From positions 1 to 39,496 of the forward strand of contig JBDRNI010000040.1 of NCBI GenBank assembly GCA_043811335.1: a stretch of DNA of 39,496 bases, read 5' to 3'. The notes beneath the pieces were generated by a model. That model worked only from the letters and a program-made list of their open reading frames with translations, made no database searches and had not been told where the DNA came from. Below are positions 1-39,496 of this stretch, one piece after another. This stretch comes from Candidatus Omnitrophota bacterium (GTDB lineage Bacteria > Omnitrophota > Gorgyraeia > Tantalellales > Tantalellaceae). The stretch's first letter is position 1. The number at the start of each line of letters is the position of its first letter. Position numbers and translations under genes: made by a program.

Positions 1-98
1 TGATAGCGCCGGTGGCGTTGGAAAAAGAGTTAAGATTTGCGATACGTGAAGGCGGACGCACTGTAGGCGCGGGAGTGGTCTCAGAAGTGATCGCCTGA
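1..98 (+). CDS. tuf: elongation factor Tu, 3' end only (gene begins left of the window)
   Basis: The frame starting at nt 3 reads [31 protein letters not shown]. It is nucleotide-identical to the end of the complete tuf at 14454..15650. Confidence 0.95.
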
Positions 99-129
99 TA
101 ACGGAGCGAGGACAAAATGGCTAAGAAGA
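1..129 (+). repeat. Exact duplicate of 15553..15681: tuf 3' end, 18-nt spacer and the first 13 nt of the next gene
   Basis: By-eye comparison shows identity from the window edge through ATGGCTAAGAAGA. The copies diverge at nt 130 versus 15682. Confidence 0.9.
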
Positions 130-287
130 AGGGCTCAACAGAAATAGTAGCGCTGCAGTGTGAAAACTGCAAGCAGCGTAATTATACGATAATAAAGAAC
201 AAAAAAAACAACCCGGATCGCATGACGCGGAGTAAATATTGCAGGTTTGAACGCAAGCATACGCCGCATAAAGAATCAAAGAACTAA
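117..287 (+). CDS. rpmG: 50S ribosomal protein L33
   Basis: 56-aa ORF not in the track: [56 protein letters not shown]. It has the CxxC motif of L33 and sits in the usual tuf-rpmG-tRNA-secE-nusG context. Confidence 0.9.
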
Positions 288-332
288 CAAGAGAAGAATG
301 CAGCAGTAGCCCGGTACAGGCGTGTTTTTAGA

Positions 333-408
333 AGGAGAGTAGCTCAATTGGTAGAGCACCGGTCTCCAAAACCGGGGGTTGCAGGTTCGAGACCTGTCTC
401 TCCTGCCA
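333..408 (+). tRNA. trnW: tRNA-Trp (anticodon CCA), encoded 3' CCA
   Basis: A cloverleaf can be drawn by hand. Acceptor AGGAGAG/CTCTCCT, D arm GCTC-AATTGGTA-GAGC, anticodon arm CCGGT-CTCCAAA-ACCGG, T arm GCAGG-TTCGAGA-CCTGT, then discriminator G and CCA. Total 76 nt. Confidence 0.9.
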
Positions 409-440
409 CGAGAATCAGAGAGATATGAAGGTATAAGCGT

Positions 441-632
441 ATGATAAAAATCGGGATCTTTATAGGACAGGTAAGAGGCGAGATGCGGAAAGTTTCCTGG
501 CCGTCGCGGCCGGAACTGCTCAATTCCACGATTATCGTGCTTGTGACAACTCTCATGCTTGCCGTGTTCATTGGGTTGTGCGATGTGGTTATTTCGCGCA
601 TTGTTAATGTGCTGATACGAGGAGTTTTTTGA
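441..632 (+). CDS. secE: preprotein translocase subunit SecE
   Basis: 63-aa protein with a single C-terminal TM helix (STIIVLVTTLMLAVFIGLCDVVI). It lies immediately upstream of nusG. Confidence 0.85.
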   Translation: MIKIGIFIGQVRGEMRKVSWPSRPELLNSTIIVLVTTLMLAVFIGLCDVVISRIVNVLIRGVF

Positions 633-1165
633 TGGCGAAAAAATGGTACGTGATACATACGTTGACTGGGAAGGAATATACCGCGAAGAAGGCCCTTGAG
701 GGACGGCTGGAAAGCGACCCCGAAAACAAAAAATTCATAAGCCAGATATTGATACCGACAGAAAAGGTGTCTGAGATCCGTGAAGGAGAGAAAAAAATAA
801 CGGAAAGAAAATTTTTTCCGGGTTACATCCTCATAGAAATGGAGCTTAACGATAAGAGCTGGTATCTCGTGAAAGATACCCCGGGAGTTTCCGGGTTTGT
901 CGGTGCCAAGACAAAGCCCGTGGCGCTTGCCGAGAGTGAAGTGAAAGAGATCCTGCAGCAGACGAAAGAGGCTAAGGAAAAACCGGTTCCGAAAGTGCTC
1001 TTTAGACAGGGAGAGGCGGTTCGCGTCAAGGAAGGTCCGTTTAAGAATTTTTCCGGAACCATCGAGGACTCTAACCTGGAAAAAGGAAAGATCAAAGTAA
1101 TGATCTCGATCTTCGGCAGAACCACGCCGGTGGAACTGGAAGCCTGGCAGATAGAAAAAATATAG
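632..1165 (+). CDS. nusG: transcription termination/antitermination factor NusG
   Basis: [15 protein letters not shown]... is an NGN domain and the C-terminal [19 protein letters not shown] is a KOW motif. The ATG at 632 lies 7 nt after GAGGAG. The track start at 629 is a TTG one codon upstream. Confidence 0.93.
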
Positions 1166-1179
1166 GGAGCGGCAGAGAA

Positions 1180-1602
1180 ATGGCAAAGAAGATCAAAACT
1201 ATGATAAAGCTTTATTGTCTGGGAGGAAAGGCAACTCCGGCCCCTCCGGTCGGTCCGGCGCTGGGTCAGCACGGTATTCCGATAATGGATTTCTGCAAGA
1301 AGTTTAACGACGCAACAAAAGACAGAGAGGGCCTGACGCTGCCGGTCGTGATAAGCCTGTATGAAGACAAGACGTTTTCGTTTATCGTAAAAAGCCCTCC
1401 GGCGAGTGTTCTTCTGAAAAAAGCGGCCGGGATCGCGAAAGCAAGCGGAAATCCGAAAACGGAGAAGGTGGGTAAGGTATCTATAAATCAGGTCAAGGAG
1501 ATAGCGAAGCAAAAGATGGAGGATCTCAACGCAGTTGACATGAAAGGCGCAGTGGAGATCATAAAGGGGTCCGCCCGAAGCATGGGGATAGAGGTTGAAT
1601 GA
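1180..1602 (+). CDS. rplK: 50S ribosomal protein L11
   Basis: [14 protein letters not shown] motif and conserved gene order. Confidence 0.96.
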
Positions 1603-2294
1603 TGGCCAGAACAAGCAAGAGACGAAAAAAAATAGAAGAACTTGTTGATAGAAAAAAAGAATACACGCTGACAGAAGCTGTTTCTGTGTTAAAGAACGGC
1701 CCGAAGACCGGGTTTGACCAGACGATCGAAGTGGCGATAAAAATTTCGCTGGATCAGACGACCAATCCCATAAGGGGCACCGTCAGTTTGCCGCACGGCA
1801 CGGGGAAAAAGACCCGTATTGCGGTTTTCTGCAAGGGCGATTTTGTGGACCAGGCCAAAGAAGCGGGCGCCGATCATGTAGGCGGCGACGAATTGGTGCA
1901 GAAAGTTGCCGGCGGATGGATGGATTTTGACGTGGCGGTTGCGACGCCCGACATGATGAGAGAACTTGCGAAACTCGGCAAGGTGCTTGGCCCGCGCGGG
2001 CTGATGCCGAACCCGAAGTCCGGAACGGTCACGACCGAGATCGGCAAGGCGGTGCGGGAATTACACGCCGGCAAGATTGAATACAGAATGGATAAACAGT
2101 CGGGTATCAAAGCACCCGTCGGAAAACTTTCTTTCAGTGAAGAGGTTTTGAAAGAAAACATCGATTTTTTTATAAAGGCGGTTTTGACGGCCAATCCAAA
2201 AATACAGAGGACCCAAAGCTTGCGGTCGGCAGTCGTCAGTTCAACAATGGGTCCCGGGCTCAGACTGGACAAGAGCCAGTTCAGGCAAGGTTGA
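1602..2294 (+). CDS. rplA: 50S ribosomal protein L1
   Basis: [10 protein letters not shown]... with [11 protein letters not shown] and [10 protein letters not shown] motifs. The ATG at 1602 has better SD spacing (GAGG 7 nt upstream) than the adjacent ATG at 1599. Confidence 0.93.
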
Positions 2295-2324
2295 GTATTG
2301 TTGAGTATTTAGGGAGATAATATT

Positions 2325-2873
2325 ATGGCAGTAAAATACGGAAGAAAAGTCAGAGAGTTAATGACCTCCGAGATGAAGGACGTTTTCACGAAAAATAAGG
2401 GTTTTGTGGTCGCCGGCATTGAGCACGTGAAGGCGACAGACATGAATGTGTTCCGCAGGAAGATGAGAAAATCAGGGTCGCGGTACATGGTCATTAAAAA
2501 CCGTCTGGCCGCTCTTGCGCTCAAGGACGCCGGAATAGACGATGGTCTTTCCGAAACGATCGGCGAGAAAAGAATTCTCGGCCTCGGGATAATAAACGAT
2601 GATCCCGTGTGTGTTGCCAAGCTCATGATGGAATTCTCGAAAGTGAACAAGGGTTTTGTGGTTTTGCGGGGATATCTGGATGGGCAGACCCTTGAGGCAA
2701 AAAAGATAGAAGAGCTTTCCAAACTGCCCGGGCGCGAACAGCTTCTTGCCATGGTCGCCGGCACGTTGAACGCTCCGATAACGCGGTTTGCCGCCGTGTT
2801 AGCATCTATCATAAAGAGTGTGATGTATGCGTTGAATGCACTGAAAGAAAAAAAAGAAAAGAGCGACAGCTGA
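2325..2873 (+). CDS. rplJ: 50S ribosomal protein L10
   Basis: Position between rplA and rplL, L10-like sequence, and a GGGAG SD. Confidence 0.92.
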   Translation: MAVKYGRKVRELMTSEMKDVFTKNKGFVVAGIEHVKATDMNVFRRKMRKSGSRYMVIKNRLAALALKDAGIDDGLSETIGEKRILGLGIINDDPVCVAKLMMEFSKVNKGFVVLRGYLDGQTLEAKKIEELSKLPGREQLLAMVAGTLNAPITRFAAVLASIIKSVMYALNALKEKKEKSDS

Positions 2874-2894
2874 TTTTTGTTAAGTCAACAATAA

Positions 2895-2972
2895 GAACAC
2901 AGAGGACACTGAAGAAGACAGAGGACACTGAATTCTGTGTTCTCTGAAAATTCAGTGTTTTCAGTGTTGCAA
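2895..2972. repeat. Family A palindromic element, copy A1 (rplJ|rplL spacer)
   Basis: ACAGAGGACACTGAA occurs twice (2899-2913, 2918-2932), opposed by TTCAGTGT twice (2951-2958, 2960-2967). GAACACAGA (2895-2903) pairs with TCTGTGTTC (2933-2941). The element ends GTTGCAA, directly before SD AAGGAGG and the rplL ATG. Confidence 0.85.
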
Positions 2973-2982
2973 AGGAGGAAAA

Positions 2983-3519
2983 ATGCTAGAGGAAAAGAAA
3001 GAAAAAGAACAGGCAAAAGCCGCTGAGGCACCCGAAAAGGCGCCGGACGCTGTAAAAACACCGGCCCCGGGAAAAACCGAGACCGTTGTGGCCGAAAAAA
3101 AAGCCGAGGTGAAAAAACCCAAGGTGAAGCTCTCCGCAAAATTGGAAGGCCTTATCAAGAATATAGAAGAAATGAGTGTTCTTGAGCTTTCTGATCTTGT
3201 AAAGGCCATTGAGGACAGATTTGATGTCAGTGCCGCCGCTCCGGTAGCGGCCATGACAGTCGCCGGGGCAGCAGGCGCAGGAGCGACAGCCGCCGGCGCA
3301 GAAGAAAAGAATGTCTTCACTGTTGTTCTTGCTGAGATTGGTCCGAAAAAGATCAATGTTATCAAGGAGGTCAGGGCTTTGACGAATCTCGGGCTTAAAG
3401 AGGCGAAAGACCTGGTAGAATCGGCCCCGAAAGAGATCAAAGAAGGTCTCATGAAAGAAGAAGCCGAAAAAATGAAGAAACAGCTTGAAGCTGTCGGTGC
3501 GAAGGTCGAGCTGAAGTAA
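2983..3519 (+). CDS. rplL: 50S ribosomal protein L7/L12 with a 47-aa K/E/A/P-rich N-terminal extension
   Basis: Canonical L12 starts near residue 48 ([35 protein letters not shown]), followed by an Ala-rich hinge and a CTD ending VGAKVELK. The ATG at 2983 has a strong AAGGAGG SD. An alternative GTG lies at 3124. Confidence 0.9.
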
Positions 3520-3541
3520 ATATACTTTGGGAGCTTCAATA

Positions 3542-3597
3542 GGTTAAAGGTAAAAGGTCAAAGTTTTTTCTTGAACCTTGAGCCTTTAATCTTTTTA
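3542..3597 (+). terminator. possible intrinsic attenuator between rplL and rpoB
   Basis: Imperfect A/U-rich hairpin: TTAAAGG (3544-3550) pairs with CCTTTAA (3583-3589), and AAGGTCAA pairs with TTGAACCTT. A TTTTT run follows at 3593-3597. An attenuator at this position is known in E. coli. Confidence 0.4.
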
Positions 3598-3646
3598 TGG
3601 GGTTTCCGGAACGTTGGTGACACAAAAAAAGAGGACGGAGTGCAGA

Positions 3647-6600
3647 ATGACTGTTAAAGTCAAGCGAAAAAGTTACACCAGGCTAAAACAGGTTTATGAT
3701 ATTCCCAATCTACTCAAGATCCAAATTGACTCGTACGCGGAGTTCCTGCAGCGCTTTGTGCCGAAGACAAAAAGGGCAAACCGCGGGTTGGAATGCCTTT
3801 TTCGTGAAGTGTTTCCGATCACTAGCCAGAACGGCGTGTACCGGCTTGAGTATCTGTATTACGATATAGCTCGTCCGAAATACGATACGGAGGAGTGCAA
3901 GCACCGTTCTCTCACATATGCGGCGCCTCTCCGGGTAAAACTGCGCCTGCGGCTGGAAAACGAGATAAAAGAGCAGGAAGTCTATATGGGGGAGATCCCC
4001 CTCATGACGGATGTAGGCACCTATATCATCAACGGTGACGAACGGGTCGTCGTGAGTCAACTCCATCGGTCACCGGGGATATCGTTTGAGGAAAGCGCTT
4101 CGCCCGGCAGCAAACCGATCTATTCGGCACGGCTTATCCCTGACAGAGGCGCGTGGATAGAATTTCTGTTTGATAAAAATGACCTGCTTTATGTATACAT
4201 TGATCGCAAGAGAAAATTTCTGGCCACGACATTTCTGAGGATTTTCGGTCTGTCCAGAGACGGAGATATTCTCAAGGCGTTCGGCGGCGTGGAAGAAGTG
4301 CTGTTAACGCGCGAGAAACAGTGCGAAGAACTGATAGACCGCGTTCTCGCTGAAGATATTGTTGACGAGAATTCTTCTTCCATATTGGCTCAGCAGATGG
4401 AAAAGATCACGCCTGCTGTCGCAAACCGGATGTGGGGAAACAAGATCCGAAAAGTCAAATTATTGCAGTCAATCCCCAAAGAGATAATAAACACGCTGGA
4501 GCACGACGGAACAAAGACCAGAGAAGAAGCATATCTTGATGTTTACCGCAAGCTTCGCCCGGGTGATCCTCCGACCCTTGAGGCCGCCAAGGATCTGCTT
4601 GCTCAGATGTTTTTTGACAAGAGGCGGTATAATCTCACCGATGTCGGCATGCGCATGATAAACCGCAAACTCGGGTTGAACCGCGCGCTTGATGCTCAAC
4701 TGCTTGACGGCGAAACGCTGGTTCAGGCGATCAAAGCCCTGCTTGAGATAAAGTCAGGGAAAAGAAGCATAGATGATATTGATCATCTCGGTAACAGACG
4801 TATAAGATGCGTGGGTGAGCAGCTTTCCAATCAGATACGCATAAGCATGGCCCGTGTCGAACGAGTGGCTAAGGAGAGAATGAGCGTTTACGAGATGAGC
4901 GAAGTCATGCCGCACAATATCGTCAACACGAAACTCATCACGAGCGTGATCCATGATTTTTTTGCAAGGGGAAGATTATCGCAGTTCATGGACCAGACGA
5001 ACCCGCTTGCCGAGCTGACGCATCTCAGAAGATTGAGCGCGCTTGGTCCGGGCGGCCTTAACCGTGAACGCGCCGGTTTTGAAGTTCGTGACGTTCACTA
5101 TTCGCACTACGGCAGGTTATGTCCGATCGAGACCCCGGAAGGTCCGAATATCGGCCTTATCAATTCGCTCAGCACCTATTCCGGAGTTGATGAATTCGGT
5201 TTTTTGGTTACGCCCTATCGCAAGGTAGAGAAAAAACAGGTTCTGGATACCGTGGAGTATCTTTCCGCGGATATAGAGGATAAATACATCATCGCCCAGG
5301 CGAACTCGCCTCTCGACGGACAGGGACATTTTAAGGAAGATAAGGTGTTCTGTCGGTTTAAGGACGATTTTATCCTTGCTTCAGCCGCTGATGTTCAGTA
5401 TATGGACGTTTCCCCGCTTCAGCTCGTGAGTATCTGCGCGGGGCTCATACCTTTTCTGGAACATGATGACGCAAACAGAGCGCTCATGGGGTCCAACATG
5501 CAGAGACAGGCTGTTCCGCTCCTGTTTCCCGAGGCTCCGCTTGTCGGAACAGGACTGGAGTATCGCACGGCGAAAGATTCCGGCGCGCTGGTCATTGCGC
5601 AAAAGGGCGGAAGTGTTACCAAGATTGACGGAAAAGAGATAGTGGTGTCCGGAGAAAAATATTCCCTCAAGAAATTTGAGAGAACCAATGCCAGAACAAG
5701 CGTTAATCAGAGACCGGTCGTGAAACTCGGAGAAACTGTCAAAGCAGGGGATCTCCTTGCCGACGGCATTTCAACGGATAACGGTGAACTTGCGCTCGGA
5801 AAGAACGTTCTGGTCGGTTTCATGTCATGGCGGGGATACAATTTTGAAGACGCGATTCTCATAAACGAGAACCTGTTGAAGGAAGACGCGTTTACATCCG
5901 TTCACATACACCGATTCGAGTTGGAAGCGCGCGATACAAGACTCGGCAACGAAGAAGTGACGGGAGATATTCCCAATGTTGGCGAAGAAACCCTCAAAAA
6001 TCTGGATGAGAACGGTATTATTTGCATTGGCGCGGAAGTGGCCGCGGGAAGCATATTGGTAGGGAAGGTCGCTCCCAAATCCGAGACCGAGCTTTCGCCG
6101 GAAGAAAAACTGCTGCGAGCGATCTTCGGAGAAAAAGCCGGTGATGTTAAGGATGTGTCGCTCCGAGTCCCTTCGGGGATCAGCGGCATAGTTGTTGATG
6201 TCAAGGAACTCTCGCGCAAGAACAGAAAAACTCTGACAAAGAATCAGCGGGGAAGCGATTCCGCCGAGAGAAAGATCGTTGAAGAGGGCTATCGGAACAT
6301 TATTGAACAGCTGGAGCTCAAAAAGGCCGAGAGAGTTTTTCAGCGTCTGGTCGGGAGCAAACTGGTAAATGGGATTGAAGACTTAAAAACGGGAAAGATC
6401 CTGATAAAAGCAGGGAAACTGATAACAGATGAAGATCTTCCAAAATTTAAGCAGGCAATATTGGACGACCTTTGCGTGGATAACGACGAAAAACTCCAGA
6501 TAAGGATCAACAATATCGTTGCGACTGCCGACAGCCAGATCGAGCAGACAATGATAGAGATGGAAAGGGATCTGGACAGGATAAAACACGGCGATGAACT

Positions 6601-7363
6601 TCCGCCCGGGGTTTTGCGCCGGATAACCGTTTTTGTCGCGAGTAAGAAAAAACTTCAGGCCGGCGATAAAATGGCAGGAAGACACGGTAACAAGGGGGTT
6701 ATTGCCAAGATAGTGCCGGAAGAAGACATGCCGTATCTTCCGGATGGCACGCCTCTGGATATCGTCTTGAATCCGCTCGGGGTTCCGAGCCGGATGAATA
6801 TCGGACAGTTGCTGGAGACACAGCTTGGGTGGGCGGCAAAAGTGCTGAATAGGAAATTCACTTCGCCGGTTTTTGACGGCGCGAATGAAAAAGACATACG
6901 CGATATAATGAAAGAAGCTAAACTGCCGGAAACGGGCAAGACGGCGCTTTCCGACGGATTTACCGGGAAACCGTTCGATCAGCATGTCACGGTCGGATAC
7001 ATATATATGATGAAACTGGCGCATCTGGCCGATGATAAGATGCATGCCAGGTCCATAGGGCCATATTCGCTGGTTACTCAACAGCCCCTTGGAGGAAAAG
7101 CCCAGTTTGGCGGACAAAGGTTCGGGGAAATGGAAGTATGGGCGCTTGAGGCGTACGGCGCCGCATATACACTTCAGGAGCTTCTCACGGTCAAGAGCGA
7201 TGACGTGGTCGGCCGCACGAAGATATACGAGACCATAGTCAAGGGGGAAAACATGCTTGAACCGAGCACCCCGGAGTCGTTCAATGTTCTTGTCAAGGAA
7301 CTGCAGAGTTTGGGTCTTGATATCAATTTTGAGCAAAGCGAAAAATATTCCCAAGGAGTGTAA
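3647..7363 (+). CDS. rpoB: DNA-directed RNA polymerase subunit beta
   Basis: 1238-aa protein with hallmark rpoB motifs ([27 protein letters not shown]). The ATG at 3647 lies 7 nt after GGAG. The track start at 3614 is an upstream in-frame TTG. Confidence 0.97.
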
Positions 7364-7368
7364 AAAAT

Positions 7369-10300
7369 ATGTTGCGCAAGGTAAACAGATTTGACAAGGT
7401 CAAGATACAGATAGCTTCTCCTGAAAAGATCAAGGCTTGGGCCACGCGCAAGGTTGGCTCGAGGAGCGTGCTATTTGAGGTAAAGAAGCCGGAAACGATC
7501 AATTATCGGACATTAAAACCTGAGAGGGACGGGCTTTTTTGCGAGCGTATATTCGGTCCTACCAAGGATTTTGAATGTAACTGCGGCAAATACAAGAGAA
7601 TAAAGCACAAGGGCATTGTCTGTGACCGTTGCGGCGTTGAAGTGATCAAATCAAATGTCCGCCGCGAAAGAATGGGCTGTATCAAACTGGCCGCGCCCGT
7701 TTCACACGTGTGGTTTTTTAAGGCCATTCCTTCCCGCATGGCCAATATGCTTGACATGAAAATGAGGGACATGGAGAGGGTTCTTTACTATGAACAGTAT
7801 GTGGTGACGGATCCCGGCGAGACGCCTCTCAAAAAGAAAGAGATGCTGACAGAGGATCAGTATATCAAGGCGAAAGAAGAATATGGGAGCGGCTTCAAGG
7901 CCATGATGGGGGCTGATGGTATTCGCGAATTATTGAAAGAGATGGATCTTAACGCCATATCCGCGGAATTAATAGCGAAAATGAGCGAGAAAAAAGATCT
8001 AAATACCAAGAAAAGGCTGATGAAAAGGTTGAAGGTCATTGAGACATTCCGCAAGAGCGGCAATAAACCGGAATGGATGGTACTGGATGTTGTTCCGGTG
8101 ATCCCTCCCGATCTTCGGCCGCTTGTTCCGTTAGAAGGCGGCAGGTTCGCAACAAGCGATCTCAACGATCTTTATCGGAGAGTTATTAACAGGAATAACA
8201 GGCTTAAAAAGCTTCTGGAGCTGAAGGCCCCGGAAGTTATCGTGCGGAACGAAAAACGGATGTTGCAGGAAGCTGTTGATGCCTTGTTTGATAACGGCAG
8301 GCACGGCCGCGAAGTCGTGGGATCCGGAGGACGGCCGTTAAAGTCGCTTGCGGATATGCTTAAAGGCAAACAGGGCCGTTTTCGTCAGAACCTGCTCGGA
8401 AAACGCGTGGATTATTCCGGACGTAGTGTTATCGTGATCGGGCCGGAGCTTAAACTGAATGAATGCGGCCTGCCAAAGGTCATGGCGCTGGAACTGTATC
8501 AGCCGTTCATTATCAGAAAATTGAGAGAAAAAGGGTTTGTCCATACTATAAAAAGCGCGAAAAAAATGGTCCAACAGGAAAACCCCGAGGTATGGGACAT
8601 ACTTGATGATGTTATCAGAGACCATCCCGTAATGCTAAACCGGGCTCCGACCCTGCATCGTCTCGGGATACAGGCGTTTCAGCCCAAACTGGTTGAAGGT
8701 AAAGCTATACGCGTTCATCCGCTGGTCTGCGCCGCGTTTAACGCGGACTTTGACGGCGACCAAATGGCAGTGCATCTACCTCTGTCTATGGAAGCACAGA
8801 TGGAAGCCCGGCTTATAATGAATGCCGCTAATAATATCTTTTCGCCCGCGAACGGCCGTCCGATAGCAACTCCTTCACAGGATATAGTTCTGGGTGTGTA
8901 TTATCTTACCAAGATGAAGACGAAGGCCAGGGGGGAAGGAAAGATATTCGCGGATAAAGAAGAAGTCATAATGGCTTATCAGGACGAAGAGGTTGATAAG
9001 TTTGCCAAGATAAAACTCCGCGTGAACGGGAAGCTCATAGAGACCACCGTCGGAAGGGCTATATTCAACGATATACTTCCCGAAGGGATGCCCTTTTACA
9101 ATGAGCCGATGAACAAGAAAGCCGTGAGTCAGGTTATTTCCGATTGTTATAAACTTAAGGGGCACGCGGCGACAGTTGAATTGCTGGATGAGATCAAGAA
9201 GCTTGGGTTTGAAGAATCCACGCTTTCAGGGGCTTCCATGGCTGTTTCTGATCTCAGTGTTCCCGCGGAAAAGGCGAAAAAACTGGCTCTTGCGCAAGTT
9301 GAGGTGGATAAGATCCACGGGCAATACCAGAGAGGGCTTATAACCGACGGTGAAAGATATAACAAGATCATTGACACATGGACGCATGTCACCGAAGACG
9401 TTTCAGCCCTGGTGTTTCGCCATCTTGACAGTTTCAACCCTGTTTTCATGATGGCCGATTCCGGGGCCAGAGGATCCCGGCAGCAGATCCGTCAGCTTGC
9501 GGGGATGAGGGGACTCATGGCCAAGCCCTCCGGCGAGATCATTGAAACTCCCATTACCGCGAATTTCCGAGAAGGTCTGACAGTGTTGGAATATTTTATT
9601 TCCACTCACGGCGCGCGTAAAGGACTGGCTGACACGGCGTTGAAAACGGCCGATTCCGGGTATCTTACCAGAAGGCTGGTTGACGTTGCGCAGGATGTTA
9701 TAATTCGTGAGCCTGACTGCGGAACACTTAACGGGATCACCGTCTCGGCCATAATTGAAGGCGATGAAGTGGTTGCTTCCCTCGCGGAACGTATTTCCGG
9801 CAGAGTCGGATTGGATAACATCGCGGATCCTCTCACAGGGAATATCGTTATCAGATCAGGCGAAGTTATAAGCGATGAACAGGCCGAGGAAATAGAAAAA
9901 ATACCCATGCTGGAAAGCGTGCGTATCAGAAGCGTTCTGACGTGTGAAGCGGAACAGGGAGTTTGCGCAAAATGTTACGGACGGAATCTCGCTACCGGAA
10001 AGATCGCGGATGCCGGGGAAGCCGTCGGTATCATTGCAGCGCAGTCCATCGGGGAACCGGGCACTCAGCTTACGATGAGGACGTTTCACATCGGAGGAAC
10101 CGCCAGCAGGATAATAGAGCAGTCCTTTTTCAAGAACAAGGAACCGGGCGTTGTAAAATATCACAACCTTAAAGTCGTTGAGAGCAGGGAGAAGGGCGTG
10201 TTCGTTGTTCTTAACAGAAGCGGCCAGATAAGCATCAATGAGATTGACGGCCGCGAGATAGAGCGGCAGATAATTCCGCAAGGGTCCTATGTTTTTTATG

Positions 10301-11424
10301 CGGACGGCGCGCCTATAAAGAAAAAGACGAAATACGCCGAGTGGGATCCATATACGATCCCGATATTGACGGAAGTTAACGGTAAGGTTCAGTATGAGGA
10401 CATCAAGAAAGATATTACGATGAAGATCGAGACGGATGAGGCAACGGGCGTGAAAAACAGAGTCGTGATCGATCAGAAAGGCGACTATCATCCGCAGCTT
10501 CTTATCCTGAACGGGAAGGGTGATGTTGAGGCGATCTATCCTCTTCCGGTCAATGCTCATATTGCGGTCAAGGACAAGGAAGAGGTCAAGGCCGGTGACG
10601 TACTGGCCAAGATGCACAGGGTGTTGACAAAGACAAAGGATATCACGGGAGGTCTACCGCGTGTGGCTGAGCTTTTTGAGGCCAGAAAACCGAAAGATCC
10701 TTCCATTATCAGTGAGATAGCGGGAACGGTTGAGTTTGGCGAATCAAAAAAGGGTGAGAAAAGAATAATCGTTGAAAGTGAAGCGGGGATGAGGAAAGAA
10801 TATGTTATCCCTCACGGGAAGCATCTTAATGTATACCGCGGGGATGTCGTTTCAGCGGGGGAACAGCTTGTTGACGGACCTGTGGTGCCGCAGGATATCT
10901 TGCGGGTTTCGGGAGAGAAAAAACTTCAGGAATATCTTCTTAATGAGATTCAGGAAGTATATCGTTTGCAGGGCGTGCAGATAAACGACAAGCATATTGA
11001 AACGATCATCAGGCAGATGCTCAGGAGCGTCAAAATAACGGACTCCGGGGATACCAGTTTTCTCGACGGTGATAAAGTGGAGAAGACTATTTTTAAAAAA
11101 GAGAACGAGAGAATGATAAAGAAGAAGAAAAAACCCGCGTCTGCCGAGCCCGTTCTTCAGGGCATAACGAAGGCCTCGCTCACTACGGAAAGTTTTATCT
11201 CGGCCGCGAGTTTTCAGGAAACCACGAGGGTTTTGACGGAAGCGGCCGCAGCCGGAAAAACGGACAATTTGACGGGCCTGAAAGAGAATATCATCATGGG
11301 GCATTTGATACCAGCGGGAACGGGATATGAAGAGCACAGAAAAATCTCGCTGGTCCGTGAGGTATTAAAAGAAGAAGTAAAAAAAGTAGAAGAAGGTAGC
11401 ACTGAGGACACTGAAAAGAACTGA
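7369..11424 (+). CDS. rpoC: DNA-directed RNA polymerase subunit beta'
   Basis: 1351-aa protein with a Zn finger ([23 protein letters not shown]) and the catalytic [12 protein letters not shown] motif. The last ~8 codons lie inside repeat copy A2. Confidence 0.97.
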
Positions 11425-11447
11425 GAACACTGAATTCAGTGTCGCAA
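11399..11447. repeat. Family A element, short copy A2 (overlaps rpoC 3' end, precedes rpsL)
   Basis: ACTGAGGACACTGAAAAGAACTGAGAACACTGAATTCAGTGTCGCAA, followed by AGGAG and the rpsL ATG. Confidence 0.8.
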
Positions 11448-11458
11448 AGGAGCAATAA

Positions 11459-11830
11459 ATGCCGACAATAAACCAATTGATACGTAAGGGAAGAAAAGCT
11501 AACAGGACGAAAACAAAGTCGCCGGCGCTCGTCGGGTGTCCGCAGCGCAGGGGGGTTTGCCTTCAGGTGAAGACACGCACACCGAAAAAACCTAATTCGG
11601 CCCTGAGAAAAATCGCGAGAGTGCGTCTGACGAACAACCTTGAAGTCACGGCGTATATTCCCGGAGAGGGGCACAATCTTCAGGAACACTCCATCGTGAC
11701 GATACGGGGCGGCAGGGTAAAAGATCTACCGGGCGTAAGGTATCACATAATCAGGGGAAGATTGGATGCTTCGGGCGTGGAATCCCGGAGAAGAGGCAGA
11801 TCTAAATACGGCACCAAGAGGCCGAAGTAA
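11459..11830 (+). CDS. rpsL: 30S ribosomal protein S12
   Basis: [12 protein letters not shown]... [10 protein letters not shown] motif. Confidence 0.97.
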
Positions 11831-11846
11831 CAGAAAAGGATAAAAA

Positions 11847-12317
11847 ATGAGAAGGCGCAGAGCGGAAAAACGCAAACCATCACCGGACCCAAAATTCAAA
11901 AGTAAAATTTTAGGTAAGTTCATGAACATGGTAATGGAAAGCGGGAAGAAATCGGTGGCCGAAAAGATCGTATACGGCGCGCTGGATATTATCAAGGAAA
12001 AGATCAAGGATGCCGATCCGCTCGAGGTGTTTCTACAGGCGCTTGAGAACGCGCGCCCGCTCTTGGAGATCAAGTCCAGAAGGATAGGGGGCGCCACGTA
12101 TCAGGTGCCGCTTGAGGTTAAGGTTGATCGCGGGCAGTTCATGGGCATGAGGTGGATACGGGATTTTGCCAGACAGCAGAAAGGCAAATCAATGAAGGTA
12201 AAGTTGGCCGACGAGATAATGAACGCGTACAAGCGGGAAGGGCCAACGATAAAAAAACGCGAAGACACTCACAGGATGGCCGAAGCGAATAAGGCATTTG
12301 CTCATTACAGATGGTAA
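11847..12317 (+). CDS. rpsG: 30S ribosomal protein S7
   Basis: S7-like sequence ending [10 protein letters not shown], in str-operon order. Confidence 0.96.
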
Positions 12318-12329
12318 AAACGGAAGATC

Positions 12330-14402
12330 ATGGGAAAAATACAAGATATACGAAATATAGGAATAATCGCTCATATAGACGCCGGTAAAACAACCGTTAC
12401 GGAAAGAGTGCTTTTCCATACGGGTAAGATCCATAAGATGGGTGAAGTCCACGACGGCACGGCGGTCATGGACTGGATGGAGCAGGAACAGGAGCGGGGC
12501 ATTACCATAACCAGCGCCGTTACGACCTGTCAGTGGCAGGACAAGAATATTAATATTATCGATACGCCCGGGCACGTGGATTTCACGATCGAGGTAGAGC
12601 GTTCTCTCAAGGTGCTTGACGGTGTGCTCGTCGTTTTCTGCGCCGTCGGCGGCGTTCAGCCGCAGACGGAAACAGTATGGCGTCAGGCCGACCATTACGA
12701 CATACCCCGGATAGCGCTTATAAACAAGATAGACCGCGTCGGAGCCGACTTTTACAAGGTTATCATAGACATGCATAAAAAGCTGGGCGCCAATGCGACA
12801 CCGATACAGATACCGATCGGAAAAGAAGACAAGTTTTGCGGGGTAATAGACCTTATAAAATGCAAGGCATACATATTTGACGAAGAGGGGGATCTCAAGG
12901 ATGCTGTGGAACAGGAGATCCCCGAGGCCATGAAGGATATTACCAGTCATTGGAGACACAATCTTATAGAAAAACTTGCGGACGTGGACCCTGAAGTTGA
13001 AGAGCTCTATTTGACAGATACGGGTATCTATCCCGAGGATCTCAAGAAACATATAAGAAGGATCACGAATAAAAATAAATTCATTCCCGTCATGTGCGGA
13101 TCCGCCCTGAAGAACAAGGGTATGAAGTTTGTCCTGGATGCCATCTGTGATTATCTGCCGTCTCCGCTGGATGTGGCAGCTCCGAAGGCTGTGCATCCCG
13201 ACACGGGAAAGGAAGTCACAATAGTTCCCGAAGAGAAAAGTCCTCTTTGCGCGTATGCGTATAAGGTCATGACGGATCCTTTTGTGGGGACAGTGACTTT
13301 CGTGCGTATCTACGCGGGCAAGATGGAGTCGGGAACGTATGTTTTTAACACGACTACGGAAAAACGGGAACGGGTGGCGAAGATCCTCCGCATGCATGCC
13401 GACCAGAGAGAGATCATCACGTCGGCCGGTCCGGGCCAGATAGTCGGTCTGGCGGGACTTAAGGCGACGTCCACAGCGCATACGCTTTGTGATGAAAAGC
13501 ATCCGATGGCGCTTGATAGAATAAAATATCCGGAGACCGTTATTTCCATGTCAATAGAACCGGAGACCAGGGCTGATCAGGACAAACTGGGAATGGCGCT
13601 TAAAAAGCTTGAGACTGAAGACCCTTCCTTTAAGGTCAAGTATAACGAGGAGACGGGACAGACGATCATCAGCGGCATGGGTGAACTTCATTTAGAGATC
13701 CTTATTGATAGATTAAAAAGGGAGTTTAAGGTAGGCGCGAACGTCGGCAGTCCGCAGGTGGCATATCGTGAAACCGTAACCCAGCAGGTTGATTCAACGG
13801 GCAAGTTTATACAGCAAACAGGCGGACACGGTCAGTATGGGCACGTTGAATTGAAGATCGGGCCGTCGGAAAAAGGCGAAGGCGTCGTATTTGAGCAAAA
13901 GATAAAAGGCGGCAGCATTCCGAGGGAATATTTCAAGGCGATTGAACAGGGCGTCAGAAACGCCGCAAAGACGGGAGCCCTCGCGGGATATCCCGTTACC
14001 GATATAAAAGTCGTTCTTTACGACGGGTCTTATCATGATGTTGATTCCTCGGAACTGGCCTTTAACAGCGCCGCATCAATAGCGATGAAAGCGGGAGTTC
14101 AAAAAGCAAAACCTATTCTTCTGGAACCCATAATGCAACTTGAAGTAACAACGCCGGATGAGTATCTCGGGGATGTTATAGGGGACATGAACATGAGAAG
14201 AATTAAGGTAGAGAACATTGAGCAGAAAGCGACGACAAAGATAATATCCGGCGCCGCTCCGCTTGCGCAAATGTTCGGTTACGCAACGGCCTTAAGAAGC
14301 TTGACACAAGGTAGAGCAACGTATACAATGGAGCCTTCGTTTTACAAGGAAGTGCCTAAAAATATAATGGAGAAGGTTATTACCGGCACGCCGGAGGAAT
14401 AG
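12330..14402 (+). CDS. fusA: elongation factor G
   Basis: [17 protein letters not shown]1 motif, DTPGHVDF, 690 aa. Confidence 0.97.
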
Positions 14403-14453
14403 TGTAAGTATAAGAGAGACGGCATATAACGACTTTTTAAGGAGGCAAAAAAA

Positions 14454-15650
14454 ATGGCCAAGAAAAAATTTGAGAGAACAAAGCCGCATTTGAACATTGG
14501 AACGATAGGGCACGTAGACCACGGCAAGACGACACTCACAGCCGCGATCACGATGTACCTGGCGCACAAGGGACAGGCGGAAGTGCGCGCGTTTGATACG
14601 ATCGATAAGGCGCCTGAAGAGAAGGAACGCGGCATAACGATCGCGGTAGCGCACGTGGAATACGAGACGGATAAAAGACACTATGCGCATATAGACTGTC
14701 CCGGGCACGCGGATTACATCAAGAACATGATCACGGGCGCGGCTCAGATGGACGGAGCGATATTGGTGGTATCGGCGGCCGACGGCCCGATGCCGCAAAC
14801 ACGAGAGCACATATTGCTGGCCAGACAGGTAAACGTGCCGGCGCTGGTGGTGTTCATGAACAAGGTGGACATGGTAGACGACAAGGAGCTCTTGGACCTC
14901 GTAGAACTTGAGGTAAGGGAACTCTTAAACAAATATAATTTCCCGGGCGATGATACTCCGATAATCAAGGGCAGCGCGTTGAAGGCGATGGAAGCGAAAG
15001 GCGCGTTGGACAATGAGGATTGCAAATTTATAGGCGAGTTGATGGACGCTGTGGACACGTTCATACCCCAGCCGGTGCGCGATATAGACAAACCGTTTCT
15101 GATGCCCGTTGAAGACGTGTTCAGCATAACGGGAAGAGGAACAGTAGGCACCGGAAGGATAGAACGAGGCCAGGTAAAAGTGGGCGAAGATATCGAGATA
15201 GTGGGTCTCGGCGCGACGAAGAAGACGACGGTAACGGGGATAGAGATGTTCCGTAAGCTGTTGGATTCGGGACAGGCGGGAGATAACGTGGGAGTGCTCT
15301 TGCGCGGCATAGAGAAGACAGACCTGGAAAGAGGACAGGTGCTTGCAGCGCCGGGAACGATCACACCGCATACGAAATTCAAAGCGGAAGTATATATATT
15401 GAGCAAGGAAGAAGGCGGGCGGCACACGCCGTTTTTTAACGGATACCGGCCGCAGTTTTATATCCGGACAACGGACGTAACGGGAGTGGCAAAGCTGCCC
15501 GAAGGGGTAGAGATGGTAATGCCCGGAGATAACGTCACGATAGAAGTGGAACTGATAGCGCCGGTGGCGTTGGAAAAAGAGTTAAGATTTGCGATACGTG
15601 AAGGCGGACGCACTGTAGGCGCGGGAGTGGTCTCAGAAGTGATCGCCTGA
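14454..15650 (+). CDS. tuf: elongation factor Tu (complete copy)
   Basis: [21 protein letters not shown] and NKVD motifs, 398 aa, strong AAGGAGG SD. Confidence 0.98.
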
Positions 15651-15668
15651 TAACGGAGCGAGGACAAA

Positions 15669-15986
15669 ATGGCTAAGAAGACAAAATCAGCAAGGATACG
15701 TTTACGTTTAAAGTCGTTTGACCATAAGCTTCTTGACATGTCAATGGCAGAAATAGTGGCGACGGTCAAGAAAACCGGTGCAACCGTGGTGGGGCCGGTG
15801 CCTATTCCGACCAGACGTGAGCTTTATACTGTTTTAAGGTCGCCGAATGTGGACAAAAAATCACGGGAGCAGTTTGAGCTCAAAACGCATAAAAGGCTTT
15901 TGGATATCGTGGATTCCACAGCAAGGACGATAGACTCTTTGCGCAAGCTGGATCTTCCGGCCGGTGTGGACGTAGAGATAAAATAA
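15669..15986 (+). CDS. rpsJ: 30S ribosomal protein S10
   Basis: [14 protein letters not shown]... is typical of S10. It is the first gene of an S10-type cluster. Confidence 0.96.
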
Positions 15987-16085
15987 TGACAAATGACAAA
16001 ATTCAAAGCACAAAATAAAAGTTTGGGCATTGGAATTTAAGATTTTGGATTTATTTTGAATTTTGTGCTTTGTCATTTGAATTTT
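15986..16085. repeat. Family B palindromic element, copy B1 (rpsJ|rplC spacer)
   Basis: AAATGACAAAATTCAAAGCACAAAAT (left) faces ATTTTGTGCTTTGTCATTTGA (right) around an A/T-rich centre. It is related to 25383..25492 and 34676..34807. Confidence 0.85.
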
Positions 16086-16122
16086 AAGAAGGTGTTTGTG
16101 CTTAAAATAGTGGGGTAGTTGA

Positions 16123-16818
16123 ATGGTTCCGGGAATACTTGGAAAAAAAATAGGCATGACACAGATATTCGGGGAGGACGGCCGCAGGACGCCCGTGACG
16201 GTCGTGAAAGCGGGCCCCTGTTCCGTGCAGGCAGTGAAGACACCGAAGAAAGATGGATACAGTGCCGTCCGCATGGGATATGAAGACGTAAAGGAAAAAC
16301 GCGTCAAAAAACCCCAAAGGGAAGAGCTTAAGTCCCGTAATCTGAAACCGAAGAGATTTGTTCGGGAAATAAGGTGTGATGAAACCCTGGAAGTAAAAGT
16401 CGGAGATGAGGTAACGCTCGGAATTTTTCAAAAAGGCGATTTTCTGGATATTACCGGCATATCAAAGGGAAAAGGATTTCAGGGCGGCATGAAAAGACAC
16501 GGGTGGTACGGCGGACAGGAGACGCATGGATCAATGTCACACCGCGCGCCGGGTTCCATAGGAGCCAGTTCTTTTCCATCGCGCGTTTTTAAAGGACAAA
16601 CCATGCCGGGTCAAATGGGGAATGTGCGGACTACTATCCAGAATGTCCAGATCGTTGACACGGATGCCGCCAATAACACGATTGCGGTTAGAGGCGCTAT
16701 TCCCGGAGCGAACGGCACGTATCTTATTATTCGGTACGCTAAAAAGAAACCTCTTGCGCCGCGTAGCACGAGTTCTGTCATCCCCGCGAAAGCGGGGATC
16801 CAGAATGGAAAAGAATAG
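16123..16818 (+). CDS. rplC: 50S ribosomal protein L3 with a repeat-derived C-terminal tail
   Basis: [16 protein letters not shown]... [13 protein letters not shown] motifs. The last ~14 codons ([15 protein letters not shown]) lie in repeat family E. Confidence 0.95.
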
Positions 16819-16845
16819 ATAGATTCCCGCTTTCGCGGGAATGAC
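16777..16845. repeat. Family E: two inverted copies of a 24-nt mini-hairpin
   Basis: GTCATCCCCGCGAAAGCGGGGATC (16777-16800) faces GATTCCCGCTTTCGCGGGAATGAC (16822-16845). The two differences between the copies are compensatory within each hairpin stem. Confidence 0.85.
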
Positions 16846-16865
16846 GACGAAAGACTCAAAGAACG

Positions 16866-17525
16866 ATGAAAAGAAATAAAGAGCGGAAAATAAAAGAGTT
16901 TAACACGAGGCTGGATGTTTTTGGTCTGGATGGCAAGGCCGTTGGTAAAATACAGCTGGATGAAAAGGTGTTTGACGGTCATGTTAATCAAACGCTTCTT
17001 TATGAGGCGAAGAAGATGTATGAAGCGAATAGCCGCAGGGGAACCGCTTCGTCTAAGACGAGGAGCGAGGTTTCAGGAGGCGGAGCAAAACCATGGAAAC
17101 AGAAAGGCACCGGTCGGGCCAGAGTAGGGTCCTCCAGAAATCCTATCTGGCGTCACGGCGGCGTGGCCTTTGGGCCGAGACCGCGTGATTTTTCGTATTC
17201 CATGCCGAAAAAAGCGCTGAAAAAAGCGTTGATATCCGGTTTGAACGCCAGGCTGTCCGAAAAAATGGTAAAAGCGGTGGTAGAGATCAAGCTGGATAAG
17301 CCTAAGACAAGTGCGTTCAAAGCGATCCTGGATAATCTGAAAGTGGAAGGAAAAGTGCTTGTTGTGGTCGAGTCCATTTCCAGGGATGTAAAACGTTCTT
17401 CAGGGAACCTGAAACGGGTGAGCCTGAAAGAGGGAAAGAATATAAATGTGAGAGATGTTTTGTTGAACGGGTGCATTTTGGCGGAAAAAACGGCGCTTGA
17501 AAAATTGGGTGAAAAATTAAAATGA
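16866..17525 (+). CDS. rplD: 50S ribosomal protein L4
   Basis: KPWKQKGTGRARVGSSRNPIWRHGGVAFGP motif. The start is uncertain because the SD at 16866 is weak. Confidence 0.92.
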   Translation: MKRNKERKIKEFNTRLDVFGLDGKAVGKIQLDEKVFDGHVNQTLLYEAKKMYEANSRRGTASSKTRSEVSGGGAKPWKQKGTGRARVGSSRNPIWRHGGVAFGPRPRDFSYSMPKKALKKALISGLNARLSEKMVKAVVEIKLDKPKTSAFKAILDNLKVEGKVLVVVESISRDVKRSSGNLKRVSLKEGKNINVRDVLLNGCILAEKTALEKLGEKLK

Positions 17526-17800
17526 GAACGACACACGATGTCATAAAAAATATATTACGGACCGAAAAAGGGTCAAGGATGGGTTCGCAGAACAAGCACC
17601 TGTTCAAGGTTGATAAACGATCCAACAAGGTGGAGATAAAAAAAGCTGTGGAGGAGATTTACAGCGTTAAGGTGGATAAGGTCCACGTGATGAACATCAA
17701 AGGAAAAAAAAGACGGGTAAGGCTTCACGAGGGTATGACGGCCTCGTGGAAAAAGGCCATTGTGACGCTGAAATCCGGAAGCACGATAGAGGTAACATAA
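17522..17800 (+). CDS. rplW: 50S ribosomal protein L23
   Basis: Size, position and L23-like sequence. ATGA overlap with rplD. Confidence 0.93.
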   Translation: MRTTHDVIKNILRTEKGSRMGSQNKHLFKVDKRSNKVEIKKAVEEIYSVKVDKVHVMNIKGKKRRVRLHEGMTASWKKAIVTLKSGSTIEVT

Positions 17801-17803
17801 CAC

Positions 17804-18628
17804 ATGGGCATAAGAAAATATAAAGCGATGACACCCGGCACCCGCGGCGGGAACGTTTCTGATTTTAGTGATATCACAAAAAAACGTCCGGAAAGATCTC
17901 TCACGAGAGCGCTGCGGAAAACGGGCGGAAGAAATAATCGCGGCCGTATAACCACGAGGGGCATAGGGGGCGGTCACAAGAGGCGGTATCGTCTCGTGGA
18001 TTTCCGTTACATGAAAAAAGGCATTTCGGGGATTGTTGCGGCGGTGGAGTATGATCCGAACCGTTCGGCGCGTATCGCGCTCGTGAAGTATGAAGATGGG
18101 CAACTGATGTATGTGATCGCGCCCGCGCAGCTCAAGGTCGGCGGCGCAATTCAGTGCGGTCCCACGGCGAAGATAGAGATAGGGAATTCAATGCCGCTCA
18201 AAAATGTTCCTCTTGGGGCGGAAGTTTATTGTATTGAAATGGAACCGGGTTGCGGCGCGAAAATAGCCAGATCAGCGGGCAATGGCGCCATGGTTGATGC
18301 AAAGGACGGAAAAAACATACACCTGCGCATGCCGAGCGGGGAAGTCCGGCTGGTTAACGAGGGATGTTACGCTTCGATCGGAAAAGTGGGAAACGCCGAA
18401 CATGAAAATATCTCTTTAGGAAAAGCCGGCAGATCAAGACATCGCGGAAGACGACCGAAATCCAGAGCCGTGGCAAAAAACCCGGTTGACCACCCCATGG
18501 GTGGCGGTGAAGGAAAATCCTCCGGCGGAAGGCATCCTTGTACGCCGTGGGGTAAGATCACCAAGGGGTTAAAGACGCGGAAAAAGAAGAAAGCGTCAAG
18601 CAGTAAGATAATCAAACGGAGGAAGTAA
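17804..18628 (+). CDS. rplB: 50S ribosomal protein L2
   Basis: GGGHKRRYR and NPVDHPMGGGEGK motifs. Confidence 0.97.
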   Translation: MGIRKYKAMTPGTRGGNVSDFSDITKKRPERSLTRALRKTGGRNNRGRITTRGIGGGHKRRYRLVDFRYMKKGISGIVAAVEYDPNRSARIALVKYEDGQLMYVIAPAQLKVGGAIQCGPTAKIEIGNSMPLKNVPLGAEVYCIEMEPGCGAKIARSAGNGAMVDAKDGKNIHLRMPSGEVRLVNEGCYASIGKVGNAEHENISLGKAGRSRHRGRRPKSRAVAKNPVDHPMGGGEGKSSGGRHPCTPWGKITKGLKTRKKKKASSSKIIKRRK

Positions 18629-18631
18629 AAT

Positions 18632-18916
18632 ATGTCGCGTTCTACCAAAAAAGGCCCTTTTGTGGACGATAGTCTCATGAAAAAGGTGCGAAAAAGGGCG
18701 GAAACCGGCAGCAAGAAGCCGATAAAGACCTGGTCCAGAAGGTCCGTTGTATTGCCTGATTTCGTAGGATTGACAATTTCCGTGCATAACGGAAAAACCT
18801 TCATCGCTCTGTTCATAACGGAGAACATGGTAGGTCACAAATTGGGCGAGTTCGCGGCGACGCGTAAGTTCCGCAGCCACGGGGCGGCGACGAAAGTTTC
18901 ATTGGAGAAAACATAA
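18632..18916 (+). CDS. rpsS: 30S ribosomal protein S19
   Basis: [12 protein letters not shown]... HNGK.F... GHKLGEF motif. Confidence 0.97.
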
Positions 18917-19299
18917 TGATCGCAAAAGCGGAAGCCAAATACGTCAGGATCTCGACACGCAAGACAAGACTGGTCGTTGACCTGGTAAGGGGCAAAACGG
19001 TTGAAGTGGCGCGGGCTATTTTGGATAACACCCCGAAGAGCGCCAGTGTGCCCATAAAGAAGGTCTTGGATTCGGCTTTTGCCAACGCAAATTTTAAGCG
19101 GCAGGAGAAACTTTTTGCTAAAGACGTGATGATCTCAACAATAATGGCAGACGGGGCTTACATGCTTAAACGTTTCAGAGCAGCGACAATGGGACGCGCC
19201 GCGCCTATAAGGCACAGGACAACGCATATCCGGATCGAACTGGATAAAGCCGTTGTGTCTGCTAATAAAAACAAAAAAGTAAAGTCAGGGAGTAAATAG
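18916..19299 (+). CDS. rplV: 50S ribosomal protein L22
   Basis: Position and L22-like sequence. TAATG overlap with rpsS. Confidence 0.94.
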   Translation: MIAKAEAKYVRISTRKTRLVVDLVRGKTVEVARAILDNTPKSASVPIKKVLDSAFANANFKRQEKLFAKDVMISTIMADGAYMLKRFRAATMGRAAPIRHRTTHIRIELDKAVVSANKNKKVKSGSK

Positions 19300-19300
19300 C

Positions 19301-19999
19301 ATGGGGCAGAAGGTCAATCCGATAAGTTTCCGTCTGGGAGCGGGGCGTGACTGGAACAGTCGTTGGTACGCCACGAAAGAAGAGTTCGCGGAAAAACTGC
19401 TGCAGGACACGCGAATACGCAAATTAATAGAAAAAGAGATGTTCGCGGCTCTGATATCTCATGTAGATATAATGCGCACGCGTAACCTCGTGCGTGTTGC
19501 TATTTTTTCCGGCCGGCCGGGAATACTGATAGGGCGGAAGGGTGCTCAGATCGAGCTGCTTAAAGAATCCGTGCAGAATATCATAGGGGATCGGGCAAAA
19601 CTTTTTATTGATATCAAAGAGGTGGCAAATCCCGGACTGGACGCGAAGATCGTCTCTGATAATATCGCACTGCAGCTCGTGAAAAGGATCGCTTTCCGGC
19701 GTGCGATGAAAAAAACCATACAGGCGCATAAAGACGCCGGAGGAAAAGGCATAAAGATCAAGTGTTCCGGACGTCTGGGGGGCTCGGAAATAGCAAGAAC
19801 TGAAGGTTATAAGTGGGGCAAGATCCCGCTACAGACAATAAGGGCCGACATAGATTACGGGTTCAGTGAAGCCCGCACCACGTACGGAATAATCGGGGTG
19901 AAGGTGTGGATCTACAAAGGTGACAAGCTGGATGCTGCCGTAGAGCCGGAAGAGGCAGACGCGGCGAAAAAGAAACAAGGGGTGCGGGGCGGCAGATAG
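19301..19999 (+). CDS. rpsC: 30S ribosomal protein S3
   Basis: MGQKVNPISFRLG... KH domain. GRLGGSEIAR motif. Confidence 0.97.
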   Translation: MGQKVNPISFRLGAGRDWNSRWYATKEEFAEKLLQDTRIRKLIEKEMFAALISHVDIMRTRNLVRVAIFSGRPGILIGRKGAQIELLKESVQNIIGDRAKLFIDIKEVANPGLDAKIVSDNIALQLVKRIAFRRAMKKTIQAHKDAGGKGIKIKCSGRLGGSEIARTEGYKWGKIPLQTIRADIDYGFSEARTTYGIIGVKVWIYKGDKLDAAVEPEEADAAKKKQGVRGGR

Positions 20000-20005
20000 T
20001 GCGTT

Positions 20006-20182
20006 AAAATTCTAAGCACTAAATCCGAAATGCTAAACAAATAACAATGATTTAAACCCCAAATTCTAAATTGTTTTGTATTTCGGGCGTTACGGTTCGT
20101 GTTAACATTCTGGTTTGGGATTTGGAATATTAAAAAATTGAGCTTTGTTTAGGATTTAGAAATTCGGATTTCGGATTTTTCG
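20006..20182. repeat. Family C long palindromic element, copy C1 (rpsC|rplP spacer)
   Basis: Left arm AAAATTCTAAGCACTAAATCCGAAATGCTAAACAAA faces right arm TTTGTTTAGGATTTAGAAATTCGGATTTCGGATTTTT. The conserved centre ATTCTGGTTTGGGATTTGG is shared with 23060..23278. Confidence 0.85.
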
Positions 20183-20223
20183 TGCACGAATCGGGTTTGC
20201 AAGAGTAAATTGGGAGCGATATC

Positions 20224-20640
20224 ATGGCTTTAATGCCCAAGAGGGTAAAATTCAGGAAACAACAGAGGGGCCGGCGCAAAGGCACGAGTTTTTCTTCAAA
20301 ACTTAATTTTGGAGAATTTGGGCTTAAGGCTTTGGCAACCGCATGGCTGACCGACAAGCAGATAGAGGCGGCAAGAGTGGCTCTCATGAGGGAGACCGGA
20401 AGAGCCGGAAAGTTGTGGATCCGGGTGTTTCCCGATAAGCCCGTGACGAAACAGGCCGCGGAAACGCGCATGGGTAAGGGCAAGGGGACTCCCGTTGGAT
20501 GGGTTGCCCCCGTGAAAAAAGGGCGGATTATTTTTGAAGTGGAAGGTATTCCGCATAACATGGCCAGGGAAGCCTTTCGGTTAGCGGCACATAAGCTTCC
20601 GATGAAGACAAAATTCGTATCAAGAGGAGGACGGGCTTGA
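20224..20640 (+). CDS. rplP: 50S ribosomal protein L16
   Basis: [14 protein letters not shown]... RMGKGKG motif. Confidence 0.97.
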
Positions 20641-20843
20641 AAGCGAGCGAAATAAGGGACATGACCGTACCCGAGGTTGAACACAAGCTTTTGGCGATAA
20701 AAGAGCAGTTGTTCAAATTGAGGGCGGAGGTTACGACCGGCAGAATAGAGCGACCGAACCGTTTCTGTTCCCTGAGGCGCGATATAGCCAGATGTTACAC
20801 CATTTTGAAGGAGAAGAATAGTGAAGGGCACCAGACCCAATAA
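20637..20843 (+). CDS. rpmC: 50S ribosomal protein L29 (TTG start overlapping the rplP stop)
   Basis: [28 protein letters not shown] is typical of L29. GAGGAGG lies upstream. Confidence 0.9.
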
Positions 20844-21096
20844 AAAAGAGATAATCGGCATGGTTGCAAGCGCGAGAATGGATAAGAGTATTACGGTTGA
20901 ATGGGAAACTCGTAAGAGACATCCCCTATACGGAAAATTCATAAAACAGCGCATGAAGGTCAAGGCGCATGACGCGGAAAATAGATCGAAAGCCGGGGAC
21001 ATGGTCCGGATAATCGAAACGCGTCCGATTTCCAAGAATAAGGCCTGGCGCCTCGTGGAAATTCTGGAAAAAAGCAGAGAGGTTGATCGGTCATGA
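20821..21096 (+). CDS. rpsQ: 30S ribosomal protein S17 (GTG start)
   Basis: [27 protein letters not shown]... KAHD motif and conserved order. Confidence 0.93.
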
Positions 21097-21461
21097 TCAT
21101 AATGGGCAGCAGGTTGGATGTTGCTGATAACAGTGGCGCTAAAAAAGCCTCCATGATAGGTGTTATCGGGAGATCCGGGAAACACATGGCAACGATAGGC
21201 GACGTGATCACGTGCAATATCAAGGAGTCTACGCCCGCCGCGGAGGTTAAAAAAGGCGAAGTGGTTCGCGCCGTGGTCGTGCGGACGGCTTATCCTATAT
21301 TGCGCAAGGATGGGACGGCCCTTAAATTTGATCACAACGCCGTAGTAGTAATTGATAAAGACGGAAATCCGCGCGGAACGCGCGTGTTTGGCCCGGTCGC
21401 TCGCGAACTTCGCGGGAAGAAATTCATGAAGATCGTATCTCTGGCACCGGAAGTCATTTAA
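21093..21461 (+). CDS. rplN: 50S ribosomal protein L14
   Basis: [11 protein letters not shown] motif, 122 aa. Confidence 0.97.
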
Positions 21462-21473
21462 GCGGGGAATGTT

Positions 21474-21785
21474 ATGGGACATATAATAAAAAATGATACA
21501 GTAAAAGTTATAGCCGGTAAAGATAAAGGGAAAACCGGAAAAGTGTTGAGGATCATCCCTGAAAAAAAGCGCGCCATCGTGCAAGGGGTGAATTTTGCGA
21601 TAAAACACCTCAAACGGACGAAACAGGACTCGGAAGGCGGTATCATGCACAGAGAGGCCTCTATCCATGTTTCGAATCTGGCCATTCTTTGCAAGGGCTG
21701 TAACCGCCCCGCCAGGACAGGCAAAGATATACTAAAAGACGGCAGCAAGACCCGTTTTTGCAAGAAATGTAAAGAGGCGTTATAA
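21474..21785 (+). CDS. rplX: 50S ribosomal protein L24
   Basis: KNDTVKVIAGKDKGKTGKV KOW motif. Confidence 0.95.
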   Translation: MGHIIKNDTVKVIAGKDKGKTGKVLRIIPEKKRAIVQGVNFAIKHLKRTKQDSEGGIMHREASIHVSNLAILCKGCNRPARTGKDILKDGSKTRFCKKCKEAL

Positions 21786-21786
21786 A

Positions 21787-22353
21787 ATGACAGATAATAA
21801 AAGATCAAACACAGCACGGCTTAAAGATCTATACGAAAAGGATATTGTTCCTGCGTTGATGAAGAAATTCGGATACAAGAACAGAATGAACGTTCCGCGT
21901 CTCGAAAAGATCGTGATTAACGTAGGAATGGGGGAGATGTCCCAGCAGAAAGATTTGGTAGAGCCGTTGAGAGATGAAATTGCGTCTTTGACCGGGCAGA
22001 AACCTTCTCTGAGAAAAACCCGAAAGGCGATTTCCAATTTTAAGGTGCGTATAGGGGCCCCCGTCGGCTATAAAACAACGTTGCGAAGGGTCCGCATGTA
22101 TGAATTTTTGGACCGGCTGATAAATTTTGTTATTCCGAGAATACGGGATTTTCGCGGTGTATCTGCGACATCTTTCGATCAGCAGGGAAATTATACATTA
22201 GGTATAAAAGAACAGACGATATTTCCCGAGCTGGAGCTGGACAAGGTCCCGGTAACTCACGGCATGGATATCTGTTTTGTTATGACTGGCGGTGCTAAAG
22301 AAGGATCAAAGGCGTTGCTTGAGGGGTTCGGAATGCCTTTTGAGAAGCGGTAA
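21787..22353 (+). CDS. rplE: 50S ribosomal protein L5
   Basis: Conserved order and L5-like sequence (RDFRG, GMDI). Confidence 0.96.
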
Positions 22354-22370
22354 CAGGGAAAGAAAATCAT

Positions 22371-22556
22371 ATGGCTAAGAAAGCGCTTATAGAAAAATCA
22401 AAAAGAAAACCAAAATTCTCAACACGAGTCATTACCAGATGCCAGATCTGCGGAAGAAAAAGGGGATATATGAAGCGCTTTAAATTGTGCCGTATCTGTT
22501 TCAGGGAACTGGCTTCGCGCGGTGATATCCCGGGTGTTAAAAAGGCAAGTTGGTAG
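22371..22556 (+). CDS. rpsN: 30S ribosomal protein S14, short zinc-binding (type Z) form
   Basis: 61 aa, with [10 protein letters not shown]...CRICFRE (CxxC...CxxC). Confidence 0.95.
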
Positions 22557-22619
22557 AGTTCCGCGAGGAAAGCGGCAGCTCCGGAGAAAATGGTTGAGAA
22601 ATGATCAGGAAGGTAATAC

Positions 22620-23018
22620 ATGAGCGTCACGGATTTAATTGCAGACCAGCTGACAGTGATGAGAAATGCCATCATGGCCGGCAAAAAAGATGTTATCATA
22701 AAGCGATCCGGTATTATAGAGGGAATCGTTGAGATAATGAAAAAAGAGGGTTTTATTGAGAACTACAAGGTTATTGAAGATACCCGGCAGGGGAAAATAA
22801 AGATATACCTGAAGAGTCTCGAGGACGGAACCCCGGTGATAAAGACACTGAATAGGATCTCGAAACCGGGCCGCCGCGCGTATCTTCCGGTAAAAAAAGT
22901 AAAAAGCGTGATGGGCGGTGTAGGGATTGCAATTCTTTCTACAAGCAAAGGTCTTTTGACCGACAGCCAAGCACGTGAGCTTGGCCTCGGCGGAGAGATC
23001 ATCTGTAAGATATGGTGA
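22620..23018 (+). CDS. rpsH: 30S ribosomal protein S8
   Basis: DLIADQLTVMRNA... GGEIICKIW C-terminus. Confidence 0.96.
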   Translation: MSVTDLIADQLTVMRNAIMAGKKDVIIKRSGIIEGIVEIMKKEGFIENYKVIEDTRQGKIKIYLKSLEDGTPVIKTLNRISKPGRRAYLPVKKVKSVMGGVGIAILSTSKGLLTDSQARELGLGGEIICKIW

Positions 23019-23059
23019 AAAAGGCACGGATTAACACGGATACAGAGGGACGAGGTGAT

Positions 23060-23278
23060 AAAATTCTAAATACTAAATCCGAAATACTAAACAAACAACA
23101 ATGATTCAAATCACAAATTCCAAACCATTTCCGTATAGCTTTCGTTTAACTATTCTGGTTTGGGATTTGGGACATTAGGAATTAGTATTTGTTTAGTATT
23201 TAGATATTCGGATTTAGGATTTTCGTATATAGGAATTAGGATTTGTTTAGGATTTAGAGATTTGGATTTAGTATTTTT
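23060..23278. repeat. Family C element, copy C2 (rpsH|rplF spacer), right arm tandemly duplicated
   Basis: AAAATTCTAAATACTAAATCCGAAATACTAAACAAA ... ATTCTGGTTTGGGATTTGG ... then two successive right-arm copies (about 23177-23229 and 23231-23278). Confidence 0.85.
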
Positions 23279-23310
23279 GCTAGTGTGAACAAAAAGGTAA
23301 AGGACAAAAG

Positions 23311-23847
23311 ATGTCAAGAGTAGGAAGACGGCCGATTGATATTCCGGCCGGGATAAAGATTGAAATAAAAGAAACTCTGGTAAAGGTTGAGGGAAGCGGA
23401 AAATCCCTTGAACACACCGTACCTGAGGGGTTTATCGCAGAGTTCAAGGATAACCAGGTCATTATTATCAGGCCTTCTGATTCGCGGACGATGAGGGCGC
23501 TGCATGGCACGACGAGAAGCCTTATTCAGAACATGGTTACGGGGCTTAAAACCGCTTTTCAGAAGAAGCTCAAGATACAGGGCGTAGGATATAAAGCGCA
23601 GATGAAGGGAAAAACACTGGTTCTGGATCTGGGCTTTTCGCACAGTATAAATTATGTTCCGCCGGAGGATGTAATAGTGGAGATCGTGAGCCCCACAGAG
23701 ATCCTGGTCAAAGGGGTGGACAAACAAAAGGTCGGTGAAGTTGCGGCTAAGATACGCCAGTTTTATCCTCCCGAACCATATAAGGGCAAGGGGATCAGGT
23801 ATGAAGGCGAATATGTGAGACAGAAACAGGGTAAGAGCGTGGCTTAA
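23311..23847 (+). CDS. rplF: 50S ribosomal protein L6
   Basis: MSRVGRRPIDIPAG... YKGKGIRY motif. Confidence 0.96.
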   Translation: MSRVGRRPIDIPAGIKIEIKETLVKVEGSGKSLEHTVPEGFIAEFKDNQVIIIRPSDSRTMRALHGTTRSLIQNMVTGLKTAFQKKLKIQGVGYKAQMKGKTLVLDLGFSHSINYVPPEDVIVEIVSPTEILVKGVDKQKVGEVAAKIRQFYPPEPYKGKGIRYEGEYVRQKQGKSVA

Positions 23848-23865
23848 GAAAGTTGCGGTGTAAAA

Positions 23866-24228
23866 ATGGATGCGGCGAAACAAAGAAAAAGACGAAAAAG
23901 ATCAATACGGAAAAAAATTTTCGGCACTCCCGAAAAACCCCGGATGTGTGTTCATAAGAGCAACCGGAACATTTATATTCAGGTAGTGGATGACGTGAAT
24001 GGCAAAACGCTGTGCGGTGTATCTACCGCGACTTTGGTCTCAAAGGACAAGTCCGGCCAGTATACGCGCAAGAACGCGCATTTCGCAGAAATTCTGGGCG
24101 AAAAGATCGCGGACATCGCCGCGAAAAAGGGCATAAAAAAAATAGTGTTTGATAGATCGGGATATCAGTATCACGGGGTTGTGAAGGCTGTTGCCGAAGC
24201 GGCAAGAAAAAAAGGGATGGAATTTTAG
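23866..24228 (+). CDS. rplR: 50S ribosomal protein L18
   Basis: Conserved order. FDRSGYQYHGVVKAVAEAARKKGMEF C-terminus. Confidence 0.95.
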   Translation: MDAAKQRKRRKRSIRKKIFGTPEKPRMCVHKSNRNIYIQVVDDVNGKTLCGVSTATLVSKDKSGQYTRKNAHFAEILGEKIADIAAKKGIKKIVFDRSGYQYHGVVKAVAEAARKKGMEF

Positions 24229-24248
24229 GCTTTTCGCCAGGAGGATAG

Positions 24249-24839
24249 ATGCAGAATAAAGAAGAAAAACCCGCTGTAACACCCGGAGAAACACCTTCCG
24301 ACGCGGGACGAGAAAATAAAAATAGACCGGAAGAAAGACCGTCAAGAGGCGGGGGCGGTTTTTCAAAAAAATCCGATAAGGAATTTCCTGAACACGTCGT
24401 AAAGATAAACAGGGTATCAAAGGTCGTAAAGGGCGGCAGAAATTTTTCTTTCAGCGCTCTTGTCGTTACGGGCGATGGTAAAGGACGCGTCGGTGTGGGA
24501 TTCGGAAAATCCAATGAAGTAGTGGAATCAATAAAAAAGGGCGTGGTAAAAGCGAAAAAGAACCTTGTTTTAATTAATCTGAAGGGCGATACCATACCGC
24601 ATGAAGTGATGGGCAAATACAAGGCATCCAGGGTACTTTTGAAGCCGGCTTCGCCGGGAACAGGAGTAATCGCCGGTGGACCCGTGAGAGCGCTCTGTGA
24701 GGCGGTAGGCATAAAAAATATTCTCACGAAAAGTCTTGGGTCAAGAAACGCCATAAATGTTATAAAAGCCGCTCTGTGCGGGCTCCAGCAGCTGCAATTC
24801 AAGCGAAAAGGGTGCAACACAGAGGACACTGAATTATGA
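24249..24839 (+). CDS. rpsE: 30S ribosomal protein S5 (about 35-aa N-terminal extension; C-terminus inside repeat A3)
   Basis: [39 protein letters not shown] core. The last residues NTEDTEL are encoded by the family A motif. Confidence 0.95.
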
Positions 24840-24914
24840 CACTGAGGGCGCTGAGGGAAACTGAGAACACTGATTTCTGTGTTCTCAGAAGTTTCAGTGT
24901 GTTCAGTGTTGCAA
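24816..24914. repeat. Family A element, copy A3 (rpsE|rplO spacer, where rpmD usually sits)
   Basis: AACACAGAGGACACTGAA ... CTGAGAACACTGATTTCTGTGTTCTCAGAAGTTTCAGTGTGTTCAGTGTTGCAA, followed by TGGAGG and the rplO ATG. Confidence 0.85.
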
Positions 24915-24926
24915 TGGAGGAAACTA

Positions 24927-25391
24927 ATGGTACTTAGGATAGAAGACATCAGGAGACCGCGGGGAATAAAAAAGCCTGGTAAACGCAAAGGCCGCGGTAT
25001 AGGTTCAGGGCGCGGAAAGACCAGTGGTCGTGGCCATAAAGGGGCGAAATCGCGATCCGGCGGCGGCGTATACAATCCCGGGTTTGAGGGTGGGCAGATG
25101 CCTCTGGTGAGACGCATTCCCAAGAGAGGATTCACGAACAAGTTTAGACGGGCAAAAAATGTTATAAACACAGGCACTCTGCAGAGGGTTGAGGCGATCG
25201 CGGACGGAGCGGTTATTGATAACGCTTTTTTGCTTGATGCGAGGATTATCCGGAAAAAAGGATTACCGCTCAAGGTCCTGGCAAAAGGAAGATTAGACAA
25301 GGCGATAACCGTGAAGGCCGATGCGTTTTCACTGGCGGCGAAAAAAGGCATTGAAGAAGCCGGCGGTAAAGCAATAAATAATGTCAAATGA
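24927..25391 (+). CDS. rplO: 50S ribosomal protein L15
   Basis: MVLRIEDIRRPRGIKKPGKRKGRGIGSGRGKTSGRGHKG. The ATG at 24927 lies 6 nt after GGAGG. The track start at 24879 extends into the repeat. Confidence 0.94.
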   Translation: MVLRIEDIRRPRGIKKPGKRKGRGIGSGRGKTSGRGHKGAKSRSGGGVYNPGFEGGQMPLVRRIPKRGFTNKFRRAKNVINTGTLQRVEAIADGAVIDNAFLLDARIIRKKGLPLKVLAKGRLDKAITVKADAFSLAAKKGIEEAGGKAINNVK

Positions 25392-25492
25392 CAAAATTCA
25401 AAAAACAAAACACCAGATAAAATTTAATGTTTTGTTATTTGGATTTGGGATTTTGGATTTATTTTGGATTTTGTGCTTTGTCATTTGAGTTT
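25383..25492. repeat. Family B element, copy B2 (overlaps the rplO stop; rplO|secY spacer)
   Basis: GTCAAATGACAAAATTCAAAAAAC ... GGATTTGGGATTTTGGATTTATTTTGGATTTTGTGCTTTGTCATTTGAG. Confidence 0.85.
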
Positions 25493-25532
25493 AACAGTTG
25501 GTTGTCCACTGTTTTTAAGACAGGAGTAATGG

Positions 25533-26882
25533 GTGTTTGACGCTTTTGTAAATATTTTCAAAATTCCAGATCTGAAAAAAAAGATCCTGTTTACTCTCGG
25601 GTTGATAGCCGTATACAGGATAGGCGCTTTTGTTCCGACGCCGGGGATAGACGGTCAGCAGCTGGCGCAGTTCTTTGATAATATTGCGAAGACACAGGGC
25701 GGAACGCTGTTAGGTATAATGAACATGTTTTCCGGCGGTGCCATGCAGCGATTAACCATATTTGCTCTCGGTATCATGCCGTATATATCCGCGTCGATCA
25801 TTCTACAGCTTTTGACGACGGTTATTCCGGCGCTGGAACGCCTTGCGAAGCAGGGAGAGGAAGGCCGCAAGGCCATAACCCAATATACGAGATATTGTAC
25901 GATAGGTCTTGCTATCGTACAGTCCTTTTTTATAGCGTTGTGGCTGGAAAACCCCGCGCATTTCCAGGGCATGCAGATCGTCCAGTATCCGGGATTGGGT
26001 TTTCGGATATTGTCCGTCATTACGCTTACGACGGGAACGGCGTTTATCATGTGGCTTGGCGAGCAGATACAGGAAAAGGGGATCGGTAACGGTATTTCAT
26101 TGATAATTACGGCCGGTATCGTTTCAAGGCTGCCGGCAGCTATTATACAGCTTGTTTCACTGGCATCTCCGGGAAGCAGTGGTGAGGCCCAGATAGACCC
26201 GTTCAAACTGGTTTTTCTTGCGCTCATGTTCGTGGGTGTTATTGTCGCCGTTGTCCTCATAACGCAGGGTCAGAGGAAGATCCCGATCCAGTATGCCAAA
26301 AGGGTTATCGGCAGAAGGGTATACGGCGGACAGAGCACTTATATACCTCTGAGGGTTAACCAGGGCGGTGTTATCCCCATTATATTCGCGCAGTCGATCA
26401 TATTATTTCCGGCCACGATCGCCGGTTTTGTCCCGCACAGAACAGTGCAGACACTTGCGAGTTCTCTCATGATGGGAAGACCACTTTATTATGTGGTGTA
26501 TTCGCTGCTTATATTATTTTTCTGTTATTTTTACGCGGCAATAACTTTTAACCCCATTGATATGGCAAATAACATGAAACGGTTCGGGGGGTTCGTGCCG
26601 GGAATAAGACCCGGGAAGCAAACTGCCGAATATCTGGATTTTATAATGACGCGCATAACGTTGCCGGGCGCCTTGTTTCTTACCGTCATAGCGGTTTTGC
26701 CGAGCGTGATAAACAGTCAGATCGGCATACCCTTTCTCGTAGCCAGTTTTTTCGGAGGCACCGGTCTCTTAATCGTTGTCGGAGTCATGCTGGACACGAT
26801 GAGGCAGGTGGAATCGCACATGCTCACGAGACACTATGAAGGGTTCATGAAAAAAGGGCGAGTACGGGGACGGTTGGCATGA
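25533..26882 (+). CDS. secY: preprotein translocase subunit SecY (GTG start)
   Basis: 449 aa with multiple TM segments and the conserved spc-cluster position. AGGAG lies 6 nt upstream. Confidence 0.96.
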   Translation: MFDAFVNIFKIPDLKKKILFTLGLIAVYRIGAFVPTPGIDGQQLAQFFDNIAKTQGGTLLGIMNMFSGGAMQRLTIFALGIMPYISASIILQLLTTVIPALERLAKQGEEGRKAITQYTRYCTIGLAIVQSFFIALWLENPAHFQGMQIVQYPGLGFRILSVITLTTGTAFIMWLGEQIQEKGIGNGISLIITAGIVSRLPAAIIQLVSLASPGSSGEAQIDPFKLVFLALMFVGVIVAVVLITQGQRKIPIQYAKRVIGRRVYGGQSTYIPLRVNQGGVIPIIFAQSIILFPATIAGFVPHRTVQTLASSLMMGRPLYYVVYSLLILFFCYFYAAITFNPIDMANNMKRFGGFVPGIRPGKQTAEYLDFIMTRITLPGALFLTVIAVLPSVINSQIGIPFLVASFFGGTGLLIVVGVMLDTMRQVESHMLTRHYEGFMKKGRVRGRLA

Positions 26883-27571
26883 CGCTGAAGAAAGAGTTTA
26901 ATCTGGTTCTTTTAGGACCTCCCGGCGCCGGCAAGGGAACGCAGGCAGGTTATTTGACAAAAGCGTATCATCTGCCCCATGTTTCTACGGGAGACATGCT
27001 GCGCGAGGCCGTGAAAGAAGGCACCGAAACGGGAATAGAGGCCGAGAAGTATATGAATTCCGGGGAGCTTGTTCCCGATTCCGTCGTGACGCGTATCATG
27101 ATAGAGCGGATGGCCAAGCCGGATGCTGCAGGCGGCGTGATATTTGATGGATATCCGCGAACCGTTCCGCAGGCCGGATCGCTTGATGACGCGTTGATCA
27201 AGGAAGAACGCTCTTTGAATGTTGTGCTGTATTTTGAAACAACCGAGAAAGTTGCTGTCGAGAGGCTTTCCGGACGGAGAGTTTGCGGTAAGTGCAGCAA
27301 GAACTATCACGTTACTAACATGCCTCCGGCAAAAGATGGAACATGCGACGTTTGCGGTGGAGAACTTATACAGCGGGAAGACGACAAACCGGAAACGGTA
27401 AAAAATCGGTTAGCAGTTTATAAGGAACGTACGAAAGACCTTATTGAGTATTACGAGAAAAAAGGCCTCTTAAGGGAAGTTAACGGTGATCTTCCGGCTA
27501 AACAGCTCTTTGATGATATAGACGCTCTTTTTCGTCAGGAAGGCCTGATAAATGACGGTGATAACGGATAA
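26879..27571 (+). CDS. adk: adenylate kinase with Zn-binding lid
   Basis: GPPGAGKGT P-loop, STGDMLR, DGYPRT, and lid CGKC...CDVCGG. Confidence 0.96.
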   Translation: MTLKKEFNLVLLGPPGAGKGTQAGYLTKAYHLPHVSTGDMLREAVKEGTETGIEAEKYMNSGELVPDSVVTRIMIERMAKPDAAGGVIFDGYPRTVPQAGSLDDALIKEERSLNVVLYFETTEKVAVERLSGRRVCGKCSKNYHVTNMPPAKDGTCDVCGGELIQREDDKPETVKNRLAVYKERTKDLIEYYEKKGLLREVNGDLPAKQLFDDIDALFRQEGLINDGDNG

Positions 27572-28295
27572 TAAGGAAATCCGGCGAATCCGTGAAGGCG
27601 GGGAAATAATAAGAGAGATATTTTCCTGGATGAAGAAGAACATAGCCGAGGGGGTTTCCACCGCCGTTTTGGATAAGGGAGCAGAAGAGATAATCCTGGC
27701 AAGAGGCGCGGAACCGGCGTTCAAGGGATACAAGGGTTTTCCGGCGACAATATGCGCTTCCGTTAACGATGTTGTTGTCCACGGATTGCCTTCACGGAAG
27801 GCGGTTCTTGCTGCCGGGGATATAATCGGAATTGACGTCGGGGTTAAAAAGAACGGCTATTACGCGGACGCGGCGCGGACATTTAGTGTCGGAAAAATAA
27901 GCGATAGCGCAAGGCATCTGATTGATGTTACGAGAGAATGTCTTGTGAAGGGCATAGAGCAGGCCGTTGAAGGCAACAGGGTTTCGGATATATCCAATGC
28001 CATTCAGGTATTTGCCCGGAAAAAAGGTTTCAAGGAAGTCCGGATGTTTGTAGGGCACGGGATCGGAAGAAAACTGCATGAATCTCCCGAGATACCGAAC
28101 TGGGGAGAGAAAGGCAAGGGACCCGTGCTCAAGGAAGGGCTTCTTCTGGCGATAGAGCCGATGATAAACGCGGGGACCAGAAAGCTTAAGGTCCTGTCGG
28201 ACGGCTGGACGGCCGTGACGGTGGACGGAAAGTTATCGGCCCATTTTGAAGATACGGTCAGAGTCGGGCGCAGGAAAGCGGAGGTAATAACATGA
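27552..28295 (+). CDS. map: type I methionine aminopeptidase
   Basis: Metal-ligand context [22 protein letters not shown]. Overlaps the adk end by 20 nt. Confidence 0.94.
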
Positions 28296-28513
28296 GTCCC
28301 AAAGAAGAAGCTATTGTTGCTACCGGTGAAATATCGGAATGTCTCCCGAACGCCATGTTCAGGGTCAAGTTGGAAAACGGACATATCGTGCTTGCGCATG
28401 TTTCGGGAAAGATGCGGATGTATTTCATCAGGATCGTTCCGGGAGACAAGGTGACAGTTGAACTTTCCCCGTATGATCTGGGCAGGGGAAGAATAACGCA
28501 AAGAGAGAAGTGA
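28292..28513 (+). CDS. infA: translation initiation factor IF-1
   Basis: 73 aa S1-like OB fold. [21 protein letters not shown]. Confidence 0.96.
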
Positions 28514-28515
28514 TC

Positions 28516-28629
28516 ATGAAAGTCAGACCGAGTATAAGAAAAATGTGCACGAAGTGCAAGATCGTAAAACGAAAAGGTGTTGTGCGGGTGATCTGCCAGG
28601 ACCCAAAGCACAAGCAGCGGCAGGGATAG
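28516..28629 (+). CDS. rpmJ: 50S ribosomal protein L36
   Basis: 37-aa ORF not in the track: [37 protein letters not shown]. Confidence 0.93.
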
Positions 28630-28640
28630 AGTTGATATAT

Positions 28641-28759
28641 AGTGAACAGTGATCTGTGATCAGTGAGTAGTGATCAGCCAGAAACAACATATGGGGCAAA
28701 AAACAAAGAATACTTAAACGTACAGATCACAGATCACTGATCACTGTTCACAGATCACT
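28641..28759. repeat. Family D element, copy D1: inverted arrays of five 7-nt units (WGTGAWC) around a 45-nt loop
   Basis: Left arm AGTGAAC AGTGATC TGTGATC AGTGAGT AGTGATC (28641-28677). Right arm AGATCAC AGATCAC TGATCAC TGTTCAC AGATCAC (28723-28759). It contains 7 GATC sites. Confidence 0.85.
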
Positions 28760-28788
28760 AAATATTGCGACACAAAGAGGAGTAACAC

Positions 28789-29193
28789 ATGCCGAGGATC
28801 ATTGGGGTTGATGTACCGAAAGAAAAACGGATAGAGATAGCGCTGACCTATGTTTTTGGGATAGGGAGAACGGTTTCAAACGCAATACTGAATGAGGCCG
28901 GGATCTCTCCCGATAAGAGGGCGAAGGACCTGGATGACAAGGAACTCACGTCTATCACGCGCATTATTCAGGAAAGATATCAGGTTGAGGGAGACCTTAG
29001 GCGGCTCGTTACGGGTAACATAAAGCGGCTGATGAGCGCAGGAACGTACAGGGGGATGCGGCATAAAAGAAACCTTCCCGTGAGAGGGCAGAGGACAAAA
29101 ACGAATGCCAGGACTCGAAAGGGGCCTAAAAAAACAGTAGGGGCCTTCAAGGATAAAGCAGCCAGAAAGCCCGCAAAACCGAGTGAAGAATAA
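28789..29193 (+). CDS. rpsM: 30S ribosomal protein S13
   Basis: [26 protein letters not shown]. Confidence 0.96.
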
Positions 29194-29222
29194 CGGGGTG
29201 AACCCCGGCAGGAAAGGAAACC

Positions 29223-29615
29223 GTGCAAAAAAGGCCGAAGACAAAAAAGCGTAAGAAAATAATAAGAAAAGTATCCGCCGGAAAGGTATACGTCCATGCG
29301 ACGTTCAATAATACCATAGTGACCGTAACGGACACTATGGGAAAGACCCTGTGCTGGAGTTCGCCCGGCATGGTTGGTTTCAAGGGATCCAGAAAATCCA
29401 CCCCCTTTGCAGCAACGGTGGCGGCAAAAGACGCGGTCAGGAAGGCGAAGACATTTGGAATAAAGGACGTAGAAGTATTTCTCAGGGGGCCCGGTTCAGG
29501 CAAGGAAAGCGCCGTGAGAAGCATCAGATCCGAAGGCCTTAACGTGCGGACCATAATAGACCTGACACCGACCCCGCACAATGGATGCAGGCCGAAGAAA
29601 AGGAGAAGAGTATAA
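29223..29615 (+). CDS. rpsK: 30S ribosomal protein S11 (GTG start)
   Basis: [18 protein letters not shown]... [16 protein letters not shown]. Confidence 0.95.
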
Positions 29616-30247
29616 TGGCAAGACAAGTGGCGGCATCCTGCCGGCTTTGCCGCAGAGAGAGCGAGAAATTGTTTTTAAAGGGAGTAAGATGCGTCTCTGA
29701 CAAGTGCGCTTTTGTCAGGAGGGAATACGCGCCCGGGCAGCACGGCCAGAAAAGAAAACGGAGAAAGTCCTCGGAATATGAAGCCCAGCTGAGAGAGAAA
29801 CAAAAGGCCAAAAGATCATACGGCATTCTTGAACGGCAGTTCAGAAACTATTTCAAAAAGGCCGAGAGGGCAAGAGGATCAACAGGAGAGATGCTTCTGC
29901 AATTGCTGGAACGGCGGCTTGACAATGTAGTTCAAAGATCCGGTTTTGCCGTAAGTCGTTCTTCAGCGCGGCAGCTCGTGACTCACGGGTTTGTGAAGAT
30001 AAACGGCCGAAAGGTCAATATCCCGTCTTATCTCGTGAAGACCGGGGATAAAATAGTGTTAAAAGGAAAAGAAAAACAGCTGAAAGCCATCAGGGAAACC
30101 TCAAAGATGCTTGAAGAGCGGGGAACCCCGGAATGGCTTAAGGTCTCGCCGGAAGATCTTACCGCGGAAATAAAACGGCTGCCGATAAAGAAAGATATCG
30201 GAATGGTCATAGAGGAAAGCCTGATCGTTGAATTATATTCAAAATAA
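29615..30247 (+). CDS. rpsD: 30S ribosomal protein S4
   Basis: [23 protein letters not shown]... The ATG at 29615 follows AAGGAGAAG and overlaps the rpsK stop (TAATG). The track start at 29585 is an upstream in-frame ATG inside rpsK. Confidence 0.93.
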
Positions 30248-30299
30248 TCAGTTGCATTTTGTAAGTGTTGAATAGAACAGGGGTTACGACGAAGGAGGG

Positions 30300-31298
30300 A
30301 TGCGCGCGATGGGAATGAAATTGAAGAACTTTGAGTTACCCAAGCAAATAATCTTTAACGAGAAAACATACACTCCGACTTACGGGCAAGTTGTTGCGGA
30401 ACCTTTTGAAAAAGGATACGGCGTGACGATAGGGAATTCACTGCGAAGGGTTTTGCTCTCGTCTGTGGAGGGAACGGCAATAACGCGTGTCAAGATTGAA
30501 GGGGCGCTTCACGAATTTTCGACCATTCCGGGAGTATATGAAGACGTATCGCAGATAGTAATGAACCTCAAAGGGCTGGTGCTGCGGTCACACTTCAAGA
30601 CCCCAAAACCGATATTTCTGAGCGTGAAGAAAAAAGGAGAGGTCAAGGCGAAAGACATCAAGACCGATGAAACGGTTGAAATAGTGAATCCGGAACACCA
30701 CATAGCGACGTTGACGGAAAACACCACTTTTGAAGTTGAAATGCGAGTTGAACGCGGCCGGGGATATGTTCCGTCAGAGAGGAACAAGAACGGGGATAGT
30801 CCGGCAGGCATGATCGCCATTGACTCCCTGTTCTCTCCGGTGAAAAGAGTGAATATAAATGTTGAGAATACAAGAGTGGGACATATTACCGACTATGACA
30901 AGCTTATTCTTGATATATTCACGAATGGCAGCATGGAACCGAAGGAGGCGCTTTTATACGCCTCCAATGTGCTTCAGAGGCATCTTGATGTTTTTGTGGG
31001 TATAGGAAAATTAACGGAAGAGATAGAGGAAAAAGAAGAGGAATCCAGAGAGAAAACGGAACTCCGGAATAAATTGACTAAACCTATTTCCGAGCTTGAA
31101 TTATCCGTGAGAAGCTCAAATTGTCTGGCTGACGCGAATATCCGGACGATCGGAGATCTCGTGAGAAGGAAAGAGGCGGAAATGCTCAAGTATAAGAATT
31201 TCGGAAAGAAATCATTGAATGAGATCAACAGCGTTCTCTCTTCGATGGGACTGCATCTTGGTCTGGAGCTGGACGATGACGGGGAAGAGGAGGCGTAG
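30300..31298 (+). CDS. rpoA: DNA-directed RNA polymerase subunit alpha
   Basis: 332 aa. NTD (GNSLRRVLLSS) and CTD helix-hairpin-helix (LELSVRSSNCL). GAAGGAGGG SD. Confidence 0.96.
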   Translation: MRAMGMKLKNFELPKQIIFNEKTYTPTYGQVVAEPFEKGYGVTIGNSLRRVLLSSVEGTAITRVKIEGALHEFSTIPGVYEDVSQIVMNLKGLVLRSHFKTPKPIFLSVKKKGEVKAKDIKTDETVEIVNPEHHIATLTENTTFEVEMRVERGRGYVPSERNKNGDSPAGMIAIDSLFSPVKRVNINVENTRVGHITDYDKLILDIFTNGSMEPKEALLYASNVLQRHLDVFVGIGKLTEEIEEKEEESREKTELRNKLTKPISELELSVRSSNCLADANIRTIGDLVRRKEAEMLKYKNFGKKSLNEINSVLSSMGLHLGLELDDDGEEEA

Positions 31299-31306
31299 AC
31301 GGTAAA

Positions 31307-31912
31307 ATGAGACATCGCAAGAAAAAGGGAAGGCTTTCAAGAAACACGGCCTGGCGGAAAGCCACGCTCAAGAGTCTCGCTAATGATCTTTTCAAGCATC
31401 AGCGGATAGAAACCACGATGGCCAAGGCGCGTGCTTTGCGAAGTTTCGCGGAACCGCTGATAACGCTGGCGAAAAAAAGCCCCGGTTCGATAATCGCGAT
31501 GCGCCGGGCGTTCCAAAAACTCTCCGATAAAGATACCGTGAAAAACCTGTTTACCAACCTGGCGCCTTTATATAAAGACGTGAACGGCGGATACACGCGT
31601 ATAATGGCATTTGGGGACAGAAGAGGTGATGGCGCGCGCATGGCTATCATGGAACTGACAAAGAGAACCATCTCGGATGAAGAACTTTTAGGCATCGATA
31701 CAAAAGAGAAAGAAAAGAAGCGGAAACCGAAAGCGCAAAAGGGAAAGAAAGAAGAACGGGAAAAGACAAAAACCGTTCATCCCGCCGCAAAAACGGAAGA
31801 AAAAGATAAACATTCCGCCATCGACGTCAAAAAAGAAAAAGCGAAAACGGAACGGGAAAAGGTCACGAAGAGAGGTTTTTTTAAAAGGTTCCAGAGAAAA
31901 TCCATCGGATAA
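31307..31912 (+). CDS. rplQ: 50S ribosomal protein L17 with a K/E-rich C-terminal tail of about 80 aa
   Basis: MRHRKKKGRLSRNTAWRKATLKSLANDLFKHQRIETT core, then a lysine/glutamate-rich low-complexity tail. Confidence 0.94.
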   Translation: MRHRKKKGRLSRNTAWRKATLKSLANDLFKHQRIETTMAKARALRSFAEPLITLAKKSPGSIIAMRRAFQKLSDKDTVKNLFTNLAPLYKDVNGGYTRIMAFGDRRGDGARMAIMELTKRTISDEELLGIDTKEKEKKRKPKAQKGKKEEREKTKTVHPAAKTEEKDKHSAIDVKKEKAKTEREKVTKRGFFKRFQRKSIG

Positions 31913-31935
31913 CGATCACCGATTTTCCCGCCAAA

Positions 31936-31966
31936 GGCAGACCCGCCTCCGGCGGGCTTGTCTGCC
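31936..31966 (+). terminator. GC-rich hairpin after rplQ (possible terminator, no T-run)
   Basis: GGCAGACCCGCC-TCC-GGCGGG(CTTG)TCTGCC. Confidence 0.3.
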
Positions 31967-32008
31967 GCAGATCAAAGGGTTTTACACCTACCACGTGGAG
32001 AGTGCAGC

Positions 32009-34624
32009 ATGGGGTCAGCTCTTACGCCGATGATGCGGCAATATCTGGATATCAAGCAGCAGCATACCGATTCTATTCTTTTCTTCCGACTCGGCGATTT
32101 CTATGAGATGTTCTTTGATGATGCCGTCGAGGCCACGCGCATACTTCACATCACGCTTACTTCCAGAGGTAAAGATAAGGATAAAAAAGTGCCGATGTGC
32201 GGCATTCCTTATCACGCCGCAGACAACTACATCGCACGACTTATAAAACACGGAAAAAAAGTCGCTATTTGTGACCAAATGGAAGCGCCTGTCGCGGGCA
32301 AAAGCATTGTTCGCAGAGAGGTCACGCGGATAGTGACGCCGGGGACGGTTACGGCAGATACCCTTCTGGAAGGGGCGGTAAACAATTATATTCTTTCACT
32401 CAGCGTATCGGGCGCGAAATTCGGCATTGCGTACGCGGACATATCAACCGGCGAATTCTGCGTCATGGAGTTTGACAACAAAGAAGACCTTTTTGCTGAA
32501 CTCTATAAGATCTCACCTGCAGAATGTCTGGTTTCCGAAAGTTTCCACAAAAATAAAGATTTCCATGAATTTAACAAGGCAAACCTCGGCGTGGTGACCG
32601 TGAACGACGACTGGATGTTTGATCATGAATTGTCCCTGAAGGAGATTAAACGTCATTTCGCGGTGGAAAGTCTTGAAGGATTTGGATGCTCCGAATTGAA
32701 CGCCGCGGTGGAAGCCGCCGGCGCGCTTTTAAAATATCTGAAGAACACGCAGAAAAACCGCCTGGGGAATATAGACGTTATATCCACGCGCCGCGCCGAT
32801 CACTTCATGGCCATGGATCGGAATTCTCACCGCCACCTGGAACTTATACGGAACCAGGAGGACCTATCCGTCAGGGGGACGCTCTTTGAGGTTCTTGACG
32901 GGACAAAAACCCCGATGGGAAAAAGAAAACTTAAAGAATGGATATTGAACCCTCTTACAAGCGTTGATGAAATAAAGAACCGCTTGGACCTCGTGCAGTA
33001 TTTTTACGACAACACGTCCTGCCGCCGCAAAGCAAGAGAACTTCTCAATGACATGTATGATATAGAACGGCTTTCCGGCCGGGTAAATATGGGCATGGCC
33101 AACGCCAGAGACATGACGGCGCTTGGGGCCTCTCTCAAAAATGTCGGCCGGATGCGGACCGGTTTTTCCGGAAAAATACCGCCGGGGCTGCAGGACATTA
33201 TAACGGATCTGGATGATTTCAGCGATGTGATAAAATGGATAGACGACTGTCTCGTGGTATCGCCCCCGGCGACTTTGCATGAGGGCGGGCTGATTAAAGA
33301 GGGGTATTCTCCGGAGATTGACGAGTTGAGACGTTTGGTGGATGGAGGAAAGGACTGGGTCGCGGATCTTCAAAAAAGTGAGATCAAGCGGACGGGGATA
33401 AACTCTCTCAAGGTAGGGTTTAACAGTGTGTTCGGGTATTATATTGAAGTTACCAGGGCCAATCTGGACGCCGTTCCGTCCGATTATGTGCGCAAGCAGA
33501 CCCTCGTGAACGCGGAACGGTTTATCACTCAGGCGCTGAAAGAGCAGGAATCAAAGATAATAGGGGCCTCCGAGCGCGCGAGGGTCATGGAATATGAAGT
33601 GTTCTCTTGCCTGCGTGACAAGGTAGGGACCGAGATTGAACGATTAAAAAGAACGGCCCGCCGCGTTGCCGAAACAGATGTTCTTTCAAATCTCGCGGAA
33701 AGCGCCGTCGTGAACCGTTACTGTCGTCCGGAGATGAATACCGGCAGCGGCATGAGCGTTGTTGAGGGTCGTCATCCCGTTCTTGAAAAAATACTGAAAG
33801 ACAAGGCGTTCGTGCCGAATGATCTTTCCATGAACAACGATGACAAAAGGGTTTTCATAATAACCGGATCTAACATGGCGGGCAAATCCACATTCATACG
33901 GCAGATGGCGCTTATTATCATAATGGCCCAGATGGGGAGTTTTGTTCCGGCCTCTTCCGCGGAAATCGGGATAGTGGACAGGATCTTCACGCGTGTCGGC
34001 GCTTCGGACAGATTATATCACGGCATGAGCACGTTCATGGTGGAGATGCTGGAGACGGCTAACATACTTAACAATGCTGCCGGGAAAAGCCTTATTATCC
34101 TGGATGAGATCGGAAGGGGAACGAGCACATTTGACGGCGTAGCCATTGCGTGGGCGACGGTTGAATTCATACACGGGCATCTTCCGGGCGCAAAGGCGAT
34201 GTTCGCCACGCATTATCACGAACTCACGGAATTGGCGGATGTCATGCGCGGGGTTAAGAACTATCATCTTGCGATCAAGGAATGGTGTGATGAGATCATA
34301 TTTCTTTATAAGGTGACCGAGGGGAGCTGTGACGAAAGTTTCGGCATACACGTTGCGCGTCTGGCCGGCATGCCCAGGGCCGTGATCACGCGAGCGCGTG
34401 AGATCCTGGATAATCTGCAGAAGGATTCTACCACGGGCAATATCCGCATGCGTTTTTCAAAAAAGAAAAAAACACAAAATGACCAACTAAATTTTTTCAA
34501 CGCCGAACAAAAAGAACACCCTGTTATCGGGAAGATCAAAGGGCTGGACACTGACAGTCTGACGCCACTTGAGGCGTTGAAAAAACTGGCAGACCTTAAG
34601 CGCGAAGTTGGGGACGGAGATTAG
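32009..34624 (+). CDS. mutS: DNA mismatch repair protein MutS
   Basis: MGSALTPMMRQYLDIKQQH... Walker A GSNMAGKST. The ATG at 32009 follows GGAGAG. The track start at 31958 is an upstream TTG inside the hairpin. Confidence 0.95.
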   Translation: MGSALTPMMRQYLDIKQQHTDSILFFRLGDFYEMFFDDAVEATRILHITLTSRGKDKDKKVPMCGIPYHAADNYIARLIKHGKKVAICDQMEAPVAGKSIVRREVTRIVTPGTVTADTLLEGAVNNYILSLSVSGAKFGIAYADISTGEFCVMEFDNKEDLFAELYKISPAECLVSESFHKNKDFHEFNKANLGVVTVNDDWMFDHELSLKEIKRHFAVESLEGFGCSELNAAVEAAGALLKYLKNTQKNRLGNIDVISTRRADHFMAMDRNSHRHLELIRNQEDLSVRGTLFEVLDGTKTPMGKRKLKEWILNPLTSVDEIKNRLDLVQYFYDNTSCRRKARELLNDMYDIERLSGRVNMGMANARDMTALGASLKNVGRMRTGFSGKIPPGLQDIITDLDDFSDVIKWIDDCLVVSPPATLHEGGLIKEGYSPEIDELRRLVDGGKDWVADLQKSEIKRTGINSLKVGFNSVFGYYIEVTRANLDAVPSDYVRKQTLVNAERFITQALKEQESKIIGASERARVMEYEVFSCLRDKVGTEIERLKRTARRVAETDVLSNLAESAVVNRYCRPEMNTGSGMSVVEGRHPVLEKILKDKAFVPNDLSMNNDDKRVFIITGSNMAGKSTFIRQMALIIIMAQMGSFVPASSAEIGIVDRIFTRVGASDRLYHGMSTFMVEMLETANILNNAAGKSLIILDEIGRGTSTFDGVAIAWATVEFIHGHLPGAKAMFATHYHELTELADVMRGVKNYHLAIKEWCDEIIFLYKVTEGSCDESFGIHVARLAGMPRAVITRAREILDNLQKDSTTGNIRMRFSKKKKTQNDQLNFFNAEQKEHPVIGKIKGLDTDSLTPLEALKKLADLKREVGDGD

Positions 34625-34840
34625 TGATCAGTGATCTGTAATCTGTGATCAGGCAGAAACGACGGGCGAAGTAATGTCAAATGACAAAGCACAAAATCCA
34701 AAATAAATCCAAAATCTCAAATTCAAATAATAAAACATTGGTTTTTCTGTTTTTGAATTTTGTTATTTGAGCTTATTTTGTGCTTTGAATTTTGTCATTT
34801 GGATTTTACAGTTCACTACTCACAGATCACTGTTCACTAC
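34623..34840. repeat. Family D element, copy D2, split by a family B insertion
   Basis: Left arm AGTGATC AGTGATC TGTAATC TGTGATC AG (34623-34652), then loop start GCAGAAACGAC (compare D1 CCAGAAACAAC). Right arm CAGTTCAC TACTCAC AGATCAC TGTTCAC (34809-34840). Confidence 0.8.
34676..34807. repeat. Family B element, copy B3, inverted relative to B2 and lying inside the D2 loop
   Basis: GTCAAATGACAAAGCACAAAATCCAAAATAAATCCAAAATCTCAAATTC matches the reverse complement of the B2 right arm. The right end is TTATTTTGTGCTTTGAATTTTGTCATTTGG. Confidence 0.85.
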
Positions 34841-34854
34841 AATGGGAGCTAAAC

Positions 34855-36579
34855 ATGATAAGTATACTCAGTGACGCCGTTATCGGTAAAATTTCTGCTG
34901 GGGAAGTCGTGGAACGCCCGGCATCTGTCGTCAAAGAACTGGTGGAAAACGCGATTGACGCCGGCTCAAAGAGCATTGAGATAGAACTGAGCGCTGCGGG
35001 ACAGGACCTCATCAGGGTTGCGGATGACGGGGAGGGCATGACGCCGGAAGACGCGAAAATGGCATGCGGACGTTATGCCACGAGTAAATTGCGGAGTATT
35101 GATGATCTTGAGAAAATATCTACCCTGGGATTCAGGGGGGAAGCGCTTTCAAGTATAGCCGCCGTTTCACAGACGGAGGTCACGACCCGGACGGCGGCGG
35201 CCGGCTCAGGTGTATACGTTTATCTTGAGGGCGGCCAGATGTTGAAGACGCGCCCGGCGGCGCGCACGCCGGGAACGACGGTGGAGATCAGAAACCTTTT
35301 TTATAATGTTCCGGCTCGCCGGAAATTTCTGAAAAAAGGATCCACGGAGCTGGCCGCTATCGTGGATGTCGTCGGAAGATTTATCATAGGGCATCCGGAT
35401 ATTGAGTTCAGGTTAACGCAGGACGGAAGACGCCTTCTGGACGGCGCAAAAAACGCGGACATGAAAGAAAGAATACGGCTGGTGCTCGGCGGAGATATTT
35501 CCGACCACATGGTAGAAATAACGCATTCTTTTGAAGAATATGAGATCAGCGGATATGTGAGCAGTCCTTCGCATACCAGAAAAGACCGCCGCGCCCAGAT
35601 GTTTTTCGTCAACAAAAGATTTTTCAGGAGCAACGTCATCAATGACGCTGTTTATGGGGCTTATAGGAGCCTTCTGGAGAGAGGGCGATACCCTGCCGCC
35701 GTGCTTTTTCTGAAGGTTTCCCCGAGCGCGGTTGATGTAAACGTGCACCCGACGAAACTTCAGGTGAAATTTGACGATGATAAGACAGTAAGAAGCCTTG
35801 TTGTAGGGGCAATAAAAAATAAATTCAATGAGATTCGCAGAACGGTCCCCCAGGTTTTACCCTGCGGCCCGGAAGACGGCATTTTAGCGCCGGACGGCAT
35901 GTTTGCGGAAAACGACGAGGTCCAGAGCGAATTCGGGTATAACCTGCGGAAAGGCCCGTTTCAGATGAAAGGGATCGCTTCTTTTTCCCGGGATGAAGAC
36001 CGCTTTCTCGCAGAAGGGGCCGGTTTGTTCCAGATAGGCGCCTGTTACATCGTGCAATTGGCCCCGGATGGTATTACGATCACGGATCAGCATGCGGCGC
36101 ATGAGAGGGTGCTGTATGAATTTTTCACGAGGGCCACGGAGGAAAATCCGCCGGAGACGCAGAACCTTCTCTTCCCGGCGCGTATAGATCTTTCTGCCGG
36201 CGAAGCGGTCATCATGGAAAAAGTAATAGGGGATTTCAGAAATCTCGGTTTTCATATTGAACCGTTCGGAGGAAAAACATTTATAGCCCAGGCAGTGCCC
36301 GCCATCTTGAAGGATAGGGACATAACCACGGTCATACATGATATCCTTGCGGATCTGGCATCGCGCGACCTCGCGCGAATGAACCTTTCTGAGGAGCTTG
36401 TCAAGATGACGTCCTGCCGCGCGGCAATAAAATCCGGCGATGCAATGGAGAAAGAAGAGATGATCTCGCTCCTGGATCAGCTCAGCAGGTGTTCCCTCCC
36501 CTTCACCTGCCCCCACGGCCGCCCAACAACAACAACAATAACGATCGAAGAGTTGGAAAAACGCTTCCACCGAAAATAA
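34855..36579 (+). CDS. mutL: DNA mismatch repair protein MutL (endonuclease-type)
   Basis: MISILSDAVIGKISAGEVVERPASVVKELVENAIDAG is a GHKL ATPase. DQHAAHERVLYE (36085-36120) and CPHGRP motifs are present. The ATG at 34855 lies 6 nt after GGGAG. The track start at 34792 extends into the repeats. Confidence 0.94.
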   Translation: MISILSDAVIGKISAGEVVERPASVVKELVENAIDAGSKSIEIELSAAGQDLIRVADDGEGMTPEDAKMACGRYATSKLRSIDDLEKISTLGFRGEALSSIAAVSQTEVTTRTAAAGSGVYVYLEGGQMLKTRPAARTPGTTVEIRNLFYNVPARRKFLKKGSTELAAIVDVVGRFIIGHPDIEFRLTQDGRRLLDGAKNADMKERIRLVLGGDISDHMVEITHSFEEYEISGYVSSPSHTRKDRRAQMFFVNKRFFRSNVINDAVYGAYRSLLERGRYPAAVLFLKVSPSAVDVNVHPTKLQVKFDDDKTVRSLVVGAIKNKFNEIRRTVPQVLPCGPEDGILAPDGMFAENDEVQSEFGYNLRKGPFQMKGIASFSRDEDRFLAEGAGLFQIGACYIVQLAPDGITITDQHAAHERVLYEFFTRATEENPPETQNLLFPARIDLSAGEAVIMEKVIGDFRNLGFHIEPFGGKTFIAQAVPAILKDRDITTVIHDILADLASRDLARMNLSEELVKMTSCRAAIKSGDAMEKEEMISLLDQLSRCSLPFTCPHGRPTTTTITIEELEKRFHRK

Positions 36580-36580
36580 T

Positions 36581-36620
36581 GGGGGACATGTCATTTGGGG
36601 ACACCCCTCCCGCACAAAAA
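36581..36620. repeat. Family F, left copy of a perfect 40-bp inverted repeat flanking nth
   Basis: GGGGGACATGTCATTTGGGGACACCCCTCCCGCACAAAAA is the exact reverse complement of 37462..37501. Confidence 0.95.
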
Positions 36621-36661
36621 AACACCGTTTTTGAACATTTTCTTAAACAGGACAAACCATT

Positions 36662-37297
36662 ATGGACAAAAAAACAGCAAACAGAATATACAAGGCGCTT
36701 GAAGCGGAATATCCCGAAGTCACCACCGCGCTGAAACACGCGAACGCCCTGGAGATCCTCGTGGCGACGATATTATCCGCGCAGTGTACGGATAAACGCG
36801 TTAACATGGTCACGGAATACCTTTTTAAAAAGTATAAAAAAGTGGCGGATTACGCGGACGCGAAAAGATCAAAATTTGAAGAGGAAATAAGGTCAACAGG
36901 TTTTTACCGGAACAAGGCGAAAAACATCATCGCCGCCGCTAAAATGATCAGCCGCGATTTCGGCGGAAAAGTCCCCGACAACATGAACGACCTTGTGACT
37001 TTGCCCGGCGTGGCGCGTAAGACCGCGAATATAGTCCTCTTTCACGCCCACGGCAAAAACGAGGGTATAGCCGTAGATACCCACGTGCGCCGCCTCAGCG
37101 GCCGCCTGGGCCTTACAAAGCACACAGATCCGGTCAAGATAGAACGTGATCTCATGGCGCTTTTTAACAGGCGGAAATGGGGCGATCTGTCAAACCTTCT
37201 AATATCCCACGGCCGCAAGTTCTGCACAGCGCGCAAGCCCCGCTGCTCTGAATGCTTTCTCCACAAACTCTGCCCCCGCATTGGCATCAACACATAA
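36662..37297 (+). CDS. nth: endonuclease III (DNA glycosylase / AP lyase)
   Basis: HhH-GPD motif LVTLPGVARKTANIV and C-terminal 4Fe-4S cluster CTARKPRCSECFLHKLC. Confidence 0.93.
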   Translation: MDKKTANRIYKALEAEYPEVTTALKHANALEILVATILSAQCTDKRVNMVTEYLFKKYKKVADYADAKRSKFEEEIRSTGFYRNKAKNIIAAAKMISRDFGGKVPDNMNDLVTLPGVARKTANIVLFHAHGKNEGIAVDTHVRRLSGRLGLTKHTDPVKIERDLMALFNRRKWGDLSNLLISHGRKFCTARKPRCSECFLHKLCPRIGINT

Positions 37298-37334
37298 CCG
37301 TAGACATTAATTAACAAATTCTTCCAGCCCATTT

Positions 37335-37432
37335 TTCCGGCCCGGGACCGTTCCGGCCCGGGACCGGAAATAAAGGACCGGAAATAAAGGTGGGACCGTT
37401 CCGGTCGGACCGTTCCGGTCCCGGGCCGGAAG
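37335..37432. repeat. Family G: GC-rich compound direct and inverted repeat downstream of nth
   Basis: TTCCGGCCCGGGACCG x2 (37335-37366), GAAATAAAGG x2 (37367-37376, 37381-37390), GGACCGTTCCGGTC x2 (37393-37420). The outer 16-mer pairs perfectly with CGGTCCCGGGCCGGAA (37417-37432). Confidence 0.85.
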
Positions 37433-37461
37433 TTAGGGTAGAAACTGCTCAAAGCGGTGGA

Positions 37462-37501
37462 TTTTTGTGCGGGAGGGGTGTCCCCAAATGACATGTCCCC
37501 C
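37462..37501. repeat. Family F, right copy of the 40-bp inverted repeat
   Basis: TTTTTGTGCGGGAGGGGTGTCCCCAAATGACATGTCCCCC. Confidence 0.95.
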
Positions 37502-37681
37502 GCAAGCAAGCTTGCCAGTCAATTCTTCGTATTGTGCGTGGTTGACCTATTGGCTAGCTCCCATGTGTGTTAATGTCTAAAAAGGTGGTTATTTTATGGA
37601 CTTATGTGCTGGAATTTGTTAATATGTGTTTTAAGTTAGACTAATAAAATGGTAAATGTGAGTATCTTTGGAGGGGGAAAA

Positions 37682-39496
37682 ATGGGAAATATGTTCACAC
37701 GCAGAATAGTATCTATAGCCATGGCCTTATGCCTGGTAACAAACGGCATAGTGACCGCCTACGGCGACATCGTTGTTTCCGTTAGAGACGCTTGTCTCGG
37801 GCCTGAGCTTGTTTTCGGTAAGGCCATCGGGGTGGATCCATATAATCATAAGTTCGCCGCCCTTGCTATGATCGGGCTTCAGGGAGAGCTGCATAAACTT
37901 GACGGAAGAACTCACGCTATTAACGACGTGAGTGATCTGGACGCGATCAGAAAAGTCATCAGCTCCTCCAAGCGTTCTACCTACAAGAGTTGGAACGAAG
38001 CTACGGAAAATGACCCGGCCGAGGTAAAGTGTTATTTTCGGGATATCCAACATGTCGCAGGATCTGTATTTTCAGTGCCGGTTCACGTCAAGAAAAGTGG
38101 TTCAGGCGCGCGGCAGAATTATCTTCTGGCTTTTTCCACGAAAAAGGACGCGAACGGCGGTTTTCCCGCCGCGGTATGCACTGAAGACCAGCTGCGAGAA
38201 GTGCAGGAAGGCGCGCAGGAGTCGGGTGCAATATTTTCTTCCGCAGAAAAAGGCCTATCCGCCGTGGAAAGATACCGTCAACATGAGCGATTTGACAAAA
38301 ACGTTATCGAGTGGGCGCATAAGCAAGATCTTGCGGTGGAGATAGACGCGCAAGAGCATATTGACGCGATTCTGAAGGAAGCTGATATAACCGTTGAAAA
38401 TAAAGATAAACTTACACAAAACAGAAAATTTTATGTGATCTCGTATCGTCCCGGGGATGCGTGCGAAAAACGTATTAAGGGAAATAAGATTACCGCTGTC
38501 GATAAGGACGGCAAGAGCCGTGAAGTTCCGGCGTACGCTCATTCAAGCGCTTACGCTACATATGTTTTTCTGCCGGAAGGGGCATCTGACACGGTACTGC
38601 GCGAACGTCTTGCGCACGAAGTGGGCGTTATGTTTGGCTGTCCGGTTGAATCCTTTGACGGCGATCTCCCCGTTAACGAGATTGATGTACGATACAGCGC
38701 GACGAAGGAACGCGGGATCAATCTGGTGCTTTTGGGGCCGAACGGCGCAGGCAAGGGAACGCTGGCCATCGTTTTGGCAGAGACCTATGGTTTATTACAT
38801 GTCTCCACCGGCGATATGTTGCGGGCGGCCGTTGAGGAAGGCAGCGAGATCGGGTTAGAGGCCCAGAGATATATGGATGCCGGGGAGCTTGTTCCCGATC
38901 CTATCGTTGAGAGTGTCTTGATCGATCGGATAATCAAGCTGGACGCGGCACGAAGCGTGATGTTTGACGGATATCCGCGGACCCGTTCGCAGGCTGAATC
39001 TCTTGATAATGAGTTGAAGAAAAGAGGACGTTCTCTGGACGCTATTCTGTATTTTGAAACAACCGAAGAAGTTATTGTCCAGAGACTCTCCGGACGATTG
39101 GTATGTAGGGAATGTGGTAATATTCATCACATCTCGGGCGCCACGGCACCGAAAGAAGCGGGAATATGTGATAGCTGTGGCGGCAAGCTTTTTCAAAGAG
39201 ATGATGATAAACCGGCGACAGTAAAGAAACGGCTGTCTGTATATAGGGAAAAAATAGCGGGTCTTCTTGAATACTATAGGAAAGAAGGTCTTTTGAGGGG
39301 CGTTAACGGTGATCTTCCTGTCGAGGAACGCTTTGATGCGGTGGCTGCCATTTTTCGGCAGGAAGGTTTGGGAAGATCTTCGGCAAAATCCTTCACGGTC
39401 ATAGATCTGGATGAGAATCTGTTGACGAGAGATTATGCCGCAGGGCGTTCTCATGAACGGGACAAGGGAATGTTTGAGGCGCATTATTCGGAGCTG
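37682..39496 (+). CDS. multidomain protein, 3'-truncated by the window: signal-peptide-like N-terminus, unknown domain, adenylate-kinase domain, start of a further domain
   Basis: My hand translation from ATG 37682 (GGAGGGGG SD 7 nt upstream) found no stop through nt 39496 (605 codons). It is absent from the ORF track only because no stop lies in the window. The N-terminus is MGNMFTRRIVSIAMALCLVTNGIVTAYG. Residues ~346-563 read INLVLLGPNGAGKGT...STGDMLR...DGYPRT...CRECG...CDSCGG...QRDDDKP, an Adk domain. Confidence 0.8.
   Translation, partial: MGNMFTRRIVSIAMALCLVTNGIVTAYGDIVVSVRDACLGPELVFGKAIGVDPYNHKFAALAMIGLQGELHKLDGRTHAINDVSDLDAIRKVISSSKRSTYKSWNEATENDPAEVKCYFRDIQHVAGSVFSVPVHVKKSGSGARQNYLLAFSTKKDANGGFPAAVCTEDQLREVQEGAQESGAIFSSAEKGLSAVERYRQHERFDKNVIEWAHKQDLAVEIDAQEHIDAILKEADITVENKDKLTQNRKFYVISYRPGDACEKRIKGNKITAVDKDGKSREVPAYAHSSAYATYVFLPEGASDTVLRERLAHEVGVMFGCPVESFDGDLPVNEIDVRYSATKERGINLVLLGPNGAGKGTLAIVLAETYGLLHVSTGDMLRAAVEEGSEIGLEAQRYMDAGELVPDPIVESVLIDRIIKLDAARSVMFDGYPRTRSQAESLDNELKKRGRSLDAILYFETTEEVIVQRLSGRLVCRECGNIHHISGATAPKEAGICDSCGGKLFQRDDDKPATVKKRLSVYREKIAGLLEYYRKEGLLRGVNGDLPVEERFDAVAAIFRQEGLGRSSAKSFTVIDLDENLLTRDYAAGRSHERDKGMFEAHYSEL

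Follow-up and report, generated by a model that had tools for sequence, protein, structure and literature searches.

Gene order and spacers

The window (the whole stretch of DNA analyzed, 39,496 nucleotides [nt] long) is from an uncultured Candidatus Omnitrophota bacterium and carries ribosomal genes and their neighbors. A first-pass annotation had listed 12 junctions as carrying palindromic elements. When gene order and spacers were rederived, all 12 had long spacers with inverted repeats, and two junctions beyond that list, rplL-rpoB and rplQ-mutS, also bear elements (Table 1). Hairpin-forming repeats lie in about one-third of the gaps between ribosomal and neighboring genes of the window. 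Junctions without an element indeed ranged from an overlap of 23 nt to a gap of 30 nt, the exceptions being fusA-tuf (51 nt), rpsN-rpsH (63 nt), and rpsD-rpoA (52 nt). An adenylate-kinase domain is present in the sole unassigned open reading frame (ORF), which runs from 37682 to the end of the window, and the window is, as had been claimed, free of transposase genes.

Our repeat search reproduced the tally of three copies of family A, three of B, two each of C and D, and single loci of E, F, and G. To have called these families unrelated was too strong, as B, C, and D, together with a hairpin that we call H, share a 7-nt modular architecture. The annotation had also reported elements in both orientations. 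This is true of F only; all four known copies of A are in the sense orientation, and for B, C, and D orientation is undefined because near-palindromes give no direction that can be read from the sequence.

Table 1. Elements of the window and the junctions that hold them. H and T were absent from the first-pass list. z is from comparison with dinucleotide shuffles.
Element	Junction	Spacer (nt)	Coordinates	Strand	Structure and fold
A copy 1	rplJ-rplL	109	2890..2982	+	hairpin 2896-2968; -36.7 kcal/mol, z -6.6
H	rplL-rpoB		3541..3592	+	hairpin; -21.4 kcal/mol, z -5.7
A copy 2, truncated	rpoC-rpsL	34 only; repeat extends 25 nt back into rpoC	11400..11458	+	weak fold, z -1.9
B copy 1	rpsJ-rplC	136	15984..16089	+	z -4.9
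E	rplC-rplD	47; further copy within rplC 3' end	16776..16846	+	inverted dimer of GC-rich REP; -41.7 kcal/mol, z -8.6
C copy 1	rpsC-rplP	224	20005..20185	+	long hairpin; -48.1 kcal/mol, z -4.3
C copy 2	rpsH-rplF	292	23059..23280	+	-55.4 kcal/mol, z -5.2
A copy 3	rpsE-rplO	87	24799..24926	+	hairpin 24838-24910; -42.0 kcal/mol, z -8.5
B copy 2	rplO-secY	141	25379..25502	+	z -3.7
D copy 1	rpmJ-rpsM	159	28637..28768	+	-42.6 kcal/mol, z -5.7
T	rplQ-mutS		31925..31975	+	small GC-rich hairpin pair; z -2.4
D copy 2 with B copy 3	mutS-mutL	230	34619..34840	+	composite; -64.1 kcal/mol, z -6.4
F copy 1	mutL-nth	82	36581..36631	+	starts 1 nt past mutL stop codon
G	3' of nth (12th listed junction)		37340..37439	+	GC-rich palindrome of GGACCG-type direct units; -64.9 kcal/mol, z -5.7
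F copy 2			37451..37501	-	inverted relative to copy 1

Structure of the elements

The elements are of two kinds. A, B, C, D, and H are long hairpins of 70 to 230 nt, the arms of which are inverted arrays of degenerate short units, whereas E, T, F, and G are short, GC-rich palindromes of the REP type. Each element was compared with 200 dinucleotide shuffles. Except for the truncated A copy 2 and T, the z values ranged from -3.7 to -8.6 and none of the 200 shuffles folded as well.

The arm units of family A are about 9 nt long, and all four copies have the tail GCAA(A/T)GGAG followed by an ATG. The tail of copy 1, GCAAAGGAGGAAAA, is the source of the Shine-Dalgarno sequence upstream of the rplL ATG at 2983. 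Copy 2 ends in TTCAGTGTCGCAAAGGAGC, followed by the rpsL ATG, and its left arm supplies the last eight rpoC codons (STEDTEKN and the stop codon). Copy 3 has the tail GCAATGGAGGAAA before the rplO ATG at 24927 and an additional unit within the rpsE 3' end, where it encodes NTEDTEL and the stop codon. A copy at locus L173, between ispE and spoVG, is 92% identical to copy 1 over 86 nt. When the family is aligned, 95% of cells are paired, and the variation is mostly A/G opposite a fixed U.

The arms of B, C, D, and H are built from degenerate 7-nt units: NNNCAAA and TTTGNNN in B copy 1, CTAAANN and NNTTTAG in C copy 1, YAGTGAT and GATCACW (with seven GATC sites) in D copy 1, and AAAGGTN in H, for which the lag-7 autocorrelation is 0.75 to 0.88. 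In C copy 2, one left arm at 23059-23127 faces a tandem pair of right arms, at 23145-23223 and 23224-23280. B copy 1 begins at the rpsJ stop codon (the TAA in TAATGACAAATGACAAA), and the left arm of B copy 2 contains the rplO stop codon (TGA). At mutS-mutL, the loop of D copy 2 contains B copy 3 (34668-34806); the outer arms, which belong to D, are at 34619-34652 and 34807-34840, and the mutS stop codon is inside the left of these. Comparable combinations are found at L103, where a family B hairpin has a D-like arm on one side, and at L098, where an A-like hairpin encloses one. Units vary in order and number between copies, for example between B copies 3 and 1. Such differences fit local array dynamics as well as they fit transposition.

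Among the short palindromes, E is the dimer TGTCATCCCCGCGAAAGCGGGGATC ... GATTCCCGCTTTCGCGGGAATGACG, which straddles the rplC stop codon (16816-16818); its first copy encodes the 10-residue tail of RplC. E-like dimers are also present at L151 and L114, and T is 96.6% identical to a 29-nt sequence at L151. The two copies of F are 51-nt arms, 94% complementary, that bracket nth and G.

Placement at gene boundaries

The 5' end of an element lies on or a few nucleotides from the upstream stop codon (median stop-to-element distance, 3 nt). These ends are rich in stop codons and sometimes replace the last codons of a gene, as in rpoC, rpsE, rplC, and the ispE of L173. Among the family B matches listed, a long ORF stops at -8 to +15 nt of 31 of the 105 canonical ends, and in about two-thirds of those 31 ORFs the stop codon overlaps the first bases of the element. 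At the other side, elements end short of the downstream Shine-Dalgarno sequence, and all Shine-Dalgarno sequences are outside the stems.

The elements adjoin genes of every kind. Among the matches listed, 88% of family B elements were between codirectional genes versus a background of 83% codirectional pairs, which does not support a preference for such pairs. Nor does the ribosomal cluster appear to be a special target: the density was similar, about one element per 3 kb, on the best-matching metagenome contigs, all from one metagenome and selected for carrying family B. As for the unusual density attributed to the cluster, the window is clearly the most colonized only among the Omnitrophota loci sampled, the comparison of spacer load with other phyla being confounded.

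Recurrence in other genomes and at other loci

The closest available genome, L001, has an RpsC identity of 80%. At four junctions that are occupied in the window, its spacers are only 5 to 64 nt (rpsC-rplP, 47; rpsH-rplF, 64; rpsE-rplO, 11; rplO-secY, 5), and it has different repeats at rplB-rpsS and rpmJ-rpsM. In distant Omnitrophota, family B is at still other junctions: secY-adk and rpsD-rpoA in L050, and rplV-rpsC in L093 and in L147, which its ribosomal proteins place among the Omnitrophota.

Families A, B, and E recur at nonribosomal loci on contigs of one metagenome with identities of up to 93%; copy number within a genome is inferred from these contigs, the close kinship of which is itself inferred only from the similarity of the repeat copies. 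B copy 2 is 92.7% identical over 124 nt, loop included, to the copy at the unrelated locus L103, and B copy 3 is 85% identical over 131 nt to one at L144. Matches to the family B pattern lay on at least 120 contigs from metagenomes; among the matches listed, about 100 are hairpins, with a median length of 118 nt. The ribosomal loci of other phyla, 1.2 Mb in all, contained none. Thus, the families occur elsewhere and the spacers are not conserved in relatives, which together favor the MITE/REP-like dispersed repeats that the first-pass annotation had proposed. Judged from sequence comparison, the elements are not conserved leaders.

Strand bias in folding

The sense strand folds better than its complement in 8 of the 12 window elements (Wilcoxon P = 0.04), with 43 G:U pairs versus 25. 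However, the observed split between G:U and A.C was 63:37, and base composition alone predicts 57:43; therefore, the bias is not clearly beyond composition. Among the metagenome family B matches listed, the sense strand folds better in 26 of 37 copies (P = 0.015), and the G:U counts barely differ between strands (83 versus 71). Sense orientation is confounded with leading-strand orientation. The bias is modest and, as modeled by folding, only suggestive.

Origin and consequences of the elements

We put at roughly 60% the probability that the spacers hold dispersed, nonautonomous palindromic repeats that occupy intergenic gaps genome-wide in this Omnitrophota lineage, and that the ribosomal cluster is simply not spared. 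The nesting of B inside D at mutS-mutL supports dispersal. We found no published description of these elements in the literature. Because all genes are on one strand, the elements would be transcribed within the polycistronic mRNA, where they would fold into long stem-loops. Stem formation would loop the insert out and keep the stop codon on its upstream side close to the ribosome-binding site on its downstream side, at the stem base, and translation of the operon would therefore be preserved; this may explain how a cluster that is essential and highly expressed tolerates insertions. The stems are probably RNase III-type processing sites or protective 3'-end hairpins that partition the long transcript. 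Among the Correia, ERIC, and Chunjie repeats there are precedents for cotranscription, RNase III cleavage, or insertion into operons without disruption. An influence on the processing or stability of the mRNA is likely, as a side effect and not as the reason that the elements are present. The one observation in favor of recruitment for such a role, which the first-pass annotation had offered as an alternative, is the weak bias toward sense-strand folding.

The elements might instead have arisen in place, which we consider unlikely although tenable. Heptamer arrays would grow by replication slippage and become palindromes through template switching or fold-back synthesis; there would be no transposition, and the similarity of copies would reflect a shared mutational process acting on a few favored heptamers. 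The strong 7-nt periodicity of the arms and the shuffling of units among copies agree with such an origin, as do the 28 direct arrays without a hairpin among the family B matches listed and the pure TGACAAA tandem runs in L097, L106, and L132. Among the long simple-sequence repeats of prokaryotes, heptamers are the commonest, with slippage as a proposed cause (PMC4679880). The elements do not have uniform ends, and no target-site duplication recurred consistently at family B ends; TA flanks the five best-aligned copies but precedes only 42% of canonical ends among the matches listed. The window and about 780 kb of contigs bearing family B yielded no transposase and no autonomous element whose ends match. 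However, B copy 2 and its L103 counterpart, and A copy 1 and its L173 counterpart, are nearly identical (at least 92%) at unrelated loci through nonperiodic loop and flank. About half of some 118 family B ends among the matches listed have the ordered 33-nt sequence ATGACAAATGACAAAATTCAAAGCACAAAATAA or close variants, one family is nested in another, and simple periodicity is slight in family A, the tail of which is conserved and nonrepetitive. It is decidedly unlikely that the elements are selected RNA modules, either intercistronic processing or stability signals or binding arrays for a protein that covers about 7 nt per monomer (cold-shock-domain or S1-like) and that would open or close the stem, setting relative cistron output. 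CspB does bind heptamer repeats, one protein per heptamer (PMC4679880), and the alternative right arms of C copy 2, the A/G variation opposite a fixed U in a family with all four copies in the sense orientation, and the sense-strand folding bias are what such modules might show. But the G:U bias is weak, base composition accounts for part of it, the elements lie beside all kinds of genes with a codirectional share at the genomic background, and their positions differ even between the two closest genomes, the window and L001. Also in favor of such modules, family B ends are 90 to 93% identical over 30 to 36 nt between lineages in which conserved coding DNA is only about 65% identical, although the low-complexity periodic arms inflate the identity of the ends.

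Ancient autoregulatory leaders or attenuators specific to these ribosomal protein operons are very improbable. H occupies what we take to be, possibly, the site of the E. coli rplL-rpoB attenuator and RNase III site, and it is followed by CTTTTTAT with its T run; yet in a simple terminator scan neither H nor any other element was flagged, with the exception of a match on the minus strand within the REP of family E. The rpmJ-rpsM spacer is long in both the window and L001, but the two sequences are unrelated. No element matched Rfam at the gathering score, and at E < 1 there were just spurious matches to plant microRNAs. For families A to G, the idea was largely refuted by the recurrence of sequences of identical type at nonribosomal loci and by the empty orthologous junctions in L001. 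Repeats can mislead assemblers, but chimeric joins at the repeats are scarcely credible here: the 45 junctions follow the canonical gene order with no interruption, reading frames pass cleanly into and out of the elements, and independent GTDB MAGs and JGI contigs carry like elements at gene junctions.

Comparison with known repeats

As dispersed repeats, the window elements resemble the MITE-like stem-loop repeats Correia/NEMIS of Neisseria, ERIC/IRU of enterobacteria, RUP of pneumococcus, and Chunjie of Geobacter. Shared traits are a size of 100 to 200 nt, a lack of coding capacity, an intergenic position that is often within an operon, terminal inverted repeats that form a long stem-loop, and the ability to fuse to ORF ends. 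For Correia and ERIC, there is published evidence of cleavage by RNase III or of altered mRNA stability. Unlike these, the window elements have arms that are degenerate 7-nt arrays of variable number and order, have no consistent TA duplication or cognate IS element, and, in family A, have a Shine-Dalgarno sequence at the 3' end.

By the tag read from its sequence, E is a dimer of CGTC-tagged REPs, the class being that of PMC3733652. It resembles REP/BIME elements of the CGTC-1 type, such as Neisseria dRS3 and Rickettsia RPE-6, in being a GC-rich palindrome of 25 nt (core ATTCCCGC-GAAA-GCGGGAAT) with an unpaired CGTC at one end, in forming an inverted homodimer that lies 3' of a coding region and extends partly into it, and in its presence on further contigs; unlike them, one of its two copies has TGTC for CGTC. 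Families A to D are three to eight times longer than REPs and have no tag. The Rickettsia palindromic elements also insert into genes that are conserved and essential and become part of the translated product, much as elements in the window encode the tails of RpoC, RpsE, and RplC; the Rickettsia elements lie in frame within genes, whereas the window elements affect only the last 5 to 14 codons and the stop codon.

The heptanucleotide repeats (cyanobacterial STRR, long simple-sequence repeats, and the TAACTGA of Beggiatoaceae) likewise have 7-nt units, are intergenic, and lie near start codons. In Candidatus Maribeggiatoa they are found in ribosomal protein operons, upstream of L3, S4, and fusA, and their patchy distribution suggests transfer (PMC4679880). 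The pure TGACAAA direct arrays that our family B search also matched are of this form. MacGregor found 169 direct sets and only one indirect repeat (PMC4679880). Such arrays consist of one exact heptamer; in contrast, the units in the window are degenerate and pair in inverted orientation to give stems of 30 to 80 bp.

Repeat elements and their anatomy

All genes of the window lie on the + strand, in the order tuf (3′ end), tRNA-Trp, secE, nusG, rplKAJL, rpoBC, rpsLG, fusA, and tuf, followed by the S10, spc, and alpha ribosomal clusters with secY, adk, map, and infA, and then by mutS, mutL, and nth. After start codons were refined, 15 of the 45 junctions measured at least 45 nt, and the remaining junctions were overlapping or short. 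Inverted repeats were present at every junction at which the first-pass annotation had placed a palindromic element, and repeat finding reproduced its division of these elements into families A to G. Two elements that it had missed, H and T, are added in the table. The elements are 52 to 222 nt long, which is MITE size (non-coding and under about 300 bp). They were said to have no coding capacity, and this was borne out: mini-ORFs starting at the terminal ATG of family B run for 5 to 100 codons without a codon-phase pattern.

Locations and coordinates of the features discussed (window positions unless a locus is named)
Feature	Location	Coordinates
Family A	rplJ-rplL, rpoC-rpsL, rpsE-rplO	
Family B	rpsJ-rplC, rplO-secY, within the mutS-mutL spacer	
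Family B end opening with TAATG	example in window; also many loci among L084 to L203	15985-16017
Family C	rpsC-rplP, rpsH-rplF	
Family C, copy 2		23059-23280
Family D	rpmJ-rpsM; outer arms of the mutS-mutL spacer	
Family D arms		28637-28768, 34619-34652
Family E (REP-type dimer)	rplC-rplD	16822-16846 (one copy)
Family F (51-nt inverted copies)	either side of nth	36581-36631, 37451-37501
Family G	after nth	
H (heptamer-built hairpin)	rplL-rpoB	
T (small GC-rich hairpin pair)	rplQ-mutS	
Dimer with family E architecture	L151	2026-2182
Separate double-hairpin motif	L001	3057-3296, 12848-13156
Separate double-hairpin motif	L042	3061-3193
Separate double-hairpin motif	L044	2942-3026, 8364-8457
CAAGATA-type heptamer hairpin	L144; L173	8070-8274; 1146-1327
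Tandem units of ~60 nt	L173	10207-10443, 11113-11368
GTAACTT/GAAACTT array	L151	4841-5233
Direct TGACAAA array	L106	around 2300-2350
Identical tuf segments	tuf 3′ ends	1-129, 15553-15681
RplL N-terminal extension	rplL	2983-3140
RpsE N-terminal extension	rpsE	24249-24390
Interval lacking rpmD	rpsE-rplO	24840-24926
ORF with adenylate-kinase domain	runs past window end	37682-39496
Segments of adk resembling that ORF	adk	26900-27199, 27440-27543

The families had also been called unrelated. We recovered them as distinct, but B, C, D, and H share a building principle, since their arms are all arrays of a degenerate rather than exact heptamer: NNNCAAA in B, CTAAANN in C, YAGTGAT in D, and AAAGGTN in H. 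Autocorrelation at lag 7 is 0.50 to 0.88 in these arms versus 0.24 in coding DNA, and the repeat finder linked B and C at 60 to 64% identity. The period is about 9 nt in family A and different again in family G.

The 5′ end of an element adjoins the stop codon of the preceding gene or overlaps it: rpsJ terminates at the TAA of TAATGACAAATGA, the stop codons of rplO and mutS lie inside left arms, and element sequence encodes the last codons of rpoC (…TEDTEKN), rpsE (…TEDTEL), and rplC. The 3′ ends never reach the downstream Shine-Dalgarno sequence. In all four known copies of family A (upstream of rplL, rplO, and rpsL and, on metagenome contig L173, of spoVG) the 3′ end is GCAA(A/T)GGAG(G/C)…ATG; this shared tail indicates that family A brings its own ribosome-binding site.

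Some elements have further peculiarities. In the second copy of family C a single left arm faces two tandem right arms, which would allow two mutually exclusive stems. The arms of family D carry GATC every 7 nt, with seven sites in the first copy, and the mutS-mutL spacer has one of the copies. Across the whole window GATC exceeds expectation (254 observed versus 146 expected). The two copies of F, which are 94% complementary, enclose nth and the G palindrome in a cassette-like arrangement of ~920 nt, and the core of F holds the family B motif TGTCATTTG. On contig L097 a 172-amino-acid gene is likewise enclosed by inverted TGACAAA arrays.

Occurrence in relatives and other phyla

In L001, the closest available Omnitrophota locus, the spacers at rpsC-rplP, rpsH-rplF, rpsE-rplO, and rplO-secY measure 47, 64, 11, and 5 nt; all four are occupied in the window. 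L001 has a different 120-nt repeat at rplB-rpsS and rpmJ-rpsM and short heptamer runs elsewhere. Family B recurs at secY-adk and rpsD-rpoA in L050 (UBA6233), and at rplV-rpsC in two pattern-matched metagenome contigs, L093 and L147, the second of which clusters with Omnitrophota by its ribosomal proteins. A 19-mer family B pattern gave three chance matches and no element in viral contigs; metagenomes were then scanned with a longer, degenerate 27-nt pattern. At least 120 metagenome contigs matched, and among the 128 matches listed about 100 were hairpins (median length, 118 nt). CAAA-type hairpins numbered three in the window; ribosomal loci had three in 112 kb from Omnitrophota and zero in 1.2 Mb from other phyla. 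The families thus occur elsewhere, and L001 is without elements at four occupied junctions, as expected of the dispersed repeats originally proposed and not of conserved leaders. A comparison of spacer load with other phyla proved unreliable: spacers there were inflated by tblastn-derived gene bounds and by genes missing from the query set (e.g., rpmD in the rpsE-rplO interval), and folding energies were inflated by high GC content.

A separate motif, consisting of a hairpin, GGATTAATTCG, a second hairpin, and CTCATTAA, is found in Omnitrophota ribosomal spacers, usually right before the Shine-Dalgarno sequence; its TTAAT could pair with ATTAA, and it matches no Rfam family. Contig L106, which looks cyanobacterial, combines a GCGATCGC (HIP1-like) site with a pure direct array of TGACAAA, so the heptamer may occur as a classical direct repeat outside Omnitrophota.

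Comparison with known repeats

Among known repeats, the nearest precedents are MITEs and REPs of bacteria, on the one hand, and heptamer repeats, on the other. CGTC-tagged REPs are GC-rich palindromes of 20 to 40 bp with an unpaired CGTC at one end (PMC3733652). In family E the palindrome is GC-rich and 25 nt long, CGTC is left unpaired at one end, and two copies form an inverted dimer (the reverse complement of the tabulated copy is CGTCATTCCCGCGAAAGCGGGAATC, and the second copy is TGTCATCCCCGCGAAAGCGGGGATC). The dimer straddles the rplC stop codon, in keeping with the location of REP dimers downstream of or inside coding sequence. Family E is therefore a REP of the CGTC type of Di Nocera et al., which includes the Neisseria dRS3 repeats. 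Families A to D were rejected as REPs or BIMEs because they are 73 to 222 nt long (a REP unit is 20 to 40 bp), are AT-rich or mixed in composition, and are without a GTAG or CGTC tag.

Direct TAACTGA repeats lie inside ribosomal-protein operons of Beggiatoaceae (PMC4679880). In B, C, D, and H the arms consist of head-to-tail 7-nt units, as in these repeats and in STRR repeats, although here the units are degenerate; unlike them, the arrays of the window are inverted pairs that make stems. The combination here is one of inverted degenerate-heptamer arrays (stems of 30 to 80 bp), ends that accommodate stop codons and Shine-Dalgarno sequences, and spread across Omnitrophota. Full-text literature searches returned no description of this combination, which also goes unmentioned in the main survey of Omnitrophota genomes.

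RNA folding

The elements are predicted to fold as RNA with energies of −21 to −65 kcal/mol (z = −3.7 to −8.6 versus dinucleotide shuffles), the only weak folders being T and the truncated copy of A. Since near-palindromes look alike on both strands, the sole orientation signal is the strand on which imperfections become G:U pairs. The sense strand folded better in 8 of 12 window elements (Wilcoxon P = 0.04), with gains of 4 to 14 kcal/mol for A, H, B, and C. G:U pairs numbered 43 on the sense strand and 25 on the antisense strand, where base composition alone predicts 57:43. In three copies of family A, 95% of cells pair; nearly all of the variation is between A and G facing a fixed U, and one change is compensatory. 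Among metagenome copies of family B between codirectional genes, the sense strand was better in 26 of 37 (P = 0.015), and G:U counts were nearly equal (83 versus 71). The sense orientation is likely to be the leading strand too, which confounds the comparison, and the predicted bias is suggestive, not decisive, as a sign of constraint at the RNA level. Counting G:U against A·C within a single minimum-free-energy fold is biased toward G:U and was replaced by the comparison of strands.

Ancient leader structures, the alternative named in the first-pass annotation, found no support in Rfam: tRNA-Trp alone reached the gathering score, and the other matches at E < 1 were plant microRNA models, well below threshold. 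A search of nine related loci gave no match. Ribosomal-protein leaders or autoregulatory RNAs were rejected because position is not conserved (L001 lacks four of the elements, and L050, L093, and L147 have family B elsewhere). Intrinsic terminators, with a short GC-rich stem and a U tract, were also rejected. A consensus scan of the sense strand flagged no element, and the single match within an element was to the minus strand of the family E REP. The stems are long and mostly AU-rich, and the T runs that follow B, C, and H belong to T-rich arms.

Mobility or growth in place

We favor dispersed non-autonomous elements. Like MITEs, family B has terminal inverted repeats, with conserved ends TAATG(A/T)CAAATGACAAAATTCAAAG ... 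TTTGTCATTTG(R)(R)TTT, and the whole element is a near-palindrome. TA stands on both sides of the five best-aligned copies and at the site where the third window copy is nested in the second copy of D. The main rival is that the hairpins were made in place, by slippage and fold-back. It draws on features unlike those of a classical transposon: copies differ in the order and the number of their units, and their ends are heterogeneous. TA precedes only 44 of 105 canonical family B ends (42%), with AA before another 40. There is no transposase in the window, as had been noted. Nor did an autonomous parent with the same ends emerge from inverted family B ends 0.5 to 3.5 kb apart in the fetched contigs, a small sample; such pairs enclose ordinary genes (trpE-like, comM-like, and recR-like). 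What argues for copying and pasting is that full-length copies are near-identical in their non-periodic parts as well, that about half of the family B ends share an ordered, conserved end of ~33 nt, and that family B is nested in the loop of family D.

About half of the family B ends open with a TAATG stop-start overlap. The 10-codon frame that follows, MTNDK(I/A)Q(S/N/M)(T/P)K, resembles a translational-coupling signal, and it is probably merely a product of end conservation. It was rejected as a peptide gene because its variation is not coding-like.

Density outside the ribosomal cluster

The closest copies of the window elements at unrelated loci are on four contigs of one metagenome, Ga0208325 (L103, L144, L151, and L173), which hold copies of A, B, E, and T and are attributed to a relative of the window organism solely by the similarity of these copies. 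The second window copy of B is 92.7% identical to that in L103 over 124 nt, loop included, and the third is 85% identical to that in L144 over 131 nt. The first copy of A is 92% identical over 86 nt to one in the ispE-spoVG spacer of L173, where the upstream gene again ends within the element. L151 carries T and E-type dimers. These contigs, which were picked for carrying family B, have ~13 elements of several families in 36 kb, versus 15 in 37 kb of the window. This similar density indicates that the ribosomal cluster is not a special target: repeats of this kind seem to abound in the lineage, and the ribosomal cluster is not exempt. A preference for operon-internal sites was rejected as well: of 42 family B copies, 37 (88%) have codirectional genes on either side, and 83% of background gene pairs are codirectional. 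The Ga0208325 contigs also contain three families not in the window (see the table), of which the long GTAACTT/GAAACTT array surrounds a GC-rich core.

How such insertions might be tolerated

We propose that the elements would be cotranscribed with their neighbors and fold into long stems. Folding would loop the insert out and would keep the stop codon of the upstream gene close to the ribosome-binding site of the downstream gene, both at the base of the stem. With stop-rich 5′ ends and a free or built-in 3′ Shine-Dalgarno sequence, insertions at gene boundaries would be nearly harmless, which would explain why elements survive in the ribosomal cluster. To judge by the analogous Correia and ERIC elements, the stems probably also act as sites for RNase III or as 3′ hairpins with a protective role. 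A bolder and, in our view, improbable reading is that the heptamer hairpins (B, C, D, H, and loosely A) are undescribed, phylum-wide, operon-compatible mobile RNA modules, with their sequence kept unchanged between deep lineages by a conserved protein with a 7-nt footprint. The 5′ end of such a module would supply stop codons, and its 3′ end would leave or supply a ribosome-binding site. Candidates for the reader of the 7-nt unit would be an RNA binder of the cold-shock-domain or S1-like kind and an unknown single-strand transposase, and the hairpins would then be regulated intercistronic insulators or processing sites.

On the mechanism that we propose, the most conserved and most highly expressed cluster can take a dozen or more repeat insertions if they fold away and spare stop codons and ribosome-binding sites, which amounts to a concrete rule for what makes an insertion in an operon harmless. 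The repeats also link heptamer simple-sequence repeats with palindromic MITE and REP elements, which are usually treated apart, and they offer many natural variants for asking whether the 7-nt period stems from the slippage unit of a polymerase or from the footprint of a protein. For the Omnitrophota, which are poorly known and uncultured, they are a recognizable genomic signature that could aid binning and strain tracking. They are also a caution for annotation in this phylum, where element-encoded C-terminal tails and false N-terminal extensions should be expected to distort gene calls at both ends.

Host and other genes of the window

The host is a Candidatus Omnitrophota bacterium. Among GTDB species representatives, the top RpsC match is the Omnitrophota MAG of L001 (80% identity), and the next Omnitrophota are at 49 to 55%. 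No rpmD (L30) is present between rpsE and rplO, and the sampled Omnitrophota loci (L001, L041, and L050) have no gap there big enough for it. The rpsN gene is of the short, 61-amino-acid zinc type. RplL has an N-terminal extension of ~53 amino acids, rich in K, E, A, and P, ahead of the L12 dimerization domain; it begins exactly at the Shine-Dalgarno sequence and ATG that family A supplies. RpsE, too, is extended at its N terminus, by ~46 amino acids. Both could be real or could have been created by the element. The first tuf 3′ end is 100% identical over 129 nt to the second tuf 3′ end plus its downstream spacer, and it looks as if the two genes have been homogenized by gene conversion. The last ORF, a long one, joins an uncharacterized N-terminal region of ~340 amino acids, with a hydrophobic start, to a complete adenylate-kinase domain (Pfam ADK, E = 4e-45), and at the DNA level it is 72 to 73% identical to the operon's own adk.

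Follow-up and report, generated by a model that had tools for sequence, protein, structure and literature searches.

Among the closest described counterparts of the protein analysed here are the giant proteins of Omnitrophota, in which strings of metabolic enzymes (ROK, hexokinase, HAD, methyltransferases) come after a signal peptide or transmembrane (TM) segment, and for which two preprints, in the text available, describe rapid sequence divergence and a disputed localisation (10.64898/2026.06.07.730766; 10.1101/2023.11.21.568195). The first of these presents multi-enzyme metabolic cluster proteins with many TM helices and a minimum length of 10,000 aa (10.64898/2026.06.07.730766), and the second presents 'Archaeovorins', whose genes exceed 90 kb and whose products also have many TM helices (West-Roberts et al. 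2023; 10.1101/2023.11.21.568195). Giants of the Archaeovorin/Dockerin type are characterised there by GT, GH, peptidase or NUDIX domains or by dockerin/TSP3 repeats, and by SecA-like domains (10.1101/2023.11.21.568195). The N-terminal regions of the giants, in the wording of the accessible text, 'generally lack identifiable domains' (10.64898/2026.06.07.730766; 10.1101/2023.11.21.568195).

Signal-bearing strings of cytoplasmic-type enzymes in Omnitrophota have so far been represented mainly by such giants of 10,000-150,000 residues, which are nearly impossible to study. The window, an entire contig of 39,496 nt, ends within an open reading frame (ORF) that belongs to a far more compact family (the protein of this ORF would have about 1.4 kaa) posing the same localisation paradox. 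Unlike the giants, this family has a definable conserved head, cap and tail, which no database recognises. Because proteins of this size can be expressed, assayed, localised with reporters and solved structurally, the question of whether they are exported, displayed or tethered becomes directly testable.

The reading frame and its adenylate kinase

The NCBI product name for the ORF is 'MAG: adenylate kinase, partial [Candidatus Omnitrophota bacterium]'. As a preliminary description of the window had stated, 605 codons are open up to the point where the frame runs off the contig (Table 1), and comparison with an orthologue indicates that they are the 5′ part, the first 44%, of a modular protein of ~1,370 residues. 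An in-frame stop lies 16 codons 5′ of the annotated ATG. The start had been called a good one, and a Shine-Dalgarno-like sequence does precede it; however, translation may instead begin at another in-frame ATG, at 37691 (Met4), which the orthologue uses and which in the orthologue directly follows a stop. A promoter scan 5′ of the ORF gave nothing above shuffled expectation, an Rfam scan of the window matched only a tRNA, and an exact search of genome and metagenome contigs for a 54-mer at the end of the window found none.

Table 1. Features of the locus, with their positions in the window
Feature	Position	Strand	Residues	Basis or detail
Resident housekeeping adk	26879-27571			after secY
Shine-Dalgarno-like GGAGGGGG	37670..37677	+		5′ of annotated ATG 37682
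ORF	37682..39496	+		605 open codons
Signal-peptide-like N-terminus	37682..37765	+	1-28	n-region RR, h-region IVSIAMALCLV, TNG, A-Y-G c-region
Head module	37766..38716	+	29-345	HMMER relatives, alignment, AlphaFold model
NEIDxRY head motif	38672-38695	+	N332/R337	family alignment
Nested adenylate kinase (Adk)	38717..39370	+	346-563	Pfam/NCBIfam profiles, motifs
P-loop GPNGAGKGT of nested Adk	38735-38761		352-360	
Substrate/core motifs of nested Adk			376-381, 430-433, 470-472, 506-509, 515-518	TGDxLR, G[YF]PR, SGR, RDDD, KKRL, respectively
Four-Cys zinc lid of nested Adk	39104-39184		475-478, 496-499	CREC, CDSC
Head cap motif FTVIDLDENLLTRDYAAG	39392..39445	+	571-588	motif profile E 4e-13
Start of post-cap region	39446..39496	+		contig end interrupts; ~780 further residues in orthologue

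The Sec-like character that had been attributed to the N-terminus, with its basic n-region, hydrophobic core and A-Y-G site, is upheld by signal-peptide sequence rules. Specifically, the n-region is positive, the h-region falls within 7-15 residues, the c-region is polar and the residues at -3 and -1 are small. The hydrophobic core comprises 11 residues, with the polar TNG next and then A-Y-G, and the whole segment fits the pattern M-[KR][KR]-I-I-S...CFL..N.SFA of the family described below.

The nested Adk reaches 154.2 bits with the Pfam model ADK (PF00406; cutoff 26.8), 217.1 bits with TIGR01351 (cutoff 168) and 251.5 bits with NF001380, a marginal pass of the NCBIfam cutoff of 251; its lid reaches 47.8 bits with ADK_lid (PF05191; cutoff 26.6). 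The motifs STGDMLR, GYPRT, LSGR, QRDDD and KKRL are all intact. Profile scores, motifs and four-Cys lid agree with the earlier claim of a full and apparently active second Adk, and the domain is predicted to catalyse AMP + ATP <-> 2 ADP.

The resident housekeeping adk lies 10.8 kb upstream of the nested copy. The two Adks are 60% identical (dN/dS 0.20) and differ in the P-loop, which reads GPNGAGKGT in the nested domain and GPPGAGKGT in the resident enzyme; in word- or pattern-limited searches, the housekeeping gene of the same genome was the closest relative found for the nested copy. The nested Adk and that of the orthologue share 79% identity, and the catalytic motifs and lid are intact in both. 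Their dN/dS of 0.46 is relaxed relative to housekeeping genes (about 0.1), a value at which the nested domain is still judged to be kept intact under purifying selection. Such selection, at both dN/dS values, supports the predicted catalysis indirectly.

A family of heads, passengers and tails

Residues 29-345, which form the head, had been described as belonging to no recognisable family, and this stands as regards curated families and structures: the head sequence has no Pfam, NCBIfam or PDB match, searches of head, middle and tail with NCBIfam and PADLOC gave nothing above cutoffs, and the profile searches made no assignment to any well-known family fused to Adk. The recommended structural check was likewise carried out; AlphaFold models the head at a mean pLDDT of 82, and Foldseek finds no significant match to its fold in PDB or among viral structures (BFVD). 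What did not stand is the isolation of the sequence. An exhaustive HMMER search with the head yields 82 relatives (clusters at 50% identity; best E 9e-33) that form a head family, which overturns the outcome of word-indexed searches with residues 1-345 (no match or only the query itself) as an index artefact. With phmmer, 43 cluster representatives are matched at their residues ~20-350, the E-values running from 9e-33 to 1e-10. Every relative with an organism name is an Omnitrophota MAG, and on this distribution the family is restricted to the phylum.

Members of the family, of 0.7-4.5 kaa (the largest has 4,505 aa), share a layout in which a signal peptide is followed by a ~320-aa head ending in a cap, then by variable passenger enzymes and finally by a ~160-aa conserved tail. 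A strong h-region is present at 75 of the 82 N-termini, always with a net-positive n-region; a (-3,-1) site, whose median position is 21, is present in 74 of the 75. The passengers, which lie between head and tail or within the head, are by domain assignment interchangeable and normally cytoplasmic enzymes, among them hexokinase, PFK, PfkB, PGK, aldolases, transaldolase and dehydrogenases; further passengers are CsrA, RpoA-CTD and sigma54-type AAA+ modules. Besides the ORF and its orthologue, none of the family members examined has Adk as a passenger. Neither a conserved gene neighbourhood nor secretion-system neighbours were found for the family.

Near-invariant residues of the head are K57, F151, E202, H213, R248, H287-S-S, H312-E313-x-G and N332/R337, the last two lying in the NEIDxRY motif. 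The cap, with the consensus DLDxNLxTRDYAAG, follows ~15-25 residues past NEIDxRY in relatives and one Adk length further on in the ORF, where the head profile matches in two pieces on either side of the nested Adk. The 42 residues after the Adk carry this sharply conserved motif and are not a loose tail. Head homology and cap motif together identify the ORF as a member of the family. Because other members lack an Adk and the cap resumes in frame after that of the ORF, the insertion is nested. The Adk had been proposed to be fused to an N-terminal domain, but it is not merely appended there; by alignment it sits within a variable loop of the head, between NEIDxRY and the cap, and an adk copy is seen to have been captured there in frame, just before the cap, in this lineage. 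This capture represents a clean and recent evolutionary event.

Two other readings of head motifs were rejected. The DLD...RDYAAG element is not a recurring linker between modules or a polyprotein cleavage site, since in 40 of 42 proteins it occurs only once, at the head end (residues ~350-420). Similarly, the HEVGV of the head (LAHEVGV) does not denote a zincin metallopeptidase: the motif, in the ORF and in the family consensus, is a near-invariant HExGV with Val in the majority where HExxH needs its second His, and the head has no peptidase profile or fold match.

The tail, with the consensus LIFSEK.TF..G.G.LLPKLA..GIKVAVVA ... FA.AA-COOH, finishes at the C-terminus or no more than 15 residues from it in at least 35 members. 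In the AlphaFold model it is a five-strand Rossmann-like domain, and the cap region is undocked with a pLDDT of about 30. The tail is without a Pfam, NCBIfam or PDB match, and Foldseek of the full model (P0155) against PDB gave generic hits only, none significant. One idea considered was a split HAD domain, with the cap as motif I and the tail as core. The cap reads DLDEN, in which N replaces the T/V of DxDx[TV]; HAD_2 matches an artificial join of cap and tail at E 0.03 and 14.9 bits, below the cutoff of 23.8; and the tail profile has sub-significant matches to a P4-ATPase P-domain and HisB-N (E 0.8-1.4). Neither the AlphaFold model nor Foldseek lent this idea support.

The orthologue, on a contig from an independent MAG (L004:10001-14119), is a complete and uninterrupted ORF of 1,372 aa with 77% identity and the same synteny. 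Its layout is identical, with head, nested Adk, cap and then, as predicted, the family tail, which is reached through a K/E-rich helical region past the cap; the window ends before the C-terminus of its own ORF. The orthologue has no TM-like segment besides the hydrophobic one at its N-terminus, and its only Pfam matches are Adk-related models. The search for the same fusion in related genomes, which the preliminary description had advised, thus has a positive outcome: a separately assembled MAG encodes it at this level of identity, and the fusion is real. Between the two orthologues the gene has a dN of 0.13, compared with 0.014-0.028 for its neighbours, which amounts to 5-9 times faster protein evolution. 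By this measure it is fast-evolving yet under purifying selection. Fast evolution is typical of surface or interaction proteins.

Annotations such as 'adenylate kinase, partial' and 'PfkB family carbohydrate kinase' conceal this architecture. Metabolic reconstructions of Omnitrophota could be skewed if fused copies are treated as though they were ordinary enzymes of the cytoplasm.

Localisation and role of the protein

Taken whole, the best explanation, to which we assign a probability of roughly 60%, is that the protein is a member of the head-passenger-tail family, that its captured Adk works and that it is exported via Sec. Homology gives good support to the identity and architecture of the protein; the explanation is weakest on where the protein is located and what it does physiologically. 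The signal sequence would send the protein through Sec, and the Adk would operate beyond the cytoplasmic membrane, in the periplasm, on the surface of the cell or where it meets a host. We infer for it an extracytoplasmic role, in which it may balance adenine nucleotides for the ATP-using or ATP-making passengers of paralogues (hexokinase, PFK, PfkB, PGK), with head and tail perhaps providing a common anchoring or assembly chassis. Several observations count against export: the passengers need ATP, NAD(P) or CoA; the CsrA, RpoA-CTD and sigma54-type AAA+ modules are best suited to the cytoplasm; a four-Cys zinc lid is unusual on an exported domain; and conserved secretion-system neighbours were looked for and not found.

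A broader proposal, which we regard as doubtful, is that the whole family is an export or display chassis of ultra-small Omnitrophota, placing ATP-dependent sugar-phosphate enzymes outside the cytoplasmic membrane with Adk balancing their nucleotides. The enzymes concerned would be hexokinase/ROK, PFK, aldolase, PGK and transaldolase, and the site might be an enlarged periplasm or a host contact zone. If true, the outcome would be a form of glycolysis outside the cytoplasm, or of energy parasitism, on a scaffold with two new folds.

The alternative that survives best, and that we hold to be possible without being probable, is a scaffold that stays in the cytoplasm, with an uncleaved N-terminal anchor and the bulk of the protein inside the cell. 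Glycolytic and nucleotide enzymes would then be gathered at the inner membrane face, where an extra Adk might buffer adenylates locally. Such an arrangement would suit passengers that are all cytoplasmic-type enzymes or regulators using ATP, NAD or CoA or binding nucleic acid, the retention of the four-Cys zinc site in the Adk, and the position of the genes in housekeeping surroundings that lack secretion genes; moreover, one preprint, in its accessible text, puts at 46% the share of long Omnitrophota proteins with a predicted membrane anchor and a cytoplasmic bulk (10.64898/2026.06.07.730766). However, the positive n-region, the acidic flank past the h-region, the shortness of the h-region (about 11-12 residues) and the (-3,-1) site of 74 of 75 members together match a Sec signal that can be cleaved and leaves the C-terminus outside, and do not match an N-out/C-in anchor.

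Export could also serve delivery: once secreted, the protein would act within or upon a host or prey cell, its kinases, including Adk, perturbing or harvesting the nucleotide and sugar-phosphate pools of that cell. For Pseudomonas aeruginosa, secretion of Adk and Ndk with an action on the extracellular ATP of the host has been reported, a precedent that favours this reading. So do the signal peptide that sequence rules assign across the family, the evolution of the gene at several times the rate of its neighbours, and proposals that Omnitrophota are host-dependent or predatory, some of which encode ATP/ADP translocases; in the available preprint text, giant secreted proteins are implicated in prey attack (10.1101/2023.11.21.568195; 10.64898/2026.06.07.730766). 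We nevertheless consider delivery unlikely, as the reading is inferential throughout and the analysis detected neither a translocation domain nor a toxin-like module for delivery nor a link to a secretion system.

It is quite improbable that the Adk domain is no longer metabolic and has become a nucleotide-sensing or structural insert modulating the head. Its place in a conserved module, flanked by two near-invariant motifs, would accord with such a change, as would the relaxed dN/dS and the P-loop that differs from the resident one, but both orthologues keep all the catalytic Arg/Asp/Lys motifs and the zinc lid, and the domain scores above a curated equivalog cutoff. Finally, an assembly or sequencing artefact, in which a chimeric join or frameshift connects a separate adk to an unrelated ORF, might be suspected in a MAG contig whose end cuts the ORF, but can be dismissed given the independent contig with head, Adk and cap in 1,372 uninterrupted codons, the return of the family cap motif in frame after the Adk, and the uniform GC and GC3 over the Adk junctions.

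Comparison with known systems

In its fold signature, P-loop, arginines and CxxC...CxxC lid, the nested domain resembles the housekeeping zinc-lid Adk (TIGR01351/NF001380; PF00406 + PF05191). The housekeeping enzyme is a free-standing cytoplasmic protein of ~215 aa, whereas the nested Adk is a loop insert in a signal-bearing protein of ~1,370 aa, and this second copy in the genome evolves faster than housekeeping genes. The top database matches to the Adk part are tandem double adenylate kinases of ~470 aa (P0002-P0028), which also place Adk in a non-canonical multidomain setting; these consist of two Adk domains, without a head, cap, tail or signal sequence.

Extracytoplasmic Adks exist in the form of AK2 of the mitochondrial intermembrane space and the secreted Adk of Pseudomonas aeruginosa. 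Both may serve as functional analogies for the export model, as cases of an Adk outside the main ATP-producing compartment, although they are free proteins and the nested Adk is a domain embedded in a carrier whose export is predicted only. A literature search on exported bacterial adenylate kinases gave nothing useful.

The Omnitrophota giants described in the two preprints differ from the present family in that its members, at the sizes given above, have a single N-terminal hydrophobic segment. The ORF was also considered as an Archaeovorin/Dockerin-type giant, and this was rejected: the orthologue is a 1,372-aa protein with one hydrophobic segment and Adk-related Pfam models only, and domains of the dockerin, glycosyl-hydrolase or C39/S8 peptidase kind do not turn up in its Pfam scan. 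In the text available, neither preprint mentions adenylate kinase or describes a conserved head or tail (10.64898/2026.06.07.730766; 10.1101/2023.11.21.568195). Thus, the claim that this architecture had not been described holds for a head and tail chassis with an Adk passenger, but signal-bearing multi-enzyme proteins of Omnitrophota are already on record in the giants of these preprints. With those giants the head-passenger-tail family shares, as far as the accessible text allows comparison, its phylum, an N-terminal signal or TM segment, strings of enzymes and rapid divergence.

The head, the passengers and the tail

Residues 1-345 of the focal ORF match nothing in Pfam, NCBIfam or PDB sequence searches, and to this extent the preliminary description, which could assign residues 29-345 to no recognizable family, stands. 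However, an exhaustive HMMER search of 1.84 billion cluster representatives yields 82 relatives at E <= 1e-3, of which 43 reach E <= 1e-10, and the segment is thus a family module, here called the head. Searching 5.8 billion proteins by word index with the same residues returned nothing, not even the query's own identical protein, which was the only match to its profile version. Because its own protein was missed, this null is uninformative, and nulls from word-indexed protein searches call for caution where a family is divergent.

In nearly all HMMER matches the aligned part is residues ~20-350 of a protein of 0.5-4.5 kaa, and the relatives that bear an organism name are all from Candidatus Omnitrophota MAGs. 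The family N-terminus is stereotyped (M-[KR][KR]-I-I-S...CFL..N.SFA, then NLAPPL..DD.G..HK..LA..GLQ.DL), a pattern with which the focal RRIVSIAMALCLVTNGIVTAYG agrees. An alignment of 24 heads has near-invariant polar residues (K57, E202, H213, R248, H287-S-S(-N), H312-E313-x-G, N332 and R337) and a terminal block, DLDxNLxxRDYA. Modelled with this alignment by AlphaFold, as had been proposed for residues 29-345, the head gives a confident structure (mean pLDDT 82; 167 residues at 90 or above) with an N-terminal helix, a disordered linker and two alpha/beta subdomains. Foldseek finds it no significant match among 350,542 PDB chains (best E 0.12, TM < 0.2) or in BFVD, and NCBIfam and PADLOC profiles for curated families and defence systems, compared with head, middle and tail, gave no score over the cutoffs. 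By this model, the head is a real, folded and conserved module. HEVGV was rejected as a zincin motif because the second His is absent.

Pfam scans of 74 members reveal variable enzyme domains, or passengers, between the head and the C-terminus. These include transaldolase, PGK, PFK, class-II FBP aldolase, hexokinase, ROK and PfkB kinases, HAD, PHP, Glu and Ala dehydrogenases, 2-hydroxyacid dehydrogenase, parts of ADP-forming acyl-CoA synthetase, aldose epimerase, class-II aldolase, NTP-transferase, methyltransferases, M32 peptidase, AAA+/sigma54 modules, a receiver domain, RpoA-CTD and CsrA, all of them families that are normally cytoplasmic. In a hydropathy scan a segment recurs about 120 residues before the C-terminus, and it is part of a conserved tail of ~160 residues (...LIFSEK.TF..G.G.LLPKLA..GIKVAVVA...R.YYFK...FA.AA-COOH) that, in at least 35 members, ends no more than 15 residues short of the C-terminus. 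In the 796-aa member P0155 the tail is confidently modelled as a Rossmann-like domain of five strands, for which no significant fold match was found. The family layout is therefore a signal-like N-terminus, the head with its closing cap (DLDxNLxTRDYAAG), variable passengers and the tail. Short natural members such as P0134, which consists of the first head subdomain, a PFK with intact GGDDT and TMDND motifs and the tail, indicate that passengers are swapped as cassettes.

Cap and tail were also considered as a split HAD. The hints are sub-threshold (HAD_2 E 0.03; P-type ATPase P-domain and HisB-N profiles at E about 1), and neither the model nor Foldseek supports them.

An adenylate kinase within the head

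The long open frame with an adenylate kinase (Adk) claimed in the preliminary description is borne out. Residues 346-563 are a complete Adk by Pfam (ADK 154 bits, ADK_lid 47.8 bits) and NCBIfam (NF001380 251.5 bits, cutoff 251; TIGR01351 217, cutoff 168), and retain the P-loop, the NMP and LID arginines, the RDDD motif and the CxxC...CxxC zinc lid. NCBI names the product 'MAG: adenylate kinase, partial [Candidatus Omnitrophota bacterium]'. No Adk is present in any of the 81 relatives.

The two parts had been described as fused. The Adk is indeed intact and joined in one frame, but it is nested: VNEIDVRY (331-338) precedes it and the cap (571-588, starting at residue 570-571) follows, with the sharply conserved family motif FTVIDLDENLLTRDYAAG within 42 residues C-terminal of the Adk. 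Across the family the cap ends the head about 15-25 residues past NEIDxRY. Of the 42 proteins in which it was detected, 40 have exactly one copy of it, at residues ~350-420, and this rules it out as a repeated linker or cleavage site. The head profile matches the focal ORF in two pieces because the whole Adk stands between NEIDxRY and the cap. That linker varies in length, with inserts of 30-45 residues in some aligned members. The Adk is thus a whole domain cleanly inserted into a loop that tolerates insertions, not a C-terminal fusion.

In itself the Adk domain is ordinary. Its top database matches (P0002-P0028) are proteins of ~470 aa with two Adk domains in tandem, from many metagenomes and MAGs labelled Proteobacteria/Pseudomonadota; this is apparently a separate, uncharacterised Adk architecture.

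When species-representative genomes were scanned by pattern, the same arrangement emerged in contig CAZGOZ010000001.1 (L004), in a protein 77% identical across residues 4-602. The two loci share the order rpoA-rplQ-mutS-mutL-nth-gene, and the proteins share the signal-like N-terminus, head, nested Adk and cap. The L004 orthologue continues through a K/E-rich region of ~630 residues without Pfam match, whose last ~100 residues recur in other members, and ends in the family tail, confirming the family-based prediction of a tail downstream.

Features of the window and of L004
Feature	Sequence	Position	Remarks
tRNA gene	window	333-405	RF00005, 68.9 bits; 5' of rplK/rplA region; sole Rfam family reaching gathering threshold
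Housekeeping adk	window	26879-27571	in super-operon
Housekeeping neighbours	window	30300-34624	GC3 0.56-0.63
Direct-repeat cluster	window	37335-37438	GC-rich, short, just 3' of nth; TTCCGGCCCGGGACCG x3, GGACCGGAAATAAA x2; inverted repeats of 26-33 nt
Terminator-like hairpin	window	37444-37458	after the repeat cluster
GGAGGGGG	window		5' of ATG at 37682
Focal ORF	window (+)	37682-39496	605 open codons, truncated by sequence end; GC3 0.49-0.50
Second in-frame ATG	window	37691	Met4, three codons after annotated ATG
Orthologue	L004	10001-14119	complete, 1,372 codons
Pre-tail module	L004	~13160-13550	orthologue residues ~1053-1182; ~100 residues; contains LGVLARLGLLTVDKLRKENKYELTAPGY
166-aa ORF	L004	14159-14659	directly 3' of orthologue

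The pre-tail module looks winged-helix-like by eye, lacks a Pfam model and occurs one to three times in P0173, P0138, P0190 and P0186. The 166-aa ORF has, by eye only, a lipoprotein-type signal (…LATGC) and a staphylococcal-nuclease-like motif (DGDTIEL…VRYIGIDTPE). L004 is labelled 'uncultured Planctomycetia bacterium' and the window protein Candidatus Omnitrophota; since the two share 95-97% identity in the products of mutS, rpoA and rplQ, one label is probably wrong.

Genomic setting, selection and origin

The window is a whole contig of 39,496 nt and a chromosomal segment, with rpoB/rpoC and a ribosomal-protein super-operon (secY, adk, map, rpoA, rplQ) followed by mutS, mutL and nth. A 385-nt spacer separates the nth-side genes from the focal ORF. 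L004 has one TTCCGGCCCGGGG...GGAAGTTAGGG unit at the repeat locus, so the array has expanded in the window; a REP-like or terminator element is one possibility. The frame is closed by a stop 16 codons 5' of the annotated ATG. Because L004 has a TAA immediately before the codon matching Met4, and the usual family N-terminus is MF[KR][KR].IS, the true start may be Met4, with no other effect.

Divergence between window and L004, and between the two Adks of the window
Comparison	aa identity	dN	dS	dN/dS
mutS/rpoA/rplQ	95-97%	0.014-0.028	0.16-0.18	0.09-0.16
Whole ORF (1-605)	77%	0.13	0.46	0.29
Head (29-345)	77%	0.13	0.61	0.22
Adk (346-563)	79%	0.13	0.28	0.46
Cap (564-605)	71%	0.16	0.42	0.39
Nested vs housekeeping Adk, same contig	60%	0.26	1.27	0.20

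The focal protein evolves 5-9 times as fast as its neighbours and, judging from these ratios, is clearly constrained despite this. Its dS from L004 is about three times that of the neighbours (0.46 against 0.16), which, with its lower GC3, points to weaker selection on codons or to a mutational or recombinational history unlike theirs. The nested and housekeeping Adks are similar from about codon 7 to a common ...FRQEGL near the C-terminus, and the best of the other Adks retrieved in word- or pattern-limited searches is at most 50% identical. The simplest history would be in-frame capture of an old Omnitrophota adk duplicate in the ancestor of the window and L004 genomes.

Export or tether

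We favor, at a probability of roughly 0.6, a head-passenger-tail protein that a Sec signal would carry across the cytoplasmic membrane and whose active nested Adk would interconvert adenine nucleotides on its far side, together with the kinases that its paralogues carry as passengers. Of this view, the family membership, the nesting, the intactness of the Adk and the selection on it are shown, whereas catalysis, export and the physiological role are inferences. A strong 10-residue hydrophobic core is present in 75 of 82 family N-termini, all 75 with a net-positive n-region; the 20 residues after it are net acidic, and 74 members have a small-residue (-3,-1) site at median position 21. The complete L004 orthologue has no further TM-like segment. 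By classical rules, the N-terminus would thus be a cleavable Sec signal, in keeping with the preliminary claim of an exported or anchored protein, but the passengers argue against export: they depend on ATP, NAD or CoA, and some are nucleic-acid binders.

The same passengers would suit a membrane-tethered cytoplasmic enzyme scaffold with the helix as an uncleaved anchor, the main, though less likely, alternative, against which the charge pattern and (-3,-1) sites speak. A delivered effector acting on a host is improbable; the neighborhoods of two other members consist of unrelated housekeeping genes and include no secretion system. Slightly more doubtful still is a non-catalytic sensor or structural insert, since every Adk motif is functionally the same in the two orthologues. 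Finally, the sequencing error that the preliminary description had considered, or any chimeric or frameshift artefact, is eliminated for practical purposes by the independently assembled L004, which has the same layout in one ORF.

That description had also called the architecture undescribed. In the literature searched, we found no account of a compact family with this definable head, cap and tail, none of which has a counterpart in Pfam, NCBIfam or PDB, of an adenylate kinase as passenger or of its nesting within the head, but signal-bearing multi-enzyme Omnitrophota proteins have already been reported. A 2026 preprint describes a signal peptide or TM helices in 94% of Omnitrophota proteins of at least 10 kaa, including 'multi-enzyme metabolic clusters', and states that the topology of these long proteins is unvalidated (10.64898/2026.06.07.730766); a 2023 preprint says that the N-termini of giant proteins 'generally lack identifiable domains' (10.1101/2023.11.21.568195). 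The members of 0.7-1.4 kaa are tractable models for the localization puzzle that the giants raise. Although the giants are far larger, both present the same paradox of metabolic enzymes in proteins that bear a signal or TM helices.
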